DNA from: Octopus vulgaris
Taxonomy: Eukaryota
Direction of reading: 5' to 3'
Assembly: GCA_951406725.2 (NCBI GenBank)
Contig: OX597832.1
Coordinates: forward strand, 44,392,001 to 44,456,000
DNA length: 64,000 nucleotides
Shown: piece after piece, positions 1-64,000 of the stretch
How positions within the stretch are numbered: position 1 is the first letter of the stretch
Layout of the letters: every line of letters starts with the position of its first letter
Position numbers and translations under genes: made by a program
Notes under the pieces: generated by a model
Databases searched by the model: none
Seen by the model: only the letters and a program-made list of their open reading frames with translations
What the model was told of the DNA's origin: nothing

Positions 1-1790
1 GTGTAGGTGTGCGCGTGTGCATGCATGCATGTGCGTATGTATGTGTGTGTGTGTGTGCATGTGTGTAAGTATATATGTATGTGCGTATATGTGTGTGTAT
101 GTGCGTACATGTGTGTGTATGTATGCATGTGTGTGTATGTAGGTGTGTAGGCGTGTGTGTATAGGTGTATGTATGTATGTATGTATGGGTGTGTCCGTGT
201 ATGTGTGTGTATGCATGTGTGTGTATGTAGGTGTGTAGTCGTGTGTGTATAGGTGTATGTATGTATGTATGTATGGGTGTGTCCGTGTATGTTTGTGTGT
301 GTATGCATGTGTATGTAGGTGTGTGTGTACGTATGTAATATATGTATGTATGCGTGTGTGTGCGTGTGTGTGCGTGTGTATGCGTGTGTGTGTGTATGTA
401 GGTGCGTATGTATGTGTGTGGGAGTGTAGGTTTGTGTGTGCGTGTATGTGTGCGTGTGCGTGTATATGTTGGTGTGTGTGTATGTGAGTGTGAGTGTATT
501 GGTGTGTGTCATGCATGTATTTGCGCGTGCAGGCGAGTGTGTGTGTAAGTATGTGTGTGTGTATGTATGTGTGAGTGTGTATGTGTGTATGTCTGTGTGT
601 ATGTATGTGCGTATAGGAGTATGTAAGTATGTGTGTATGTATGTGTATGGGTGTATATATGTATGTATGTGTGTGTGTGCATGTGTGTAAGTATATGTGT
701 GTGTGCGTATGTATGTGTATGTGTATTTGTGTGTGTTTATGTATGTGTGTATGTATGTGTGTAGGCGTGTGTGTATAGGTGTATGTATGTATGGGTGTGT
801 GTCTGTGTGTGTGTGTAGGTATGTGTGTATGTATGAGTGAAGGTATGGCTGTGTAGGTGTGTGTATGTATGAATGTAAGTGTGTGTGTGGACAAGTGTAA
901 TGTATGTATGTAGGTGTGTGTGTGTGTGTATGTGTGCGTGTGTGTGTATATGTGTGTGTGTGTGTATGCGTGTGAGTGTATGGGTGTATGTCTGTGTGTG
1001 TGTATGTCTTAAGTATGTATGTGTGTGTATGTATGTATGTGTGTGTGCGTGCGGGTATGTGTGTGTGTATGTGTGTGTGTATGTGTGTGTGTGAGTATGT
1101 GTGCGTGTATGTATGTGGGTAGGGATGCATGCGTGTGTGTGGGTATGTATGTATACATACGCACGCACACACATGAAGCACGCCCACACACACGAAGCAC
1201 GCTCACACACACAACACACAAACAATACAACGCAAGCCCATGGGGCCGACCAACTCCCAGTATGCGCCAGGGCGCGCGGACCCCGGACAACCCACTCCAC
1301 GGGAACCAAAGATCCATCAACCAAAACCAGAAAGCAGAAAGGAGGGGGGGGCTGCCTGGATGCAAATAGGTGTATGTGTGTGTGCATTCGTGTAATGGTG
1401 TGCATGTGTAGGTATGTATGTATGTATGTGTGTGTGCATATGTGTATGTGTGCACGTGTGTGTGTGTATGTAAGTATAGGTGTGTGAAGTATGTATGTGC
1501 GATGTGTGTGTGTGTGTGTGTATGTATGTGCGATTGTATGTGTGTATGTATGTATGTATGTCTGTGTGTGTGTGTGTGTGTAAGTGTGTATGTGTGTGTG
1601 TATGTATGTATGTGTGTATGTATGTGCATGTTGGTTTGTATGTTAGTGTGTGTATGTATGTCTATAAGTATGTGTGATTAAATGTGTGAATGTATGTACG
1701 TAGATGTGTATATGTATGTGTGTGTGTGTGTGTGAACAGGCGTGTGGGAGGTAGATAGGTGTCTGTGTGTGTGGGAGTGTTTATCCGGAA
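1..1790. repeat. Degenerate (GT)n/(GTAT)n microsatellite tract with an internal non-repeat island (~1150-1365)
   Basis: Read directly; explains all Val/Cys/Met/Tyr and His/Thr ORFs in this region. Confidence 0.95.
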
Positions 1791-2100
1791 CTAGAAAAGA
1801 AAAGTGGAGGGGGCTGTGTTAAGTCCGTGTGGGGTAGTGGTTTGTAGGGTGAAGATGTAGCGTTGCTCCAAGTGGAGCCTAGAAAGTGGACGACCATTGT
1901 GGGGAGCGAGACCAAACACTGAGATGTCATCTAGGGAATGGCTGGCTGAGCGGAAGTGGCGTGCGACGGGAGAAAAAGAGTGTAGGCGAACGTCCCTCAA
2001 ATGTTCTGTGAATCGGTCGGACAACTGGCGTCCCATCTGTCCTACATACAGCATCCCGCATAGGTTGCATTTAATACAGTATATGAGGACAACAACTGAA
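1791..2100 (-). mobile_element. Penelope-like element, GIY-YIG endonuclease C-terminal fragment
   Basis: Translation IYCIKCNLCGMLYVGQ..RQLSDRFTEH..PVARHF..EQRYIFTLQT..PHGLN matches the Penelope GIY-YIG motif pattern. Confidence 0.85.
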
Positions 2101-2236
2101 TCTTAGTCAGTCAGTTGATGGGCTCCACTATCTCAAATGTTCTTAAAATTTAAATCCACATCTTTGTCTATGTATCTGCCTTCTCTATAATGTTGCCACT
2201 TGATATGAAAATTATAGTATTAATGGAAAACCTCTA

Positions 2237-2329
2237 TAATTGGCTGATGAGTGCTCAGCATTTTAAAACTGTTGTAATACTTACAACATTTAATAAAATG
2301 ATGTAGTACGAAACGATCGTACCAAATTA
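2237..2329 (+). ncRNA. Type I hammerhead ribozyme (Penelope-type)
   Basis: ttgg-CTGATGA (2244-2250)-gtgct...agtac-GAAA (2310-2313)-cgatc-GTA-ccaa; stems I and II pair; palindromic acgatcgt forms stem III. Confidence 0.75.
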
Positions 2330-2812
2330 CCGGAGTCATTCTTGTTGCTTATTTTGATTATATATATATATGTATGTATGTATGTATGTATATATATCTA
2401 AATTTAGATTCAGTAGAGTATATAATACCACTTGCTAAAATCACACAAGCTAATGTAGTGAATATTTTAGAAATGGGTGTTAAAATATTATTTTCAACTG
2501 AAGATCCCAGAGTATGTTGGTCATACAGAGGGTTGAAATCAATAGGTATTCAAATACACATTACTTACTGATGTATTCAAGGCAAAGGTAAACCTATTTC
2601 TCATATGTTCATTGCATTACTCGTGTGTATCTTTATTGTGAGTTTATGGTGGTTTATGAGCCTTGGTTCTGATTTTAGCAAGTAGTATTATATACCCTAC
2701 TGAGTCCAAATTTAGCTAATATTGTGCCTGCAACGGTGTGAACTTGCTGGCCACCTTGTTGTTACCTTATTAATATCATTAATAACGGTAATAATATATC
2801 TTTATTTAAATC

Positions 2813-2847
<35 letters not shown>

Positions 2848-2854
2848 ACATATA

Positions 2855-3005
2855 TATATGACAGGCTTCTTTCAGTTTCCATCTACCAATTCCACTCACA
2901 AGGCTTTGGTCTGCCTAAGGCTATAGTAGAAGACACTTACCGAAGGTGCCACACAACGGGACTGAACCTGGAACCATGTAGCTGGGAAGCAAGCTTCTTA
3001 CCACA
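2855..3005 (-). mobile_element. tRNA-derived SINE family 1, partial and diverged
   Basis: Matches the 5' part of the full copies (e.g. 4088-4533). Confidence 0.75.
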
Positions 3006-3074
3006 TGTGTGTATATATATATATATATCTGCATATATATATATATACGCACACACATATTTATATATATATAC

Positions 3075-3109
<35 letters not shown>

Positions 3110-3387
3110 GAAAATAGTAAAGAGTGAAAAAACTACAGAAGGCTTAAATGTTAAAAAATATATATATTTGCGTCAATATGTCTGAAGAATATTAGATAAT
3201 AAAAAAAAAATTTTTTTCTCTTATAATGACATAATTTAAAAGAAAGACCGGTTTCGTGTGTAGCTTTTCAAATTTCTTGCGACGTTATGCTTATGTTGAA
3301 TAGAGTTATCGTTATGTTTATGTTCAGGAGAGTTCTAAGTAAGGGGAGGTAGTGAGTGATTTCTTCTGGTGTAAGGGAGATAATCGC

Positions 3388-3600
3388 TTAAAAATTTTTT
3401 CGTGTCCCTTGGTGTGAATTTCTCTGTATCAGTATGTTCGGATGGTTGAGTCTGGGCTTGTACTTTTCAATGAAGAATGTTTCCTTGTTTAGTCTAATTT
3501 GTGTTGATGATCCGAAAGCACATTGGTAAAATGGAAAGATTAAAAATTGTGGTAGTAGTTGCTTTGCGCATTTCTCAATGCACATTGAGAAATGCGCAAA
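3388..3600 (-). mobile_element. Penelope-like ORF C-terminal remnant with an inverted junction
   Basis: RLNKETFFIEKYKPRLN terminus; perfect palindrome tttgcgcatttctcaatg-ca-cattgagaaatgcgcaaa at ~3563-3600. Confidence 0.6.
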
Positions 3601-4087
3601 GCTATATCAAACTCCATTCTTCACCAAGTGCCACATATTAGAGGAGGCTCTTAGTAATAACAGTGTAGCACAAAACGGCGGTGCATCAGCATGGCTGAAG
3701 CTCTGAGCTGAATCTATAGAAAAAAAAAATATATATATATATACACACATACATACATACATATATACATATGCATATATATATATAAATATATGTGTGT
3801 GTATGTATATATACACACACACACATACACTTACATATATATAATATATGTGTGAGTGTTTAAACGATGAAGCAAATATATATTGTTTTACATTCTTTCT
3901 TCCCAGTAGGTGGTAGATTGTTGGTTTGTTGGAGGATTTATTCTTCTTTTAACAGCTTGTTATTTAATTGTGACATAATTTATTTTATATTAGTATATGT
4001 ATCACAAACAGGTGCACATGGAGGCATATTCAGTGATATATCACAATTGCAGCCATAAAAACGGAGTCATTAATCCGACAGCTGTTA

Positions 4088-4311
4088 TACTCTTACTCTT
4101 TTACTCTTTTACTTGTTTCAGTCATTTGACTGCGGCCATGCTGGAGCACCGCCTTTTAGTCGAGCAAATCGACCCCGGGACTTATTCTTTTTGTAAGCCC
4201 AGTACTTATTCTATCGGTCTCTTTTGCCGAATTGCTAAGTGACAGGGACGTAAACACACCAGCATCGGTTGTCAAGCAATGCTAGGGGGACAAACACAGA
4301 CACACAAACAT

Positions 4312-4368
<57 letters not shown>

Positions 4369-4533
4369 TACGACGGGCTTCTGTCAGTTTCCGTCTACCA
4401 AATCCACTCACAAGGCTTTGGTCGGCCCGAGGCTATAGTAGAAGACACTTGCCCAAGGTGCCACGCAGTGGGACTGAACCCGGAACCATGTGGCTGGTAA
4501 GCAAGCTACTTACCACACAGCCACTCCTGCGCC
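4088..4533 (-). mobile_element. tRNA-derived SINE family 1, full length
   Basis: Head ggcgcaggagtggctgtgtgg...ggttcagtccc (A/B-box like), internal (TA)n, (GAGTAAAA)n tail; more than 10 copies in the window. Confidence 0.9.
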
Positions 4534-4880
4534 TATGTTTCTTTATTCTTAAGAAGTATTAATTTGTGTCAAGGGAATCAGATTCATTGACCAGTTTTAA
4601 ATTCTGTATTATGTTAAATAACAATGGACCCCTAGGAAATGGCTGGCACCTTGTCTTGTCCACTGTAAACAAATGACATTCCAAGGTATTCTAGAGTCAT
4701 AGATTTTACAAGTAACTCGATCCCTTAAGATTAATCTTTCTCGGTAATAAATTTGAAGGTTGTGCATTAGTAAAGTATTGAACTCAAAACCTATCTCTTT
4801 GAATGAGATATTTTGTTTGAATCCAATTTGGCTGTCAAAAACCTGCTTAGAAATGAACAGATTCAGGAAACATTAAAGAT

Positions 4881-5279
4881 ACTCTTTTACTCTTTTACTT
4901 GTTTCAGTCATTTGACTGTGGCCGTGCTGGAGCACCACCTTTAGTCGAGCAAATCGACCCCAGGACTTATTCTTTGTAAGCCCAGTACTTATTCTATCGG
5001 TCTCTTTTGCCGAACCACTAAGTTACGGGGACGTAAACACACCAGCATCGGTTGTCAAGCGATGTTGGGGAGACAAACACAGACACACAAACACACACAC
5101 ACACATATATATAGATATATACGATGGGCTTCTTTCAGTTTCCGTTTACCAAATCCACTCACAAGGCTTTGGTCGGCCCGAGGCTATAGTAGAAGACACT
5201 TGCCCAAGGTGCCACATAGTGGGACTGAACCCTGAACCATGTGGTCGGTAAGCAAGCTATGTACCACACAGCCACTCCT
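4881..5279 (-). mobile_element. SINE family 1
   Basis: Near-identical to 4088-4533. Confidence 0.9.
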
Positions 5280-5389
5280 TGAATTTTAATTTAGGAAGTG
5301 AATCTCATTCAAATTACCCCAGGCCATCATAAAGAAACGAAGTATATATACCGAACAATGGTGTTCCAGATAAACTAATATCTATCTGG

Positions 5390-5945
5390 AAGGCAGCGGG
5401 CTGGCAGAAACGTTAGCACACCAGGCGAAATGCTTTGCAGTCTTTTGTCAGCCACTACGTTTTGAGTTCAAATTCTGCCGAGGTCGACTTTGCCTTTCAT
5501 CCTTTCGGGTTCGATTAAATAAGTACCAGTTACGCACTGGGGTCGATATAATCGAATTAATCCATTTGTCTGTCTTTGTTTGTCCTCTCTGTGTTTAGTC
5601 CCTTGTGGGAAGTAAAGAAACAAGTATTTCAAATCCCGCCAAGGTCGACTTTGCCTTTTATCTTTTCGGGGTCGATAAATTAAGTACCAGTTACGCACTG
5701 GGGTCAATGTAATTGACTTAATCCCTTTGTCTGTCCTTGTTTGTCCCCTCTGTGTTTAGTCCCTTGTGGGTAGTAAAGAAATAGGTATTTCAAATTCTGC
5801 CAAGGTTGACTTTGCCTTTCATCCTTTCGGGGTGGATAAATTAAGTACCAGTTACGCACTTGGGTCAATGTAATTGATTTAATGCCTTTGTCTGTCCTTG
5901 TTTGTCCCCACTATGTTTAGCCCCTTCTGGGCAATAAAGAAATAA
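5390..5945 (+). mobile_element. SINE family 2 (Nin-domain-like) with a triplicated 3' module
   Basis: ctggcagaaacgttagc head; three copies of gcctttcatcctttcggggtcgataaattaagtacc. Confidence 0.8.
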
Positions 5946-6765
5946 GATAGACTACATCTGAAAGAAATGAATAAGATTGTCACATCTTAAATGCCTTTGA
6001 CTTGTAATTAAGTGTGAAAAGGACAAAGTCACATGATTTCAGATCCACCAATGAAAATCTTTTATTTATCAGTTGATGCCATGAACCATATGATAATGGT
6101 CCTACATGTAAAAGATTTTCTTTGAGACATATTTTCTGCTAGTAATACACCTGATAATCTGCTGTAATCTGGAGAGAATAGCACAAGCAAGATGCAGCAA
6201 ATAAAGACTTACTAAATAATTTAATCTAAATGTGTGTCCTGGAGCAAAACTTGCTAAATGCATCCTAAGATCACATATTTTTTGCGTTTGTTTCATGGGG
6301 ATTCAATTTTAACCCTTTAGTGTTCAGATTATTCTCTCAAATGTGATGTTTATCTATTTATATTGTTTTGAATTAATCATGTATTATCTTGTAGTTTAGA
6401 GATTGCAGTGATGTGGTTTTTTGAGTTTTAGAATGACATGGTAGGGCTGAGGTAAGAGGCAAGCTCTGGTCAGTTTCTATATAAAACAGGTTAAATATTC
6501 TGGCCGGATATGGCGGGTTTGAATGCTAAAGGGTTAAGTCAATCACCGTCACTAATTGACATTCGTATGTTACCCGGATTCTCCGAGTAAATAATCATTT
6601 AGTTAGCAGACACTGGAGCACAACGCAGTCCTTCACTCATTGGGTCCTTTTCAATCCATCCAACCTATGTGAGCAAGGACACTGTCCGCTTTCCAGACAT
6701 TTGTACATTACTGCATACGCACTTTTGACAAGTTGTGGTGCACCTGAGCACTGTATACAATAATT

Positions 6766-6767
<2 letters not shown>

Positions 6768-6838
<71 letters not shown>
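6768..6838. repeat. (ATT)n microsatellite
   Basis: Read directly. Confidence 0.95.
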
Positions 6839-6977
6839 CTGAAGATGTGAAAATGTTCTCCATTCCTAAAATTTTAAGTAACGTGGAATTCAGTCAAACT
6901 ATAACTGAATATATTGGCTGATACTTCCTTGTTTGTCAAATCCATCCAACCTATGTAAGCAAGGAACATAGACATTA

Positions 6978-7012
<35 letters not shown>

Positions 7013-7165
7013 CCTCCTTTTATTGGTTAAAATGGCAAGTACCTGAACAGGTGTTGTAATTATGACTATTTAAGCTGTCATTTTATTGTCAATTTTAATG
7101 AAAACACCAGACGCAGTCAATTGAAACAAATAAAATAAAGAAATAAATAAGTAAATAAATAGATA

Positions 7166-7327
7166 GGCGCAGGAGTGGCTGTGTGGTAAGTAGCTTGCTA
7201 ACCAACCACATGGTTCCGGGTTCAGTCCCACTGCGTGGCATCTTGGGCAAGTGTCTTCTGCTATAGCCCCGGGCCGACCAATGCCTTGTGAGTGGATTTG
7301 GTAGACAGAAACTGAAAGAAGCCTGTC

Positions 7328-7359
<32 letters not shown>

Positions 7360-8007
7360 TAGCAGTATCGCCCGGCGTTGCTCGGGTTTGTAAGGGAAAT
7401 AACTATAAAGGATTTTTTAGAGAGTTATAGCCAAAAAATAGCAAAAAAATGGGAACAAAAAGATGGTAAATTTTTTTTTTGATAGTTAAAAAGGTCGAGT
7501 TGCGTCCCCATGACCATCTGTGGTTTGTATTTCTGATTGTCGACCCCATGTTGAATTTATCGATCTTTTTCAGAACTGGGGGAACTTTTCAAAATTTTCG
7601 CTGCGTTAGTTTTGAATTATGACATTGGGCTATGTGTGTGTCAAGTTTCATCAGAATCGGTTGAAAGCCGTGGTCAGGGTGAGGGTACAAGCAAACAGAC
7701 ACACAGAAACACACACAGACAAACTGCCGTTTATATATAGAGATATATATATATATATATATGTGTGTGTGTATATGTTTGTGTGTTTGTGTTTGTCCCC
7801 CTAGCATTGCTTGACAACCGATGCTGGTGTGTTTACGTCTCCGTCACTTAGTGGTTCAGCAAAAGAGACCGATAGAATAAGTACTGGGCTTACAAAAAAG
7901 AATAAGTCCCGGGGGTCGATTTGCTCGACTAAAGGCGGTGCTCCAGCATGGCCGCAGTCAAATGACTGAAACAAGTAAAAGAGTAAAAGAGTAGAAAAGA
8001 GTAAAGA
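7166..8007 (+). mobile_element. SINE family 1 interrupted by a nested Helitron
   Basis: Head at 7166, tail at ~7975-8007, foreign insert in the (TA)n tract. Confidence 0.85.
7359..7743 (-). mobile_element. Non-autonomous Helitron
   Basis: On -: 5' TC, 3' hairpin cccgagcaacgccggg then CTAG followed by T; same end at 49423. Confidence 0.75.
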
Positions 8008-8544
8008 GATATATAAAAACACAGACTTCTTATGTTTCCTTTCAACTAAAATACTTTAGTTCGTTAAGACTATAAATAAATTATTACAACGAAATGTTTC
8101 TTGCCATAAATTAGTCTTGGTACTTCATTTCTTTTTGTCAGCATTGTTGTCATAATGTCTGTTTATCATTTTCATCATCATCGTTGTCATCGTCATCATC
8201 ACCAACAGTATCACCAGCAGCAGCAGCAGCAGCAGAAGCAGCAGTAACAGCCACTGCCTCTCCTATTTTTATGTAGAAACAGTTTGTCCATTCGGTCATT
8301 TTGTATTTTTTCACATTGGCTTTAAAAGTAGCTCTTAGTCAAGTTCTAAAAGGTTGTTTTTTTCTTCCAGAAATAGATAGCAGCAACAAACAGCTGTTTT
8401 CGTATATAATTTTGATTGCTGCTTTCTGGTTTTAATTAAAAGAAGATCATATTTAGTTTTATTTCATATAATTAGCAATACCAAGACTAAATTATCTTCC
8501 ATTTACATGGTTATCATTCTAACAGTTTTAACAGCGATCCAGAC

Positions 8545-8614
8545 ATGGCAGAAGTAATCAGTTGTCTTATTTTCTTGATTGCCTTATCTTGTGTCTCACA
8601 ACAAACAGCCTCAG
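8545..8614 (+). CDS. Signal-peptide leader exon of the serpin gene (MAEVISCLIFLIALSCVSQQTAS + 1 nt)
   Basis: ATG at 8545, hydrophobic core, donor CAG|gtatat at 8614/8615; phase 1 joins the acceptor at 10724 in frame (G+AT ACG ACT ATG = DTTM). Confidence 0.8.
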
Positions 8615-8977
8615 GTATATACACTTCCGTCTTTTTATATTTCTTTCTCTCTTACAACGGATAACAAAAACACAATTTGATATTTAAATTTCCTACTGCA
8701 ATTTCTTTTACTCCGCATCATTCAACTCCTACCTTCATCTGCTCTCTCTTTCTTTTATCTCAAGGTGTGTCAGTTGGGGCTATCAGATTTCTCACCTGAA
8801 TGCCAAAAAATTCAATGTCTCGCAAGAAAGAGTATATTGCCTTTATATTTCTTGTGAAATGCTGCTTCCTGTAATTTTCAGGTGTCGCATTAAATATAAA
8901 GACACACTTGAAAATGTACACATATGGCATTGTGTGTATATATGTATCTACGTGTGTGTGTGTGTGTGTGTGTGTGT

Positions 8978-9400
8978 ATTGGGTCATCCCATAAATAATG
9001 CATTTTTTTAATACTTCTTTTATTTTTCAAAATTAAGATAAACAAAGTCCTTTTTTTAATTCAAAATATACTTTCCTTCATTTTCTACAATGCTCTTCCA
9101 TCTATCTGGTAGACTTGCAAGGCCCCGCTTCCAAAATTCACTTTGTCCATGATGAAAAATACGCCTCCATTACTGTTCTGGCCCCATCTACAGAATTCAT
9201 ACTTTCTCAATTCAAAGGACTTTGAAGACTGTGGAATAAATGATAATCAGATGGAGCAATGCTTGATGAATATGGTAGGTGGGGCATCGTTTCCCATTCA
9301 AACTGCTTCCAGCCTTTGGAATATCATCCTTGCTGTATGTGGCCGAATATTATCCTGATGGAAGAACTCTTTGCCTCTTGAAACCAGAGATGGTCATTCT
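8978..9400 (-). mobile_element. Mariner transposase C-terminal relic with a terminal repeat
   Basis: HQDNIRPH and FWKRGLASLPDRWKSIVENEGKYI motifs on -; TA-flanked end tattgggtcatccc. Confidence 0.75.
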
Positions 9401-9487
9401 CTAATGGCATGCAGGTGTCAACGAATGGTTGAATTACCAAATCCAAGCTTCTCTGCTAGTTCCTCAACAGTTACGATGGGATTTGAC

Positions 9488-9573
9488 GGGTAGTCATGAT
9501 GGGTATACTGGGCTTTGTATATTTTATCCCAGTGTCACTTTGATGGCATGCACTGCTCTCTCACTCAATAATA

Positions 9574-9614
<41 letters not shown>

Positions 9615-10052
9615 CACAGATTTGCTTGTCAGTTGTTTGACCTTAACCAGTTGAGCATGTCCCTTAGTGGCTGACGATACGTGCATCTCTGATCACGAGC
9701 AGAAGTAGTGGGGAGCATCATAGCCATGTGTTGAGAGGGATTCTTTGGAGTTTGAATAATTCACCTCGGGAAACATAGGTGTTTCGTTCAACATCCTAAA
9801 GCAACCCTTATTCAGGGACCTTTTGAGCAGAATGGGCTACTGGACCTGAAGAAAATTCTAACTGGGCCCCACCTGCAAGGTCATGTGCTGTTTATCTTGA
9901 TATGAGATCACCATGTCATGCACATATGGTTGTGATGCATGTGCCTGGTGTACCCTTATCAGACGGGTAGTCATGATGGGTATGCTGGGCTTCGTATATT
10001 TTACCCCAGTGTCACTTTGATGGCATGCACTGCTCTCTCACTCAATAATAAT
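9488..10052 (+). mobile_element. (AAT)n-tailed interspersed repeat with a duplicated 3' end
   Basis: 9613-10050 is highly similar to 43188-43625; 9488-9570 repeats its 3' end. Confidence 0.7.
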
Positions 10053-10168
10053 AAAATTAGTTATATTACTTAATCCTGTCAAATACGCAAATATTTCAAA
10101 AACTGTTTCAAACATACGGAGAGTGTATTGCATGTGAAAGATGTCCATGCAAAAGTTAAATTCACATA

Positions 10169-10583
10169 GGCGCAGGAGTGGCTGTGTGGTAAGTAGCTTG
10201 TTTACCGACCACATGGTTCCGGGTTCCGGGTTCAGTCCCACTGCGTGGCACCTTGGGCAAGTGTCTTCTACTATAGCCTCGGGCCGACCAAAGCCTTGTG
10301 AGTGGATTTGGTAGACGGAAACTGAAAGAAGCCTGTCATATATATATAAATATGTGTGTATGTGTTTGTGTGTCTGTGTTTGTCCCCCTAGCATTGCTTG
10401 ACAACCGATGCTGGTGTGTTTATGTCCCCGTTACTTAGCGGTTCGGCAAAAGAGACCGATAGAATAAGTACTGGGCTTACAAAAGAATAAATCCCGGGAT
10501 CGAGTTGCTCGATTAAAGGCGGTGCTCCAGCATGGCTGCAGTCAAATGACTGAAACAAGTAAAAAGAGTAAAGAGTAAAAGAG
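10169..10583 (+). mobile_element. SINE family 1 in the serpin intron
   Basis: Full head, body and tail. Confidence 0.9.
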
Positions 10584-10724
10584 TTTGAACATAGGAGGTT
10601 TCAGACCTTGCTTTCATTGATGTCTTCTATTCCGTTAATGTCTAATACATTTCGAAATGTTAAACAGAAAATGTATGCAGGAAATTATTTTACACTTTTT
10701 CTCTTCATATTTTATATTCTCCAG

Positions 10725-11887
10725 ATACGACTATGGACTCAGCAAAGAAACAAGCCATCGGTAACCTTGCTGCTTCAATTGATTATTTTACAAACAGTCT
10801 TTATCAAGCTGTGGCTACAAGAATCAATGAAAATGTCTTCATGTCACCATTAAGTGTTGCTACAGTTTTATCAATGGTTTATTTGGGAGCAAGACAAAAC
10901 TCTGCCAAACAGTTTGAAAATGTTTTGAAGATAACATCAAATCCAGATTCTGTAGCTTTAGCTTTTAAAGAATATTTTTCACTTTTGAAAAACTCAGATA
11001 AACTTGTCACATTCAATTCAGTGAATCGTTTGTATGCCAGTGAAATATTCCCTATTTCTGAAGACTACAAGAACAACATGGTAAAATATTTCTTTTCAGA
11101 TATTGAAAATGTAGACTTCATAATAAATGCTGAGAAGACAAGAAGAACTATTAATGATTGGGTTAAGAATAACACAAATAACAAAATTACTGATCTGTTA
11201 CCAAGTGGAAGTTTGACACCTCAATCAATTCTAGTTCTTATTAATGCTGTATACTTTAAAGGAATGTGGGCTAAAAAATTCCCAGAACATGCAACAAAAT
11301 CTAGAAAGTTTTATTTACGTTCTGACAAGACTGTATTTCATGATTTTATGTATAAATCTGAAGATTTTAATACCAAAACAAGCGACAACTATAAAGTCGT
11401 TGAGTTACCTTATATTGGAAAAGCATTTAGTATGTTTGTAATTCTTCCCAATGACATCAATGGTCTTGCTGCTTTAGAGAAGGAGATTAATGCTCAATTT
11501 CTCAAAGATATTATAAACAGAAAAGGATTTGAAATGATGTATCTAGAATTACATATGCCAAAATTTCGTTTAGAGAGTTGTTTTCAGTTGGGTGAAGTTT
11601 TGAAAAAGCTTGGACTCTCTGATATTTTTGATCCTCTAAAAGCTGATTTATCTGGAATGACTGGTGGTGAGAAGAATATTTATGCCAGTGAAATGTTTCA
11701 TAAAGCATTTGTTAATGTTAATGAAGAAGGAACGGAAGCTGCTGCTGCAAGTGGAATGGTCGCGATGGCAATGTCAGTACAAATTGGGATGGAATTTTAT
11801 GTCAATCACCCATTCACATTTTTGATTGTTGATAACCGAACTAAAATGATCCATTTCATTGGTAAAGTAACAAATCCTACAACATAA
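10725..11887 (+). CDS. Serpin copy 1, main exon; RCL SGMVAMAM-SVQ (predicted P1-P1' Met-Ser)
   Basis: NVFMSP, NAVYFKGMW, EEGTEAAAA hinge and NHPF signature; polypyrimidine tract plus AG at 10723-10724; internal ATG at 10733. Confidence 0.97.
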
Positions 11888-12203
11888 GCTAATATTGCCC
11901 TGTCAAAGATTTCCCTCTTATGGAATACTACATTGTATTATGTGGAGAATGTAACTGAACAAATTTATTTAGAATTGTTTTTAGTAAAATGACTGAGGAC
12001 ATTATAATTGTAACTATGTAGAACCAAGGTCATATCTATTCAATGATATATTATAATACCACATTAATCTAAATCAATATTATGAATTTGTACTTGCCAT
12101 ATATTGACAGAAAAATATGACACTTTTTAAAGTGTCTTTTTTTAGCAAGTTTACTATTTTAAGAATATACTTATTGTTGCCTGTAAACATTATTTACTGG
12201 TTA

Positions 12204-12254
12204 AATAAAGAGAAATCAATGCCTGTAAGTTTTGTTTCTGTTTATATTAATAAA
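12204..12254 (+). terminator. Two AATAAA polyadenylation signals of serpin copy 1
   Basis: AATAAA at 12204 and 12249; matching sites in - strand copies (e.g. 19128 and 19163). Confidence 0.6.
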
Positions 12255-12845
12255 GCATCTCAGTAAATACTCCATTTTAATGCATGTGTTAATTGCATCT
12301 GGCTTTTATTAGCTTTGTTTTAAATTTAGATATTTCAATTTTTTGAGCCCCCTTGTTAATCTCTGGTAATATAGTCTTGGATCTTGATTAAAGAATTGAT
12401 TCAATAATCGTGGTCTTACAAAACTTTTGAAAAGTTAACAGCCAGCACATATTCCATACATGTATATCTAAATACATACCATATATGTCTGTGGTTTTGC
12501 TACTATTTGTCTAAGTAATCTTTATATGAAATACAGGATGTGTGTCTATTATGTCGTTATAACTTGAGATCCACCCAACCAATTTTAATGAAATCTTACA
12601 CATGCGTGACATAGGGTCCATGGATTATCGTGGGCCAAAAACATTTTCGACTTCTTGCCTAACATGAACCGAGAGGCAGATAAACCAGATACCTTATAGT
12701 GTGTTTGCTACTTCTTTAGCAAACATTTGGGTGAGATCTTCAGTTGGAATGGTGCCTTTCTCTCTCCTTCCCTCCTATCCGTGTCATGGAAGCCATGTAA
12801 AGGGTCACAGGCATTGCCACCTTTTATAACTGTAAGATAGAAAAT

Positions 12846-12937
12846 GGAAGAAGAGCAGAAGAAGAAGAAGAAGAAAAAGAAGAAGAAAAAGAAGAAGAAA
12901 GAAGAAGAAGAAGAAGAAGAAGAAGAAGAAGAAGAAG

Positions 12938-12967
<30 letters not shown>
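12846..12967. repeat. (GAA)n tract at the unit boundary
   Basis: Read directly; expanded versions at 25617-26002 and 56474-56765. Confidence 0.95.
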
Positions 12968-12968
<1 letters not shown>

Positions 12969-13223
12969 TGATGATGACGATGACAACGACAATGATGATG
13001 ATGGTGATGGGTGTAGTGATGACTAGAACCACATTCATTATCTTTGAATGATGGATCGTTAGGGCCATTTGAGCATCAATGTTATTGACTCTAACCAGTT
13101 TCTCTGGAAATTGCTGGTATGCCATTATAGACAATAGAATCAGAAGGAGCCTTCACTGTTCCATCACAACTGCTGGAGCTAGAGTAGGTTTTGACTGGTG
13201 ATGGTAGGTGCCCCAACAGAATA

Positions 13224-13746
13224 CTGTAAATCCTCGAGTATAGTCTGCCCTTGAGTATAATACGCAGGGGATTTTTAGGAGGCTGTACCTCTGAAAAACC
13301 TAAACCTTGTGTATAATACGCACTCCTTCTCTAACTTGAGTCGTGCGTAATTAAACCAGCAGCACCTAGTTGAACAGACACTTCTGCACATGCGTAATAC
13401 AATAATGGTGATGTTCTTAACTGTTATATGGGGATGTTAATATGTTTGCAAATTGTTTTTATTACATGTTATTCTGTGTTCTAAATACTTTTATTTCGAT
13501 AAATGTTGCTTACTGCAAGTTATGGATGATTCTTTTATGACTTCATTGCTTTCAGGCTTAGCTTAAGGTATTTTCGTGCCCAACATCACAAAATGTGTCT
13601 GAATAAACATTGCCGGACGGCAAATAGAGACTCGGACATTGCTTAGAAAATATTTTTCATTTTTATTCTCGTATAAAGTACGCACTAGGGATTTTGACCA
13701 TTAAATTTTTGGGTAAAAAGTGCAGATTATACTTGAGGATTTACGG
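13224..13746. mobile_element. pogo/Tigger-like MITE
   Basis: TA|ctgtaaatcctcgagtata ... tatacttgaggatttacgg|TA terminal inverted repeats; copies at 26259-26781 and 57021-57375 (truncated). Confidence 0.75.
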
Positions 13747-14197
13747 TATGGTATATTGGTTTCCATAGGGGAAAACCAAATCCCTAATTTGGGACATGAT
13801 GTGCTACATTCTCTAGCTGCATCTGGCCCATAAACATGAGTGTTACTGCCCATAACGCAGAAGAGAGGAAGTGTAACAAATGCATGAGCCTGACTGGCTG
13901 CTGTCTGTTTGTGCAGATTGCCATCAAGACCTTCGGTGTTCTTGGGCCCCTCACTGCTAATTCCTTCCACTAAATTAGGAAAGCAGTGGCCCGTCTGAAA
14001 AATGAACCCAGCAAAGTGGTATGGCTGTTGTAGCGAGCATTGTTGGCCATTCTCTGTGACAATGCTTTTGCAGTTATGTCAGTGGAGTGCAGCTGAACAT
14101 GCCATTTGGTCTGGGGTGTAAAACCTCTTACTCCTTCTCACCCCATCTTTTGCTGCTTAATTCCCCCTTTTTTCTTTGTTTCCTCAGTGAGGTTGCT

Positions 14198-14426
14198 CTC
14201 TCTTTACTCTTTTACTCTTTTACTTGTTTCAGTCATTTGACTGCAGCCATGCTGGAGCACCGCCTTTAATCGAGCAACTCGACCCTGGGACTTATTCTTT
14301 TTGTAAGCCCAGTACTTATTCTATCGGTCTCTTTTGCCGAACCGCTAAGTGACGGGGACATAAACACACCAGCATCGGTTGTCAAGCAATGCTAGGGGGA
14401 CAAACACAGACACACAAAAACACACA

Positions 14427-14474
<48 letters not shown>

Positions 14475-14637
14475 TACGACAGGCTTCTTTAAGTTTCCGT
14501 CTACCAAATCCACTCACAAGGCTTTGGTTGGCCCGGGGCTATAGTAGAAGACACTTGTCCAAGGGGCCTCGCAGTGGGACTGAGCCCGGAACCATGTGGT
14601 TGGTAAGCAAGCTACTTACCACACACCCACTCCTGCG
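14198..14637 (-). mobile_element. SINE family 1
   Basis: Full copy; paralogous insertions at 27098-27537 and 57728-58181. Confidence 0.9.
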
Positions 14638-14954
14638 ACTGTTTTGGTTTTTCTTTTCTTTTGCTCATTTTAATCTTTTATACTGTTAATGTTTTTTTCT
14701 TTCTTTTCTTTCAATTCGACTTAAAAAAACAAATTTGAATGAGTTGAAGAACAAATATAAGGGAGGCAACTCTTAGCATGCTAATATCCTTTGCGTCAGA
14801 AAAAAATTTATTTGTTATTTTTAAGAGTCAATTTAGCCCTGGTCAAGCAGACTTATGATTAAAGAGGTTCCAACAGCAATCAAACTTTCTTTTATTTTTT
14901 TTAATGTTGTGTGAAGCCCATGAGCAAATTATTGAATGGTTAAAAAGGTACAAT

Positions 14955-15478
14955 CTTCTTTTCCAAAGACATACAACATCTCGAAAGAGTCCAGAAGCTG
15001 GCTACCCACATGGTTCTTGGTCTCAAGCATTTGTCTTATGAAGAAAGGCTGAAGACGCTCGACCTTTATTCTCTAGAAAACGCCGCCGCCGTGGTGATCT
15101 CATTCTCGCTCACAACATCATAAGCAGAAAGTGTAACCTCTCGAAAGAGCTGTTCTTCACTCCTACTCCAGAGTGTCGGCTGCGGGGTCACTCCGAAAAG
15201 CTCTATCTGCGACGAATTCATCTCAATCGAAGGAGAGGGGCTTTCTCCGTCCGGGTTGCGGATCCATGGAATAAGCTGCCGGACGAGATAGTGAAGATGC
15301 CGACGACCACATATATACGACAGGCTTCATTCAGCTTCCGTCTACCAAATCCACTCACAAGGCATTGGTCGGCCCGAGGCCATAGCAGAAGACACTTACC
15401 CAAGATGCCACGCCGTGGGACTGAACCCGGAACCATGTGGCTGGTTAGCAAGCTACTTACCACACAGCCACTCCTGCA
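14955..15478 (+). mobile_element. CR1-like LINE ORF2 C-terminal fragment abutting a partial SINE family 1 (-)
   Basis: [56 protein letters not shown]; frameshifted in this copy. Confidence 0.85.
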
Positions 15479-15791
15479 CCAATACACACACGTGTGTGTG
15501 TGTGTGTGTATACACACGTGTTACACACATGTGTGTAACTTATCAGATTGACTGATTACAGTAATTTATGGCTGCTTTATATTGTTTTAACTTACAAGGC
15601 ATCCATTAACCATTTCTATATTATTTTTTATGTAGAAATAAAAGCCTTCTTTCTCTTCAAAAATATCTATGCCATTTAAACTTTCCTGTCAGCAAAGAGC
15701 ATTTTTGTGCTAAGTTGAAAATACATTCTCAGACCATGTTTTCTATGAATTTATTTTAGTTGTTAAGATGTATATTATGTCACTTTATCTA

Positions 15792-16309
15792 TGAGGTCTG
15801 ATCAAAAAATATCAGAACTTGTGTTATAAAAAGAAAACTATAACACAAATCAATTCAGCATTTAATTGCCTTCAAAGTAATCCTGTTCTAAAGACACACA
15901 CTTTATCCAGTGCCGTTTCCATTGACGGAAGTATTCTTGGAACTTTTTTTTGGGGGGACAGTGAGCAGTTGCCGCATTGCATTCTCTTAGATTTCCATGA
16001 TGTCTTGAAATCTTGTTCAAGTGGAATTTGATTTTTGACTTGTTATTGGAGTCACAGCCAAAGACCCATGATTTATCACCTCTTATAACTGTTTTCAAAA
16101 GTTTTCGTCTTCCTCAACACAATCAAGGAGATCCTGCACATTTGAAACTTGACCCTTTTTTTGAGATGACCACACTCTACACACTTTACTTCCAAGCATT
16201 GATATAAACAACAGAAGTGTGCATGCGGAACAGGGTTCAAGGTGAATTTTCCAAGTGGCTTCATTGTAGATAACTCAGCAACAGCCCAATCCTTTTTGAT
16301 CAGACCTTG
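15792..16309 (-). mobile_element. Internally deleted mariner element
   Basis: TIRs tgaggtctgatcaaaaa / tttttgatcagaccttg with TA flanks; IRGDKSWVF and QWKRHWIKCVSLEQDYFEGN remnants. Confidence 0.85.
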
Positions 16310-16454
16310 TATTATTATAATTCTATTCACATTCACAATGCATTCATTATAAGAATGAATATCCCTATAATCACACCAGTATTTGACTGCTAATCTATTT
16401 CATTGATTTTGTAAAGGTAAAAGATATTATTGAACCAATTGTGTATCATACTTA

Positions 16455-17166
16455 ATGTCTGAGACCCCCTTCAGTCACAACACAGACCATGGGATTGCAC
16501 CTAGAAAGTCACCCTCTCAGGTACACGTCCGGGCAAGTTTGTTTATGGAAGACCAGCAGTCGCCATGCATACCGGCCACCCCTCTCCATACCACCGATGT
16601 TATCTGAGGGAAAGGCAAAGGGGCCGATACAGCTTGGCACCTGTGTCGTCGTAACTCATTTCTCCAGCTGAGTGAACTGGAGCAATGTGAAATAAAGTGT
16701 CTTGCTCAAGAACACAACACGCAGCCCGGTCCGGGATTCGAACTCACAACCTCACGATTGTAAGCTCTACGCTCTAACCACTGAGCCATGCACCTTCACA
16801 TACTTAATGTAAATACATCACAAAAGGTTGATTTACTGCTGTGTATATCTCAAATTATTTTATCTCATAAGGACATGCTGAATTAAAAAATACATTATAT
16901 ATATCGAAGGCAGACGAAAATTGCTCTTGTTGCAAAGTGGTAAGTATACTGGATGCATTTCTGCCTCATTTAAGAAGGTGCATGACTCAGTGGTTAGGGC
17001 GTCGAGCTATCGATCGTGAGGTTGTGAGTTCGAATCCCGGACCGTGCTGCGTGTTGTGTTCTTGAGCAAGACACTTTATTTCACGTTGCTCCAGTTCACT
17101 CAGCTGTAGAAATGAGTTGCGATGTCACAGGTGCCAAGCTGTATCGGCCCCTTTGCCTTTCCCTTG
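16455..17166. mobile_element. Inverted pair of tRNA-derived SINE family 3
   Basis: 16455-16797 (-) and 16974-17166 (+) are reverse complements; heads ggtgcatg(g/a)ctcagtggttag...gagttcgaatccc; repeated at 29.35-30.06 and 60.0-60.72 kb. Confidence 0.85.
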
Positions 17167-17190
17167 GCTATGAGTATGTGCCATTGACAA

Positions 17191-17552
17191 TGTAGCAGCA
17201 CAAGCAGTCAGCGCCATATTGGATGAGATCTTACGGCATCCATTGCCATCTCCGAGACGGGAGCGAGACCTCACCTGCATTCATTTTTGCCATGTGAAAG
17301 ATCACAACGAGGCTCGTGATAGAAAACTATATAAAGGGAAAACACTCTTCAAGTCTCTCTTCTTTGGCGCCGCTACACAGCAGCACTTGCTGAACACACC
17401 ACTGGCTGGAGGCAATTTGCACCCGCATTATCGGAGCTTAAGATGGCAGCTGAGAGCAGCACCCTTCATTACCTTTCCTGTAAATAAACCAGTTGTAAAT
17501 AGCATTTATAATTGAAGTCTTTTCTCTTCACCTGCTGGAAGCCTGAACTACA
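17191..17552 (+). mobile_element. LTR-like insertion
   Basis: TGTAG...CTACA ends, TATA-like motif and AATAAA inside; absent from the older paralogous flank at ~50705; no clean TSD. Confidence 0.5.
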
Positions 17553-17822
17553 TAAAGAACAAAAAGATGATGGAAGGAGATGATATTCCTCCAATATCAT
17601 AAACCTTGCCTTCCATTATTAAAACAATGTCTAACAGGACATGAACACATTTAGCATTCTCACCAACCACTGCTAGGACAATCTTCATATGCCTGATATA
17701 AATTGTGTTTTTAAACAAGCATGTCCATGTGTGATATTATTTCTGCATGAATACAACAGAAGGTTTGCCTTTTGCGATGTATTTACTTTACATATAATAT
17801 CCAGATGGATATGTATATATAC

Positions 17823-18050
17823 TGGCGAGCTGGCAGAAACATTAGCACACCGGGCGAAATGCGTAGCCGTATTTCGTCTGTTTTTACGTTCCGAGTTCAA
17901 ATTCCGCGAAGGTCGACTTTGCTTTTCATCCTTTCGGGGTTGTAAATTAAGTACCAGTTACGCACTGGGGTCGATGTAATCGACTTAATCCCTTTGTCTG
18001 TCCTTGTTTGTCCCTTCTGTGTTTAGCGCCTTGTGGGTAGTAAAGAAATA
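17823..18050 (+). mobile_element. SINE family 2, specific to unit A
   Basis: Absent at the equivalent (TA)n sites ~30715 and ~61370. Confidence 0.85.
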
Positions 18051-18061
18051 TATATATTTAA

Positions 18062-18700
18062 GTATGCTGTGCATGAGAAGATCTGGCAGGACAAGTGAGA
18101 CCATAAGCCATGACCTCAACATGGGATGTAGGCAATCCACATATGCATACCTTTCCTTCTAGGGACACAAAACTCTGCTTCTGAAGACTTGTTGAGGCAA
18201 GTGAAAATCAAAATCGAAATTGATGAACATCAATGGAAATTGCAGCTGTGATACCAGTGAGGGTGGTATGTAAGAGAACCATCCGAACGTGGCCGTTGCC
18301 AGCGCCGCCCCGTCTGGCCTCGGAAAAAGCACCCACTACACTCACGGAGTGGTTGGCATTAGGAAGGGCTTCTTAACTATACAGCAACAACTGTACTCTA
18401 GAAAATTTGACTGCTCCTGGGTGGGCTTGTACCATTTATTTTTTAGTCCGTTGCCAGCCCCGCCTGGCCCTCGTGCTGGTGGCCGTTTGCCAGCCCCATC
18501 TGACACCTGTGCCGGTGGCACGTAAAAAGTATCCACTACACTCACGGAGTGGTTGGCGTTAGGAAGGGCATCCAGCCGTAGAAAAACTGCCAGATCAGAC
18601 TGGGCCTGATGCAGCCTTCTGGCTTTCCAGACCCCAGTTTGAACCGTCCAACCCATGCTAGCACGGAAAGCGGACGCATGATGATGATGATGATGATGAT
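18062..18700 (+). mobile_element. (GAT)n-tailed retroposon family 4
   Basis: ggcacgtaaaaagcacccactacac...cccatgctagcacggaaagcggacg(atg)n; copies at 30722-31367, 41135-41537 and 61378-62026. Confidence 0.8.
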
Positions 18701-19486
18701 AATGATTTGTTTGCATCTTGCTTAATATTTTCAAATATTTTTAAAAATGGAAATGTTGGTTTGGAAATATTAAATGAAGCCCCATCACTGGAATTTCAGT
18801 AACAGCAACAAAAATAGAAAAGTATATGGGAATTTCTTCACTGATTCTTGTTCTACTTACAGATAGAACATTCTAGAATAGACAGTATATATTCTCTTTG
18901 CTACCTTGAGAATATATATGTATATGGTACATTGGCTGTTAACTTTCCAAAAGTTTTGTAATGCCGCAATTATTGAAACAATGTAATTAGTTTATCAAGA
19001 TCCAAGACATAATTACGAAGGGTGAACACGGGCGCTCAAAAATTTCGAATGTCTAAATTTAAAACAAAGAATATAAAAGCCAGATGCAATCAACACATAC
19101 ATAGTAATGGAATATTTACTGAGATACTTTATTAATATGAAACATACAAATATTGATTTCACTTTATTCAACCAGAAAATAACGTTTACAGGCAACAGTA
19201 GATATATTGTTAAAATAGTAAACTTGCAAAGAAAGGATACTTTAAAAAGTGTCAAATTTTTCTGTCAATGTATGGCATATACAAATTCATAATATTGATT
19301 TAGATTAATGTGGTATTATAATATATCATTGAATAGATATGACCTTGGTTCTACACAGTTACAATTATAATGTCCTAAGTCATTTTACTAAAAAAACGAT
19401 TCTAAATAAATTTGTTCAGTTACACTCTCCACATAATACAATGTAGTATTCCATAAGAGGGAAATCTTTGACAGGGCAATATCAGC

Positions 19487-20664
19487 TTATGTTGTAGGAT
19501 TTGTTACTTTACCAATGAAATGGATCATTTTAGTTCGGTTGTCAACAATTAAAAATGTGAATGGGTGATTGACATCAAAATCCATACGATTTATAAAAAA
19601 CTTATTACACATCAAGACCTTAAAATTAGTTGCAGCTGCAGCTTCCGTCCCTTCTTCATTAACTTCAACAAATGCTTTATGAAACATTTCACTGGCATAA
19701 ATATTCTTCTCACCACCAGTCATTCCAGATAAATCAGCTTTTTGAGGATCAAAAATATCAGGGAGTCCAAGCTTTTTCAAAACATCACCCAAATTAAAAC
19801 TACTCTCTAAACGAAATTTTGGCATATGTAATTCTAGACCCATCATTTTAAATCCTTTTCTGTCAACAATGTCTTTGAGAAATTGAGCATTAATCTCCTT
19901 CTCTAAAGCAGCAAGACCATTGATTTCATTGGGAAGAATTACAAACATACTAAATGCTTTCCCTATATAAGGTAACTCAACCACTTTATAGTTGTCGCTT
20001 ATTTTTGTATTAAATCCTTCAGATATATACATAAAATCATGAGATACAGTCTTGTCAGAGCTTAAATAAAACTTTCTAGATGATGTTGCTTCTTCTGAGA
20101 ATATTTCAGCCCACGTTCCTTTGAAGTATACAGCATTAATAAGAACTAGAACCGATTGAGGTGTCAAACTTCCACTTGGTAACAGATCAGTAATTTTGTT
20201 ATTTGTGTTATTCTTAACCCAATCATTAATAGTTATTCTTGTCTTCTCAGCATTTGTCATAAAGTCTACATTTTCAATATCTGAAAAGAAATATTTTACC
20301 ATGTTGTTCTTGTAGTCTTCAGAAATAGGGAATATTTCACTGGCGCACAAACGATTCACTGAATTTAATGTGACAAGTTTATCTGATGTTTTCAAAAGTG
20401 AAAAATATTCTTTAAAAGCTAAAGCTACAGAATCTGGATTTGATGTTATCTTCAAAACATTTTCAAACTGTTTGGCAGAGTTTTGTCTTGCTCCCAAATA
20501 AACCATTGATAAAACAGTAGCAACACTGAATGGTGACATGAAGACATTTTCATTGATTCCTGTAGCCACAGCTTGATAAAGACTGTTTGTAAAATAATCA
20601 ATTGAAGCAGCAAGGTTACCGATGTCTTGTTTCTCTGCTGAGTCCATATTGTATACGATAGTGT
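19487..20664 (-). CDS. Serpin copy 2; RCL TNFKVLMC-NKFF
   Basis: Intact 386-aa ORF from ATG 20647; acceptor AG at 20666-20665 is in phase 1. Confidence 0.95.
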
Positions 20665-21239
20665 CTAGAGAATATAGAATATGAAGAGAAAATATACAGA
20701 ATAAATTCTGGCAAATATTTCAAAATATTTTATTAGACATTACTGTAATTAAAGACATCTATAAAAGCAAAGTCTGAAATCTCTTCTGATCAAACTCTAA
20801 TTTTAACTTTTACATGAACATATTTCTTAACATAACACAGAGTTAATGTGTTTTAAACAGTTTTTAAAATAATTAAAAATTTATATGATTAATTAATATA
20901 ACCATTTTTTTCTCCAATATTTATCTGATATTTGGCACATATCTTAAAAGTTTCATTTATAAGATGATGTTGGAACTTAACCATGTTTGCATTTCAGAGA
21001 CAAATTTGAATGGAGCAGGTTTAGTTTTCATTTTTTGCATATATGGTAAGATAAGGTATCAAGTACAATGATATACTCCACCTGCTGAGAGCCTGGTCAA
21101 ATACTTGCAACAAAATGACATCCTCAAAAAAGGCCTTAATGTGCCTGGAGGTGATGTTGAACTAATTAGTGTAATACCAAGCTAGACTGGATCCTGTAAA
21201 CCTAGACTCAATGGTTAATATTTAGTTTGTAGAATGACC

Positions 21240-21518
21240 TGTGGGATGACGTCAGCAGCTGGGTGCGTTGACCGGAAGCTGGGGCAACCGGAAGGGGCTG
21301 CTGTCAGGCGTGCGCAGGCAGCAGTCAATTGGGCCTTTCCAACGTGGGTCGTCCAGGTGACAAGACGTGTGAGGACGGTCGCTAAGGGTCTGGGTGAGCA
21401 GCTGCTATCTTTAGTGTTTGGGTTGGGGCTGTGTCGAAGGATTAGCTACCACAGAAGGGTCTCCATCACGAGGAAGAGAAGGTAGGTGCCTTTATATTCA
21501 AATCATGCACACACCACA
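21240..21518. mobile_element. Solo-LTR-like insertion with 5-bp TSD TGACC
   Basis: tgacc|TGTGG...CCACA|tgacc; empty site at ~53680; second copy at 33903-34181. Confidence 0.75.
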
Positions 21519-22084
21519 TGACCGTGTGAAGGAGAGGTGACGAGAATGGCTCCTTTAGTACGCCGCACGGTCGATTACAATAAATAGGAAAAAGGATGAA
21601 TGAGTATGAATGCCAGCAGGAAAGAGAGACACAACCAGTCGAATGTTGAAGAGAAAGATTTTATTGATAAGTTAACATGTGTGTCTGTGTGTGTGTCGTG
21701 TATATATAATAATAGACAGGCCGTCATGTATACATAATGTGTGTGCAGAAACGTGGATGTGTGCGTGTGCGATAAGTACAGAGCATTGAAAGAGTCTATA
21801 ATAGGATGTTAGAAGAATGCAATGCAGAGCCAGTTGAGGCACGTGTCATGCGTGAAGCTGTGGCTACTATGCAGAGCCGGTTACTTGGTACAGAAGGTTC
21901 TCGCAGGTTGTATCTGCTGTTAACCATGGTGAAATAATTCATGAACAGTGTTGAGTAGAGGCCATTGATTGGTTAAAATCTGAAAAATTAAACTACGTTA
22001 AACTTACAACTTACAATTTTCTCAAGAGAGCCAGAAATTGTGTTGAAAACTGCCGTTCAAAAGGAATAGATCCTCCTTTTCTAA

Positions 22085-23072
22085 TTGAAACCATTTTTCT
22101 GCAAGGCCTTCCACATGACCATATCACGCCATCCGACAAATTTTTTTGGCTACATCCTTCAAGGAACATTTCTAGAGAATAGTAAGTTAAAGTGCGAGCA
22201 GATTATTGATATTTTATATTATTGGTCAAAAGAAGATTTAGCAAAGGGAATAGCCCAGGAATGCCGAATAGATTGGAGAAATTTTTGCTGTGATATATGT
22301 GCAGAATATTATGTTGCACAAAACATTAAGCTCAGAGGGCCAAACTGAATTGTAGAGATAGATGAAAGAGCGTTTGTTAGAAGAAAATATAATGTTGGCC
22401 ATCAGGTTAAAACGCAGTGGGTTTTTGGTGCTTTGGAAAGGGATACTAGAAGATGGTATTTGGTGGCAGTGGAAGATCGGACTGCAGACACTCTTTTAGA
22501 AATTATACAAGAGCGTATATAGCCTGGTACAACTGTAATTTCTGACCTCTGGCGTTCGTATAATACGCTCAATCAGCTAGGATATAGGCATTTGACTGTG
22601 AATCATCATCATCATCATCATCATCGTTTAACGTCCGTTCTCCATGCTAGCATGGGTTGGACGGTTCGACCGGGGTTCTGGGAAGCCAGAAGGCTGCACC
22701 AGGCCCCAGTCTAATCTGGCAATGTTTCTACAGCTGGATGCCCTTCCTAACGCCAACCACTCCATGAGTGTAGTGGGTGCTTTTTATGTGCCACCTGCAC
22801 AGGTGCCAGGCGAGGCTGGCAGCGGCCACGGTCAGATTGGTGTATTTTATGTGCCACCGGCAATAAATTTTGTTGATCCGGTAACATTTGCCACAACCAA
22901 CCACATAGAATGTTTATGGAAGCATGTAAAGAATCGTAACAAAAGAGAAAATGGAACAGCCCGAAATTTACTTCAATCCCATCTCATTGAATTCATGTGG
23001 CATTATGAATTTAAGGACGAAATCTTTGGAAAGTTATTGGAACAAATTCAACATCTATACCCATGCTTTTGA
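22085..23072 (+). mobile_element. Merlin (IS1595/ISXO2-like) DDE transposase pseudogene, interrupted by a family 4 retroposon (22603-22862)
   Basis: IVEIDE..RKYNVG..WVFGALER..VEDRTADTL..PGTTVISDLWRSY..HLTVNH..NFVDP..TNHIECLW; contains stops. Confidence 0.9.
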
Positions 23073-24129
23073 AACCTTACAGAATAGAAGTATCTACAAA
23101 GCATTTGTTTTATATTTCGTTAAATTCTTTCAGTTGAAAATTATATTTTTATATTCTAAATAATTTGCAATTTCAGAAAATATATTAACTTTGCGTTTTT
23201 TAATTTGATAAATTCTACGGAAACAAACAAGTGACGTCAGATTGAAGTCACACTTTCTTTTACTTTCCTCCTGACAGCTAATTCCGTAGTGGTGCCTGTA
23301 ACAGGATGTAGCGCAACTACGTGCTCTTTTGTTTTCTTACACACACGCCGCCTCAATTCAGGTGGGGTAAACATTTAAAATAACATTTTTTTGTTGATGC
23401 TCTTATCCCACCAATGGAGCACGCATGTGGCCCATTGGTATCATCATTAAAGGGGATGAGGAGTTAAAAAAAAAAATCATAAATTTTCCAAACCATTTTT
23501 TCATAACAAGATGTTTCCCATCATTTCGAAGGTTGTGGTGAAAAACAATCGGGAAAACCCTGTCCAAAAGGGAGAAATTCCAACTTATGTGGTCTTCTTG
23601 ATCGGAAACTCCTCTCCCTGCTCCCTAAAAATTTTTTCCAAAAAAAATTTCTTTATAATCTTAATCTATGCCGTTTGGAAGGTATTTATATAAAATTTCA
23701 CTAAAAGATATCCATTTTCCTGAAAGTTATGAGGGAAAAAATCGGATTGTGTGAATTTTGCGAAAGTCCTCTCCTCATCCCCGTTTCGTTTACGCAAATT
23801 TTGTTTTCCAGATTCGTTAACTTTTTTCTTCTTGTTCTGGTGGCCGGGTATTAAACTTGTAGTGTGATGGATGAAGAAGACAACAGAAAAAGAAGCAACG
23901 GGAGAAAGAAATACAAAAGGCCTTACCTCTTCGAAATCAGCGGTCTCTTTCACGAATTCGACACGTCTTAACGCTTTCCCGTCTATGTTGGAACTGTCCT
24001 GCTTGACAAACTCCTGCTGCGCATGCATTCTGCAGTCTTCCGCCCACTTCGTCTATCACCAGTGCACCACTTAGCTCATCACATCCTATAACACCGACTG
24101 CCAACACCACAAAACTAGGTAGTAACCGA

Positions 24130-24548
24130 TTCGCTGGCAGAAAAGTTAGCACGACGGGCGAAATGATTAGCGATATTTCGTCTGCTACTACGTTCTGGGT
24201 TCAAATTCCGCCAAGGTCGACTTTGCCTTTCATCCTTTCGGGGTCGATTAAATAAGTACCAGTTACGCACTGGGGTCGATATAATTGACTTAATCCGTTT
24301 GTCTGTCCTTGTTTATCCCCTCTGTGTTTAGCCCCTTGTGGGTAGTAAAGAAATAGAAATAGGTATTTCGTCAGCGATACGTTGTGAGTTCAAATTCCGC
24401 CGAGGTCGACTTTGCCTTTCATCCTTTCGGGGTCGATAAATTAAGTACCAGTTACGCACTGGGCTTGATGTAATGGACTGAATACCTATGTCTGTCCTTG
24501 TTTGTCCCCCCTGTGTTTAGCCCCTTGTGGGTAATAAAGAAATAGGTA
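24130..24548 (+). mobile_element. SINE family 2 (two modules)
   Basis: Paralogues have three modules (38007-38600) and one module (55038-55265). Confidence 0.85.
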
Positions 24549-25188
24549 TCCCAGACACTCCTATTAGATTGATACAGAAATTAACCGTTTTCTTATTTTT
24601 CAAGGTAGGATATGATTTTAGGAAGATTTGGCTGGTCTATTGACCACGTAGGGTTTTTCTCTTTGACTCATATCTAGATTTTGATGTCAGACAAGCTTTT
24701 TAAAGAATGAAAGTTTTCGAAAATGAACACGCTAATAATAAATAATTTCCATTATTTTATTTCATACAAAAACATTCGGTTAATGTGAATAACTTGTCTT
24801 ATTTTATCTAAAAAGACGAAGTGAAAAAAAAAAAGAATTTAATCTGCTACATGGTGAAGTTTTGCCGTGATTTGACTTTCAAATAATGCATGACAAAACT
24901 ATGGAATGTCGTCGATAATGAAGAGACTTTGCGAGGAAAGTTCGAGCGACTTGGCAATGAATGTGAAGTAATTAGTATGTCGAGTTAGGTTCCTTGCTGA
25001 TAGAGAGTTAAAATGGGAGAAACTTTTTTGTTTTAAAATTTCTATAGCGCAAAATAGAAGTTAACTGCAGCATAAAGTAGAAAAGAAGTTCTGCCGACGA
25101 CCACGTAGACTGCAGTTGACTCCAGAATGTGTACGGTAGACTAATTAACGATCTCGGCGTATAATGTGTGATGAACCAGAAATAATAA

Positions 25189-25590
25189 TCTCTCTATATG
25201 TAAAACTGAGAACGTGTGTCTGTCTGTGTTTCCCTAAAACTTGAGAACTACATAACCAATTTCATTCAAATTTTACACATGCCTTACTTAGAGTCCATGT
25301 TTTTTTAATGGGCAAAAAAAACATTCAACTTCCTGCCTTGGGCGAGCCCATAGCAATATCATATCTTCTCCACTATGATTCGCTAAAACTTGAGAACTAC
25401 ATAACCAATTTCATTCAAATTTTACACATGCCTTACTTAAGGTCCATGTAGTTTTAAGGGGGAAAAAAATTTTCAACTTCTTGCCTAGAGCGAGCCCATA
25501 GCAATATCATATCTTCTCCACTATTTCTGTATTACGTGTTAAAAGTGAAACAAAAACATTTCTCTATTTTATGTCAGATACTTTCACTTT
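25189..25590 (+). mobile_element. Helitron 5' part truncated at the duplication junction
   Basis: Matches 39239-39640, then switches to unit-start sequence. Confidence 0.7.
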
Positions 25591-27328
25591 ATCTTACCTT
25601 TTGTAAGATAGAAAATGGAAGAAGAAGAAGTAGAAGAAGAAGAAGAAGAAGAAGAAGAAGAAGAAAGAGAAGAAGGAGAAGAAGAAGAAGGAGAAGAAGA
25701 AGAAGGAGAAGAAGAAGAAGAAGAAGGGGAAGAAGAAGAAGGACAAGAAGAAGAAGAAGAAGAAGGAGAATAAGAAGAAGAAGAAGAAGGAGAAGAAGAG
25801 GAAGAAGAAGAAGGAGAAGAAGAAGAGGAAGAAGAAGGAGAAGAAGAAGGAGAAGAAGATGAAGAAGAAGAAGAAGGAGAAGGAGAAAAAGAAGAAGATG
25901 GAGAAGAAGAAGGAGAATAAGAAGAAAGAGAAGAAGAAGAAGAAGAAAAAGAAGGAGGAGGCGGCAGAGAAGGAGGAGGGGGAGAAGAAGAAGAAGAAGA
26001 AGTTGATGATAATGACGACGACAACAATGATGAAGATGATGATGGGTGTAGTGATGACTAGAACCACATTCATTATCTTTGAATGATGGATCGTTAGGGC
26101 CATTTGAGCATCAATGTTATTGACTCTAACCAGTTTCTCTGGAAATTGCTGGTATGCCATTATAGACAATAGAATCAGAAGGAGCCTTCACTGTTCCATC
26201 ACAACTGCTGGAGCTAGAGTAGGTTTTGACTGGTGATGGTAGGTGCCCCAACAGAATACTGTAAATCCTCGAGTATAGTCTGCCCTTGAGTATAATACGC
26301 AGGGGATTTTTAGGAGGCTGTACCTCTGAAAAACCTAAACCTTGTGTATAATACGCACTCCTTCTCTAACTTGAGTCGTGCGTAATTAAACCAGCAGCAC
26401 CTAGTTGAACAGACACTTCTGCACATGCGTAATACAATAATGGTGATGTTCTTAACTGTTATATGGGGATGTTAATATGTTTGCAAATTGTTTTTATTAC
26501 ATGTTATTCTGTGTTCTGAATACTTTTATTTTGATAAATGTTGCTTACTGCAAATTATGGATGATTCTTTTATGACTTCATTGCTTTCAGGCTTAGCTTA
26601 AGGTATTTTTGTGCCCAACATCACAAAATGTGTCTGAATAAACATTGCCGGACGGCAAATAGAGACTCGGACATTGCTTAGAAAATATTTTTCATTTTTA
26701 ATCTCGTATAAAGTACGCACTAGGGATTTTGACCATTAAATTTTTGGATAAAAAGTGCGGATTATACTTGACGATTTACGGTATATTGGTTTCTATAGGG
26801 GAAAAGCAAATCCCTAATTTGGGACATGATGTGCTACATTCTCTAGCTGCATCTGGCCCATAACGCAGAAGAGAGGAAGTTTAACAAATGCATGAGCCTG
26901 ACTGGCTGCTGTCTGTTAGTGCAGATTGCCATCAAGACCTTTGGTGTTCTTGGGCCCCTCACTGCTAATTCCTTCCACTAAATTAGGAAAGCAATGGCCC
27001 GTCTGAAAAATGAACCCAGCAAAGTGGGATGGCTATTGTAGCGAGCATTGTTGGCCATTTAATTCCCCCTGTTTTCTTTGTTTCCTCGGTGAGGTTACTC
27101 TCTCTTTACTCTTTTACTCTTTTACTTGTTTCAGTCATTTGACTGCAGCCATGCTGGAGCACCACCTTTAATCGAGCAACTCGATCCCGGGACTTATTCT
27201 TTTTGTAAGCCCAGTACTTATTCTATCGGTCTCTTTTGCCGAACCGCTAAGTAACGGGGACCTAAACACACCAGCATCGGTCGTCAAGCAATGCTAGGGG
27301 GACAAACACAGACACACAAACACACACA

Positions 27329-27374
<46 letters not shown>

Positions 27375-27854
27375 TACGACAGGCTTCTTTCAGTTTCCGT
27401 CTACCAAATCCACTCACAAGGCTTTAGTTGGCCCGGGGCCATAGTAGAAGACACTTGTCCAAGGGGCCTCGCAGTGGGACTGAGGCCGGAACCATGTGGT
27501 TGGTAAGCAAGCTACTTACCACACAGCCACTCCTGCGACTGTTTGGGTTTTTTTTTTCTTTTGCTCATTTTAATCTTTTATATTGTTAATGTTTTTTTCT
27601 TTCTTTTCTTTCAATCTAAATCAAAAAAACAAATTTGAATGAGTTGATGAACAAATATAAGGGAGGCAACTCTTAGCATGCTAATATCCTTTGCGTCAGA
27701 AAAAAATTTAGTTGTTATTTTTAAGAGTCAATTTAGCCATGGTCAAGCAGACTTATGATTAAAGAGGTTCCAACAGCAATCAACCTTTCTTTTATTTTTT
27801 TTTATATTTTGTAAAGACCATGAGCAAATTATTGAATGGTTAAAAAGGTACAAT

Positions 27855-28378
27855 CTTCTTTTCCAAAGACATTCAACATCTCAAAAGAGTCCAGAAGCTG
27901 GCTACCCACATGGTTCTTGGTCTCAAGCATTTGTCTAATGAAGAAAGGCTGAAGACACTCGACCTTTATTCTCTAGAAAAACGCCGCCGCCGTGGTGATC
28001 TCATTCTCGCTCACAACATCATAAGCAGAAAGTGTAACCTCTCGAAAGAGCTGTTCTTCACTCCTGCTCCAGAGCGTCGGCTGCGGGGTCACTCCGAAAA
28101 GCTCTATCTGCGACGAATTCATCTCAATCGAAGGAGAGGGGCTTTCTCCGTCCGGGTTGCGGATCCATGGAATAAGCTGCCGGACGAGATAGTGAAGATG
28201 CCGACGACCACATATATACGAGAGGCTTCATTCAGTTTCCGTCTACCAAATCCACTCACAAGGCATTGGTCGGCCCGAGGCTATAGCAGAAGACACTTAC
28301 CCAAGATGCCACGCCGTGGGACTGAACCCGGAACCATGTGGTTGGTTAGCAAGCTACTTACCACACAGCCACTCCTGC
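27855..28378 (+). mobile_element. CR1-like LINE fragment plus partial SINE
   Basis: Paralogue of 14955-15478; also at 58495-59020. Confidence 0.85.
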
Positions 28379-28679
28379 ACCTATACACACACGTGTGTGT
28401 GTGTTTATACACATGTGTGTAACTTATCAGATTGACTGATTACAGTAATTTATGGCTGCTTTATATTGTTTTAACTTACAAGGCATCCATTAACCATTTC
28501 TATATTATTTTTGATGTAGAAATAAAAGCCATTCTTCCTTCTCTTCAAAAATATCTATGCCATTTAAACTTTCCTGTCAGCAAAGAGCATTTTTGTGCTA
28601 AGTTGAAAATACATTCTCAGACCATGTTTCCTATGAATTTATTTTAGTTGTTAAGATGTATATTATGTCACTTTATCTA

Positions 28680-29204
28680 TGAGGTCTGATCAAAAAATAT
28701 CAGAACTTGTGCTATAAAAAGAAAACTATAACACAAATCAATTCAGCATTTAATCGCCTTCAAAGTAATCCTGTTCTAAAGACACACACTTTATCCAGTG
28801 CCGTTTCCATTGATGGAAGTATTCTTGGAACTTTGGGGGGGGGGGGGGGTGACAGTGAGCAGTTGCCGCATTGCATCGTCTTAGATTTCCATGATGTCTT
28901 GAAATCTTGTTCAAGTGGAATTTGATTTTTGACTTGTTATTGGTGTCACAGCCAAAGACCCATGATTTATCACCTCTTATAACTGTTTTCAAAAGTTTTC
29001 GTCTTCCTCAACACAATCAAGGAGATCCTGCACATTTGAAACTTGACCCTTTTTTTTGAGATGACCACACTCTACACACTTTACTTCCAAGCATTGATAT
29101 AAACAACAGAAGTGTGCATGCGGGACAGGGTTCAAGGTGAATTTTCCAAGTGGCTTCATTGTAGATAACTCAGCAACAGCCCAATCCCTTTTGATCAGAC
29201 CTTG
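28680..29204 (-). mobile_element. Deleted mariner element (unit B copy)
   Basis: Same TIRs and TA flanks as 15792-16309. Confidence 0.85.
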
Positions 29205-31339
29205 TATTATTATAATTCTATTCACATTCACAATGCATTCATTATAAGAATGAATATCCCTATAATCACACCAGTATTTGACTGCTAATCTATTTCATTG
29301 ATTTTGTAAAGGTAAAAGATATTATTGAACCAATTGTGTATCATACTTAATGTCTGAGACCCCCATCAGTCACAACACAGACCATGGGATTGCACCTAGA
29401 AAGTCACCCTCTCAGGTACACGTCCGGGCAAGTTTGTTTATGGAAGACCAGCAGTCGCCCATGCATACCGGCCACCCCTCTCCACACCACTGATGTTATC
29501 CAAGGGAAAGGCAAAGGGGCCGATACAGCTTGGCACCTGTGTCGTCGTAACTCATTTCTCCAGCTGAGTGAACTGGAGCAATGTGAAATAAAGTGTCTTG
29601 CTCAAGAACACAACACGCAGCCCGGTCCGGGATTCGAACTCACAACCTCACGATTGTAAGCTCTACGCTCTAACCACTGAGCCATGCACCTTCACATACT
29701 TAATGTAAATACATCACAAAAGGTTGATTTACTGCTGTGTATATCTCAAATTATTTTATCTCATAAGGACATGCTGAATTAAAAAATACATTATATATAT
29801 CGAAGGCAGACGAAAATTGCTCTTGTTGCAAAGTGGTAAGTACGCTAGATGCATTTCTGCCTCATTTAAGAAGGTGCATGGCTCAGTGGTTAGGGCGTCG
29901 AGCTTTCAATCGTGAGGTTGTGAGTTCGAATCCCGGATCCGTGCTGCGTGTTGTGTTCTTGAGCAAGACACTTTATTTCACGTTGCTCCAGTTCACTCAA
30001 CTGTAGAAATGAGTTGCGATGTCACAGGTGCCAAGCTGTATCGGCCCCTTTGCCTTTCCCTTGGCTATGAGTATGTGCCATTGACAATGTAGCAGCACAA
30101 GCAGTCAGCGCCATATTGGATGAGATCTTACGGCATCCATTGCCATCTCCGAGACGGGAGCGAGACCTCACCTGCATTCATTTTTGCCATGTGAAAGATC
30201 ACAACGAGGCTCGTGATAGAAAACTATATAAAGGGAAAACACTCTTCAAGTCTCTCTTCTTTGGCGCCGCTACACAGCAGCACTTGCTGAACACACCACT
30301 GGCTGGAGGCAATTTGCACCCGCATTATCGGAGCTTAAGATGGCAGCTGAGAGCAGCACCCTTCATTACCTTTCCTGTAAATAAACCAGTTGTAAATAGC
30401 ATTTATAATTGAAGCCTTTTCACTTCACCTGCTGGAAGCCTGAACTACATAAAGAACAAAAAGATGATGGAAGGAGATGATATTCCTCCGATATCATAAA
30501 CCTTGCCTTCCATTATTAAAACAATGTCTAACAGGACATGAACACATTTAGCATTCTCACCAACCACTGCTAGGACAATCTTCATATGCCTGATATAAAT
30601 TGTGTTTTTAAACAAGCATGTCCATATCAGATATTATTTCTGCATGAATACTACAGAAAGTTTGCCTTTTGTGATGTATTTACTTTACATATAATATCCA
30701 GATGGATATGTATATATATTTAAGTATGCTGTGCATGAGAAGACCTGGCAGGACAAGTGAGACCATAAGCCGTGACCTCTACATGGGATGTAGCCAGTCC
30801 ACTTATGCATATCTTTCCTTCTAGGGACACAAAACTCTGCTTGCGAAGACCTGTTGAGGCAAGTGAAATTGAAAATCGAAATCGATGAACATCAATGGAA
30901 ATTGCAGCTGTGATACCAGTGCCGGTGGTATGTAAGAGAACCATCTGAACGTGGCCGTTGGCAGCGCCGCCCCGACTGCGCTCGTAAAAAGCACCCACTA
31001 CACTCACAGAGTGGTTGGCATTAGGAAGGGCTTCTTAACTATACAGCAACACCTGTACCCTAGAAAATTTGACTGCTCCTGGGTGGGCTTGTACCATTTA
31101 TTTTTTAGTCTGTTGCCAGCCCCACCTGGCCCTCGTGCTGGTGGCCGTTTGCCAGTCCTGTCTGACACCTGTGCCGGTGGCACGTAAAAAGCACCCACTA
31201 CACTCACGGAGTGGTTGGCGTTAGGAAGGGCATCCAGCCGTAGAAATACTGCCAGATCAGACTGGGCCTGGTGCAGCCTTCTGGCTTCCCAGACCCCAGT
31301 TTGAACCGTCCAACCCATGCTAGCACGGAAAGCGGACGC

Positions 31340-31370
<31 letters not shown>

Positions 31371-32147
31371 GTTTGCATCTTGCTTAATATTTTCAAATAT
31401 TTTTTAAAAATGGAAATGTTGGTTTGGAAATATTAAATGAAGCCCCATCACTGGAATTTCCGTAACAGCAACAAAAATAGAAAAGTATATGGGAATTTCT
31501 TCACTGATTCTTGTTCTACTTATAGATAGAACATTCTAGAATAGACGGTATATATTTTCTTTGCTACCTTGAGAATATATATGTATATGGTACACTGGCT
31601 GTTAACTTTCCAAAAGTTTTGTAATGCCGCAATTATTGAAACAATGTAATTAGTTTATCAAGATCCAAGACATAATTACGAAGGGTGAACACGGGCGCTC
31701 AAAAATTTCGAATGTCTAAATTTAAAACAAAGAATATAAAAGCCAGATGCAATCAACACATACATAATAATGGAATATTTACTGAGATACTTTATTAATA
31801 TGAAACATACAAATATTGATTTCACTTTATTCAACCAGAAAATAACGTTTACAGGCAACAGTAGATATATTGTTAAAATAGTAAACTTGCTAAGAAAGGA
31901 TACTTTAAAAAGTGTCAAATTTTTCTGTCAATGTATGGCATATACAAATTCATAATATTGATTTAGATTAATGTGGTATTATTATATATCATTGAATAGA
32001 TATGACCTTGGTTCTACACGATTACAACTGTAATGACCTCAGTCATTTTACTAAAAACAATTCTAAATAAATTTGCTCAGTTACATTCTCCACATAATAC
32101 AATCTAGTATTCCATAAGAGGGAAATCTTTGACAGGGCAATATCAGC

Positions 32148-33328
32148 TTATGTTGAAGGATTTGTTACTTTACCAATGAAATGGATCATTTTAGTTCGGT
32201 TGTCAACAATTAAAAATGTGAATGGATGATTGACATCAAAATCCATACGATTTATAAAAATTTCTAAAGACTGTAAGATCACGACCATTCCAGTTGCAGC
32301 AGCAGCTTCCGTTCCTTCTTCATTAACATCAACAAATGCTTTATGAAACATTTCACTGGCATAAATATTCTTCTCACCACCAGTCATTCCAGATAAATCA
32401 GCTTTTAGAGGATCAAAAATATCAGAGAGTCCAAGCTTTTTCAAAACATCACCCAACTTAAAACTACTCTCTAAACAAAATTTTGGCATATGTAATTCTA
32501 GACCCATCATTTTAAATCCTTTTCTGTCAACAATGTCTTTGAGAAATTGAGCATTAATCTCCTTCTCTAAAGCAGCAAGACCATTGATTTCATTGGGAAG
32601 AATTACAAACATACTAAATGCTTTCCCTATATAAGGTAACTCAACCACTTTATAGTTGTCGCTTATTTTTGTATTAAATCCTTTAGATATATACATAAAA
32701 TCATGAGATACAGTCTTGTCAGAGCTTAAATAAAACTTTCTAGATGATGTTGCTTCTTCTGAGAATATTTCAGCCCACGTTCCTTTGAAGTATACAGCAT
32801 TAATAAGAACTAGAACCGATTGAGGTGTCAAACTTCCACTTGGTAACAGATCAGTAATTTTGTTATTTGTGTTATTCTTAACCCAATCATTAATAGTTAT
32901 TCTTGTCTTCTCAGCATTTGTCATAAAGTCTACATTTTCAATATCTGAAAAGAAATATTTTACCATGTTGTTCTTGTAGTCTTCTGAAATAGGGAATTTT
33001 TCACTGGCATACAAACGATTCACTGAATTGAATGTGACAAGTTTATCTGAGTTTTTCAAAAGTGAAAAATATTCTTTAAAAGCTAAAGCTACAGAATCTG
33101 GATTTGATGTTATCTTCAAAACATTTTCAAACTGTTTGGCAGAGTTTTGTCTTGCTCCCAAATAAACCATTGATAAAACAGTAGCAACACTGAATGGTGA
33201 CATGAAGACATTTTCATTGGTTCCTGTAGCCACAGCTTGATAAAGACTGTTTGTAAAATAATCAATTGAAGCAGCAAGGTTACCGATGTCTTGTTTCTCT
33301 GCTGAGTCCATATTGTATACGATAGTGT
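32148..33328 (-). CDS. Serpin copy 3; RCL TGMVVILQ-SLEIF (predicted P1-P1' Gln-Ser)
   Basis: Intact 387-aa ORF from ATG 33311; phase-1 acceptor ctccag. Confidence 0.95.
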
Positions 33329-34787
33329 CTGGAGAATATAGAATATGAAGAGAAAATATACAGAATAAATTCTGGCAAACATTTCAAAATATTTTATTAG
33401 ACATTACTGTAATTAAAGACATCTATAAAAGCAAAGTCTGAAATCTCTTCTGATCAAACTCTAATTTTAACTTTTACATGAACATATTTCTTAACATAAC
33501 ACTGAGTTAATGTGTTTTAAACAGTTTTTAAAATAATTAAAAATTTATATGATTAATTAATATAACCATTTTTTCTCCAATATTTATCTGATATTTGGCA
33601 CATATCTTAAAAGTTTCATTTATAAGATGATGCTGGAACTTAACCATGTTTGCATTTCAGAGACAAATTTGAATGGAGCAGGTTTAGTTTTCATTTTTTG
33701 CATATATGGTAAGATAAGGTATCAAGTACAATGATATACTCCACCTGCTGAGAGCCTGGTCAAATACTTGCAACAAAATGACATCCTCAAAAAAGGCCTT
33801 AATGTGCCTGGAGGTGATGTTGAACTAATTAGTGTAATACCAAGCTAGACTGGATCCTGTAAACCTAGACTCAATGGTTAATATTTAGTTTGTAGAATGA
33901 CCTGTGGGATGACGTCAGCAGCTGGGTGCGTTGACCGGAAGCTGGGGCAACCGGAAGGGGCTGCTGTCAGGCGTGCGCAGGCAGCGGTCAATTGGGCCTT
34001 TCCAACGTGGGTCGTCCAAATGACAAGACGTGTGAGGACGGTCGCTAAGGGTCTGGGTGAGCAGCTGCTATCTTTAGTGTTCGGGTTGGAGCTGTGTCGA
34101 AGGATTAGCTACCACAGAAGGGTCTCCATCACGAGGAAGAGAAGGTAGGTGCCTTTATATTCAATTCGTGCACACACCACATGACCGTGTGAAGGAGAGG
34201 TGACGAGAATGGCTCCTTTAGTACGCCGCACGGTCGATTACAATAAATATGAAAAAGGATGAATGAGTATGAATGCCAGCAGGAAAAGAGAGACACAACC
34301 AGTAGAATGTTGAAGAGAAAGATTTTATTGATAGGTTAACATGTGTGTCTGTGTGTGTGTCATGTATACATAATGTGTGTGCAGAAACGTGGATGTATGC
34401 GTGTGCGATTAGTACAGAGCATTGAAAGAGTCTATAATAGGACGTTAGAAGAATGCAATGCAGAGCCAGTTGAGGCACGTGTCATGCGTGAAGCTGTGGC
34501 TACTATGCAGAGCCGGTTACTTGGTACAGAAGGTTCTCGCAGGTTGTATCTGCTGTTAACCATGGTGAAATAATTCATGAACAGTGTTGAGTAGAGGCCA
34601 TTGATTGGTTAAAATCTGAAAAATTAAACTACGTTAAACTTACAAATTACAATTTTCTCAAGAAAGCCAAGAGAACAAATGTTTTATTTTGACACATTTT
34701 ACCAGTATACGAAGTTTAAAAGTGTTTAGTTAACTAGAAATTGTGTTGAAAACTGCTGTTCAAAAGGAAAAGATCCTCCTTTTCTAA

Positions 34788-35761
34788 TTGAAACCATTTT
34801 TCTGCAAGGCCTTCCACATGACCATATCACGCCATCCGACAAATCTTTTTTGGCTACATCCTTCAAGGAACATTTCTAGAGAATAGTAAGTTGAAGTGCG
34901 AGCAGATTATTGATATTTTATAGTATTGGGCAAAAGAAGATTTAGCAAAGGGAATAGCCCAGGAATGCTGTATAGATTGGAGAGATTTTTGCTGTGATAT
35001 ATGTGCAGAATATTATGTTGCACAAAACATTAAACTTGGAGGGCCAAACCGAATTGTAGAGATAGATGAAAGAGCGTTTGTTAGAAGAAAATATATTGTT
35101 GGCCATCAGATTAAAACGCAGTGGGTTTTTGGTGCTTTGGAAAGGGATACTAGAAGATGGTATTTGGTGGCAGTGGAAGATCGGACTGCAGACACTCTTT
35201 TAGAAATTATACAAGAGTGTATATAGCCTGGTACAACTGTAATTTCTGACCTCTGGCGTTCGTATAATATGCTCAATCAGCTAGGATATAGGCATTTGAC
35301 TGTGAATCATCATCATCATCATCATCATCATCGTTTAACGTCCGTTCTCCATGCTAGCATGGGTTGGACGGTTCGACCGGGGTTCTGGGAAGCCAGAAGG
35401 CTGCACCAGGCTCCAGTCTAATCTGGCAATGTTTCTACAGCTGGATGCCCTTCCTAACGCCAACCACTCCATGAGTGTAGTGGGTGCTTTTTACGTGCCA
35501 CCTGCACAGGTGCCAGGCGAGGCTGGCAACGGCCATGGTCAGATTGGTGTATTTTATGTGCCACCGGCAATAAATTTTGTTGATCCGGTAACATTTGCCA
35601 CAACCAACCACATAGAATGTTTATGGAAGCATGTAAAGAATCGAACAGCCCGAAATTTACTTCAATCCCATCTCATTGAATTCATGTGGCATTATGAATT
35701 TAAGGACGAAATCTTTGGAAAGTTATTGGAACAAATTCAACATCTATACCCATGCATTTGA
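34788..35761 (+). mobile_element. Merlin transposase pseudogene (unit B copy)
   Basis: Paralogue of 22085-23072 with the same retroposon insertion. Confidence 0.9.
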
Positions 35762-36407
35762 AACCTTACAGAATAGAAGTATCTACAAAGCATTTGTTTT
35801 ATATTTCGTTAAATTCTCTCAGTTGAAAATTATATTTTTATATTCTAAATAATTTGCAATTTCAGAAAATATATTAACTTTGCGTTTTTTAATTTGATAA
35901 ATTCTACGGAAACAAACAAGTGACGTCAGATTGAAGTCACACTTTCTTTTACTTTCCTCCTGACAGCTAATTCCGTAGTGGTGCCTGTAACAGGATGTAG
36001 CGCAACTACGTGCTCTTTTGTTTTCTTACACACACGCCGCCTCAATTAAGGTCGGGTAAACATTTAAAATAACATTTTTTTGTTGATGCTCGTATCCCAC
36101 CAATGGAGCACACATGTGGCCCATTGGTATCATCATTAAAGGGGATGAGGAGTAAAAAAAAAAAAATCATAAGTTTTCCAAACCATTTTTTCATAACAAG
36201 ATGTTTCCCATCATTTCGAAGGTTGCGGTGAAAAACAATCGGGAAAACCCAGTCAAAAGGGAGAAATTCCAACTTATGTGGTCTTCTTGATCGGAAACTC
36301 CTCTCCCTGCTCCCTAAAAATTTTTCCACCACAAATTTCTTTATAATCTTAATCTATGCTGTTTGAAAGGTATTTATATAAAATTTGATTAAAAGATATC
36401 CCTTTTC

Positions 36408-37585
36408 GGCAATGTTTCGTTTGTAGTAGCACGCTTGTAGCACGTTTCCGTCGATTTCCGTAAAAAACTTTTATTTTTTTACATATGGCTTTGCGGGAAC
36501 ATTTGAAGTAATGAGAGCGAAAGAGACTAAGAGGAAGTGATTTTATGACGAGGAAATTTCTTTTGAAGCTATGAAAGCATTGATGTACATGTGTGTGTGT
36601 GTGTGTGTTTGATGGGGTGTGGGAGACAGACAGTATGTTGTGTAAGTGAAGTGCTTCTGTTAGTGTGTGCGGAGAGACAATGAGAGTAATGTGTGAAAGA
36701 GAGAGATAACTGAAATTTTTTACTCGATGTATGTGTATATGTATGTCTGCATGTATGTGTGTGTGTGTTTGATGGGGTGTGGGAGACAGACAGTATGTTG
36801 TGTAAGTGAAGTGCTTCTGTTAGTGTGTGTGAAGAGACAGAGAGAGTAATGTGTGAAAGAGAGAGATAACTGAAATTTTTTACTGGATTTATGGCTGCAT
36901 GTATGTGTGTGTGTGTATGTATCTATGTATGTGTGTGTGTATGTATGTGTGTGTGTATGTATGTGCGCATGTATCTATGTATGTGTGTGTGTATGTATGG
37001 CCGATACAGTGTAATTTTTTACTCGGTGTATGTGTATATGTATGTCTGAATGTATGTATGTATGTGTGTATGTATCTATGTATCTGTGTATGTGTATGTA
37101 TGTATGTATGTATGGCCGATTCAGTCTAGGTATGTGTGTGTGTGTGTAAGTATGTGTAAAAAATTACACTGAATCGGCCATACATACATACACACATACT
37201 TACACATACACACATACATACATAGATACATACACACACACATACATATACACATACATCGAGTAAAAAATTTCAGTTATCTCTCTCTTTCACACATTAC
37301 TCTCTCTGTCTCTTCACACACACGAACAGAAGCACTTCACTTACACAACATACTGTGTCTCCCACACCCCATCAAACACACACACACCTGTACATCAATG
37401 CTTTCATAGCTTCAAAAGAAATTTCCTCGTCATAAAATCGCTTCCTCTTAGTCTCTTTCGTTCTCATTACTTCAAATGTTTTTTTACGGAAATCGACAGA
37501 GGAAATCGACAATCGACGGAGGAAATCGACGGAGGAAATCGACGGAAACGTGCTACAAGCGTGCTACTACAAACGAAACATTGCC
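36408..37585. mobile_element. Foldback element/MITE with long inverted arms
   Basis: ggcaatgtttcgtttgtagtagcacgcttgtagcacg ... cgtgctacaagcgtgctactacaaacgaaacattgcc; arms extend over 300 bp; empty sites at ~23718 and ~54625. Confidence 0.85.
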
Positions 37586-39238
37586 CCATTGGCTCCTGAA
37601 AGTTATGAGGGAAAAAATCGGATTGTGTGAATTTTGCGAAAGTCCTCTCCTCCTCTCCGTTTCGTTTGCGCAAATTTTGTTTTCCAGATTCGTTAACTTT
37701 TTTCTTCTTGTTCTGGTGGCCGGGTATTAAACATGTAGTGTGATGGATGAAGAAGACAACAGAAAAAGAAGCAACGGGAGAAAGAAATACAAAAGGCCTT
37801 ACCTCTTCGAAATCAGCGGTCTCTTTCACGAATTCGGCACGTCTTAACGCTTTCCCGTCTATGTTGGAACTGTCCTGCTTGACAAACTCCTGCTGCGCAT
37901 GCATTCTGCAGTCTTCCGCCCACTTCATCTATCACCAGTGCACCACTTAGCTCATCACATCCTATAACACCGACTGCCAACACCACAAAACTAGGTAGTA
38001 ACCGATTCGCTGGCAGAAAAGTTAGCACGCCGGGCGAAATGCTTAGCGGTATTTCGTCTCCTACTACGTTCTGGTTTCAAATTCCGCCAAGGTCGAGTTT
38101 GCCATTCATCCTTTCGGGGTCGATAAATTAAGTACCAGTTACGCACTGGGGTCGATGTAATGGACTGAATACCTATGTCTGTCCTTGTTTGTCCCCTCTG
38201 TGTTTAGCCCCTTGTGGGTAATAAAGAAATAGGTATTTCGTCAGCGATACGTTGTGAGTTCAAATTCCGCCGAGGTCGACTTTGCCATTCATCCTTTCGG
38301 GGTCGATAAATTAAGTACCAGTTATGCACTGGGGTCGATGTAATGGACTGAATACCTATGTCTGTCCTTGTTTGTCCCCCCTGTGTTTAGCCCCTTGTGG
38401 GTAATAAAGAAATAGGTATTTCGTCAGCGATACGTTGTGAGTTCAAATTCGGCCGAGGTCGACTTTGCCTTTCATCCTTTCGGGGTCGATAAATTAAGTA
38501 CCAGTTACGCACTGGGCTTGATGTAATGGACTGAATACCTATGTCTGTCCTTGTTTGTCCCCCCTGTGTTTAGCCCCTTGTGGGCAATAAAGAAATAGGT
38601 ATCCCAGACACTCCTATTTGATTGATACAGAAATTTAACCGTTTTCTTATTTTTTAAGGTAGGATATGATTTTAGGAAGATTTGGCTGGTCTATTGACCA
38701 CGTAGGGGTTTTCTCTTTGACTCATATCTAGATTTTGATGTCAGCCAAGCTTTCTAAAGAATGAAAGTTTTCGAAAATGAACACGTTAATAATAAATAAT
38801 TTCCATTATTTAATTCATACAAAAACATTCGGTTAATGTGAATAACTTGTCTTAATTTATCTAAAAAGACGAAGTAAAAAAAAAAAATCTAATCTGCTAC
38901 ATGGTGAAGTTTTGCCGTGATTTGACTTTCAAATAATGCATGACAAAACTATGGAATGTCGTCGATAATGAAGAGACTTTGCGAGGAAAGTTCGACCGAC
39001 TTGGCAATGAATGTGAAGTAATTAGTATGTCGAGTTAGGTTCCTTGCTGATAGAGAGTTAAAATGGGAGAAACTTTTTTGTTTTAAAATTTCTATAGCGC
39101 AAAATAGAAGTTAACTGCAGCATAAAGTAGAAAAGAAGTTCTGCCGACGACCACGTAGACTGCAGTTGACTCCAGAAAGTGTACGGTAGACTAATTAACG
39201 ATCTCGGCGTATAATGTGTGATGAACCAGAAATAATAA

Positions 39239-40965
39239 TCTCTCTCTATATAAAACTGAGAACGTGTGTCTGTTTGTGTTTCCCTAAAAGTTGAGAACTA
39301 CATAACCAATTTCATTCAAATTTTACACATGCCTTAATCAGGGTCCATGTTTTTTTAATGGGCAAAAAAAATGTTCAACTTCTTGCCTTGGGCGAGCCCA
39401 TAGCAATATCATATCTTCTCCACTATGATTCCCTAAAACTTGAAAAGTACATAACCAATTTCATTCAAATTATACACATGCCTTACTTAGGGTCCATGTA
39501 GTTTCATGGGCAAAAAAATGTTCAACTTCTTGCCTAGAGCGAGCCCATAGCAATATCATATCTTCTCCACTATTTCAGTGTTACGTGTTAAAAGTGAAAC
39601 AAAAACATTTCTCTATTTTATGTCAGATACTTTCACTTTAACAATAAAAGTTAGAGATAATAATAACAATTGAATTATATGCAGTAAGTAATAATTACAA
39701 TCAAACTAAAGTATAATATAATCGTAACATAACAAAAGTAAAAATAGCAGTTGGTATAAAACTGCATCAATGACTTGAACTTGAATAAGTGATTTCACAT
39801 GAATGGGAATAAATCAAAAATAAAATTAGTGTGCAGTATTGGAATAGCCCAGATGGAGCTGTGCACATACCATTTACCACGGCTTTTACATTAGATTATT
39901 TGCTAATTAGCTAGCATTAAGTTTGGCTGCATGTAATGTCTGTTTTCTCGAACAGCCACTACTACTGAGTACTGCTGTTGGTTTATTTTTTATACATAAA
40001 AGACCATAGCTTCAACTGCGTACTGCTTTTTGATTCACCGTAAGGATTGTTGTTATTATTATTATTATTGTTTATTGTTATCACGTTTGTTGGTTCCTAG
40101 TAAGGGAAACGTTGTTGTGTTACATTTGTTAAATAATTGTAAACTGTAACCCTCCTTCTTTGGGAAAAGGGGCTTTGGTTATTGTTTAAAAATTGAATTG
40201 TGTCCCTGTTTGGGGAAATTGACAATATTTTCACTGTTTATACGGAAGCATTTTTGTTAGAATGCCTTCGATAGAAGAAAGTCCAAAAATGAATTTCGCT
40301 GCAGCCGTCGGCGGGCGCGACCTCATTAAAATTAAAATGGAAGAAATACAAACCTATTTCGGATTGATCACAGACAAAGATGGTGAATCTAGGATAACAC
40401 CACCAAACGAAATAAAAAATTAAATTAAAGAAAAGACTATTGTCTATAAAGTATACAATGTAGAGAAAAAAAAGATTTGAACACCTGGAGGAAAGCACCA
40501 TCGTAAAGTGTCTTGGTGCGACTATGAAAGATATCTAACCAGAGGCAGTAAATTCACCACAATAGAAGCAAGGTTCGAGTCAACGGAGCGTGCAAGGGAG
40601 TACTTGACTCGAACCTTGCAAAGTGGAAATATTTTATTTTTACCTTTATATCTGGGACGTAGGACGTCCTGGATGAAAATTAAAAATGTCCCCCCAGAAG
40701 TAGAGGTAGGCTGGATTGTAGCCACACTTCTATACAAGAGGGAGGACACGATACAATTGATCGAAATTGCAAGAGACAAGCCTACAATTCCAGTCTGTTA
40801 TATATTTTGAATGTTGTTATCACTAGCGATATCAAGATATAACTTTGTATTTTGTATTTTATGTGTAGATGTATATATATAGATGTACATGTAATATGTA
40901 CACATATATACACATATATACATGCACTAGCACTATGACCCGGCAATAACGGGTCATAATGCTAG
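39239..40965 (+). mobile_element. Complete non-autonomous Helitron with internal ~130-bp repeats and cargo
   Basis: A|TC start; tatgacccg-gcaataa-cgggtcata hairpin followed by CTAG|T. Confidence 0.75.
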
Positions 40966-42077
40966 TAATAAATAAAGATATTTTTTTCAACTAGCAAGGA
41001 AAATCATTAACTAATACTCGCCCGAACTTCTTTTTAAATATGGAGCAATATATGCATGAAATAAGTAAATAATTAATGAACACATGTAAATAATTAATTA
41101 AGAAAATAATTAAGTAAATAATTAATGAACACAAGTGTGATCGTTGCCAGAGCAGCAAACTGCCTTCCGTTCCGGTGGCACGTAAAAAGCACCCTTTGAG
41201 TGTGATTGTTGCCAGCGTTGCCTTACTGGCACATGAAAAAACATTCAAGCAAGGTCGTTACCAGTGCTGCTGGACTGGCACCTGTGCAGGTGGCACGTAA
41301 AAAACACTATTTGAGCATGGCCGTTGCCAGTACCACCTGACTGGCCCTAGTGCCAGTGGCATGTAAGAGTACCCACTACACTCTCGGAGTGGTTGGCATT
41401 AGGAAGGGCATCCAGCTGTAGAAACTTTGGCAGATCAGATTGGAGCCTCGTGCAGCCATCTGGTTCACCAGACCTCAGTCAAATTGTCCAATCCATGCTA
41501 GCATGGAAAGTGGACGTTAAACGATGATGATGATGATTCTTGTTCCACTTATAGACAGAACACTCCAGAATATATATTAATCATTCTCTTTGTTATTTTG
41601 AGAATGCCAACTTTGCTACATTACTAATTCGGCAATTAAGGCAGTGAGCTAGCAGAATCATTAACGTGCCAGGGGAAATGTTTGGTATTTCGCCTGTCAC
41701 TACATTCTGAGTTCTAATTCCACCGAGGTCGACTTTGCATTTCATTCTGTTGGGGGTCAATAAAATAAATACCGGTGGTACACTGGGGTCAGTGTAATCG
41801 ACTTGATACCGACTCCTCAAGCTGCACTTGTGGCAAAAATTTGAAATAATTATTAATTAGACAGTGCATTAATTAGACATATGCATGGTATTTATATGTA
41901 TATAGTGTGTTGGCTGTTAACTTTTCAAAAGTTTTGTAACATCAAAATTACAGAATCAATGGAATTCTTCAATCAAGATCCAAGACTAAAATCCCTGAGG
42001 TTAATATGAGGGCTCAAGAATTTCAAATGTCTATATTTAAAAGAAAATAAAAGCCAGATGCAATTAACACATACATA

Positions 42078-42479
42078 GGCGCAGGAGTGGCTGTGTGGTA
42101 AGTAGCTTGCTAACCAGCCACATGGTTCTGGGTTCAGTCCCACTGCTGGCATCTTGGGCAAGTGTCTTCTGCTATAGCCCCGGGCCGACCAATACCTTGT
42201 GAGTGGATTTGGTAGATGGAAACTGAAAGAAGCCTGTCGTATATATGTATATATATGTATATGTATGTATGTGTGTGTGTGTGTGTTTGTGTGTCTGTGT
42301 GTTTGTCCCCCTAGCATGGTGTGTTTACGTCCCCGTCACTTAGCGGTCCGGCAAAAGAGACCGATAGAATAAGTACTGGGCTTACAAAGAATAAGTCCTG
42401 GGGTCGATTTGCTCGACTAAAGGCGGTGCTCCAGCATAGCCGCAGTCAAATGACTGAAACAAGTAAAAGAGTAAAAGAG
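42078..42479 (+). mobile_element. SINE family 1 in the 3' flank of the mini-cassette
   Basis: Full copy with small deletions. Confidence 0.9.
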
Positions 42480-42701
42480 AGAAAAAAGAGAATAATGATT
42501 AAATATTTACTGAGATGCTTTATTAATATAAACAGAAATAAAACTTACAAGCATTGATTTCACTTTATTCAATAAGTAAATAACGTTTACAGGCAACAAT
42601 AAGTATATTGTTAAAATAATAAAAGATACGTTCAAGAGTGTAATATCTTTCCGTAAATGTACAACACATACAAATTGATAATGTTGATTAAAATTAAAAC
42701 T

Positions 42702-43029
42702 TATTTACGTTATTTACAATTGACAAGAATTTGTCCTCATCTTGTTTGTTGTTAACACATTTCAGCTGATATTCTATCTAGCATTCATCAGGTGTCTTGG
42801 GGAAATTTCGAACCTGGGTTCTCATTCCTAAGGTATTTTTCGATGTTGCTGTTGTTGTTATCATCATCATCATCATCATCATCATTATTCAGGCCACTGC
42901 CTGGAATTGAACGTGGGCATATGGCGTAGTCGTTAAGAGCACAGGCTACTAACTCCAAGATTCCGAGTTCGATTCCAGGCAGTGACCTAAATAATGATAA
43001 TAATAATAGTAATAATAATAATAATAATC

Positions 43030-43074
<45 letters not shown>

Positions 43075-43619
43075 CAGTACCAGGCAGTGGCTCTCATGGC
43101 TTCTCATCTTAACTGATTGGAAGTGTTATCATGTACATTGTTTTGTCTTGGTATGAAAGATTGGCTTACAAAAATATTCTGCTCAATACCACAGATTTGC
43201 TTGTCAGTTGTTTGACCTCAACCAGTTGATCATGTCCCTTAGTGGCTGACGATATGTGCATCTCTGATTACGAGCAGAAGTAGTGGGGGAGCATCATAGC
43301 CATGTGTTGAGAGGGACTCTTCAGGGTTTGAATAATTCACCTCTGGAAACATGGGTGTTTTGTTCAACATCCTTAAACAACCCTTATTCAGGGACCTTTT
43401 GAGCTGGATGGGCTACTCGACCAGAAGAAAATTCTAAGTGGGCCCCACCTGCAAGGTCATGTGCTGTTGATCTTGATATGAGATCACCATGTCGCACACA
43501 TATGGTTGTGATGCATGTGCCTAGTGTACCCTTATCAGACGGGTAGTCATGATGGGTATACTGGGCTTCGTATATTCTACACTAGTATCACTTTGATGGC
43601 ATGCACTACTCTCTCACTC

Positions 43620-43672
<53 letters not shown>

Positions 43673-43860
43673 CAAAATCGCAAAATACCTTAGGAATGAG
43701 AGCCCAGGTTCGAAATTTCCCCAAGACACCTGATGAAGGCTGGAGGGTATATCAGCCGAATCATTGTGTTAATAACAAACAAGATGAGGACAAATATCCA
43801 TCAATTGTAAATAATGTATTTAATTCCTCATCTCTTAAATATAGAACTAAATTAAAACTA
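42702..43860. mobile_element. Penelope-like composite insertion with inverted ends
   Basis: 42702-42848 is the reverse complement of 43673-43820; aaattaaaact direct repeat on both sides; degenerate hammerhead core ctgatga-aggctg..cagcc-gaa at ~43730. Confidence 0.55.
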
Positions 43861-44031
43861 TTCTTATAATCTTTCATTGCATAGATATGTCCATGGTTCT
43901 GCACAATTACAACTATAATGGTTTAAGTCATTCTACTCAAAAATATTGTAAATGGATTTGCTGAGTTACGTTGTCTACATAATACAATCTAGTATCCCAT
44001 AAGAGAAAAATCTTTGACAAGACAATATCAT

Positions 44032-44207
44032 CTATATCGTGGGGTTTGTTACTTTACCAATGAAATGGATCATTTTAGTTCGGTCATCAACAACTAAAAA
44101 CGTGAATGGGTGATTGACATCAAATTGCATCCCAATTCTCGACATATAATTTGAGACCACCATTCCACTTGCAGCAGCAGCTTCCGTTCCTTCGTATATA
44201 GTCGTAT
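44032..44207 (-). other. Serpin mini-cassette: splice acceptor fused in frame to hinge, RCL and C-terminus (58 aa); RCL SGMVVSNY-MSR
   Basis: ctccag|AT ACG ACT ATA TAC GAA GGA ACG...; about 1 kb of scaffold is missing; open frame to a TAG stop. Confidence 0.85.
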
Positions 44208-44299
44208 CTGGAGAATATAGAATATGAAGAGAAAATATACAAAATAAATTTGTATAAACATTTGAGGCTACTGACCAGATCTCTAGATGGTGCAAAGTC

Positions 44300-44570
44300 C
44301 CCTTTCATCCCAAGGTAACATGGTGGTGGAACAATGTAGTTGACAGGGTCATTAGGGAAAAGAAACAGGCATGGAAAGACTGGAAGAACGGTGGTAGCAG
44401 GGAATTGTATCAGATCGCCAGAAGGGAAAATAGGAGACAGGTTTACTTAGTCAGAGGGGAAGCAGATAAGAAAAAAATTTGTCAATGTTCTGTGTCGTGA
44501 GGACCAAAGACTTAAAGTGTTTTGTGTTGCAAGACAGTGTGTGAGAGAGAATCATGATGTTATAGGAGAG
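44300..44570 (+). mobile_element. LINE (RTE-like) ORF fragment
   Basis: TWWWNNVVDRVIREKKQAWKDWKNGGSRELYQIARRE resembles the endonuclease-RT linker. Confidence 0.65.
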
Positions 44571-44655
44571 ATATACACACACACAAATACATGCATGCAT
44601 GTACACGTACACACACACACATACACACTCATGCATGCATATTTTTATTATGAGT

Positions 44656-45460
44656 TACTCTCTCTTTTACTCTTTTACTTGTTTCAGTCATTTGACTGCG
44701 GCCATGCTGGAGCACCGCCTTTAGTCGAGCAAATCGACCCCGGGAATTATTCTTTGTATGCCCAGTACTTATTCTATCAGTCTCTTTTTGCCGAACCGCT
44801 AAGTGACGGGGACGTAAACACACCAGCATCGGTTGTCAAGCAATGCTAGGTGGACAAACACAGACACACAAACATATACACACACATACATATATACGAC
44901 AGGCTTCTTTCAGTTTCCGTCTACCAAATCCACCCACAAGGCATTGGTCGGCCCGGGGCTATAGCAGAAGACACTTGCCCAACCCGGAACCATGTGCTTG
45001 GTTAGCAAGCTACTTACCACACAGCCACTCTGCGCCTATATAAATATTTCTGTATAAATATTTCAAAATGTTGAGTTAGTATGAAGGACGTTGAGTAATT
45101 CTGCTTCAAAAAAATTAGATGAAAAACAAAACAAGAATAAAATAACTTGTTGGATTTATGAATGTTAAAAATCTCCAAACAATTATCAGATAATAGATGA
45201 ACTGAGAACAATGGAATATTAGGCGTAGGAGTGGCTGTGTGGTAAGTAGCTTGTTAACCAACCACATGGTTCCGGGTTCATCCCACTGTGTGGCATCTTG
45301 GGCAAATGTCTTCTGCTATAGCCCCGGGCTGACCAATGCTGTGTGAGTGGATTTGGTAGACGGAAACTGAAAGAAGCCTGTCGTATATATATATGTATGT
45401 GTGTGTTTGTGTGTCTGTGTTTGCCCCCCTAGCATTGCTTGACAACCGATGCTGGTGTGT
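44656..45460. mobile_element. Head-to-head inverted pair of SINE family 1
   Basis: 44656-45037 (-) and 45222-45460 (+, truncated). Confidence 0.85.
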
Positions 45461-45997
45461 AAAAGTTTTGTAATGCCACAATTATTGAAACAATGTAATT
45501 ATTTTATCAAGATCCAAGACATAATTACGAAGGGTGAACACGGGGGCTTAAAATTTCGAATGTCTAAATTTAAAACAAAGAATATAAAAGCCAGATGCAA
45601 TCAACACATACAAAATAATGGAATATTTACTGAGATACTTTATTAATATGAAGCATACAAATATTGATTTCACTTCATTCAACCAGAAAATAACGTTTAC
45701 AGGCAACAGTAGATATATTGTTAAAATAGTAAACTTGCAAAGAAAGGATACTTTAAAAAGTGTCAAAATTTTCTGTCAATGTATGGCATATACAAATTCA
45801 TAATATTGATTTAGATTAATGTGGTATTATAATATATCATTGAATAGATATGACCTTGGTTCTACACAGTTACAATTATAATGTCCTAAGTCATTTTACT
45901 AAAAAAACCATTCTAAATAAATTTGTTCAGTTACATTCTCCACATAATACAATGTAGTATTCCCTAAGAGGGAAATCTTTGACAGGGCAATATCATC

Positions 45998-47168
45998 TCA
46001 TGTTGTAGGATCTGTTACTTTACCAATGAAATGGATCATTTTAGTTCGGTCATCAACAACTAAAAACGTGAATGGGTGATTGACATCAAATTGCATCCCA
46101 ATTCTCGACATATAATTTGAGACCACCATTCCACTTGCAGCAGCAGCTTCCGTTCCTTCTTCATTAACATCAACAAATGCTTTATGAAACATTTCACTGG
46201 CATAAATATTCTTCTCACCACCAGTCATCCCAGATAAATCAGCTTTTAGAGGATCAAAAATATCAGGGAGTCCAAGCTTTTTCAAAACATCACCCAACTT
46301 AAAACTACTCTCTAATGAAATTTTGGCATATTTAATTCTAGAAGCATCATTTTAAATCCTTTTCTGTCAACAATGTCTTTGAGAAATTGAGCATTAATCT
46401 CCTTCTCTAAAGCAGCAAGACCATTGATTTCATTGGGAAGAATTACAAACATACTAAATGCTTTTCCTATATAAAGTAACTCAACAACTTTATAGTTGTT
46501 GCGTATTTTTGTATTAAAATCTTCAGATATATACATAAAATCATGAGATACAGTCTTGTCAGAGCTTAAATAAAACTTTCTAGATGATGTTGCTTGTTCT
46601 GGGAATTTTTCAGCTCACATTCCTTTGAAGTATACAGCATTAATAAGAACTAGAACCGACTGAGGTGTCAAACTTCCACTTGGTAACAGATCGGTAATTT
46701 TGTTATTTGTGTTATTCTTAACCCAATCATTAATAGTAATTCTTGTCTTCTCAGCATTTGTTATGAAGTCTACATTTTCAATATCTGAAAAGAAATATTT
46801 TACCATGTTGTTCTTGTAGTCTTCTGAAATAGGGAATTTTTCACTGGCATACAAACGATTCACTGAATTGAATGTGACAAGTTTATCTGAGTTTTTCAAA
46901 AGTGAAAAATATTCTTTAAAAGCCAAAGCTACAGAATCTGGATTTGATGTTATCTTCAAAACATTTTCAAACTGTTTGGCAGAGTTTTGTCTTGCTCCCA
47001 AATAAACCATTGATAAAACAGTAGCAACACTGAATGGTGACATGAAGACATTTTCATTGGTTCCTGTAGCCACAGCTTGATAAAGACTGTTTGTAAAATA
47101 ATCAATTGAAGCAGCAAGGTTACCGATGTCTTGTTTCTCTGCTGAGTCCATATCGTATACGATAGTGT
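45998..47168 (-). pseudogene. Serpin pseudogene; RCL SGMVVSNY-MSR
   Basis: Full-length homology; TGG>TGA at 46615-46617 and a 1-bp deletion near 46315. Confidence 0.9.
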
Positions 47169-47680
47169 CTAGAGAATATAGAATATGAAAAGAAAATATA
47201 CAAAATAAATTCTGGCAAACATTTCAGTATATTGTAGAAGACATCTATGAAAGCAATGTCTGAAATCTCTTCTGTTCAAACTTTAAATTTAACTTTTACA
47301 TGAACATATTTTGTACGGTAACACTTAATATGATTTAAATAGATTTTAAAATAATTAAAAATTTATAAGATTTAATAATATAACCATTTCTTTCTTCCAT
47401 TCTTTATGTGGCATTTGGCACATACCTTAAAATGATGTTGAAATGTTTTAGCTTAAATACGGTGATTATTTACAAAATAGATTTGAACATTATGTATCAC
47501 ATTTAGAATACAGTTAGGAAACAATAAAATTTGGGTTTTTGCATAAATCATTTCAGACGATTTTCATACAGAATTCTTAGATCACATTAGTGTGTTTTAC
47601 ACTCTCTTGAAATATTGAACAGGAACTGTTTTTCAGGAAATTCTTTTGCATTTCATCTCTTCATATTGTATATTCTTTAG

Positions 47681-48729
47681 ATGCCACGGAAATAATATGG
47701 ACTAAGCAAAGAAACAAGACTTCGGTAACCTCGCTGCTTCAGTTGATTATTGTACAAAGAGTCTTTTTCAAGCTGTGTCTACAGGAACCGTTGAAAATGT
47801 TTTCATGTCACCATTCAATGTTGCTACCGTTTTATCAATGGTTTATTCTGGAGCAAGACAAAACTCTGCCAAACAATTGAAAATATTTTGAAAATAACTT
47901 TAAATACAGATCCTGTAATTTGAGGTTTTAAAGAATATTTTTCACTTTTGAAACACTCAGATGAACTTATTGCATTGAATTCAGTCAATTGTTTTAGTGC
48001 CAATGAAAAATTTCGTATTTCAGAAGACTAAAAGAACATTATTGCAAAAAATTTCTTTTCAGATATTGAAAATGTAGACTTCATGACAAATATTGGAAAA
48101 GGAAGAATTAATATTAATTACAATGTTGTAAGACAACAAGATGCTAGAATTGTTAGTATGCTGGGCAAAATACTTAGTAGCAATTTGTCCATCTTGACAT
48201 TCTGGAGTTGACATTGTCATCCTTTAGGGTTTGACAAAATAAGTACCAATTGAGCACTTGTGTTGCTGTAATTGATTTACCCCTACAATTAAATTGCTGG
48301 CCTTGCACCAAAATTTGAAAGCAGTTTTAATGATTGTGCTGAAAATAACACAAATAACATAATTACCGATCTCTTAACAATTTGAAGTTGACACCTCAGT
48401 CGGTTCTAGTTCTTATTAATGCTGTGTACTTGAAAAGAATATGGCATAAAATATTCCTATAAAAAGCAACATCATCTAGAAAGACAATTTTAGCACAAAA
48501 ATAAGCAACAGCTCTACAGTTGTTGAGTTACCTTATATAGGAAAAGCATTTAGTATGTTTGTAATTCTTCCCAATGAAATCAATGGCCTTAATGCTTTAG
48601 TGAAGGAGATTAATGCTCAATTTCTCAAAGATATTGTAGACAGAAAAGGGATTTGAAATGATGCTTCTAGAATTAAATATGCCAAAATTTCGTTTAGAGA
48701 GTAGTTTTAAGTTGGGTGATGTTTTGAAA
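47681..48729 (+). pseudogene. Old serpin pseudogene, truncated before the RCL
   Basis: Acceptor tctttag at 47680; ATG GAC TAA at 47697; many stops; degenerate SINE at ~48120-48325; ends at LGDVLK. Confidence 0.9.
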
Positions 48730-49422
48730 CCCTACAATCTGCTCAATCCAACTATAGGAAAACTGATCTTTCTTACTGTTTCCACCAATGGCACACCCTC
48801 TGAAATATTTTCAAATCACTCACTACTGAAATGCAAACCGAGGCAAATTCATATGTAACCTGACACCACGATGCCTGATTACTCATCACAGGCAAGTGTT
48901 GTCCTTGAAATACCACATCCTGCTAAATGCTGGCCAAGTGACACAACCATCTTGCCTGCTTCACCACATGCCATCATCATCATCATCCATCATTTTGAAT
49001 CCGGGTTTTGTCCTCATTAACGACGGTGGCCGGATCTACTTCAATGCCATAGCAATTGCCCTCACACCATCTCACACATTTTTCGGCAATCCTCCCTTCC
49101 CAAGCCAACCATCCCAATCACCTCCTCCACTTGTTCCCTCCACCTGTTCCACAGTCTATTTCGCTTTTGCCGTCCATTTCCCTCAGACTCTAGCACCCTC
49201 TTCACAACTTGCCCCTCATCCCTCGTGTAGCATCTGTTACAAGAAGCAGTTGTTGCTGAAATATCATACACTTAAGAATGTCATTCACTTGGCACCAACA
49301 TTATGTTTGTTTCCCATAAATGAATTGATGTCGCTATGAGAGCAATAACAACCAGATGACTCAAACTGATCATTGGAGATTTAAATACATCAGCCCTTAA
49401 GCCACTCCAGATTTATTTTAAA

Positions 49423-49818
49423 CTAGCAGTATCGCCCGGCGTTGCTCGGGTTTGTAAGGGAAATAACTATATAAGCATTTTTAGAGATGTAAAGTATAAT
49501 AGCCATCTCAATATGGCTAACCACAAAGGGAGGGTGTTACTGTAGCTTTTTATGTTCTGAAATTTAATAATACATTTTTAGAGAGTTATTTCCCTTATAT
49601 ATGCCAAAAATGCATTAAAAATGGGGAAAATTGATGGTAAATTATTTTTAAAATCGTAGACTCATCGTAGATGCGCGCTATTACCCAGAAGGGCTCGATA
49701 TGAATCACGACTATAAGATACCCGGTTTTGGTTAAACTGTACTGCAAAATGTGGGAGTAGTTAGGAATCTAAATCGTAGGAGACAGACAGCACACAACCT
49801 CACTTTTATATATAAAGA
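49423..49818 (-). mobile_element. Non-autonomous Helitron
   Basis: Same CTAG/hairpin end as 7359; 5' TC at 49818. Confidence 0.75.
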
Positions 49819-51374
49819 TTCTCTTAACTCTCTCCTTAAATATCGGATGATGTGAAAATGTTTGCAATTTCTAATGTTTTAAATGATGTGCCATTGTTAA
49901 AGTTTTATTAAACTGAATATATTGGGTGATACTTTCTCTTGTTCACTCATTCTTATATATGTATACACACAAACGGGTGTATATATATAACGTATACATG
50001 TTTACTCTCCCAGACTCTAGGCTTATGTGTCTCATTTGCTCTTTTCCTCTACTGGGCATTCCATCCTGCCGCAGTTTTCATCAGATCAACTGATACCACG
50101 GATTTGAGTCTGCTTCATAAGGTTTTAACTTATGCAGTATCCATTATCCATTTCCATATTACTTTATGTAGAAAGAAAAGGCTTTCTTCTTTTCTCTACA
50201 ACAATATTTGTGCCATTTAAATTTCCCTCTCAGCAAAAAGTATTTTTGTGTTGAAAATATATTCTCAAATCATATTTTCTAATAATTTATTTAAGTTGTT
50301 AAGATGTATATTATGTCACTTTATCTATGAGGTCTGATCAAAAATTATCCGGCCTTGTGCTATAAAAAAAAAAACTACAACACATATTAATTCAGCATTT
50401 AATCCTCTTTGAAGTAGTCCCATTCTGAAGCTACACAAATGACCCAACATTGTTTCCATTCATGGATGCTTTATGTACCATACACAGTATAAATACATCA
50501 CAAAATTTCAATTTACTGCAGTATATATCTCCAGATAATATCCTTTAAGAACATGCTGCATATAAAAATACGATATATATCGAAGGCAGATGAAAATTGT
50601 TCTAGTTGCAAGTATGCTAGTTTCTAGCTGCAGCTGGTGAGTGTGTTAGATGTATTTCTGCCTCATCTAAGCAGCTGGTTGCCTATGAGTATATGCTATT
50701 GATAACATCCAACAGGACCTGAATGCATCTAGTATCCTCACCAACCAACCAACCAACCACTGCTAGGACAATCTTCATATGCCTGATATAAATAGCATTT
50801 TCAAACACAGCATATCTATGTGAGGTTTTATCTCTGTATGAATACTGTATTGAATCAATGTAATTTTTTAATGAAGATCTAAGACTAAAATACCAGAGAC
50901 TATCAAGAGGGCTGAAGAAGTTGAAATGTCTACATTTGTAACAAAGCTATTAAAAGCCAGTTGCAATTAACACATACATTAAAATGGAATATTTACTGAG
51001 ATGCTTTATTAATATAAACAGAAATAAAAACATACAAGCATTGATTTCATTTTATTTAACCAGTAAATAATGTTTACAGGCAACAATAAGTATATTGTTA
51101 AAATAATAAACTTGCAAAGAAAGGATACTTTAAAAAGTGTCATATTTTTCTGTCAATATATGGCAAGTACAAATTCATAATATTGATTTGGATTAATGTG
51201 GTATTATAATATATCATTGAATAGATATGACCTTGGGTCTGCCAGATTACAATTATAATGTCCTAAGTCATTTTACTAAAAAAACGATTCTAAATATATT
51301 TGCTCAGTTACATTCTCCACATAATACAATGTAGTATTCCATAAGAGAGAAATCTTTGACAGGGCAATATCATC

Positions 51375-52555
51375 TTATGTTGAAGGATTTGTTACTTTAC
51401 CAATGAAATGGATCATTTTAGTTCGGTTGTCAACAATTAAAAATGTGAATGGATGATTGACGTCAAAATCCATACAATTTATAACAAATCGTCCTAACAC
51501 TTTCCTCCTTTCCATTGCACTTGCAGCAGCAGCTTCCGTTCCTTCTTCATTAACATTAACAAATGCTTTATGAAACATTTCACTGGCATAAGTATTCTTC
51601 TTACCATCACTCATTCCAGATAAATCTGCTTTTCGAGAATCAAAAATATCAGAGAGTCCAAGCTTTTTCAAAACATCACGCAACTTAAAACTACTCTCTA
51701 AACGAAATTTTGGCATATGTAAATCTAGACCCATCATTTGAAATCCTTTTCTGTCTACAATGTCTTTGAGAAATTCAGCATTAATCTCCTTCTCTAAAGC
51801 AGCAAGACCATTGATTTCATTGGGAAGAATTACAAACATACTAAATGCTTTTCCTCTATAAAATAACTCAACAACTTTATAGTTGTTGCTTATTTTTGTA
51901 TTAAAATCTTCAGATATATACATAAAATCATGAGATACAGTCTTCTCAGAGCTTAAATAAAACTTTCTAGATGATGTTGCTTGTTCTAGGAATTTTTCAG
52001 CCCACATTCCTTTGAAGTATACAGCATTAATAAGAACTAGAACCGTCAGAGTGGTCAAACTTCCACTTGGTAACAGATCGGTAATTTTGTTATTTGTGTT
52101 ATTCTTAACCCAATCATTAATAGTAATTCTTGTCTTCTCAGTATTTGTTATAAAGTCTACATTTTCAATATCTGAAAAGAAATATTTTACCATGTTGTTC
52201 TTGTAGTCTTCTGAAATAGGGAATATTTCACTGGCATACAAACGATTCACTAAATTGGATGTGACAAGTTTATCTGTGTTTTTCAAAAGTGAAAAATATT
52301 CTTTAAAAGCTAAAGCTACAGAATCTGGATTTGATGTTATCTTCAAAACATTTTCAAACTGTTTGGCAGAGTTTTGTCTTGCTCCCAAATAAACCATTGA
52401 TAAAACAGTAGCAACACTGAATGGTGACATGAAGACATTTTCATTGGTTCCTGTAGCCACAGCTTGATAAAGACTGTTTGTAAAATAATCAATTGAAGCA
52501 GCAAGGTTACCGATGTCTTGTTTCTCTGCTGAGTCCATATTGTATTTGGTAGTGT
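51375..52555 (-). CDS. Serpin copy 4; basic RCL SAMERRKV-LGRF
   Basis: Intact ORF (MDSAEK at 52538); phase-1 acceptor giving DTTKYNM; the ORF-track extension to 52586 is polypyrimidine tract. Confidence 0.95.
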
Positions 52556-53049
52556 CTAGAGAATATAGAATATGAAGAGAAAACATACGAAATAAATTCT
52601 TGCAAACATTTCAAAATAATTTATTAGACATTACTGTAATTATAGACATCTATGAAAGCAAAGTCTGAAATCTCTTCTGATCAAACTCTAATATTAACTT
52701 TTACATGAACGTATTTCTTAACATAACACAGAGTTGATGTGTTTTAAACACTTTTTAAAATAATTAAAAATTTATATATACCATTTTTTCTCCATTATTT
52801 ATCTGATATTTGGCACATATCTTAAAAGTTTCATTTATAAGATGATGTTGGAACTTATCCATGTTTACATTTCTGAGACAAATTTGAATGGAGCAGGTTT
52901 AGTTTTCATTTTTTGCATATATGGTAAGATAAGGTATCAAGTACAATGATATACTCCACCTGCTGAGAGCCTGGCCAAATACTTGCAACAAAATGACATC
53001 TTCACAAAAGGCCTCCAAGTGCCTTGAGGTGATGTTGAACTAATTAGTG

Positions 53050-53610
53050 TGTAAAGGGAACTGGTTGCTTCTTTACACTTTTGGGGTGCAACTTGGGTTC
53101 AACACAATTTCCTTTCCTTTTTGTTTCTAGAAAATACCAGTCGGTAACAAAACGCAACTTTAAAAATATATACGATTCTTTATTCTCTTATTCACAAATG
53201 AAGCACGATGGCATACTGGTATCCACCTAGTTCAACACAGCAAAGCTGAATTCTAACGTTTGTAAGATTCTTACAACAATTCAGCATTAATAGAACAGGT
53301 CAAATCCTAAGCGTCTGGGACAGGAGAATAGGCTGATCACACGTTTAAAAATACGTCCTTTCTCTTCTATCACTGTGTCTCAAGTCAACGACGCTATTAA
53401 GGAACGCGATAGAATTTCTTCCCCAGTCTCTAGCGCATGTGCATGAGGAAACTTCCTTATGCCTTTCCAGAAGGTTCCAGGAGGTTCCAACCCCGCACAC
53501 GCATACTGAAGAAGGATGTACCGCACACGCACACTGAAGAAGGATGTACCGCACACACACACTGAAGAATGACGTTGCGTGTGCGCACATTGGAATATGA
53601 CGTCAGTACA
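53050..53610. mobile_element. Solo LTR with 4-bp TSD AGTG (Gypsy-like)
   Basis: agtg|TGTA...TACA|agtg; empty sites at ~21170 and ~33833. Confidence 0.8.
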
Positions 53611-55902
53611 AGTGTAATACCAAGCTAGACCGGATCGGGTAAACCTAGACTCAATGGTTAATATTTAGTTTGTAGAATGACCGTGTGAAGGAGAGGTGAC
53701 GAGAATGTCTCCTTTAGTACGCCGCACGGTCGATTACAATAAATAGGAAAAAGGATGAATGAGTATGAATGCCAGCAGGAAAAGAGAGACACAACCAGTC
53801 GAATGTTGAAGAGAAAGATTTTATTGATAGGTTAACATGTGTGTCTGTGTGTGTGTCGTGTATATATAATAATAGACAGGCCGTCATGTATACATAATGT
53901 GTGTGCAGAAACGTGGATGTATGCGTGTGCGATGAGTACAGAGCATTGAAAGAGTCTATAATAGGACGTTAGAAGAATGCAATGCAGAGCCAGTTGAGGC
54001 ACGTGTCATGCGTGAAGCTGTGGCTACTATGCAGAGCCGGTTACTTGGTACAGAAGGTTCTCGCAGGTTGTATCTGCTGTTAACCATGGTGAAATAATTC
54101 ATGAACAGTGTTGAGTAGAGGCCATTGATTGGTTAAAATCTGAAATATTAAACTACGTTAAACTTACAAATTACAATTTTCTCAAGAGAGCCAGAAATTG
54201 TGTTGAAAACTGCCGTTCAAAAGGAATAGATCCTCCTTTTCTAATTGAAACCATTTTTCTGCAAAGCCTTCCACATGACCATATCACGCCATCCGACAAA
54301 TTTTGATGCTCTTATCCCACCAATGGAGCACGCGTGTGGCCCACTGGTATCATCATTAAAGGGGATGAGGAGTAAAAAAAAAAATCATAAATTTTCCAAA
54401 CCATTTTTTCATAACAAGATGTTTCCCATCATTTCGAAGTTTGTGGTGAAAAACAATCGGGAAAACCCTGTCCAAAAGGGAGAAATTCCAACTTATGTGG
54501 TCTTCTTGATCGGAAACTCCTCTCCCTGCTCCCTAAAAATTTTTTCCAAAAAAATTTCTTTATAATCTTAATCCATGCCGTTTGAAATGTATTTATATAA
54601 AATTTCACTAAAAGATATCCATTTTCCTGAAAGTTATGAGGGAAAAAATCGGATTGTGTGAAGTTTGCGAAAGTCCTCTCCTCATCCCCGTTTCGTTTGC
54701 GCAAATTTTGTTTTCCAGATTCGTTAACTTTTTTCTTCTTGTTCTGGTGGCCGGGTATTAAACTTGTAGTGTGATGGATGAAGAAGACAACAGAAAAAGA
54801 AGCAACGGGAGAAAGAATAACTAAAGGCCTTACCTTTTCGAAATCAGCGGTCTCTTTCACGAATTCTACACGTCTTATCGCTTTCCCGTCTATGTTGGAA
54901 CTGTCCTGCTTGACAAACTCCTGCTGCGCATGCATTCTGCAGTCTTCCGCCCACTTCATCTATCACCAGTGCACCACTTAGCTCATCACATCCTATAACA
55001 CCGACTGCCAACACCACAAAACTAGGTAGTAACCGATTCGCTGGCAGAAAAGTTAGCACGACGGGCGAAATGCTTAGCGGTATTTCCTCAGCGATACGTT
55101 GTTAGTTCAAATTCCGCCAAGGTCGACTTTGCCTTTCATCCTTTCGGGGTCGATAAATTAAGTACCAGTTACGCACTGGGGTCGATGTAATGGACTGAAT
55201 ACCTATGTCTGTCCTTGTTTGTCCCCTCTGTGTTTAGCCCCTTGTGGGTAATAAAGAAATAGGTATCCCAGACACTCCTATTAGATTGATACAGAAATTT
55301 AACCGTTTTCTTATTTTTTAAGGTAGGATATAATTTTAGGAAGATTTGGCTGGTCTATTGACCACGTAGGGTTTTTCTCTTTGACTCATATCTAGATTTT
55401 GATGTCAGCCAAGTTTTTTAAAGAATGAAAGTTTTCGAAAATGAACACGTTAATAATAAATAATTTCCATTATTTTATTTCATACAAAAACATTCGGTTA
55501 ATGTGAATAACTTGTCTTATTTTATCTAAAAAGACGAAGTGAAAAAAAAAAAATTTAATCTGCTACATGGTGAAGTTTTGCCGTGATTTGACTTTCAAAT
55601 AATGCATGACAAAACTATGGAATGTCGTCGATAATGAAGAGACTTTGCGAAGAAAGTTCGAGCGACGTGGCAATGAATGTGAAGTAATTAGTATGTCGAG
55701 TTAGGTTCCTTGCTGATAGAGTTAAAATGGGAGAAACATTTTTGTTTTAAAATTTCTATAGTGCAAAATAGAAGTTAACTGCCGCATAAAGTAGAAAAGA
55801 AGTTCTGCCGACGACCACGTAGACTGCAGTTGACTCCAGAAAGTGTACGGTAGACTAATTAACGATCTCGGCGTATAATGTGTGATGAACCAGAAATAAT
55901 AA

Positions 55903-56447
55903 TCTCTCATATATAAAACTGAGAACGTGTGTCTGTCTGTGTTTCCCTAAAACTTGAGAACTACATAACCAATTTCATTCAAATTTTACACATGCCTTAC
56001 TTAGAGTCCATGTTTTTTAATGGGAAAAAAAAATGTTCAACTTCTTGCCTTAGGCGAGCCCATAGCAATATCATATCTTCACCACTATGATTCCCTAAAA
56101 CTTGAGAACTAAATAACCAATTTCATTCAAATTTTACACATGCCTTACTTAGGGTCCATGTAGTTTCATGGGCAAAAAAATGTTCAACTTATTGCCTAGG
56201 GCGAGCCCATAGCAATATCATATCTTCTCCACTATGATTCCCTAAAACTTGAGAACTACAAAACCAATTTTATTCAAATTTTACACATGCCTTACTTAGG
56301 GTCCATGTAGTTTCATGGGTAAAAAAACGTTCAACTTCTTGCCTAGAGCGAGCCCATAGCAATATCATATCTTCTCCACTATTTCTGTATTACGTGTTAA
56401 AAATGAAACAAAACATTTCTCTACTTTATGTCAGATGCTTTCACTTT
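55903..56447 (+). mobile_element. Truncated Helitron with three internal repeats at a duplication junction
   Basis: Paralogue of 25189-25590. Confidence 0.7.
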
Positions 56448-56664
56448 ATTTTACCTTTCGTAAGATAGAAAATGGAAGAAGAAAAAGAAGAAGAAGAAGA
56501 AGAAGAAGAAGAAGAAGAAGAAGAAGAAGAAGAAGAAGAAGAAGAAGAAGAAGAAGAAGAAGAAGAAGGAGAAGAAGAAAAGAAGAAGAAGAAAAAAAGA
56601 AGAAGAAGAAAAAGAAGAAGGAGAAGGAGAAGAAGAAAAAGAAGAAGGAGAAGAAGCAGATGGC

Positions 56665-56696
<32 letters not shown>

Positions 56697-57960
56697 AGGA
56701 GGAGGAAGAAGAGAAGAAGATGGAGAAGAAGGAGGAGGAGGAGAAGGAGAAGAAGAAAAAGAAGTTGATGATGATGACGACGACAGCAATGATGAAGATG
56801 ATGATGGGTGTAGTGATGACTAGAACCACATTCATTATCTTTGAATGATGGATCGTTAGGGCCATTTGAGCATCAATGTTATTGACTCTAACCAGTTTCT
56901 CTGGAAATTACTGGTATGCCATTATAGACAATAGAATCAGAAGGAGCCTTCACTGTTCCATCACAACTGCTGGAGCTAGAGTAGGTTTTGACTGGTGATG
57001 GTAGGTGCCCCAACAGAATACTGTAAATCCTCGAGTATAATACGCAGAGGATTTTTAGGAGGCTGTACCTCTGAAAAACCTAAACCTTGTGTATAATACG
57101 CACTCCTTCTCTAACTTGAGTCATGAGTAATTAAATCAGCAGCATGTAGTTGAACAAATACTTCTGCACATGCGTAATACAATAATGGTGATGTTCTTAA
57201 CTGTTATATGGGAATGTAAATATGTTTGCAAATTGTTTTTATTACATGTTATTCTGTGTTCTAAATACTTTTATTTTGATAAATGTTGCTTACTGCAAGT
57301 TATGGATGATTCTTTTATGACTTCATTGCTTTCAGGCTTAGCTTAAGGTATTTTCGTGCCTGACATTACAAAATGTGTTACTGCCCATAACGCAGAAGAG
57401 AGGAAGTTTAACAAATGCATGAGCCTGACTGGCTGCTGTCTGTTTGTGCAGATTGCCATCAAGACCTTCGGTGTTCTTGGGCCCCTCACTGCTAATTCCT
57501 TCCACTAAATTAGGAAAGCAGTGGCCCGTGTGAAAAATGAACCCAGCAAAGTGGTATGGCTATTGTAGCGAGCATTGTTGGCCATTCTCTGTGATAATGC
57601 TTTTGCAGTTATGTCAGTGGAGTGCAGCTGAACATGCCATTTGGTCTGGGGTGTAAAACCTCTTACTCCTTCTCACCCCATCTTTTGCTGCTTAATTCCC
57701 CCTTTTTCTTTGTTGCCTCAGTGAGGTTACTCTCTCTTTACTCTTTTACTCTTTTACTTGTTTCAGTCATTTGACTGCAGCCATGCTGGAGCACCGCCTT
57801 TAATCAAGTAACTCGACCCCGAGACTTATTCTTTTTGTAAGACCAGTTCTTATTCTATCGGTCTCTTTTGCCGAACCGCTAAGTAACGGGGACCTAAACA
57901 CACCAGCATCGGTTGTCAAGCAATGCTAGGGGGACAAACACAGACACACAAACACACACA

Positions 57961-58010
<50 letters not shown>

Positions 58011-59333
58011 CATATATACGACAGGCTTCTTTCAGTTTCCGTCTACCAAATCCACTCACAAGGCTTTGGTTGGCCCGGGGCTATAGTAGAAGACACTTGT
58101 CCAAGGGGCCTCGCAGTGGGACTGAGCCCGGAACCATGTGGTTGGTAAGCAAGCTACTTACCACACACCCACTCCTGCGCCTGTTTTGGTTTTTCTTTTC
58201 TTTTGCTCATTTAATCTTTTATACTGTTAATGTTTTTTTCTTTCTTTTCTTTCAATCTAAATCAAAAAAACAAATTTGAATTAGTTGATGAACAAATATA
58301 AGGGAGGCAACTCTTTGCATGCTAATATCCTTTGCGTCAGAAAAAAATTTAGTTGTTATTTTTAAGAGTCAATTTAGCCATGGTCAAGCAGACTTATGAT
58401 TAAAGAGGTTCCAACAGCAATCAACCTTTCTTTTATTTTTTTTTATATTTTGTAAAGACCATGAGCAAATTATTGAATGGTTAAAAAGGTACAATCTTCT
58501 TTTCCAAAGACATTCAACATCTCAAAAGAGTCCAGAAGCTGGCTACCCACATGGTTCTTGGTCTCAAGTATTTGTCTTATGACGAGAGGCTGAAGACGCT
58601 CGATCTTTATTCTCTAGAAAAACGCCGCCGCCGTGATGATCTCATTCTCGCTCACAACATCATAAGCAGAAAGTGTAACCTCTCGAAAGAGCTGTTCTTC
58701 ACTCCTGCTCCAGAGCGTCGGCTGCGGGGTCACTCCGAAAAGCTCTATCTGCGACGAATTCATCTCAATCGAAGGAGAGGGGCTTTCTCCGTCCGGGTTG
58801 CGGATCCATGGAATAAGCTGCCGGACGAGATAGTGAAGATGCCGACGACCACATATATACGAGAGGCTTCATTCAGTTTCCGTCTACCAAATCCACTCAC
58901 AAGGCATTGGTCGGCCCGAGGCTATAGCAGAAGACACTTACCCAAGATGCCACGCCGTGGGACTGAACCCGGAACCATGTGGTTGGTTAGCAAGCTACTT
59001 ACCACACAGCCACTCCTGCACCTATACACACACGTGTGTGTGTGTTTATACACACGTGTTACACACATGTGTGTAACTTATCAGATTGACTGATTACAGT
59101 AATTTATGGCTGCTTTATATTGTTTTAACTTACAAGGCATCCATTAACCATTTCTATATTATTTTTTATGTAGAAATAAAAGCCATTCTTCTTTCTCTTC
59201 AAAAATATCTATGCCATTTAAACTTTCCTGTCAGCAAAGAGCATTTTTGTGCTAAGTTGAAAATACATTCTCAGACCATGTTTCCTATGAATTTATTTTA
59301 GTTGTTAAGATGTATATTATGTCACTTTATCTA

Positions 59334-59860
59334 TGAGGTCTGATCAAAAAATATCAGAACTTGTGCTATAAAAAGAAAACTATAACACAAATCAATTCAG
59401 CATTTAATCGCCTTCAAAGTAATCCTGTTCTAAAGACACACACTTTATCCAGTGCCGTTTCCATTGATGGAAGTATTCTTGGAACTTTTTTTTTTGGGGG
59501 GGGGGTGACAGTGAGCAGTTGCCGCATTGCATCATCTTAGATTTCCATGATGTCTTGAAATCTTGTTCAAGTGGAATTTGATTTTTGACTTGTTATTGGT
59601 GTCACAGCCAAAGACCCATGATTTATCACCTCTTATAACTGTTTTCAAAAGTTTTCGTCTTCCTCAACACAATCAAGGAGATCCTGCACATTTGAAACTT
59701 GACTCTTTTTTTTGAGATGACCACACTCTACACACTTTACTTCCAAGCATTGATATAAACAACAGAAGTGTGCATGCGGGACAGGGTTCAAGGTGAATTT
59801 TCCAAGTGGCTTCATTGTAGATAACTCAGCAACAGCCCAATCCCTTTTGATCAGACCTTG
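59334..59860 (-). mobile_element. Deleted mariner element (unit C copy)
   Basis: Same TIRs as 15792-16309. Confidence 0.85.
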
Positions 59861-62808
59861 TATTATTATAATTCTATTCACATTCACAATGCATTCATTA
59901 TAAGAATGAATATCCCTATAATCACACCAGTATTTGATTGCTAATCTATTTCATTGATTTTGTAAAGGTAAAAGATATTATTGAACCAATTGTGTATCAT
60001 ACTTAATGTCTGAGACCCCCTTCAGTCACAACACAGACCATGGGATTGCACCTAGAAAGTCACCCTCTCAGGTACACGTCCAGGCAAGTTTGTTTATGGA
60101 AGACCAGCAGTCGCCATGCATACCGGCCACCCCTCTCCATACCACCGATGTTATCTGAGGGAAAGGCAAAGGGGCCGATACAGCTTGGCACCTGTGTCGT
60201 CGTAACTCATTTCTCCAGCTGAGTGAACTGGAGCAATGTGAAATAAAGTGTCTTGCTCAAGAACACAACACGCAGCCCGGTCCGGGATTCGAACTCACAA
60301 CCTCACGATTGTAAGCTCTACGCTCTAACCACTGAGCCATGCACCTTCACATACTTAATGTAAATACATCACAAAAGGTTGATTTACTGCTGTGTATATC
60401 TCAAATTATTTTATCTCATAAGGACATGCTGAATTAAAAAATACATTATATATATCGAAGGCAGACGAAAATTGCTCTTGTTGCAAAGTGGTAAGTGTAC
60501 TGGATGCATTTCTGCCTCATTTAAGAAGGTGCATGACTCAGTGGTTAGGGCGTCAAGCTATCGATCGTGAGGTTGTGAGTTCGAATCCCGGACCGTGCTG
60601 CGTGTTGTGTTCTTGAGCAAGACACTTTATTTCACGTTGCTCCAGTTCACTCAGCTGTAGAAATGAGTTGCGATGTCACAGGTGCCAAGCTGTATCGGCC
60701 CCTTTGCCTTTCCCTTGGCTATGAGTATGTGCCATTGACAATGTAGCAGCACAAGCAGTCAGCGCCATATTGGATGAGATCTTGCGGCATCCATTGCCAT
60801 CTCCGAGACGGGAGCGAGACCTCACCTGCATTCATTTTTGCCATGTGAAAGATCACAACGAGGCTCGTGATAGAAAACTATATAAAGGGAAAACACTCTT
60901 CAAGTCTCTCTTCTTTGGCGCCGCTACACAGCAGCACTTGCTGAACACACCACTGGCTGGAGGCAATTTGCACCCGCATTATCGGAGCTTAAGATGGCAG
61001 CTGAGAGCAGCACCCTTCATTACCTTTCCTGTAAATAAACCAGTTGTAAATAGCATTTATAATTGAAGCCTTTTCACTTCACCTGCTGGAAGCCTGAACT
61101 ACATAAAGAACAAAAAGATGATGGAAGGAGATGATATTCCTCCGATATCATAAACCTTGCCTTCCATTATTAAAACAATGTCTAACAGGACATGAACACA
61201 TTTAGCATTCTCACCAACCACTGCTAGGACAATCTTCATATGCCTGATATAAATTGTGTTTTTAAACAAGCATGTCCATATCAGATATTATTTCTGCATG
61301 AATACTACAGAAAGTTTGCCTTTTGTGATGTATTTACTTTACATATAATATCCAGATGGATATGTATATATATTTAAGTATGCTGTGCATGAGAAGACCT
61401 GGCAGGACAAGTGAGACCATAAGCCGTGACCTCTACATGGGATGTAGCCAGTCCACTTATGCATATCTTTCCTTCTAGGGACACAAAACTCTGCTTGCGA
61501 AGACCTGTTGAGGCAAGTGAAATTGAAAATCGAAATCGATGAACATCAATGGAAATTGCAGCTGTGATACCAGTGCCGGTGGTATGTAAGAGAACCATCT
61601 GAACGTGGCCGTTGGCAGCGCCGCCCCGACTGCGCTCGTAAAAAGCACCCACTACACTCACAGAGTGGTTGGCATTAGGAAGGGCTTCTTAACTATACAG
61701 CAACACCTGTACCCTAGAAAATTTGACTGCTCCTGGGTGGGCTTGTACCATTTATTTTTTAGTCTGTTGCCAGCCCCACCTGGCCCTCGTGCTGGTGGCC
61801 GTTTGCCAGTCCTGTCTGACACCTGTGCCGGTGGCACGTAAAAAGCACCCACTACACTCACGGAGTGGTTGGCGTTAGGAAGGGCATCCAGCCGTAGAAA
61901 TACTGCCAGATCAGACTGGGCCTGATGCAGCCTTCTGGCTTTCCAGACCCCAGTTGAACCGTCCAACCCATGCTAGCACGGAAAGCGGACGCTAAACGAA
62001 GATGATGATGATGATGATGATGATGATTTGTTTGCATCTTGCTTAATATTTTCAAATATTTTTTAAAAATGGAAATGTTGGTTTGTAAATATTAAATGAA
62101 GCCCCATCACTGGAATTTCAGTAACAGCAACAAAAATAGAAAAGTATATGGGAATTTCTTCACTGATTCTTGTTCTACTTACAGATAGAACATTCTAGAA
62201 TAGACGGTATATATTCTCTTTGCTACCTTGAGAATATATATGTATATGGTACATTGGCTGTTAACTTTCCAAAAGTTTTGTAATGCCGCAATTATTGAAA
62301 CAATGTAATTAGTTTATCAAGATCCAAGACATAATTACGAAGGGTGAACACGGGCGCTCAAAAATTTCGAATGTCTAAATTTAAAACAAGGAATATAAAA
62401 GCCAGATGCAATCAACACATACATAATAATGGAATATTTACTGAGATACTTTATAAATATGAAACATACAAATATTGATTTCACTTTATTCAACGAGAAA
62501 ATAACGTTTACAGGCAACAGTAGATATATTGTTAAAATAGTAAACTTGCAAAGAAAGGATACTTTAAAAAGTGTCAAATTTTTCTGTCAATGTATAGCAT
62601 ATACAAATTCATAATATTGATTTGGATTAATGTGGTATTATAATATATCATTGAATAGATATGACCTTGGTTCTACACGATTACAATTATAATGTCCTAA
62701 GTCATTTTACTAAAAAAACGATTCTAAATAAATTTGTTCAGTTACATTCTCCACATAATACAATGTAGTATTCCATAAGAGGGAAATCTTTGACAGGGCA
62801 ATATTATC

Positions 62809-63986
62809 TTATGTTGTAGGATTTGTTACTTTACCAATGAAATGGATAATTTTAGTTCGGTTGTCAACAATTAAAAATGTGAATGGGTGATTGACATCAA
62901 AATCCATACAATTTAGAAAATAATCATCACACATCAAGCACCCAATATCAGTTGCAGCTGCAGCTTCCGTCCCTTCTTCATTAACATCAACAAATGCTTT
63001 ATGAAACATTTCACTGGCATAAATATTATTCTCACCACCAGTCATTCCAGATAAATCAGCTTTTAGAGGATCAAAAATATCAGGGAGTCCAAGGTTTTTC
63101 AAAACTTCAACCAACTGAAAACTACTCTCTAAACGAAATTTTGGCATATGTAATAGTAGACTCATCATTTTAAATCCTTTTCTGTCAACAATGTCTTTGA
63201 GAAATTGAGCATTAATCTCCTTCTCTAAAGCAGCAAGACCATTGATTTCATTGGGAAGAATTACAAACATACTAAATGCTTTTCCTATATAGGGTAACTC
63301 AACGACTTTATAGTTGTCGCTTATTTTGGTATTAAAATCTTCAGATGTATACATAAAATCATGAAATACAGTCTTGTCAGAACGTAAATAAAACTTTGTA
63401 GATTCTGTTGCATGTTCTGAGAATATTTTAGCCCACATTCCTTTAAAGTATACAGCATTAATAAGAACTAGAATTGATTGAGGTGTCAACCTTCCACTTT
63501 GTAACAGATCAGTAATTTTGTTATTTGTGTTATTCTTAACCCAATCATTAATAGTTATTCTTGTCTTCTCAGCATTTGTTATGAAGTCTACATTTTCAAT
63601 ATCTGAAAAGAAATATTTTACCATGTTGTTCTTGTAGTCTTCAGAAATAGGGAATATTTCACTGGCATACAAACGATTCACTGAATTGAATGTGACAAGT
63701 TTATCTGAGTTTTTCAAAAGTGAAAAATATTCTTTAAAAGCCAAAGCTACAGAATCTGGATTTGATGTTATCTTCAAAACATTTTCAATCTGTTTGGCAG
63801 AGTTTTGTCTTGCTCCCAAATAAACCATTGATAAAACAGTAGCAACACTGAATGGTGACATGAAGACATTTTCATTGGTTCCTGTAGCCACAGCTTGGTA
63901 AAGACTGTTTGTAAAATAATCAATTGAAGCAGCAAGGTTACCGATGTCTTGTTTCTCTGCTGAGTCCATATTGTATACGATAGTGT
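62809..63986 (-). CDS. Serpin copy 5; RCL TDIGCLMC-DDYF
   Basis: Intact 386-aa ORF from ATG 63969; phase-1 acceptor ctccag. Confidence 0.95.
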
Positions 63987-64000
63987 CTGGAGAATATAGA

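Follow-up and report, generated by a model that had tools for sequence, protein, structure and literature searches.

Rodent Serpina3 and Serpinb genes form tandem clusters of serpin (protease-inhibitor) paralogues with hypervariable reactive-centre loops (RCLs). Shufflons and invertible hsdS loci are prokaryotic DNA inversion systems, and the pseudogene donors of vlsE and of chicken immunoglobulin genes are promoterless and truncated. Tick serpins are also described as tandemly duplicated (bioRxiv 10.64898/2026.06.26.734773). Alternative RCL exons combined with alternative N-termini are described for Drosophila Spn42Da (PMC4006314) and for Pteromalus PpSerpin-1 (PMC10513286).

The window analysed here, 64,000 nucleotides of Octopus vulgaris DNA, likely belongs to an array of about 15 full-length serpin copies, an ordinary multigene family that is diversifying rapidly. 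Its genes are probably expressed in place from their own 5′ exons, and their loops probably diversified over evolutionary time by duplication, selection and occasional conversion, not by switching. The first-pass annotation had instead proposed one expression site, the forward-strand copy 1, and an archive of inverted donor cassettes. In an animal, programmed RCL switching at a single expression site would, if true, have meant a novel form of somatic diversification, but what was observed speaks against it.

Layout of the array and its signal-peptide exons

The array map extends over ~140 kb, of which the window is the left part, and contains 15 full-length serpin copies (10 intact), with copy 1 on the forward strand and 14 on the reverse. 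As the first-pass annotation observed, every further intact copy within the window is inverted relative to copy 1 (Table 1). Serpin homology from the window yields 48 matches in its own genome, the majority of the strongest lying on contig C19, adjoining the window. The repeat units are ~13 kb long and 96–97% identical to each other, and in six of them a reverse-strand body is preceded by the non-coding exons a and b.

Table 1. Positions of serpin copies, leaders and 5′ exons (window coordinates unless stated otherwise; a slash marks the exon–intron boundary).
Feature	Position	Strand	Detail
Left leader, the exon of copy 1 that codes for the signal peptide	8545..8614	+	MAEVISCLIFLIALSCVSQQTAS
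Copy 1 intron, GT...AG	8615..10724	+	
Copy 1 body exon, coding part	10725..11887	+	PF00079, E 2.8e-109
c19, intact serpin, 386 aa from ATG 20647	19487..20664	-	RCL TNFKVLMCNKFFINRMDF
Exon b homologue upstream of c19	21990..22144	-	98.7% identical to 54150-54320
Non-coding 5′ exon a, c19 unit	23927..24103	-	ends ...GAAGAG/GTAAGG at 23927
c32, intact serpin, 387 aa	32148..33328	-	RCL TGMVVILQSLEIFINRMDF
Exon b homologue upstream of c32	34626..34847	-	interrupted by 66-base insertion
Non-coding 5′ exon a, c32 unit	37803..37979	-	donor GAAGAG/GTAAGG
Mini-cassette, internally deleted copy	44032..44207	-	RCL SGMVVSNYMSRIGMQF
c46, frameshifted, ORF in three pieces	45998..47168	-	c120-type backbone with c104-type RCL patch
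Degenerate partial serpin copy in head-to-head orientation to c46, 77-84% identical	47619..48729	+	
c51, intact serpin, 387 aa	51375..52555	-	RCL SAMERRKVLGRFVINCMDF
Non-coding 5′ exon b	54175..54304	-	donor AAAATT/GTAATT at 54175
Non-coding 5′ exon a, c51 unit	54834..55010	-	donor AAAAG/GTAAGG
c62, intact serpin, 386 aa	62809..63986	-	RCL TDIGCLMCDDYFLNCMDF
Exon a homologue of c62	window-equivalent 67272-67482, just past window edge		
Second signal-peptide leader, 80% identical to left leader	G000:C19:44529202-44529367	-	array's far end

The PF00079 serpin domain was found in all five translations tested; the matches of four full copies cover profile positions 4–370 of 370 (E 1e-107 to 3e-109), and the mini-cassette translation matches at E 1e-11. 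Inhibitory serpins have small residues at hinge positions P12–P9 preceding the RCL, and the inhibitory-type hinge EEGTEAAAA is kept in 10 of 10 intact copies. The closest solved structures are those of Serpin B3/B4 (E 7e-70), with antithrombin and PAI-2 as further PDB relatives, and the protein database entries from Octopus sinensis, O. bimaculoides and O. vulgaris bear the name 'leukocyte elastase inhibitor(-like)'.

The gene architecture is one of two exons, with the entire serpin within one of them. An AG acceptor is present in all 15 copies, and the gap between acceptor and ATG (3–6 codons) is open in every copy. Furthermore, AATAAA or ATTAAA lies within 700 bases of the stop in each of the 12 copies checked, and the four intact reverse-strand ORFs in the window possess ATG, acceptor and poly(A) signals.

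The left leader comprises 23 codons plus one base and ends in the phase-1 donor G/GTATAT. Judged by sequence and deposited gene models, it joins the copy 1 body in frame; exactly the same junction appears in the deposited O. vulgaris model P0008, and P0137 of O. sinensis also has it. The intron contains microsatellites and a SINE-like repeat (~10160–10580). A polypyrimidine tract and AG precede the exon start at 10725, and the coding sequence of the body (10733–11887) opens with an internal ATG at 10733. Copy 1 carries the RCL SGMVAMAMSVQIGMEF.

The first-pass annotation regarded copy 1 as the only leader-linked intact copy. This holds for signal-peptide leaders within the window, where blastn and tblastn searches found no further leader homologue, but not overall: the reverse-strand copies come with their own 5′ exons, and a second leader of the same length and phase lies 73 kb past the window. 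The two signal-peptide leaders, carried by copy 1 and c123, thus occupy one end of the array each and both face inward. The first-pass annotation had named a second leader serving the reverse-strand copies as grounds against its reading, and models P0125, P0129 and P0004 join the second leader to c123-type and c104-type reverse-strand bodies.

First exons and splicing of the reverse-strand copies

In contigs from three runs, exons a and b are joined to a body acceptor at canonical GT–AG sites. The joint 47168→54175, from exon b, occurs in run X4 and has the ends CT..AC, equivalent to GT..AG on the reverse strand; the joint 47170→54837, from exon a, occurs in runs X5 and X7. The runs are presumed to be RNA, and the sequences are assembled contigs, not reads. 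They are 95–99% alike to the window stretch and stem from paralogous units, so that their assignment to single genes is uncertain; among the variant letters listed, the best fits are to c19/c32 and c112/c115, and the X7 contig, which contains the exon a joint, fits c19 and c32 best (15/18). The acceptor of c46 (47170–47169) is the landing site of these paralogous contigs, and the exon a junction reads as the GAAGAG type carried by the homologues at 23.9 and 37.8 kb. Six exon a homologues occur across the array, each 2.3–4.4 kb upstream of a reverse-strand copy. For the exon b homologue of the c19 unit, splicing was observed on the paralogous unit; the AG acceptor of c19 itself is at 20666–20665.

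Because their own first exons are spliced in presumed RNA assemblies, the reverse-strand copies are likely ordinary duplicated genes. In exon a of the c51 unit, a serpin-frame TGA stands four codons ahead of the junction, so that translation of copies spliced to exon a would start at the body's own ATG. The reverse-strand genes of the window would be leaderless, cytosolic, clade-B-like inhibitors translated from that ATG, and secretion would be expected of copy 1 and of the right-most copy. The repertoire would be split in two, with secreted products from the end genes and leaderless ones from the inner genes.

The single RCL-only unit, the mini-cassette, is a deletion derivative in which an acceptor and DTTIY are followed by the hinge, RCL and C-terminus. 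At its ends it matches the body of isoform X3 (P0004) from O. sinensis. The other window copies are whole bodies. The forward-strand partial copy next to c46 had been overlooked by the first-pass annotation.

A more complex arrangement is possible but unlikely, namely that the reverse-strand array is a single transcription unit in which the right-end signal-peptide exon is alternatively spliced to many whole-serpin bodies, those of the window included. Each body could then be secreted when spliced to the leader, or cytosolic when expressed from its own 5′ exon and ATG. Phase 1 is common to the leader donor and the acceptors of all 15 bodies, and the codons before each ATG are open throughout; as every body has such an acceptor just before its own ATG, either form would be possible. 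In O. sinensis, isoforms X1–X3 share one leader but differ in their bodies: X1 and X3 pair the identical leader with bodies of the c123 and c104 types, and X2 has the RCL of c120, a copy outside the window. It may therefore be that at least the right half of the array is one complex gene and not a set of independent genes. Similarly, the O. bimaculoides models P0003 and P0006 have one common leader and different RCLs. However, these supporting models are automatic and come from other species, and the bodies concerned all lie beyond the window (window-equivalent 104–125 kb). Window-type copies were observed joined to their local exons a and b instead of to the leader, which is 73–117 kb away from the window copies. 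It is unlikely that each body operates in two modes, cytosolic through a local first exon or secreted through an array-end leader across tens of kb. Were this so, the locus would splice whole serpins as cassettes and would represent a forerunner of the RCL-exon system of insects.

It is very improbable that the bodies are instead chained in frame into multi-domain serpins, by splicing from the donor-like motif ATTG/GTAAAGT, seven codons before the stop, to the next acceptor. All 15 copies have the motif, its phase agrees with that of the acceptors, and the deposited O. vulgaris models P0126, P0144 and P0125 splice from it; fused models of 1736 aa and 1126 aa have been deposited. Yet these bases code for G-K-V, which is conserved at the serpin C-terminus, and protein constraint on these residues accounts for the motif's retention. 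The deposited models omit frameshifted parts, as is typical of homology-guided prediction. According to PMC10700109, the O. vulgaris annotation merged ab initio predictions with protein alignments and transcripts. The 1736-aa and 1126-aa models are probably artefacts, which makes the array useful for cephalopod genome annotation.

Sequence exchange and RCL divergence

The patchwork nature of copy 1, as first proposed, is borne out: a PHI-like recombination test on the copy alignment was significant, with none of 2000 permutations giving a value as low as the observed one, and the mosaic structure is statistically real. The motifs QSILVL, LRSDKTVFHDFMY and ESxFQL are indeed common to copy 1 and the 62.8-kb copy, c62. 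The junction CTCCAGATACGACTAT, reported as shared with the mini-cassette, occurs twice, at 10719 (+) and 44198–44213 (-), against an expectation of 0. In c62, the middle third carries a copy-1-like tract (columns 300–800), and the tract common to both copies includes the derived residues R222 and F228, which the O. sinensis orthologue lacks. The RCL of copy 1 lies outside its exchanged tract. Transfer of an RCL patch is seen between two reverse-strand copies: at 46 kb, a c104-type patch is set in a c120-type backbone. Small conversion tracts can bring a loop into another backbone. The crossover or conversion proposed by the first-pass annotation survives in a weak form: the test and the tracts point to exchange between paralogues, inverted ones included, over evolutionary time, but not to RCL switching at copy 1.

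Divergence is concentrated in the RCL, where pN/pS is 1.35 compared with 0.46 elsewhere, and amino-acid differences between pairs of copies average 0.56 in the RCL bin compared with 0.02–0.20 elsewhere. Between species, the RCL of copy 1 is stable. Its O. sinensis orthologue, P0137, has the same leader and an RCL identical at 16 of 16 residues, in a comparison that covers two individuals, the O. vulgaris and O. sinensis references; 10 of 410 residues differ overall, none of them in the leader or RCL. A leader-bearing Argonauta serpin, P0013, matches the copy 1 RCL at 10 of 16 residues. The frame SGMV...IGMxF is shared with the 44/46-kb copies, as had been noted, but the nearest RCLs are those of c123 and c109 beyond the window (11/16, compared with 8/16 for the 44/46-kb cassettes).

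These results bear on the proposal that copy 1 is the sole expression site, into which crossover or conversion, somatic or frequent in the germline, swaps RCLs from silent inverted donors. Its geometry is valid, since copy 1 and c19 form convergent inverted repeats (1.9 kb, ~89–92% identity), and copy 1 is a mosaic that shares a tract with c62, derived residues included. It is nevertheless extremely improbable, given the second leader and local first exons, the intact and spliced state of the supposed donors, a copy 1 RCL that is constant across species and partly matched in Argonauta, an exchanged tract without the RCL, and an interval at 12.8–18.9 kb that is colinear with the other units and therefore not flipped in this assembly. 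No recombinase or any other Pfam family was recognised among 10 non-serpin ORFs of 100–192 aa at E ≤ 0.01. Programmed switching of RCL cassettes was rejected on the second leader, the spliced intact donors and the stability of the copy 1 RCL between species; the first-pass annotation had itself named an invariant copy 1 RCL and a second leader as refuting evidence.

In the preferred reading, that of genes expressed in place, whole-gene duplication would have produced an array of full-length serpins that differ mainly in the RCL, each likely expressed from its own 5′ exon, and selection with occasional gene conversion would have changed the RCLs over evolutionary time. The different RCLs may direct the paralogues to different proteases. 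The array exemplifies the growth of a protease-inhibitor repertoire by duplication and fast bait-loop change, and offers an entry point to the question of which proteases, of the octopus or of its prey or pathogens, these inhibitors meet.

Comparison with known systems

Inverted homologous segments around a variable 3′ coding part are common to this locus and to shufflons and hsdS loci. Unlike those systems, the octopus locus has no recombinase among the 10 ORFs tested, no evident dedicated crossover sites and no inverted state in this assembly. It is a eukaryotic germline locus whose 'archive' copies are likely expressed genes, and it has further 5′ exons (the second leader and local exons a and b) in place of one expression site. 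Segmental conversion tracts between the paralogues recall vlsE and chicken immunoglobulin genes, but the octopus donors are intact, spliced and polyadenylation-competent, and the leader-linked gene kept its RCL through a species split.

As in the insect serpins with alternative RCLs, one locus would provide inhibitors with differing RCLs, with or without a signal peptide, and would thereby address different proteases and cell compartments. The insect type has RCL-only exons behind a shared body, whereas each variable unit of the octopus window is a complete gene that has first exons to itself, and only sister-species gene models suggest that a leader is shared. Of these, O. sinensis isoform X2 hints at insect-like use of c120, outside the window.

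With tandem serpin clusters the array shares whole-gene duplicates side by side, a conserved scaffold and replacement changes concentrated in the RCL, together with traces of gene conversion and unequal exchange. It differs from them in its two-exon genes with the whole serpin in one exon, in the two inward-facing leaders at its ends and in the non-coding first exons of most inner copies.

Extent and content of the serpin array

The locus is most likely a multigene array. In the window, the serpin family PF00079 was matched by all five translations tested. The nearest solved structures are those of Serpin B3/B4 (E 7e-70), followed by antithrombin and PAI-2, and close relatives in O. sinensis and O. 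bimaculoides bear the database name 'leukocyte elastase inhibitor(-like)'. The window ORFs match filed Octopus vulgaris proteins, identically or nearly so, and the array's genes are already in public annotation. A literature search on octopus serpins (RCL, tandem) listed no paper on this array among its matches, and the word 'serpin' has 0 occurrences in the main text of the O. vulgaris genome paper (PMC10700109).

A search of the species' own genome (2.8 Gb), in which the window occupies G000:C19:44392001-44456000, revealed that the array continues for another 73 kb past the window. Fifteen full-length copies were mapped between window-equivalent 10.7 and 124.9 kb (coordinates extended past the window ends), with copy 1 on the + strand and the other 14, named by kb position, on the - strand. 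Ten of the 15 are intact; frameshifts or stops interrupt the other five. The first-pass annotation had missed a degenerate + strand partial copy. Ten non-serpin ORFs were compared with Pfam and none received a family; an impression of transposase or reverse-transcriptase remnants among them was unsupported. The low-complexity tract at the window start has a GC skew of 0.61, and its ORFs are H-T repeat runs.

Features of the serpin array and its surroundings (window positions unless stated)
Feature	Coordinates	Strand	Remark
Serpin 3' fragment	window-equivalent -2569 to -2152	+	84% identical to copy 1
Low-complexity tract	1-1700		long, TG/CA-rich
Left leader exon	8545-8614	+	codes MAEVISCLIFLIALSCVSQQTAS
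Copy 1	exon from 10725, ATG 10733, stop 11887	+	serpin
c19	19487-20664	-	intact
c32	32148-33328	-	intact
Mini-cassette	44032-44207	-	internal deletion
c46	45998-47168	-	frameshifted
Partial copy	47619-48729	+	degenerate
c51	51375-52555	-	intact
c62	62809-63986	-	intact
Exon a (non-coding 5' exon)	23927-24103, 37803-37979, 54834-55010	-	
(GAA)n arrays	12847-12967, 25618-26002, 56475-56764		long, at ~13-kb unit borders
17.5-kb block	36755-54304		recurs at window-equivalent 79599-97140
c120	window-equivalent 120682-121909	-	two compensating 1-base indels
Right leader exon	G000:C19:44529202-44529367 (window-equivalent about 137.2 kb)	-	own-genome search; codes MARIIPGFPFLVVLFCMSQQTVS

The 17.5-kb block, with c46, c51, the mini-cassette and the + strand partial copy inside it, recurs 42.8 kb on at 99.5% identity; either the segment was duplicated very recently or the assembly left this region uncollapsed. 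The (GAA)n arrays may have favoured unequal exchange. Most likely, the array began with an inverted duplication of an ancestral two-exon gene, in which a leader (signal-peptide exon) preceded a body exon with the whole serpin. Copies of the body would then have multiplied in ~3-kb and ~13-kb units, of which the ~13-kb units would have acquired non-coding first exons, and the 17.5-kb block would have been copied again very recently. Each paralogue presents a different bait loop.

Leader exons and their bodies

The first-pass annotation had offered an alternative model, in which copy 1 would be the one expression site and the inverted copies an archive of donor cassettes supplying new reactive-centre loops (RCLs). 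Its link between a + strand leader and copy 1 is borne out: a phase-1 donor closes the left leader exon, splicing to the acceptor at 10724|10725 keeps the reading frame (D-T-T-M-D-S), and the junction is present, at gene-model level, in the deposited models P0008 (O. vulgaris) and P0137 (O. sinensis). Searches by blastn and tblastn found no homologue of the left leader in the window besides itself. Copy 1 is therefore the only leader-linked copy within the window, but not across the array, where models join a second, right leader to - strand bodies. The right leader is 80% identical to the left over 165 bases, about 90 of which precede its ATG, and has the same length and phase-1 donor. The O. 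vulgaris model P0125 joins it to a c123-type - strand body. The O. sinensis isoforms X1, X2 and X3 carry this leader on c123-type bodies and on bodies whose RCLs are of the c120 and c104 types, and the O. bimaculoides models P0003 and P0006 place the corresponding leader on two different bodies. A leader exon thus stands at either end of the array, the two facing inward.

The main alternative to a set of separate genes would have the right leader spliced alternatively to several bodies; this reading derives from automatically predicted gene models of sister species and concerns bodies outside the window. Isoform X2 carries exactly the c120 RCL behind a c123-type N-terminal part, and a GT donor sought at this switch point in O. 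vulgaris c123 was not found. In c120 itself, the two indels leave only the C-terminal third, with the RCL, in frame, and this copy may be on the way to becoming an alternative exon for the RCL only.

Copy 1 differs from its O. sinensis orthologue at 10 of 410 residues, none of them in the leader or the RCL, and its RCL shares 10 of 16 residues with that of P0013, a leader-bearing Argonauta serpin. The copy-1 RCL type thus appears both old and stable in this gene with its leader. The motif sharing named in the first-pass annotation was found in the sequences, but its tie between the copy-1 RCL (SGMVAMAMSVQIGMEF) and the 44/46-kb cassettes (8/16 residues in common) gives way to closer matches at the far end of the array, with c123 and c109 (11/16 each). 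On the left, the array once extended, or still extends, beyond the leader, upstream of which sits the serpin 3' fragment.

Local first exons of the - strand copies

Contigs from four runs, each of a different study (X4-X7; run kind recorded as 'RNA?', a guess), were placed on 45430-55900. The splice evidence consists of contigs rather than reads, drawn from paralogous units, and covers the joints and variants listed. In a contig of X4, position 54175 is followed directly by 47168, and the stretch left out has GT..AG ends on the - strand; in contigs of X5 and X7, 54837 is linked to 47170 with one additional letter in between. The latter junction corresponds to an exon ending in GATTTCGAAGAG spliced to the first base of the body after AG. 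The homologous exons at 23.9, 37.8, 67.3, 80.6 and 98.7 kb share this GAAGAG end of exon a; at 54.8 kb the exon reads GAAAAG. Among the listed variant letters, X7 (exon a joint on a 1089-base contig) best fits c19 and c32 (15/18), X4 best fits c19 (11/12) and X6 best fits c115 (15/18); no run fits c46 itself. As the contigs derive from paralogous units, the apparent 7-kb skips are placement artefacts.

Exon a and a second non-coding exon, b, recur upstream of six - strand copies at 96-99% identity, three of these units lying inside the window. A TGA stands in the serpin frame four codons before the exon a junction, so translation of these transcripts would begin at the ATG of the body itself and yield a protein lacking a signal peptide. 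Exon a also has ATGs. Once spliced, their frame continues for ~70 codons in the serpin body's +1 frame (33116-33403, -), which would give an upstream ORF that overlaps the start codon of the serpin.

In fused O. vulgaris models, 1736 and 1126 aa long, serpin bodies are strung together at donor-like G-K-V codons. The motif concerned, ATTG|GTAAAGT, looks like a phase-1 donor and is kept seven codons before the stop in all 15 copies (e.g. 19505-19517, -); the fused models, which are probable artefacts, come from a pipeline that combines transcripts with protein alignments and ab initio predictions (PMC10700109). None of the listed joints runs from the c51 C-terminal donor to the c46 acceptor, which weighs neither way, as contigs cannot show absence. 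AATAAA or ATTAAA lies within 700 bases past the stop in all 12 copies checked, at 317-320 bases in ten.

Recombination, loop diversity and known systems

The first-pass annotation had also invoked recombination between scaffolds, and the test on the copy alignment that it named, run in simple form on the 15 copies, gave a signal. A four-gamete PHI-like statistic on 14 copies (c88, a 99.5% duplicate, left out; 123 informative sites) was 0.324 against a permutation mean of 0.381, below all 2000 permutations. In longest-run tests, the observed run was unmatched in 1000 permutations for 7 of 91 pairs, two involving copy 1; both tests are rough, the sequences being related and the pair values uncorrected for multiple pairs. 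In sliding windows, the two ends of c62 lie closest to its sister copy c75 but columns 300-800 closest to copy 1, and c46 is c120-like save for a c104-like RCL patch (4-6 mismatches versus a median of 24-29). Derived residues R222 and F228 are present in O. vulgaris copy 1 and c62 and absent from the O. sinensis orthologue, and the exchange between copy 1 and c62 therefore postdates the species split.

Conversion, inverted copies included, is real on an evolutionary scale and can move an RCL; no sign of programmed conversion was found in this array. Observations on copy 1 speak against the proposal that inversion gives the expressed gene a new RCL: in this assembly the copy 1-c19 interval is colinear with the equivalent intervals of other units, with no flipped state; the tract exchanged in copy 1 excludes the RCL; and that RCL is kept in O. 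sinensis.

The RCL is a hot spot of change. Mean pairwise amino-acid difference is 0.56 in the RCL versus 0.02-0.20 elsewhere, and pN/pS is 1.35 versus 0.46, figures that are approximate because the RCL alignment has indels. Counted from the hinge, the predicted P1 residue is Met for copy 1 and Tyr for the c104 type; far-end copies would have Leu, Met or Val there, and the window's long-loop copies would have Cys, Gln or a basic cluster.

In the defining features compared, the locus does not fit shufflon-type or vlsE-type systems. It works like tandem serpin clusters with hypervariable RCLs, and it echoes insect serpin loci, which vary both RCL and signal peptide (PMC4006314, PMC10513286).

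Follow-up and report, generated by a model that had tools for sequence, protein, structure and literature searches.

The serpin array and its leader

The window analysed here is a stretch of 64,000 nucleotides of Octopus vulgaris (C19:44392001-44456000, window coordinates 1-64,000), and the element under study, hereafter the mini, occupies positions 44032-44207 on its minus strand. To describe the array in which the mini lies, the window was surveyed together with the 120 kb around it, 184 kb of sequence. The serpin bodies in the window are single open exons of ~385 codons, each standing behind the same acceptor, and the nearest public proteins to the array bodies are octopus models named 'leukocyte elastase inhibitor'. 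Searching for the acceptor with the 21-mer TTCATATTCTATATTCTCCAG and at most 3 mismatches, we found 16 copies on the minus strand of the 184 kb, one at every minus-strand unit (16/16). Fourteen of these acceptors open into DTxxY[ND]MDSA[EK]KQ..., and the other two, those of the mini and its duplicate, open into the serpin hinge.

Just two leader exons occur in the 184 kb, one on each strand. The plus-strand leader belongs to the sole intact plus-strand unit, whose body (10725-11884) follows 2.1 kb downstream of it, and the public O. vulgaris protein P0004 (410 aa) corresponds to this unit together with its leader, so that the unit illustrates the use of leader and acceptor. The minus-strand leader exon lies outside the window at C19:44529278-44529209, encodes MARIIPGFPFLVVLFCMSQQTVS and ends in a phase-1 donor, CAG|GTAAAT. 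A phase-1 leader had been assumed in an earlier sequence-only reading of the window, and such a leader does exist: the single minus-strand exon serves 16 acceptors, and public octopus proteins join it to different bodies. In the sister species, three NCBI isoforms (isoforms X1, X2 and X3; 413 aa) carry the identical leader followed by three different bodies with different RCLs, and the octopus serpin forms of 384-387 aa begin at the internal Met. Along the contig, the interval C19:44411490-44529278 (window 19490 to beyond the right end) holds one leader and then 16 acceptors over ~118 kb, each with a whole serpin body and its own stop. The minus-strand locus looks less like a set of separate genes than like an array of terminal exons, each for a whole protein and each an alternative to the others.

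In the 184 kb, the minus strand carries 16 units: nine intact, five frame-broken (5 of the 14 full-length units) and the two minis. Since six inverted, diverged partial serpin copies are added to these on the plus strand (window 47681; C19:44482518, 44502880, 44505893, 44508907 and 44514367), decay is common in the array. Each inverted partial copy has an acceptor-like site of its own (DARENNMDSAKKQ..., DATEIIW...), and four of the six are spaced ~3-5.5 kb apart inside a subarray of units with a 3-kb period. As a separate observation, the frame-broken unit C19:44501201-44502422 on the minus strand has an out-of-frame N-terminal reading, TLSYTIWTQQRNKTLV..., which recurs in the sister-species model P0123 (411 aa), so that its frameshift is either common to both species or a genuine alternative N-terminus.

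The features close to the mini are collected in Table 1. On the 3' side of the mini lie long microsatellites of the AAT/ATT type (window 42930-43125 and 43597-43750). The fragment of a dispersed repeat on its other side was recognized in a search of the genome (2.8 Gb in 227 contigs, with the best 40 of 1004 candidates scored); many copies of it, 90-94% identical, stand among those best 40 of 1004 candidates, and it contains an open frame of 80 codons, ..WWWNNVVDRVIREKKQAWKDW.., while a Pfam search of the open frames in the repeat matched no family.

Table 1. Position of the mini exon, its parts and its neighbours in the window
Feature	Position	Strand	Basis
Signal-peptide leader exon (MAEVISCLIFLIALSCVSQQTAS, 23 residues) of the single plus-strand unit	8545..8614	+	Match to public protein P0004
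ATTAAA hexamer, 211 nt past the stop, placed as in the intact parent	43819..43824	-	Putative poly(A) signal
Stop TAG, same place as in full-length units	44032..44034	-	Comparison with full-length units
Coding part of the mini exon, phase 1: D (1 leader base) TTIY, hinge, RCL and s1C/s4B/s5B-equivalent C-terminus, 58 codons	44035..44207	-	Translation; Pfam Serpin
RCL SGMVVSNYMSR, predicted P1 Tyr at 44146-44148	44137..44169	-	Canonical spacing
Hinge codons EGTEAAAA, P16-P9 by count	44170..44193	-	Antithrombin alignment, hinge Glu as starting point
Deletion junction TAC|GA|A, the 2 bases GA fitting either side	44192..44194	-	Alignment to parent; break at 44194|44193
Intron 3' end, pyrimidine-rich tract and acceptor AG (44209-44208)	44208..44250	-	The array's usual acceptor
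Dispersed-repeat fragment, ~50 nt upstream of the acceptor, also upstream of the parent	44258..44500	+	Genome search
Full-length unit with its frame broken into 3 ORF pieces, upstream neighbour of the mini, same RCL as the mini	45998..47223	-	ORF reading, allele comparison
Inverted, truncated serpin copy beyond the broken neighbour	47609..48729	+	Translation, acceptor survey

Anatomy of the mini exon

The mini begins with the standard acceptor of the array, ttctccag|AT, which is followed by the five codons DTTIY and then directly by the serpin hinge EGTEAAAAS.... The 3' end of its intron reads ...ttcatattctatattctccag, and the exon, when one base from an upstream exon is added, translates as D TTIY EGTEAAAASGMVVSNYMSRIGMQFDVNHPFTFLVVDDRTKMIHFIGKVTNPTI. 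It had been claimed from the letters of the window that the usual acceptor is joined straight to the hinge (DTTIY-EGTEAAAAS) and that the frame stays open to a normal stop; this is confirmed, with 58 open codons and the stop at the usual place. The mini has a stop of its own and a putative 3' end signal.

Residues 6-56 of the mini match positions 320-370 of the 370 positions in the Pfam Serpin model (PF00079) with 46.8 bits at a cut-off of 27, and therefore the peptide consists of hinge, RCL and the last serpin strands only. Within this span the hinge motif E-G-T/S-E-A-A-A, the RCL and the C-terminal signature F.VNHPF / GKV.NP are all present, and the Glu at P17 is swapped for Tyr at the deletion junction. 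On the antithrombin alignment, a count of 17 residues starting at the hinge Glu predicts Tyr as P1; antithrombin and PAI-1 entries are among the PDB matches listed in the structural comparison. The complete serpin fold of ~370 residues, with sheets A-C and helices, is absent from the mini and is covered by its intact parent, described below, over Pfam positions 4-370. A search of cluster representatives, which is a weak one, found no proteins of 31-102 aa sharing words with the 58-aa peptide.

Like the other terminal exons of the array, the mini lies downstream of the single leader on the same strand and has the conserved phase-1 acceptor. Because the phase-1 leader is real and the acceptor of the mini is in phase 1 too, splicing of the one to the other would yield a pre-peptide of 23+58 residues (81 residues).

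Intact parent and the deletion

In the genome search, the two halves of the mini match separately at C19:44496459-44497753, ~1 kb apart and with 98-99% identity (best 40 of 1004 candidates). An intact paralogue lies there, at C19:44496462-44497727 and 60 kb from the mini, which we call the parent. It carries the upstream sequence of the mini, DTTIY, the same RCL and the unusual C-terminus KVTNPTI*, plus the internal MDSAEKQ.... Aligned over 2006 columns, mini and parent differ by 21 substitutions in 1010 common bases (2.1%) and by exactly one gap, which measures exactly 996 nt, that is 332 codons, and has a 2-nt microhomology. The flanks common to both extend over more than 6 kb at 97-98.5% identity; 5.2 kb downstream are 97.0% and 465 nt upstream 98.5% identical.

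The 5' break of the parent reads ...ATA TAC GAT ATG GAC... and the 3' break ...AAT GAA GAA GGA ACG..., so that at the breakpoints TACGA|TATGG and AAGA|AGGAAC the bases GA are the sole common ones. The gap spans the codons from the one preceding the internal Met through the first hinge Glu; the whole body and the internal ATG are gone, and residues 1-332 of the 384-residue protein, numbered from the internal Met, are absent from the mini. Acceptor, hinge, RCL, C-terminus, stop and ATTAAA hexamer are retained. We considered whether the 996 nt could have been removed in the manner of an intron and rejected it: the three equivalent placements of the gap end in TA..GA, AT..AG and GA..AA. Since no placement has GT..AG ends, the gap is a genomic deletion with a 2-nt microhomology, not a removed intron. 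An intact paralogue, together with a lesion that abolishes the function of the product, is one mark of a pseudogene, and the mini has both.

Regarding the 173 coding bases, only 2 substitutions separate mini and parent (44200 and 44140), both in third positions and both synonymous (0/2 non-synonymous). Under neutrality, two synonymous changes out of two have a probability of roughly 0.06 by a rough estimate, which argues weakly for constraint at best, as recent conversion or exchange would look alike. With so few substitutions in the coding part, the open frame of the mini is uninformative on selection. It is not beyond chance either: the frame was inherited from the parent, has received 2 substitutions since the split, and would survive a deletion with odds of 1 in 3.

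Duplication of the mini

The mini, its broken neighbour and the next unit are duplicated as a block of 17.56 kb (window 36755-54304 vs C19:44471599-44489140), the copies of which are 99.52% identical with 60 mismatches and 12 gap openings. This block is nested in an older duplication of ~43 kb with 92-98% identity. The second mini, at C19:44478868-44479166, is identical to the first over the 1010 nt compared. An unexpectedly low difference between the two minis was considered as a signal and rejected, for the 60 mismatches of the block appear clustered elsewhere, outside the minis, because units of the c51k type differ at several residues.

Contigs across the junction

For reads we used the Logan assembled contigs of public runs, which are not raw reads and drop rare forms; none of the runs that hold the mini sequence is on record as RNA. 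The most informative piece comes from run X4, which belongs to another study with another organism label and is marked 'RNA?'. Its contig of 340 nt (depth 16.3) lies on 44055-44250 free of gaps, with 139 and 57 letters flanking the junction. Run X4 behaves like RNA because its sister run X9, from the same sample, is RNA-like, with adjacent pieces at depths from ~4 to ~7500. The X4 contig is unspliced, as it runs through the acceptor into intron-like sequence. Beyond 44250 it resembles the intron of another unit; this stretch was discounted as a possible graph chimera, and the part at 44212-44250 is common to paralogues. In addition, run X20 (also 'RNA?') has a contig of 621 nt at depth 414 with a full-length form of this RCL type.

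These contigs bear on whether the acceptor was falsely joined to the hinge in the assembly, a concern raised in the sequence-only reading that the X4 contig, crossing the junction in other material, lays to rest. What might suggest such a false join is that the contigs of the DNA-like run X1 (first organism label, the same as that of the best-matching run) leave 44195-44202 uncovered, and that the two copies of the 17.6-kb block hardly differ. However, the X1 gap is a hole and not evidence, since only 76% of this run was read and other unique parts are uncovered too. Moreover, an overlap of 2 shared bases cannot mislead a k-mer graph into the X4 join, so the junction is real and not peculiar to the assembly; it also occurs twice in the assembly, in blocks which differ elsewhere. 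The mini is extremely unlikely to be an artefact. The pieces shown from run X2 (organism label B) include no bridging one, which is uninformative.

As to transcript use of the mini exon, the Logan contigs offer a single bridging contig, itself unspliced, and none that is spliced. The earlier reading had suggested a search for junction reads ending at 44207, and, as far as contigs can stand in for reads, this has drawn a blank: among the contigs shown from six runs, none has a loose end at 44207, where the leader would be spliced, and none at 44058, the place of an internal donor.

Could the mini nevertheless be a working cassette? Joined to the leader, it would encode a secreted product of ~58 residues that might act as a protease decoy, or might insert into full-length serpins, in sheet A or at the C-terminal strand positions, and alter their activity. 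The fit of leader and phase, the intact acceptor, frame, stop and ATTAAA, the synonymous nature of both coding substitutions, the existence of two copies and the occurrence of the junction in a run with another organism label are all consistent with it, and a transcript with its stop in the last exon would escape nonsense-mediated decay. However, at 2.1% from its parent the mini is too young for conservation to mean anything; broken copies lie around it; no leader-spliced contig was seen, and the sole bridging contig is unspliced. The peptide would, furthermore, be made up mostly of strands that are buried in the serpin fold and would likely misfold alone, and nothing specific speaks for a bait or a modulator. 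We hold a functional cassette to be very unlikely.

Public models and the internal GGTAAAG

The only public model that holds the 58-residue mini sequence is P0127 (1736 aa), in which six units are chained and the duplicate mini serves as an internal exon, so that ...MIHFI-DTTIYEGTEAAAAS...MIHFI-DTIVYNMDSAEK... is the reading there. P0126 (571 aa) likewise chains two bodies via the GGTAAAG near the stop. At window 44051-44061 and at the same place in every unit stands ATTG|GTAAAG, which resembles a phase-1 donor, and its GGTAAAG is invariant in 7 aligned units.

These models would make the mini one in-frame internal exon of chained transcripts, in which the donor-like ..CAT TTC ATT G|GTAAAG (phase 1) of every body is spliced to the acceptor of the next unit. 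Two models built this way and an invariant motif are in its favour. However, the invariance probably reflects nothing but the coding conservation of the serpin Gly-Lys-Val, which explains it without any splicing; at 44058 the contigs shown do not end and continue into ..NPTT* and the 3'UTR; and GKVTNPTx is where the NCBI sister-species models stop. Since GGTAAAG encodes this conserved tripeptide and the chained models also cross frame-broken units, as is typical of ab initio prediction, we take them for prediction artefacts, and an internal exon is extremely unlikely.

Exchange of an RCL patch

Comparison of the 10 intact units in the 184 kb shows a hypervariable RCL, with a pN of 0.39 and a pN/pS of 1.4; the ratio is 0.54 for the body and 0.18 for the C-terminus, and the hinge shows zero non-synonymous changes. 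To follow the RCL of the mini in its frame-broken neighbour, we restricted the comparison to alignment columns 700-1450 and, within them, to sites where at least 8 of 12 other units disagree with the parent. In its body, up to column 1091, the neighbour agrees with the array majority at 14 of 15 sites; from the RCL to the last strands (columns 1205-1297, s4B) the parent allele is present at all 13 of 13; and from column 1338 onward, in the C-terminal end and the 3' flank, the majority allele returns at 21 of 21. By this switch of alleles, window 45998-46200 on the minus strand is seen to carry a gene-conversion patch of 93-247 nt that covers the RCL. The mini equals the neighbour over ~147 nt, including site 44140 at which the parent differs, and the 5' homology limit of the mini falls inside the 5' boundary interval of the patch. 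From the allele pattern and the ~147-nt identity it follows that an RCL-sized exchange between the mini/parent lineage and the neighbour happened; as the neighbour is frame-broken, this event was without protein outcome.

The same evidence is what there is for regarding the mini as a reservoir, that is, a relic kept as a conversion template which moves RCL patches between units, as pseudogene donors do in other diversifying families. Patch, identity, shared limit and hypervariable RCL fit this, so the proposal of an RCL donor made in the sequence-only reading gains circumstantial support from the adjacent unit. However, the recipient is broken and there is one event, which amounts to no selected function, and the data fit either direction and either donor, the mini or an ancestor of the parent type. 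A reservoir role has an extremely low probability. Also very unlikely is a combination in which leader and mini make a secreted, gene-encoded RCL peptide acting as a decoy or a strand-insertion tuner of the array serpins, with the relic seeding RCL patches into neighbours as well.

Origin and fate of the mini

The mini is probably a young relic of a whole-serpin terminal exon, produced by an in-frame deletion, now decaying and most likely non-functional. Of the three options left by the sequence-only reading (bait or modulator peptide, RCL donor, chance in-frame deletion), the last fits best: there is an intact paralogue with the same flanks, a 2-nt microhomology, 2.1% divergence and an array with 5 of its 14 full-length minus-strand units broken. 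A copy of an intact serpin terminal exon lost 996 bases, we suppose through microhomology-mediated end joining or replication slippage, and the reading frame would have survived by chance, 1 in 3. The mini was then recopied within the 17.6-kb block. An mRNA joining leader to mini, if any, would encode the 81-residue pre-peptide without a selected role; splicing of the mini to the shared leader would probably persist as a by-product and yield a short product of no use.

The mini sits among decaying copies, beside a frameshifted unit and an inverted fragment, which speaks for a relic. Against it stand the lack of non-synonymous changes (0/2), the intact acceptor, frame, stop and ATTAAA, the two copies, and the junction in an RNA-like run labelled with another organism. 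These points do not separate a young neutral relic from a selected element.

Taken alone, the mini is an unremarkable by-product of a tandem array that evolves fast. Its value is that of a marker, in that it dates a deletion and shows that units of the array decay and get re-duplicated, and together with its neighbour it provides a clean case of gene conversion over a patch the size of an RCL. A peptide really made from it would be the first serpin RCL peptide encoded by a gene that we know of; our literature search found no paper on the octopus serpin array or on gene-encoded RCL peptides. More interesting than the mini is the surrounding locus, in which a single signal-peptide leader serves 16 terminal-exon units of the whole-serpin type with hypervariable RCLs.

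Comparison with known systems

Truncated and internally deleted pseudogene copies occur in other tandem serpin clusters. The mini resembles them in its origin from an intact paralogue, its one disabling lesion, its broken neighbours and its youth. Unlike them, it can still be offered to the splicing machinery with an open frame, since its acceptor is preserved and the units have a single leader in common.

It is known that synthetic RCL peptides take the position of strand 4A in serpin sheet A. The product of the mini would correspond to the segment which is freed by RCL cleavage in serpins, P1' to the C-terminus, with P16-P1 added. Cleavage peptides and synthetic peptides, however, come from proteolysis or synthesis and not from a gene.

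Pseudogene-templated gene conversion is well known from the pseudo-V donors of chicken immunoglobulin. Here, too, a non-functional fragment adjoins members of its family and has an exact hypervariable patch in common with a neighbour. In contrast to the immunoglobulin case, there is a single patch in a broken recipient, with no sign of a programmed or selected process.

A further parallel is found in insects, where exon 9 of Manduca serpin-1 is an alternative exon for the serpin C-terminus. In PpSerpin-1, 21 C-terminal forms arise from alternative exons, and there are secreted and intracellular N-terminal forms (PMC10513286). As described there, the insect C-terminal exons are, like the mini, short exons for the RCL and the C-terminal strands only, at a locus which diversifies the RCL, and the secreted and intracellular forms parallel the octopus forms of 413 aa and 384 aa (PMC10513286). 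Unlike the insect exons, the mini has an acceptor in phase with a signal-peptide leader, includes the hinge and would have no body attached; in the octopus array a terminal exon encodes a whole serpin, and the mini was born by deletion. It does consist of RCL and C-terminus only, as an insect-type cassette would, but the octopus bodies are single exons without a hinge intron, and the phase-matched donors for the mini are only that of the leader and the GGTAAAG near the stop. The mini is thus a pseudo-exon of the octopus leader-plus-serpin array, without the serpin fold, and not a member of the insect cassette system.

Follow-up and report, generated by a model that had tools for sequence, protein, structure and literature searches.

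A segment encoding the hinge, the RCL and the C-terminus of a serpin has probably been copied into a serpin pseudogene of Octopus vulgaris by non-allelic gene conversion. The window analysed here, a 64,000-nucleotide stretch of contig OX597832.1, contains two defective serpin copies, A (44 kb) and B (46 kb), and the identity claimed for them in the original prediction is borne out: 44047-44193 and 46013-46159 agree at all 147 positions, with no further identical base on either side. Both are coded on the minus strand, and the 49 codons run from the second Glu of an EEGTEAAAA hinge to a ...GKVT sequence. The same RCL type is found in F, an intact gene lying 58 kb from A and outside the window, which matches the tract at 146 of 147 positions. 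The features of the region are as follows, where L006, L012 and L017 are other copies of the family.

43864..44031, minus strand: 3' UTR of A, F-lineage type (7/180 differences from F, 32-37/~180 from all other copies).
44032..44046, minus strand: last four codons of A, NPTI, and TAG stop; F-lineage type.
44047..44193, minus strand: tract copy in A, comprising hinge (EGTEAAAA) and RCL and continuing to ...GKVT; Pfam Serpin positions 320-370 of 370.
44194..44209, minus strand: body-exon start and acceptor of A, with 14 nt of exon (44207-44194) and the AG at 44209-44208, abutting the hinge.
44210..44656, minus strand: intron or upstream sequence of A, 98.5% identical over 463-465 nt to the region upstream of F.
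44657..45460, no strand assigned: spacer from A to B, mostly interspersed-repeat copies with many dispersed matches (77-94% identity).
44818-45038 and 45220-45460: inverted repeat pair within the spacer (85% identity).
45461..45997, minus strand: 3' flank of B, L012/L017 ('copy 2/3') type (8/350 differences from L012 and from L017, 56/344 from L006).
45998..46012, minus strand: last four codons of B, DPTT, and TGA stop; 46012 (G, giving Asp for Asn) is private to B and its duplicate B'.
46013..46159, minus strand: tract copy in B (0/147 differences from A, 1/147 from F, 21-30/147 from 12 other copies).
46051..46135, minus strand: informative core of the patch, the RCL proper, where B matches A/F and no other copy.
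46160..47151, minus strand: scaffold coding sequence of B, L006-like (16/940 differences from L006 versus 41/941 from F).
47152..47170, minus strand: body-exon start (47168) and acceptor (AG 47170-47169) of B; RNA-like paralogue contigs stop at 47168/47169.
47697..48729, plus strand: degenerate partial serpin, head-to-head with B, from a tblastn map and inverted blastn matches.

Serpin genes with one body exon each are arranged in tandem at this locus, and the bodies of F and nine other array copies are intact. In-window copy 3 matches the full-length serpin fold (Pfam PF00079, 366 bits over profile positions 4-370, with a curated cut-off of 27 bits), and matches with solved structures are antithrombin (1e-68), PAI-2 (1e-65), SERPINB3/4 (1e-65) and leukocyte elastase inhibitor (1e-64). 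The octopus copies share fold and hinge with clade-B-like (ovalbumin-type) and antithrombin-type inhibitory serpins, but their RCL has no close counterpart there. An exact search of the protein collection for F and in-window copy 3 found neither. Inhibitory serpins typically have Gly at P15, Thr or Ser at P14 and small residues from P12 to P9. The hinge EEGTEAAAA, present in all array copies listed, conforms to this consensus and reads as a canonical inhibitory hinge. The RCL core is hypervariable, whereas the arms on either side of it, one of 94 nt (hinge and pre-hinge) and one of 38 nt (C-terminal strand), hardly vary. It is normally about six times more diverged than its flanks (median 0.28 versus 0.045 in 105 pairs from 15 full-length copies), and at 46135-46051 the other 13 copies differ from one another by 0.24 on average, compared with 0.03 and 0.01 in the adjoining arms. 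The family clearly swaps large blocks: a 16-kb block of 99.4-100% identity is nested in an older 43-kb duplication, and the A and B pair is present again 42.8 kb away (A' and B') at 99.6-99.8% identity, so that the tract is found identical in four assembled places.

Copy A is a paralogue of F with an in-frame 996-bp deletion, and not a cassette. The deletion begins one base ahead of the ATG and reaches the hinge (332 codons), has a 2-nt GA microhomology at its junction (44193|44194), and leaves A without a start codon and 331 further codons, so that only the last 53 are kept. What A retains is the polypyrimidine tract, the AG acceptor and the first 14 nt of the exon; F has an identical acceptor and exon start followed by the 996 bp absent from A. 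The missing sequence has neither a GT start nor an AG end, and a splicing product is ruled out. The profile match of A (45 bits) is confined to PF00079 positions 320-370, and A is not an uninterrupted serpin body of approximately 370-400 residues. On the 3' side of the tract the alignment of A with F continues for 1650 nt at 95.2% identity; the flanks of A match F for more than 2 kb, which also rules out that a 147-bp piece was recently duplicated.

It is F, not A or B, that carries this RCL in working form, and counting from the hinge its P1 residue is predicted to be Tyr, with a chymotrypsin-like target. The NPTI end of A is present in F and also in F-type proteins of two other species: the Octopus sinensis orthologue (XP_029647969.1, 'leukocyte elastase inhibitor isoform X3') is identical at 85 of 85 C-terminal residues, and that of O. 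bimaculoides (XP_014778358.1, isoform X1) is 92% identical over the last 85. These orthologue-level relatives share the RCL type and the NPTI end, and the combination is old. Both proteins are intact, 413 residues long and equipped with a signal peptide, unlike A, which corresponds to their last 53 codons only, and unlike B, which is broken and carries this RCL on another scaffold with a DPTT end.

Copy B is a pseudogene with two lesions, TGG to TGA at 46617-46615 (codon 179) and a 1-nt deletion causing a frameshift at about 46316, both of which are common to B'. Its profile match is accordingly in two pieces (149.5 bits over positions 4-164 and 114.5 bits over 263-370 of PF00079). B is a mosaic of three parts, in which the 5' flank and scaffold are nearest L006, a patch of 85-237 bp is of A/F type, and the 3' flank is nearest L012/L017. 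Relative to L006 it has 2/108 differences in the intron, rising to 24/147 in the tract; relative to L017 (at 19.5 kb in the window) it has 29/147 in the tract and, as originally predicted for the resemblance of the 46-kb flank to copy 2, only 6/183 and 8/350 in the 3' UTR and flank; and relative to F it has 34/180 in the UTR, the 3' flank beyond (45461..45997) not being alignable to F. Group-diagnostic sites along B change in the same order, being of group 1 from 47278 to 46332, of F type from 46134 to 46051, of group 1/2 from 46010 and of group 2 from 45749. The whole 5' context of B is that of a 3-kb array unit, down to the head-to-head partial copy, which stands at the usual distance of 546 bp; the same partner lies 546-548 bp upstream of each 3-kb array unit further along the contig.

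The ends of the identical tract require separate consideration. The stretch directly 3' of it is NPTI-TAG in A (44046-44032) and DPTT-TGA in B (46012-45998), so identity does cease a few codons before the stop, and the A and B 3' UTRs have many mismatches (34/180 aligned bases and two gap events), as had been stated; with these differences between the aligned segments, uniform identity across tract and flanks is excluded. Divergence around the tract therefore holds on the 3' side, but on the hinge side A has no homologous sequence to compare, the 996 bp being deleted. The 44-kb flank does differ from every in-window copy at 32-37 of ~180 positions, but it is simply the F flank type (95-98.5% identity). 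The proposal that the tract frames the specificity module exactly does not survive: identity starts at the hinge because the breakpoint of the deletion in A lies there, and its stop-side end is the B-private base 46012, beyond which come sites specific to A/F. Informative sites are confined to 46135-46051, and the true patch could end anywhere within 46247-46136 and 46050-46011; its upstream limit is known from B versus F alone, and falls in family-invariant sequence.

Because indels make ungapped 50-nt sliding identity useless outside the tract, the flanks were compared by MAFFT alignment. B and F are nearly identical in the tract with clearly lower identity on both sides, the pattern of a conversion tract, and A, lacking a 5' side, can be compared with B in this way on the 3' side only. 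Sites at which B is like F or like L006 divide 4:28 in the scaffold, 23:0 in the tract and 4:28 in the UTR (Fisher 9e-12 each); the 23:0 sites lie in the core 46051-46135, where the corresponding division between F and L017 is 28:0. The A-B identity is far beyond chance, in that the longest concordant run is 61 columns, 37 of 130 variable columns are discordant, and none of 200,000 permutations reaches this run; the B-F longest-run test likewise gives 0/200,000. Separate trees place B differently, with a clade of A, A', B, B' and F in the tract (support 99/100) and a clade of A, A' and F in the 3' UTR (support 100/100), where B groups with the remaining 14 rows. Trees in which B was forced with A/F in the 3' UTR (p 0.36) or with F in the scaffold (p 0.37) were not rejected by AU tests; with a single long A/F branch and the other rows star-like these tests are of low power, but they leave the trees with no formal rejection. 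The core is closer than the flanks in just two of the 105 full-length pairs, B-F and B'-F. Gene conversion of the specificity module thus stands as the best explanation of a discrete patch in B between flanks of other lineages, but not as an exchange between working cassettes, and the claim of direct evidence for RCL swapping as a general or functional mechanism is not supported, since no pair other than B/B'-F behaves in this way.

We favour a history in which the donor would be the neighbouring deleted copy A, or the full-length ancestor of A; an equivalent double crossover also fits. The transfer would have run from the A lineage to B: F, A and two further Octopus species all combine this RCL type with an NPTI end and flanks of F type, and A and B share one derived base against F, although the basis for direction is this one derived site (46106) and parsimony. 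The conserved arms (46229-46136 and 46050-46013) may be where the exchange was resolved, and the exchange probably preceded the loss of the scaffold in A, as only 24 bp of upstream homology would remain afterwards. None of this implies a functional consequence for A or B, and neither can make a whole inhibitor.

The mosaic itself is silent on which segment moved, and B could instead be natively of F lineage, with its 5' side overwritten for more than 1.6 kb by a 3-kb-array-type copy and its 3' side by an L012/L017-type copy, leaving at most 237 bp of original sequence. Large-block exchange is seen in this family, in the form of the 16-kb block within the 43-kb duplication, but two large replacements are needed where one small patch would do, and the array-type context of B extends over its whole 5' side. 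A native tract should also differ from that of A at 2-7 of 147 positions, given 1.5-4.8% divergence between the A and F flanks, and none is seen; we regard this history as unlikely.

Still less probable is that the tract arose in assembly, with short-read or consensus polishing copying it from one place to another or the assembler switching between copies. With reads that map to several of the four assembled places, a handful of real differences might be lost, and read support is weak, with no bridging confirmation of the tract ends: none of the short Logan contigs of three DNA runs bridges either end by at least 31 nt, four reads were placed from one raw-read run, and the B-private base 46229 is in no contig of the three DNA runs, all of which show the paralogue base. 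Polishing, however, would be unable to rewrite the 21-30 of 147 positions and the indels that separate the B tract from the non-F copies, F retains its one difference, and a chimeric join would require two switches within 85-237 bp. Moreover, the A/B and A'/B' pairs differ from each other by 5-6 flanking differences each and were therefore assembled separately, with the same structure in both, and a 144-nt contig in two DNA runs from different studies is an exact match to 46021-46164, spanning the A/B-specific base 46106 and 5 nt of scaffold.

The organization of the array raises the question of whether A could itself be a working RCL unit. A single minus-strand match to the signal exon is located upstream of the whole array (C19:44529204-44529278), with a phase 1 donor (CAG|GTAAAT) that is compatible in phase with the body-exon acceptors (ag|AT ACG..., giving Asp-Thr-Thr as in the 413-residue proteins), and the predicted O. 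sinensis isoforms X1-X3 combine one signal peptide with three bodies having L010-type, L006-type and F-type RCLs. Whole serpin bodies thus appear to serve as alternative terminal exons that share one upstream signal exon, as modelled from these predictions; the RNA-like contigs gave no splice junctions. Four runs guessed to be RNA leave both 45932-46303 and 43948-44319 uncovered at 98% likeness or above, and RNA-like contigs on 46766-47169 carry 2-8 differences and hence belong to paralogues; none of this bears on the expression of A or B. A could be an insect-like alternative hinge-to-stop exon, or an alternative terminal exon spliced to the shared signal exon and yielding a small secreted RCL/C-terminal peptide, with its identity to B kept by selection or repeated conversion; its acceptor features are kept, its deletion is in frame with the phase 1 donor, and the predicted O. 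sinensis isoforms share a signal peptide. We consider there to be very little chance of this. None of the 15 full-length copies has an intron or donor ahead of the hinge, which each of them reads straight across, so the insect-type model fails; the hinge-to-stop form is limited to A and A' among 20 genome matches; being in frame has a one in three chance; and a 53-residue serpin fragment has no fold of its own. Selection is ruled out as the cause of the tract identity, since it cannot keep synonymous sites identical in two broken copies with UTRs that differ by 19%.

Short conversion tracts between close paralogues of which one is defective are familiar from human CYP21A2 and CYP21A1P and from the pseudogene donors of chicken immunoglobulin V genes. 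In the octopus the receiving copy is also defective, and transfer to a working gene is not observed. No description of this locus, or of a cephalopod or octopus serpin cluster with hypervariable RCLs or conversion, was found in the literature searched, and a search on serpins, gene conversion and the reactive centre found a review by Ohta as its only match. Accelerated RCL evolution in mammalian clusters (rodent Spi-2/Serpina3 and alpha-1-PI; Hill & Hastie 1987) and the joint action of gene conversion and selection at the reactive centre (Ohta 1994) are both cited in PMC3966226. As those clusters are presented there, they resemble the octopus array in two respects: the paralogues lie in tandem and diverge several-fold more in the RCL than in the conserved scaffold (0.24-0.28 versus 0.03-0.05 in the octopus), and non-allelic gene conversion has been put forward for the reactive-centre region. 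By the same account, conversion in mammals is inferred statistically and diversifies working genes, whereas here one discrete patch is seen directly and is homogenising; its two partners are a deletion remnant and a pseudogene, in a cephalopod with single-exon serpin bodies. Insects have mutually exclusive RCL exons, as in exon 9 of Manduca serpin-1 (Jiang et al. 1994, cited in PMC3966226) and in Drosophila Serpin 42Da (PMC4006314). As described in these sources they also place many RCLs at one locus, and A superficially looks like such an exon, but the octopus copies have no donor before the hinge and the acceptor of A is the body-exon acceptor moved by deletion.

With both partners dead, the event shows that the mechanism operates, not that it is put to adaptive use. 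It would be a different matter if broken copies such as A and B formed a reservoir of bait loops, with the RCL core as a conversion cassette copied into working bodies, and we think this very improbable. Were it true, the array would be a germline analogue, on an evolutionary timescale, of pseudogene-templated diversification, and A, in frame behind the shared signal exon, might in addition yield a secreted RCL peptide. Gene conversion of this kind is an ordinary gene-family process. The value of the patch is as a clean and directly visible conversion patch limited to the serpin specificity loop, for a process proposed decades ago from the statistics of mammalian clusters. In such arrays the RCL of a copy is unusable for inferring orthology, and pseudogenes can carry 'fresh' RCLs.

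Two serpin copies on the minus strand of the window, A at 44 kb and B at 46 kb, share a coding tract in which 147 of 147 bases are equal and the first base past each end already breaks the match. The tract has 49 codons; it opens with the second Glu of the hinge EEGTEAAAA, spans the reactive-centre loop (RCL) and closes with ...HFIGKVT. Directly 3' of it, 7 of 15 bases differ, and the 3' UTR that follows has 34 differences in 180 aligned bases along with two gap events. The original prediction thus described the identity and its flanks correctly.

Features of copies A and B (all minus strand)
44207-44032: copy A; in coding sense the hinge comes at once after 14 nt of exon start, which follow a polypyrimidine tract and an AG acceptor
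44047-44193: identical tract in A
44046-44032: end of A, NPTI-TAG
47168-45998: copy B, full length but broken
46617-46615: first lesion of B, TGG>TGA at codon 179
about 46316: second lesion of B, a 1-nt deletion (CGT>CA-) running straight into TAG
46229-46136: hinge-side arm, near-uniform across copies (mean pairwise difference 0.03)
46135-46051: informative part of the patch in B (85 bp)
46050-46013: stop-side arm, near-uniform across copies (mean pairwise difference 0.01)
46013-46159: identical tract in B
46012-45998: end of B, DPTT-TGA

A search of the tract against its own genome gives 20 matches. Identity is 100% for four of them (A, B and another such pair, A' and B', at a distance of 42,836-42,837 bp), 146/147 for one (C19:44496474-44496620, in the related gene F, 58 kb past A and outside the window) and 76-87% for the other 15. 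F is an intact gene of 384 codons with the same RCL and NPTI end as A, and the two match closely in the upstream flank (98.5% over 465 nt), from the tract downstream (95.2% over 1650 nt) and for about 5 kb more (97-98%). Between these flanks F has 996 bp that are absent from A, beginning one base ahead of the ATG and ending with the first Glu of the hinge, and the deletion junction in A has a 2-nt GA microhomology. The start of the identity at the hinge, which had been taken to frame the module exactly, is therefore the deletion breakpoint of A, and past this point A has nothing homologous to B. On its sequence, A is neither a gene nor a dedicated RCL exon. A lone intact serpin on another contig (L018, C1:20070168-20070313) has an NPTI end and a ...MQFDVNHPF motif resembling the F type, and may be anciently related to the F lineage.

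Copy B is a mosaic, as revealed when the contig's 17 array copies (15 full-length copies together with A and A') are aligned with MAFFT.

Nearest relatives of B by region (differences/aligned positions; L numbers denote other serpin copies)
5' intron flank: nearest L006, 2/108; F 31/97
Scaffold: nearest L006, 16/940; F 41/941
Tract: A 0/147 and F 1/147; then L012, 21/147 with 2 gaps, and L006, 24/147
3' UTR, first 183 nt: nearest L011 and L017, 6 differences each; A and F 34/180
3' UTR, next 350 nt: nearest L012 and L017, 8/350 each; L006 56/344; F not alignable

At informative sites B sides with F as against L006 in ratios of 4:28 (scaffold), 23:0 (tract) and 4:28 (UTR); for the tract compared with either flank, Fisher's test gives 9e-12. 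Sites diagnostic of copy groups place B in the '3-kb array' group at 47278-46332, with F at 46134-46051, and in the '12.7-kb unit' group from 45749 down, and permutation of the longest run gave no case in 200,000 for either A-B or B-F. Maximum-likelihood trees group A, A', B, B' and F in the tract (support 99/100), and A, A' and F in the 3' UTR (100/100), where B falls among the other 14 rows. Against these groupings, constrained trees in which B joins A/F (UTR, p 0.36) or F (scaffold, p 0.37) are not rejected by AU tests, which have little power with one long branch in an otherwise star-like tree. The comparison shows an A/F-type patch in B, the two sides of which appear to derive from other lineages.

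The limits of this patch need not coincide with those of the identity. The RCL core between the two arms has a mean pairwise difference of 0.24, and B and F do not differ at 46228-46013 save at 46106. Given the informative span, this B/F identity, the substitutions at 46229 and 46012 that are private to B and B', and the A/F-specific positions at 46010-46002, we place the transferred piece at no less than 85 bp and no more than about 237 bp. The figure of 147 bp is fixed at one end by the deletion in A and at the other by a substitution private to B and B'. At 46229 all contigs of three DNA runs have the base of the paralogues and none has the G (minus strand) private to B, which may be a variant of the individual, an error of assembly or an outcome of short contigs derived from paralogues.

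A polishing artefact could erase a few differences but not create the 21-30 differences and indels that separate the tract of B from every non-F copy. The one difference of F is retained, and the pairs A/B and A'/B', which were assembled separately as judged by their 5-6 flanking-site differences each, have the same structure. In DNA runs from two different studies a 144-nt contig agrees base for base with 46021-46164, a span that takes in 5 nt of scaffold and, at 46106, the A/B-type base; no DNA contig bridges either tract end by 31 nt, and the sole raw-read run yielded only 4 reads.

We regard gene conversion, with fair assurance, as the best explanation of the patch in B. The event would be a non-allelic conversion or two crossovers separated by at most 237 bp, with its resolution in the conserved arms; A lies only 1,966 bp from B. 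Transfer would have been from the A lineage to B, because in both F and A the F-type RCL is accompanied by NPTI and by F-type flanks, and because the last 85 residues of F match proteins of Octopus sinensis (85/85) and O. bimaculoides (92%) that both have NPTI and the F RCL type, which is thus an ancient type at home in the F lineage. One site, 46106, also points this way: copies A and B carry the base G there, F and the other copies the base A. The exchange probably preceded the loss of A's scaffold, since a deleted A would offer only 24 bp of upstream homology (46159-46136). The proposed swap of a specificity module between cassettes is supported only in part, because one partner is a deletion remnant and the other a pseudogene, and because the neat boundary at the hinge arose in another way.

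A and B lie within a 16-kb block (about 38,000-54,000) repeated at +42,830-42,837 bp with 99.4-100% identity and nested collinearly inside an older duplication of about 43 kb (92-99%). B' has both lesions and the patch, which are therefore older than the 16-kb duplication or homogenisation. Either large-scale homogenisation or duplication, recent in both cases, could account for the block; a false duplication of a haplotype is a less likely source. Within it, the intact serpin L013 (51375-52610) and its duplicate L016 (C19:44486226 region) are only 98.8% identical over 1 kb, with several differences in the RCL and C-terminus (ASAMERRKVLGRFV... versus ASGMERRKVSGRFF...; NPST versus NPTT). A degenerate partial serpin (47697-48729, plus strand) lies head-to-head with B, and outside the window such a copy also precedes L011, L009, L008 and L006; it is 546-548 bp upstream both of B and of each 3-kb-array unit. 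So constant a divergent layout may point to an upstream region that these copies have in common. The region also contains a 183-bp tandem repeat (38065-38613; 3 copies, 89-96%), long (AAT)n microsatellites on the 3' side of A (42972-43094 and 43599-43700), and, at 25.4-26.2 kb and 56.3-56.9 kb, long purine-rich simple repeats giving spurious open frames of 100-200 codons.

The window serpins form a tandem family (Pfam PF00079; an intact in-window copy scores 366 bits), and each array gene has its entire body on a single exon. Among the 105 pairs of 15 full-length copies, median divergence is 0.28 in the core versus 0.045 in the flanks, and the core is nearer than the flanks in only two pairs, B-F and B'-F. 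By these measures reactive-centre hypervariability of the classical kind holds throughout the family with a single exception. Five of the 15 are broken, if the assembly indels are real; L006, L011 and L015 (outside the window) are full-length with frameshifting indels and first stops at codons 161, 61 and 233, respectively, and the RCL type of L006 is intact in predicted O. sinensis isoform X2. The event is a further instance of an already known kind of process. Ohta (1994, as cited in PMC3966226) used substitution statistics to propose that serpin reactive centres undergo gene conversion, and Hill & Hastie (1987, as cited in PMC3966226) reported that the RCL evolves at an accelerated rate. 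Insect serpins are reported to diversify the RCL through mutually exclusive hinge-to-stop exons (PMC3966226; PMC4006314), an architecture that the octopus array, tested for it, does not have. Our literature search found no paper describing the octopus serpin cluster.

Neither A nor B, as assembled, could produce a serpin, and F is the working carrier of this RCL. Over its full length F matches solved inhibitory serpins (antithrombin, 1e-68; PAI-2 and SERPINB3/4, 1e-65; leukocyte elastase inhibitor, 1e-64). Its predicted P1, counted from the hinge with Gly at P15, is Tyr; in the HMMER alignment the Arg-Ser of antithrombin, which we take to be its P1-P1', stands opposite a one-residue gap adjoining this Tyr. 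The predicted target of F is a chymotrypsin-like protease.

Octopus proteins of 413 residues have a signal peptide joined to ...DTTIYDMDS..., indicating that the body-exon acceptor is used in frame. The minus-strand signal exon (donor CAG/GTAAAT, phase 1) has a single match in its own genome, C19:44529204-44529278 (L039:504-578), upstream of the whole minus-strand array, and a separate signal exon (8545-8613, plus strand) belongs to copy 1, the only copy on the plus strand (body exon 10733-11881). Predicted O. sinensis isoforms X1, X2 and X3 share one signal peptide and have three bodies, with the RCLs of L010, L006 and F, respectively. Taken with the sequence signals at these exons, the predicted isoforms make it probable that entire serpin bodies of the array are used as alternative terminal exons. 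The 996 bp missing from A equal 332 codons, so the deletion is in frame, also with the minus-strand signal exon (a chance of 1 in 3); if used, A would yield a short secreted fragment with the RCL and C-terminal strands only. The architecture of the whole serpin array may be worth separate attention.
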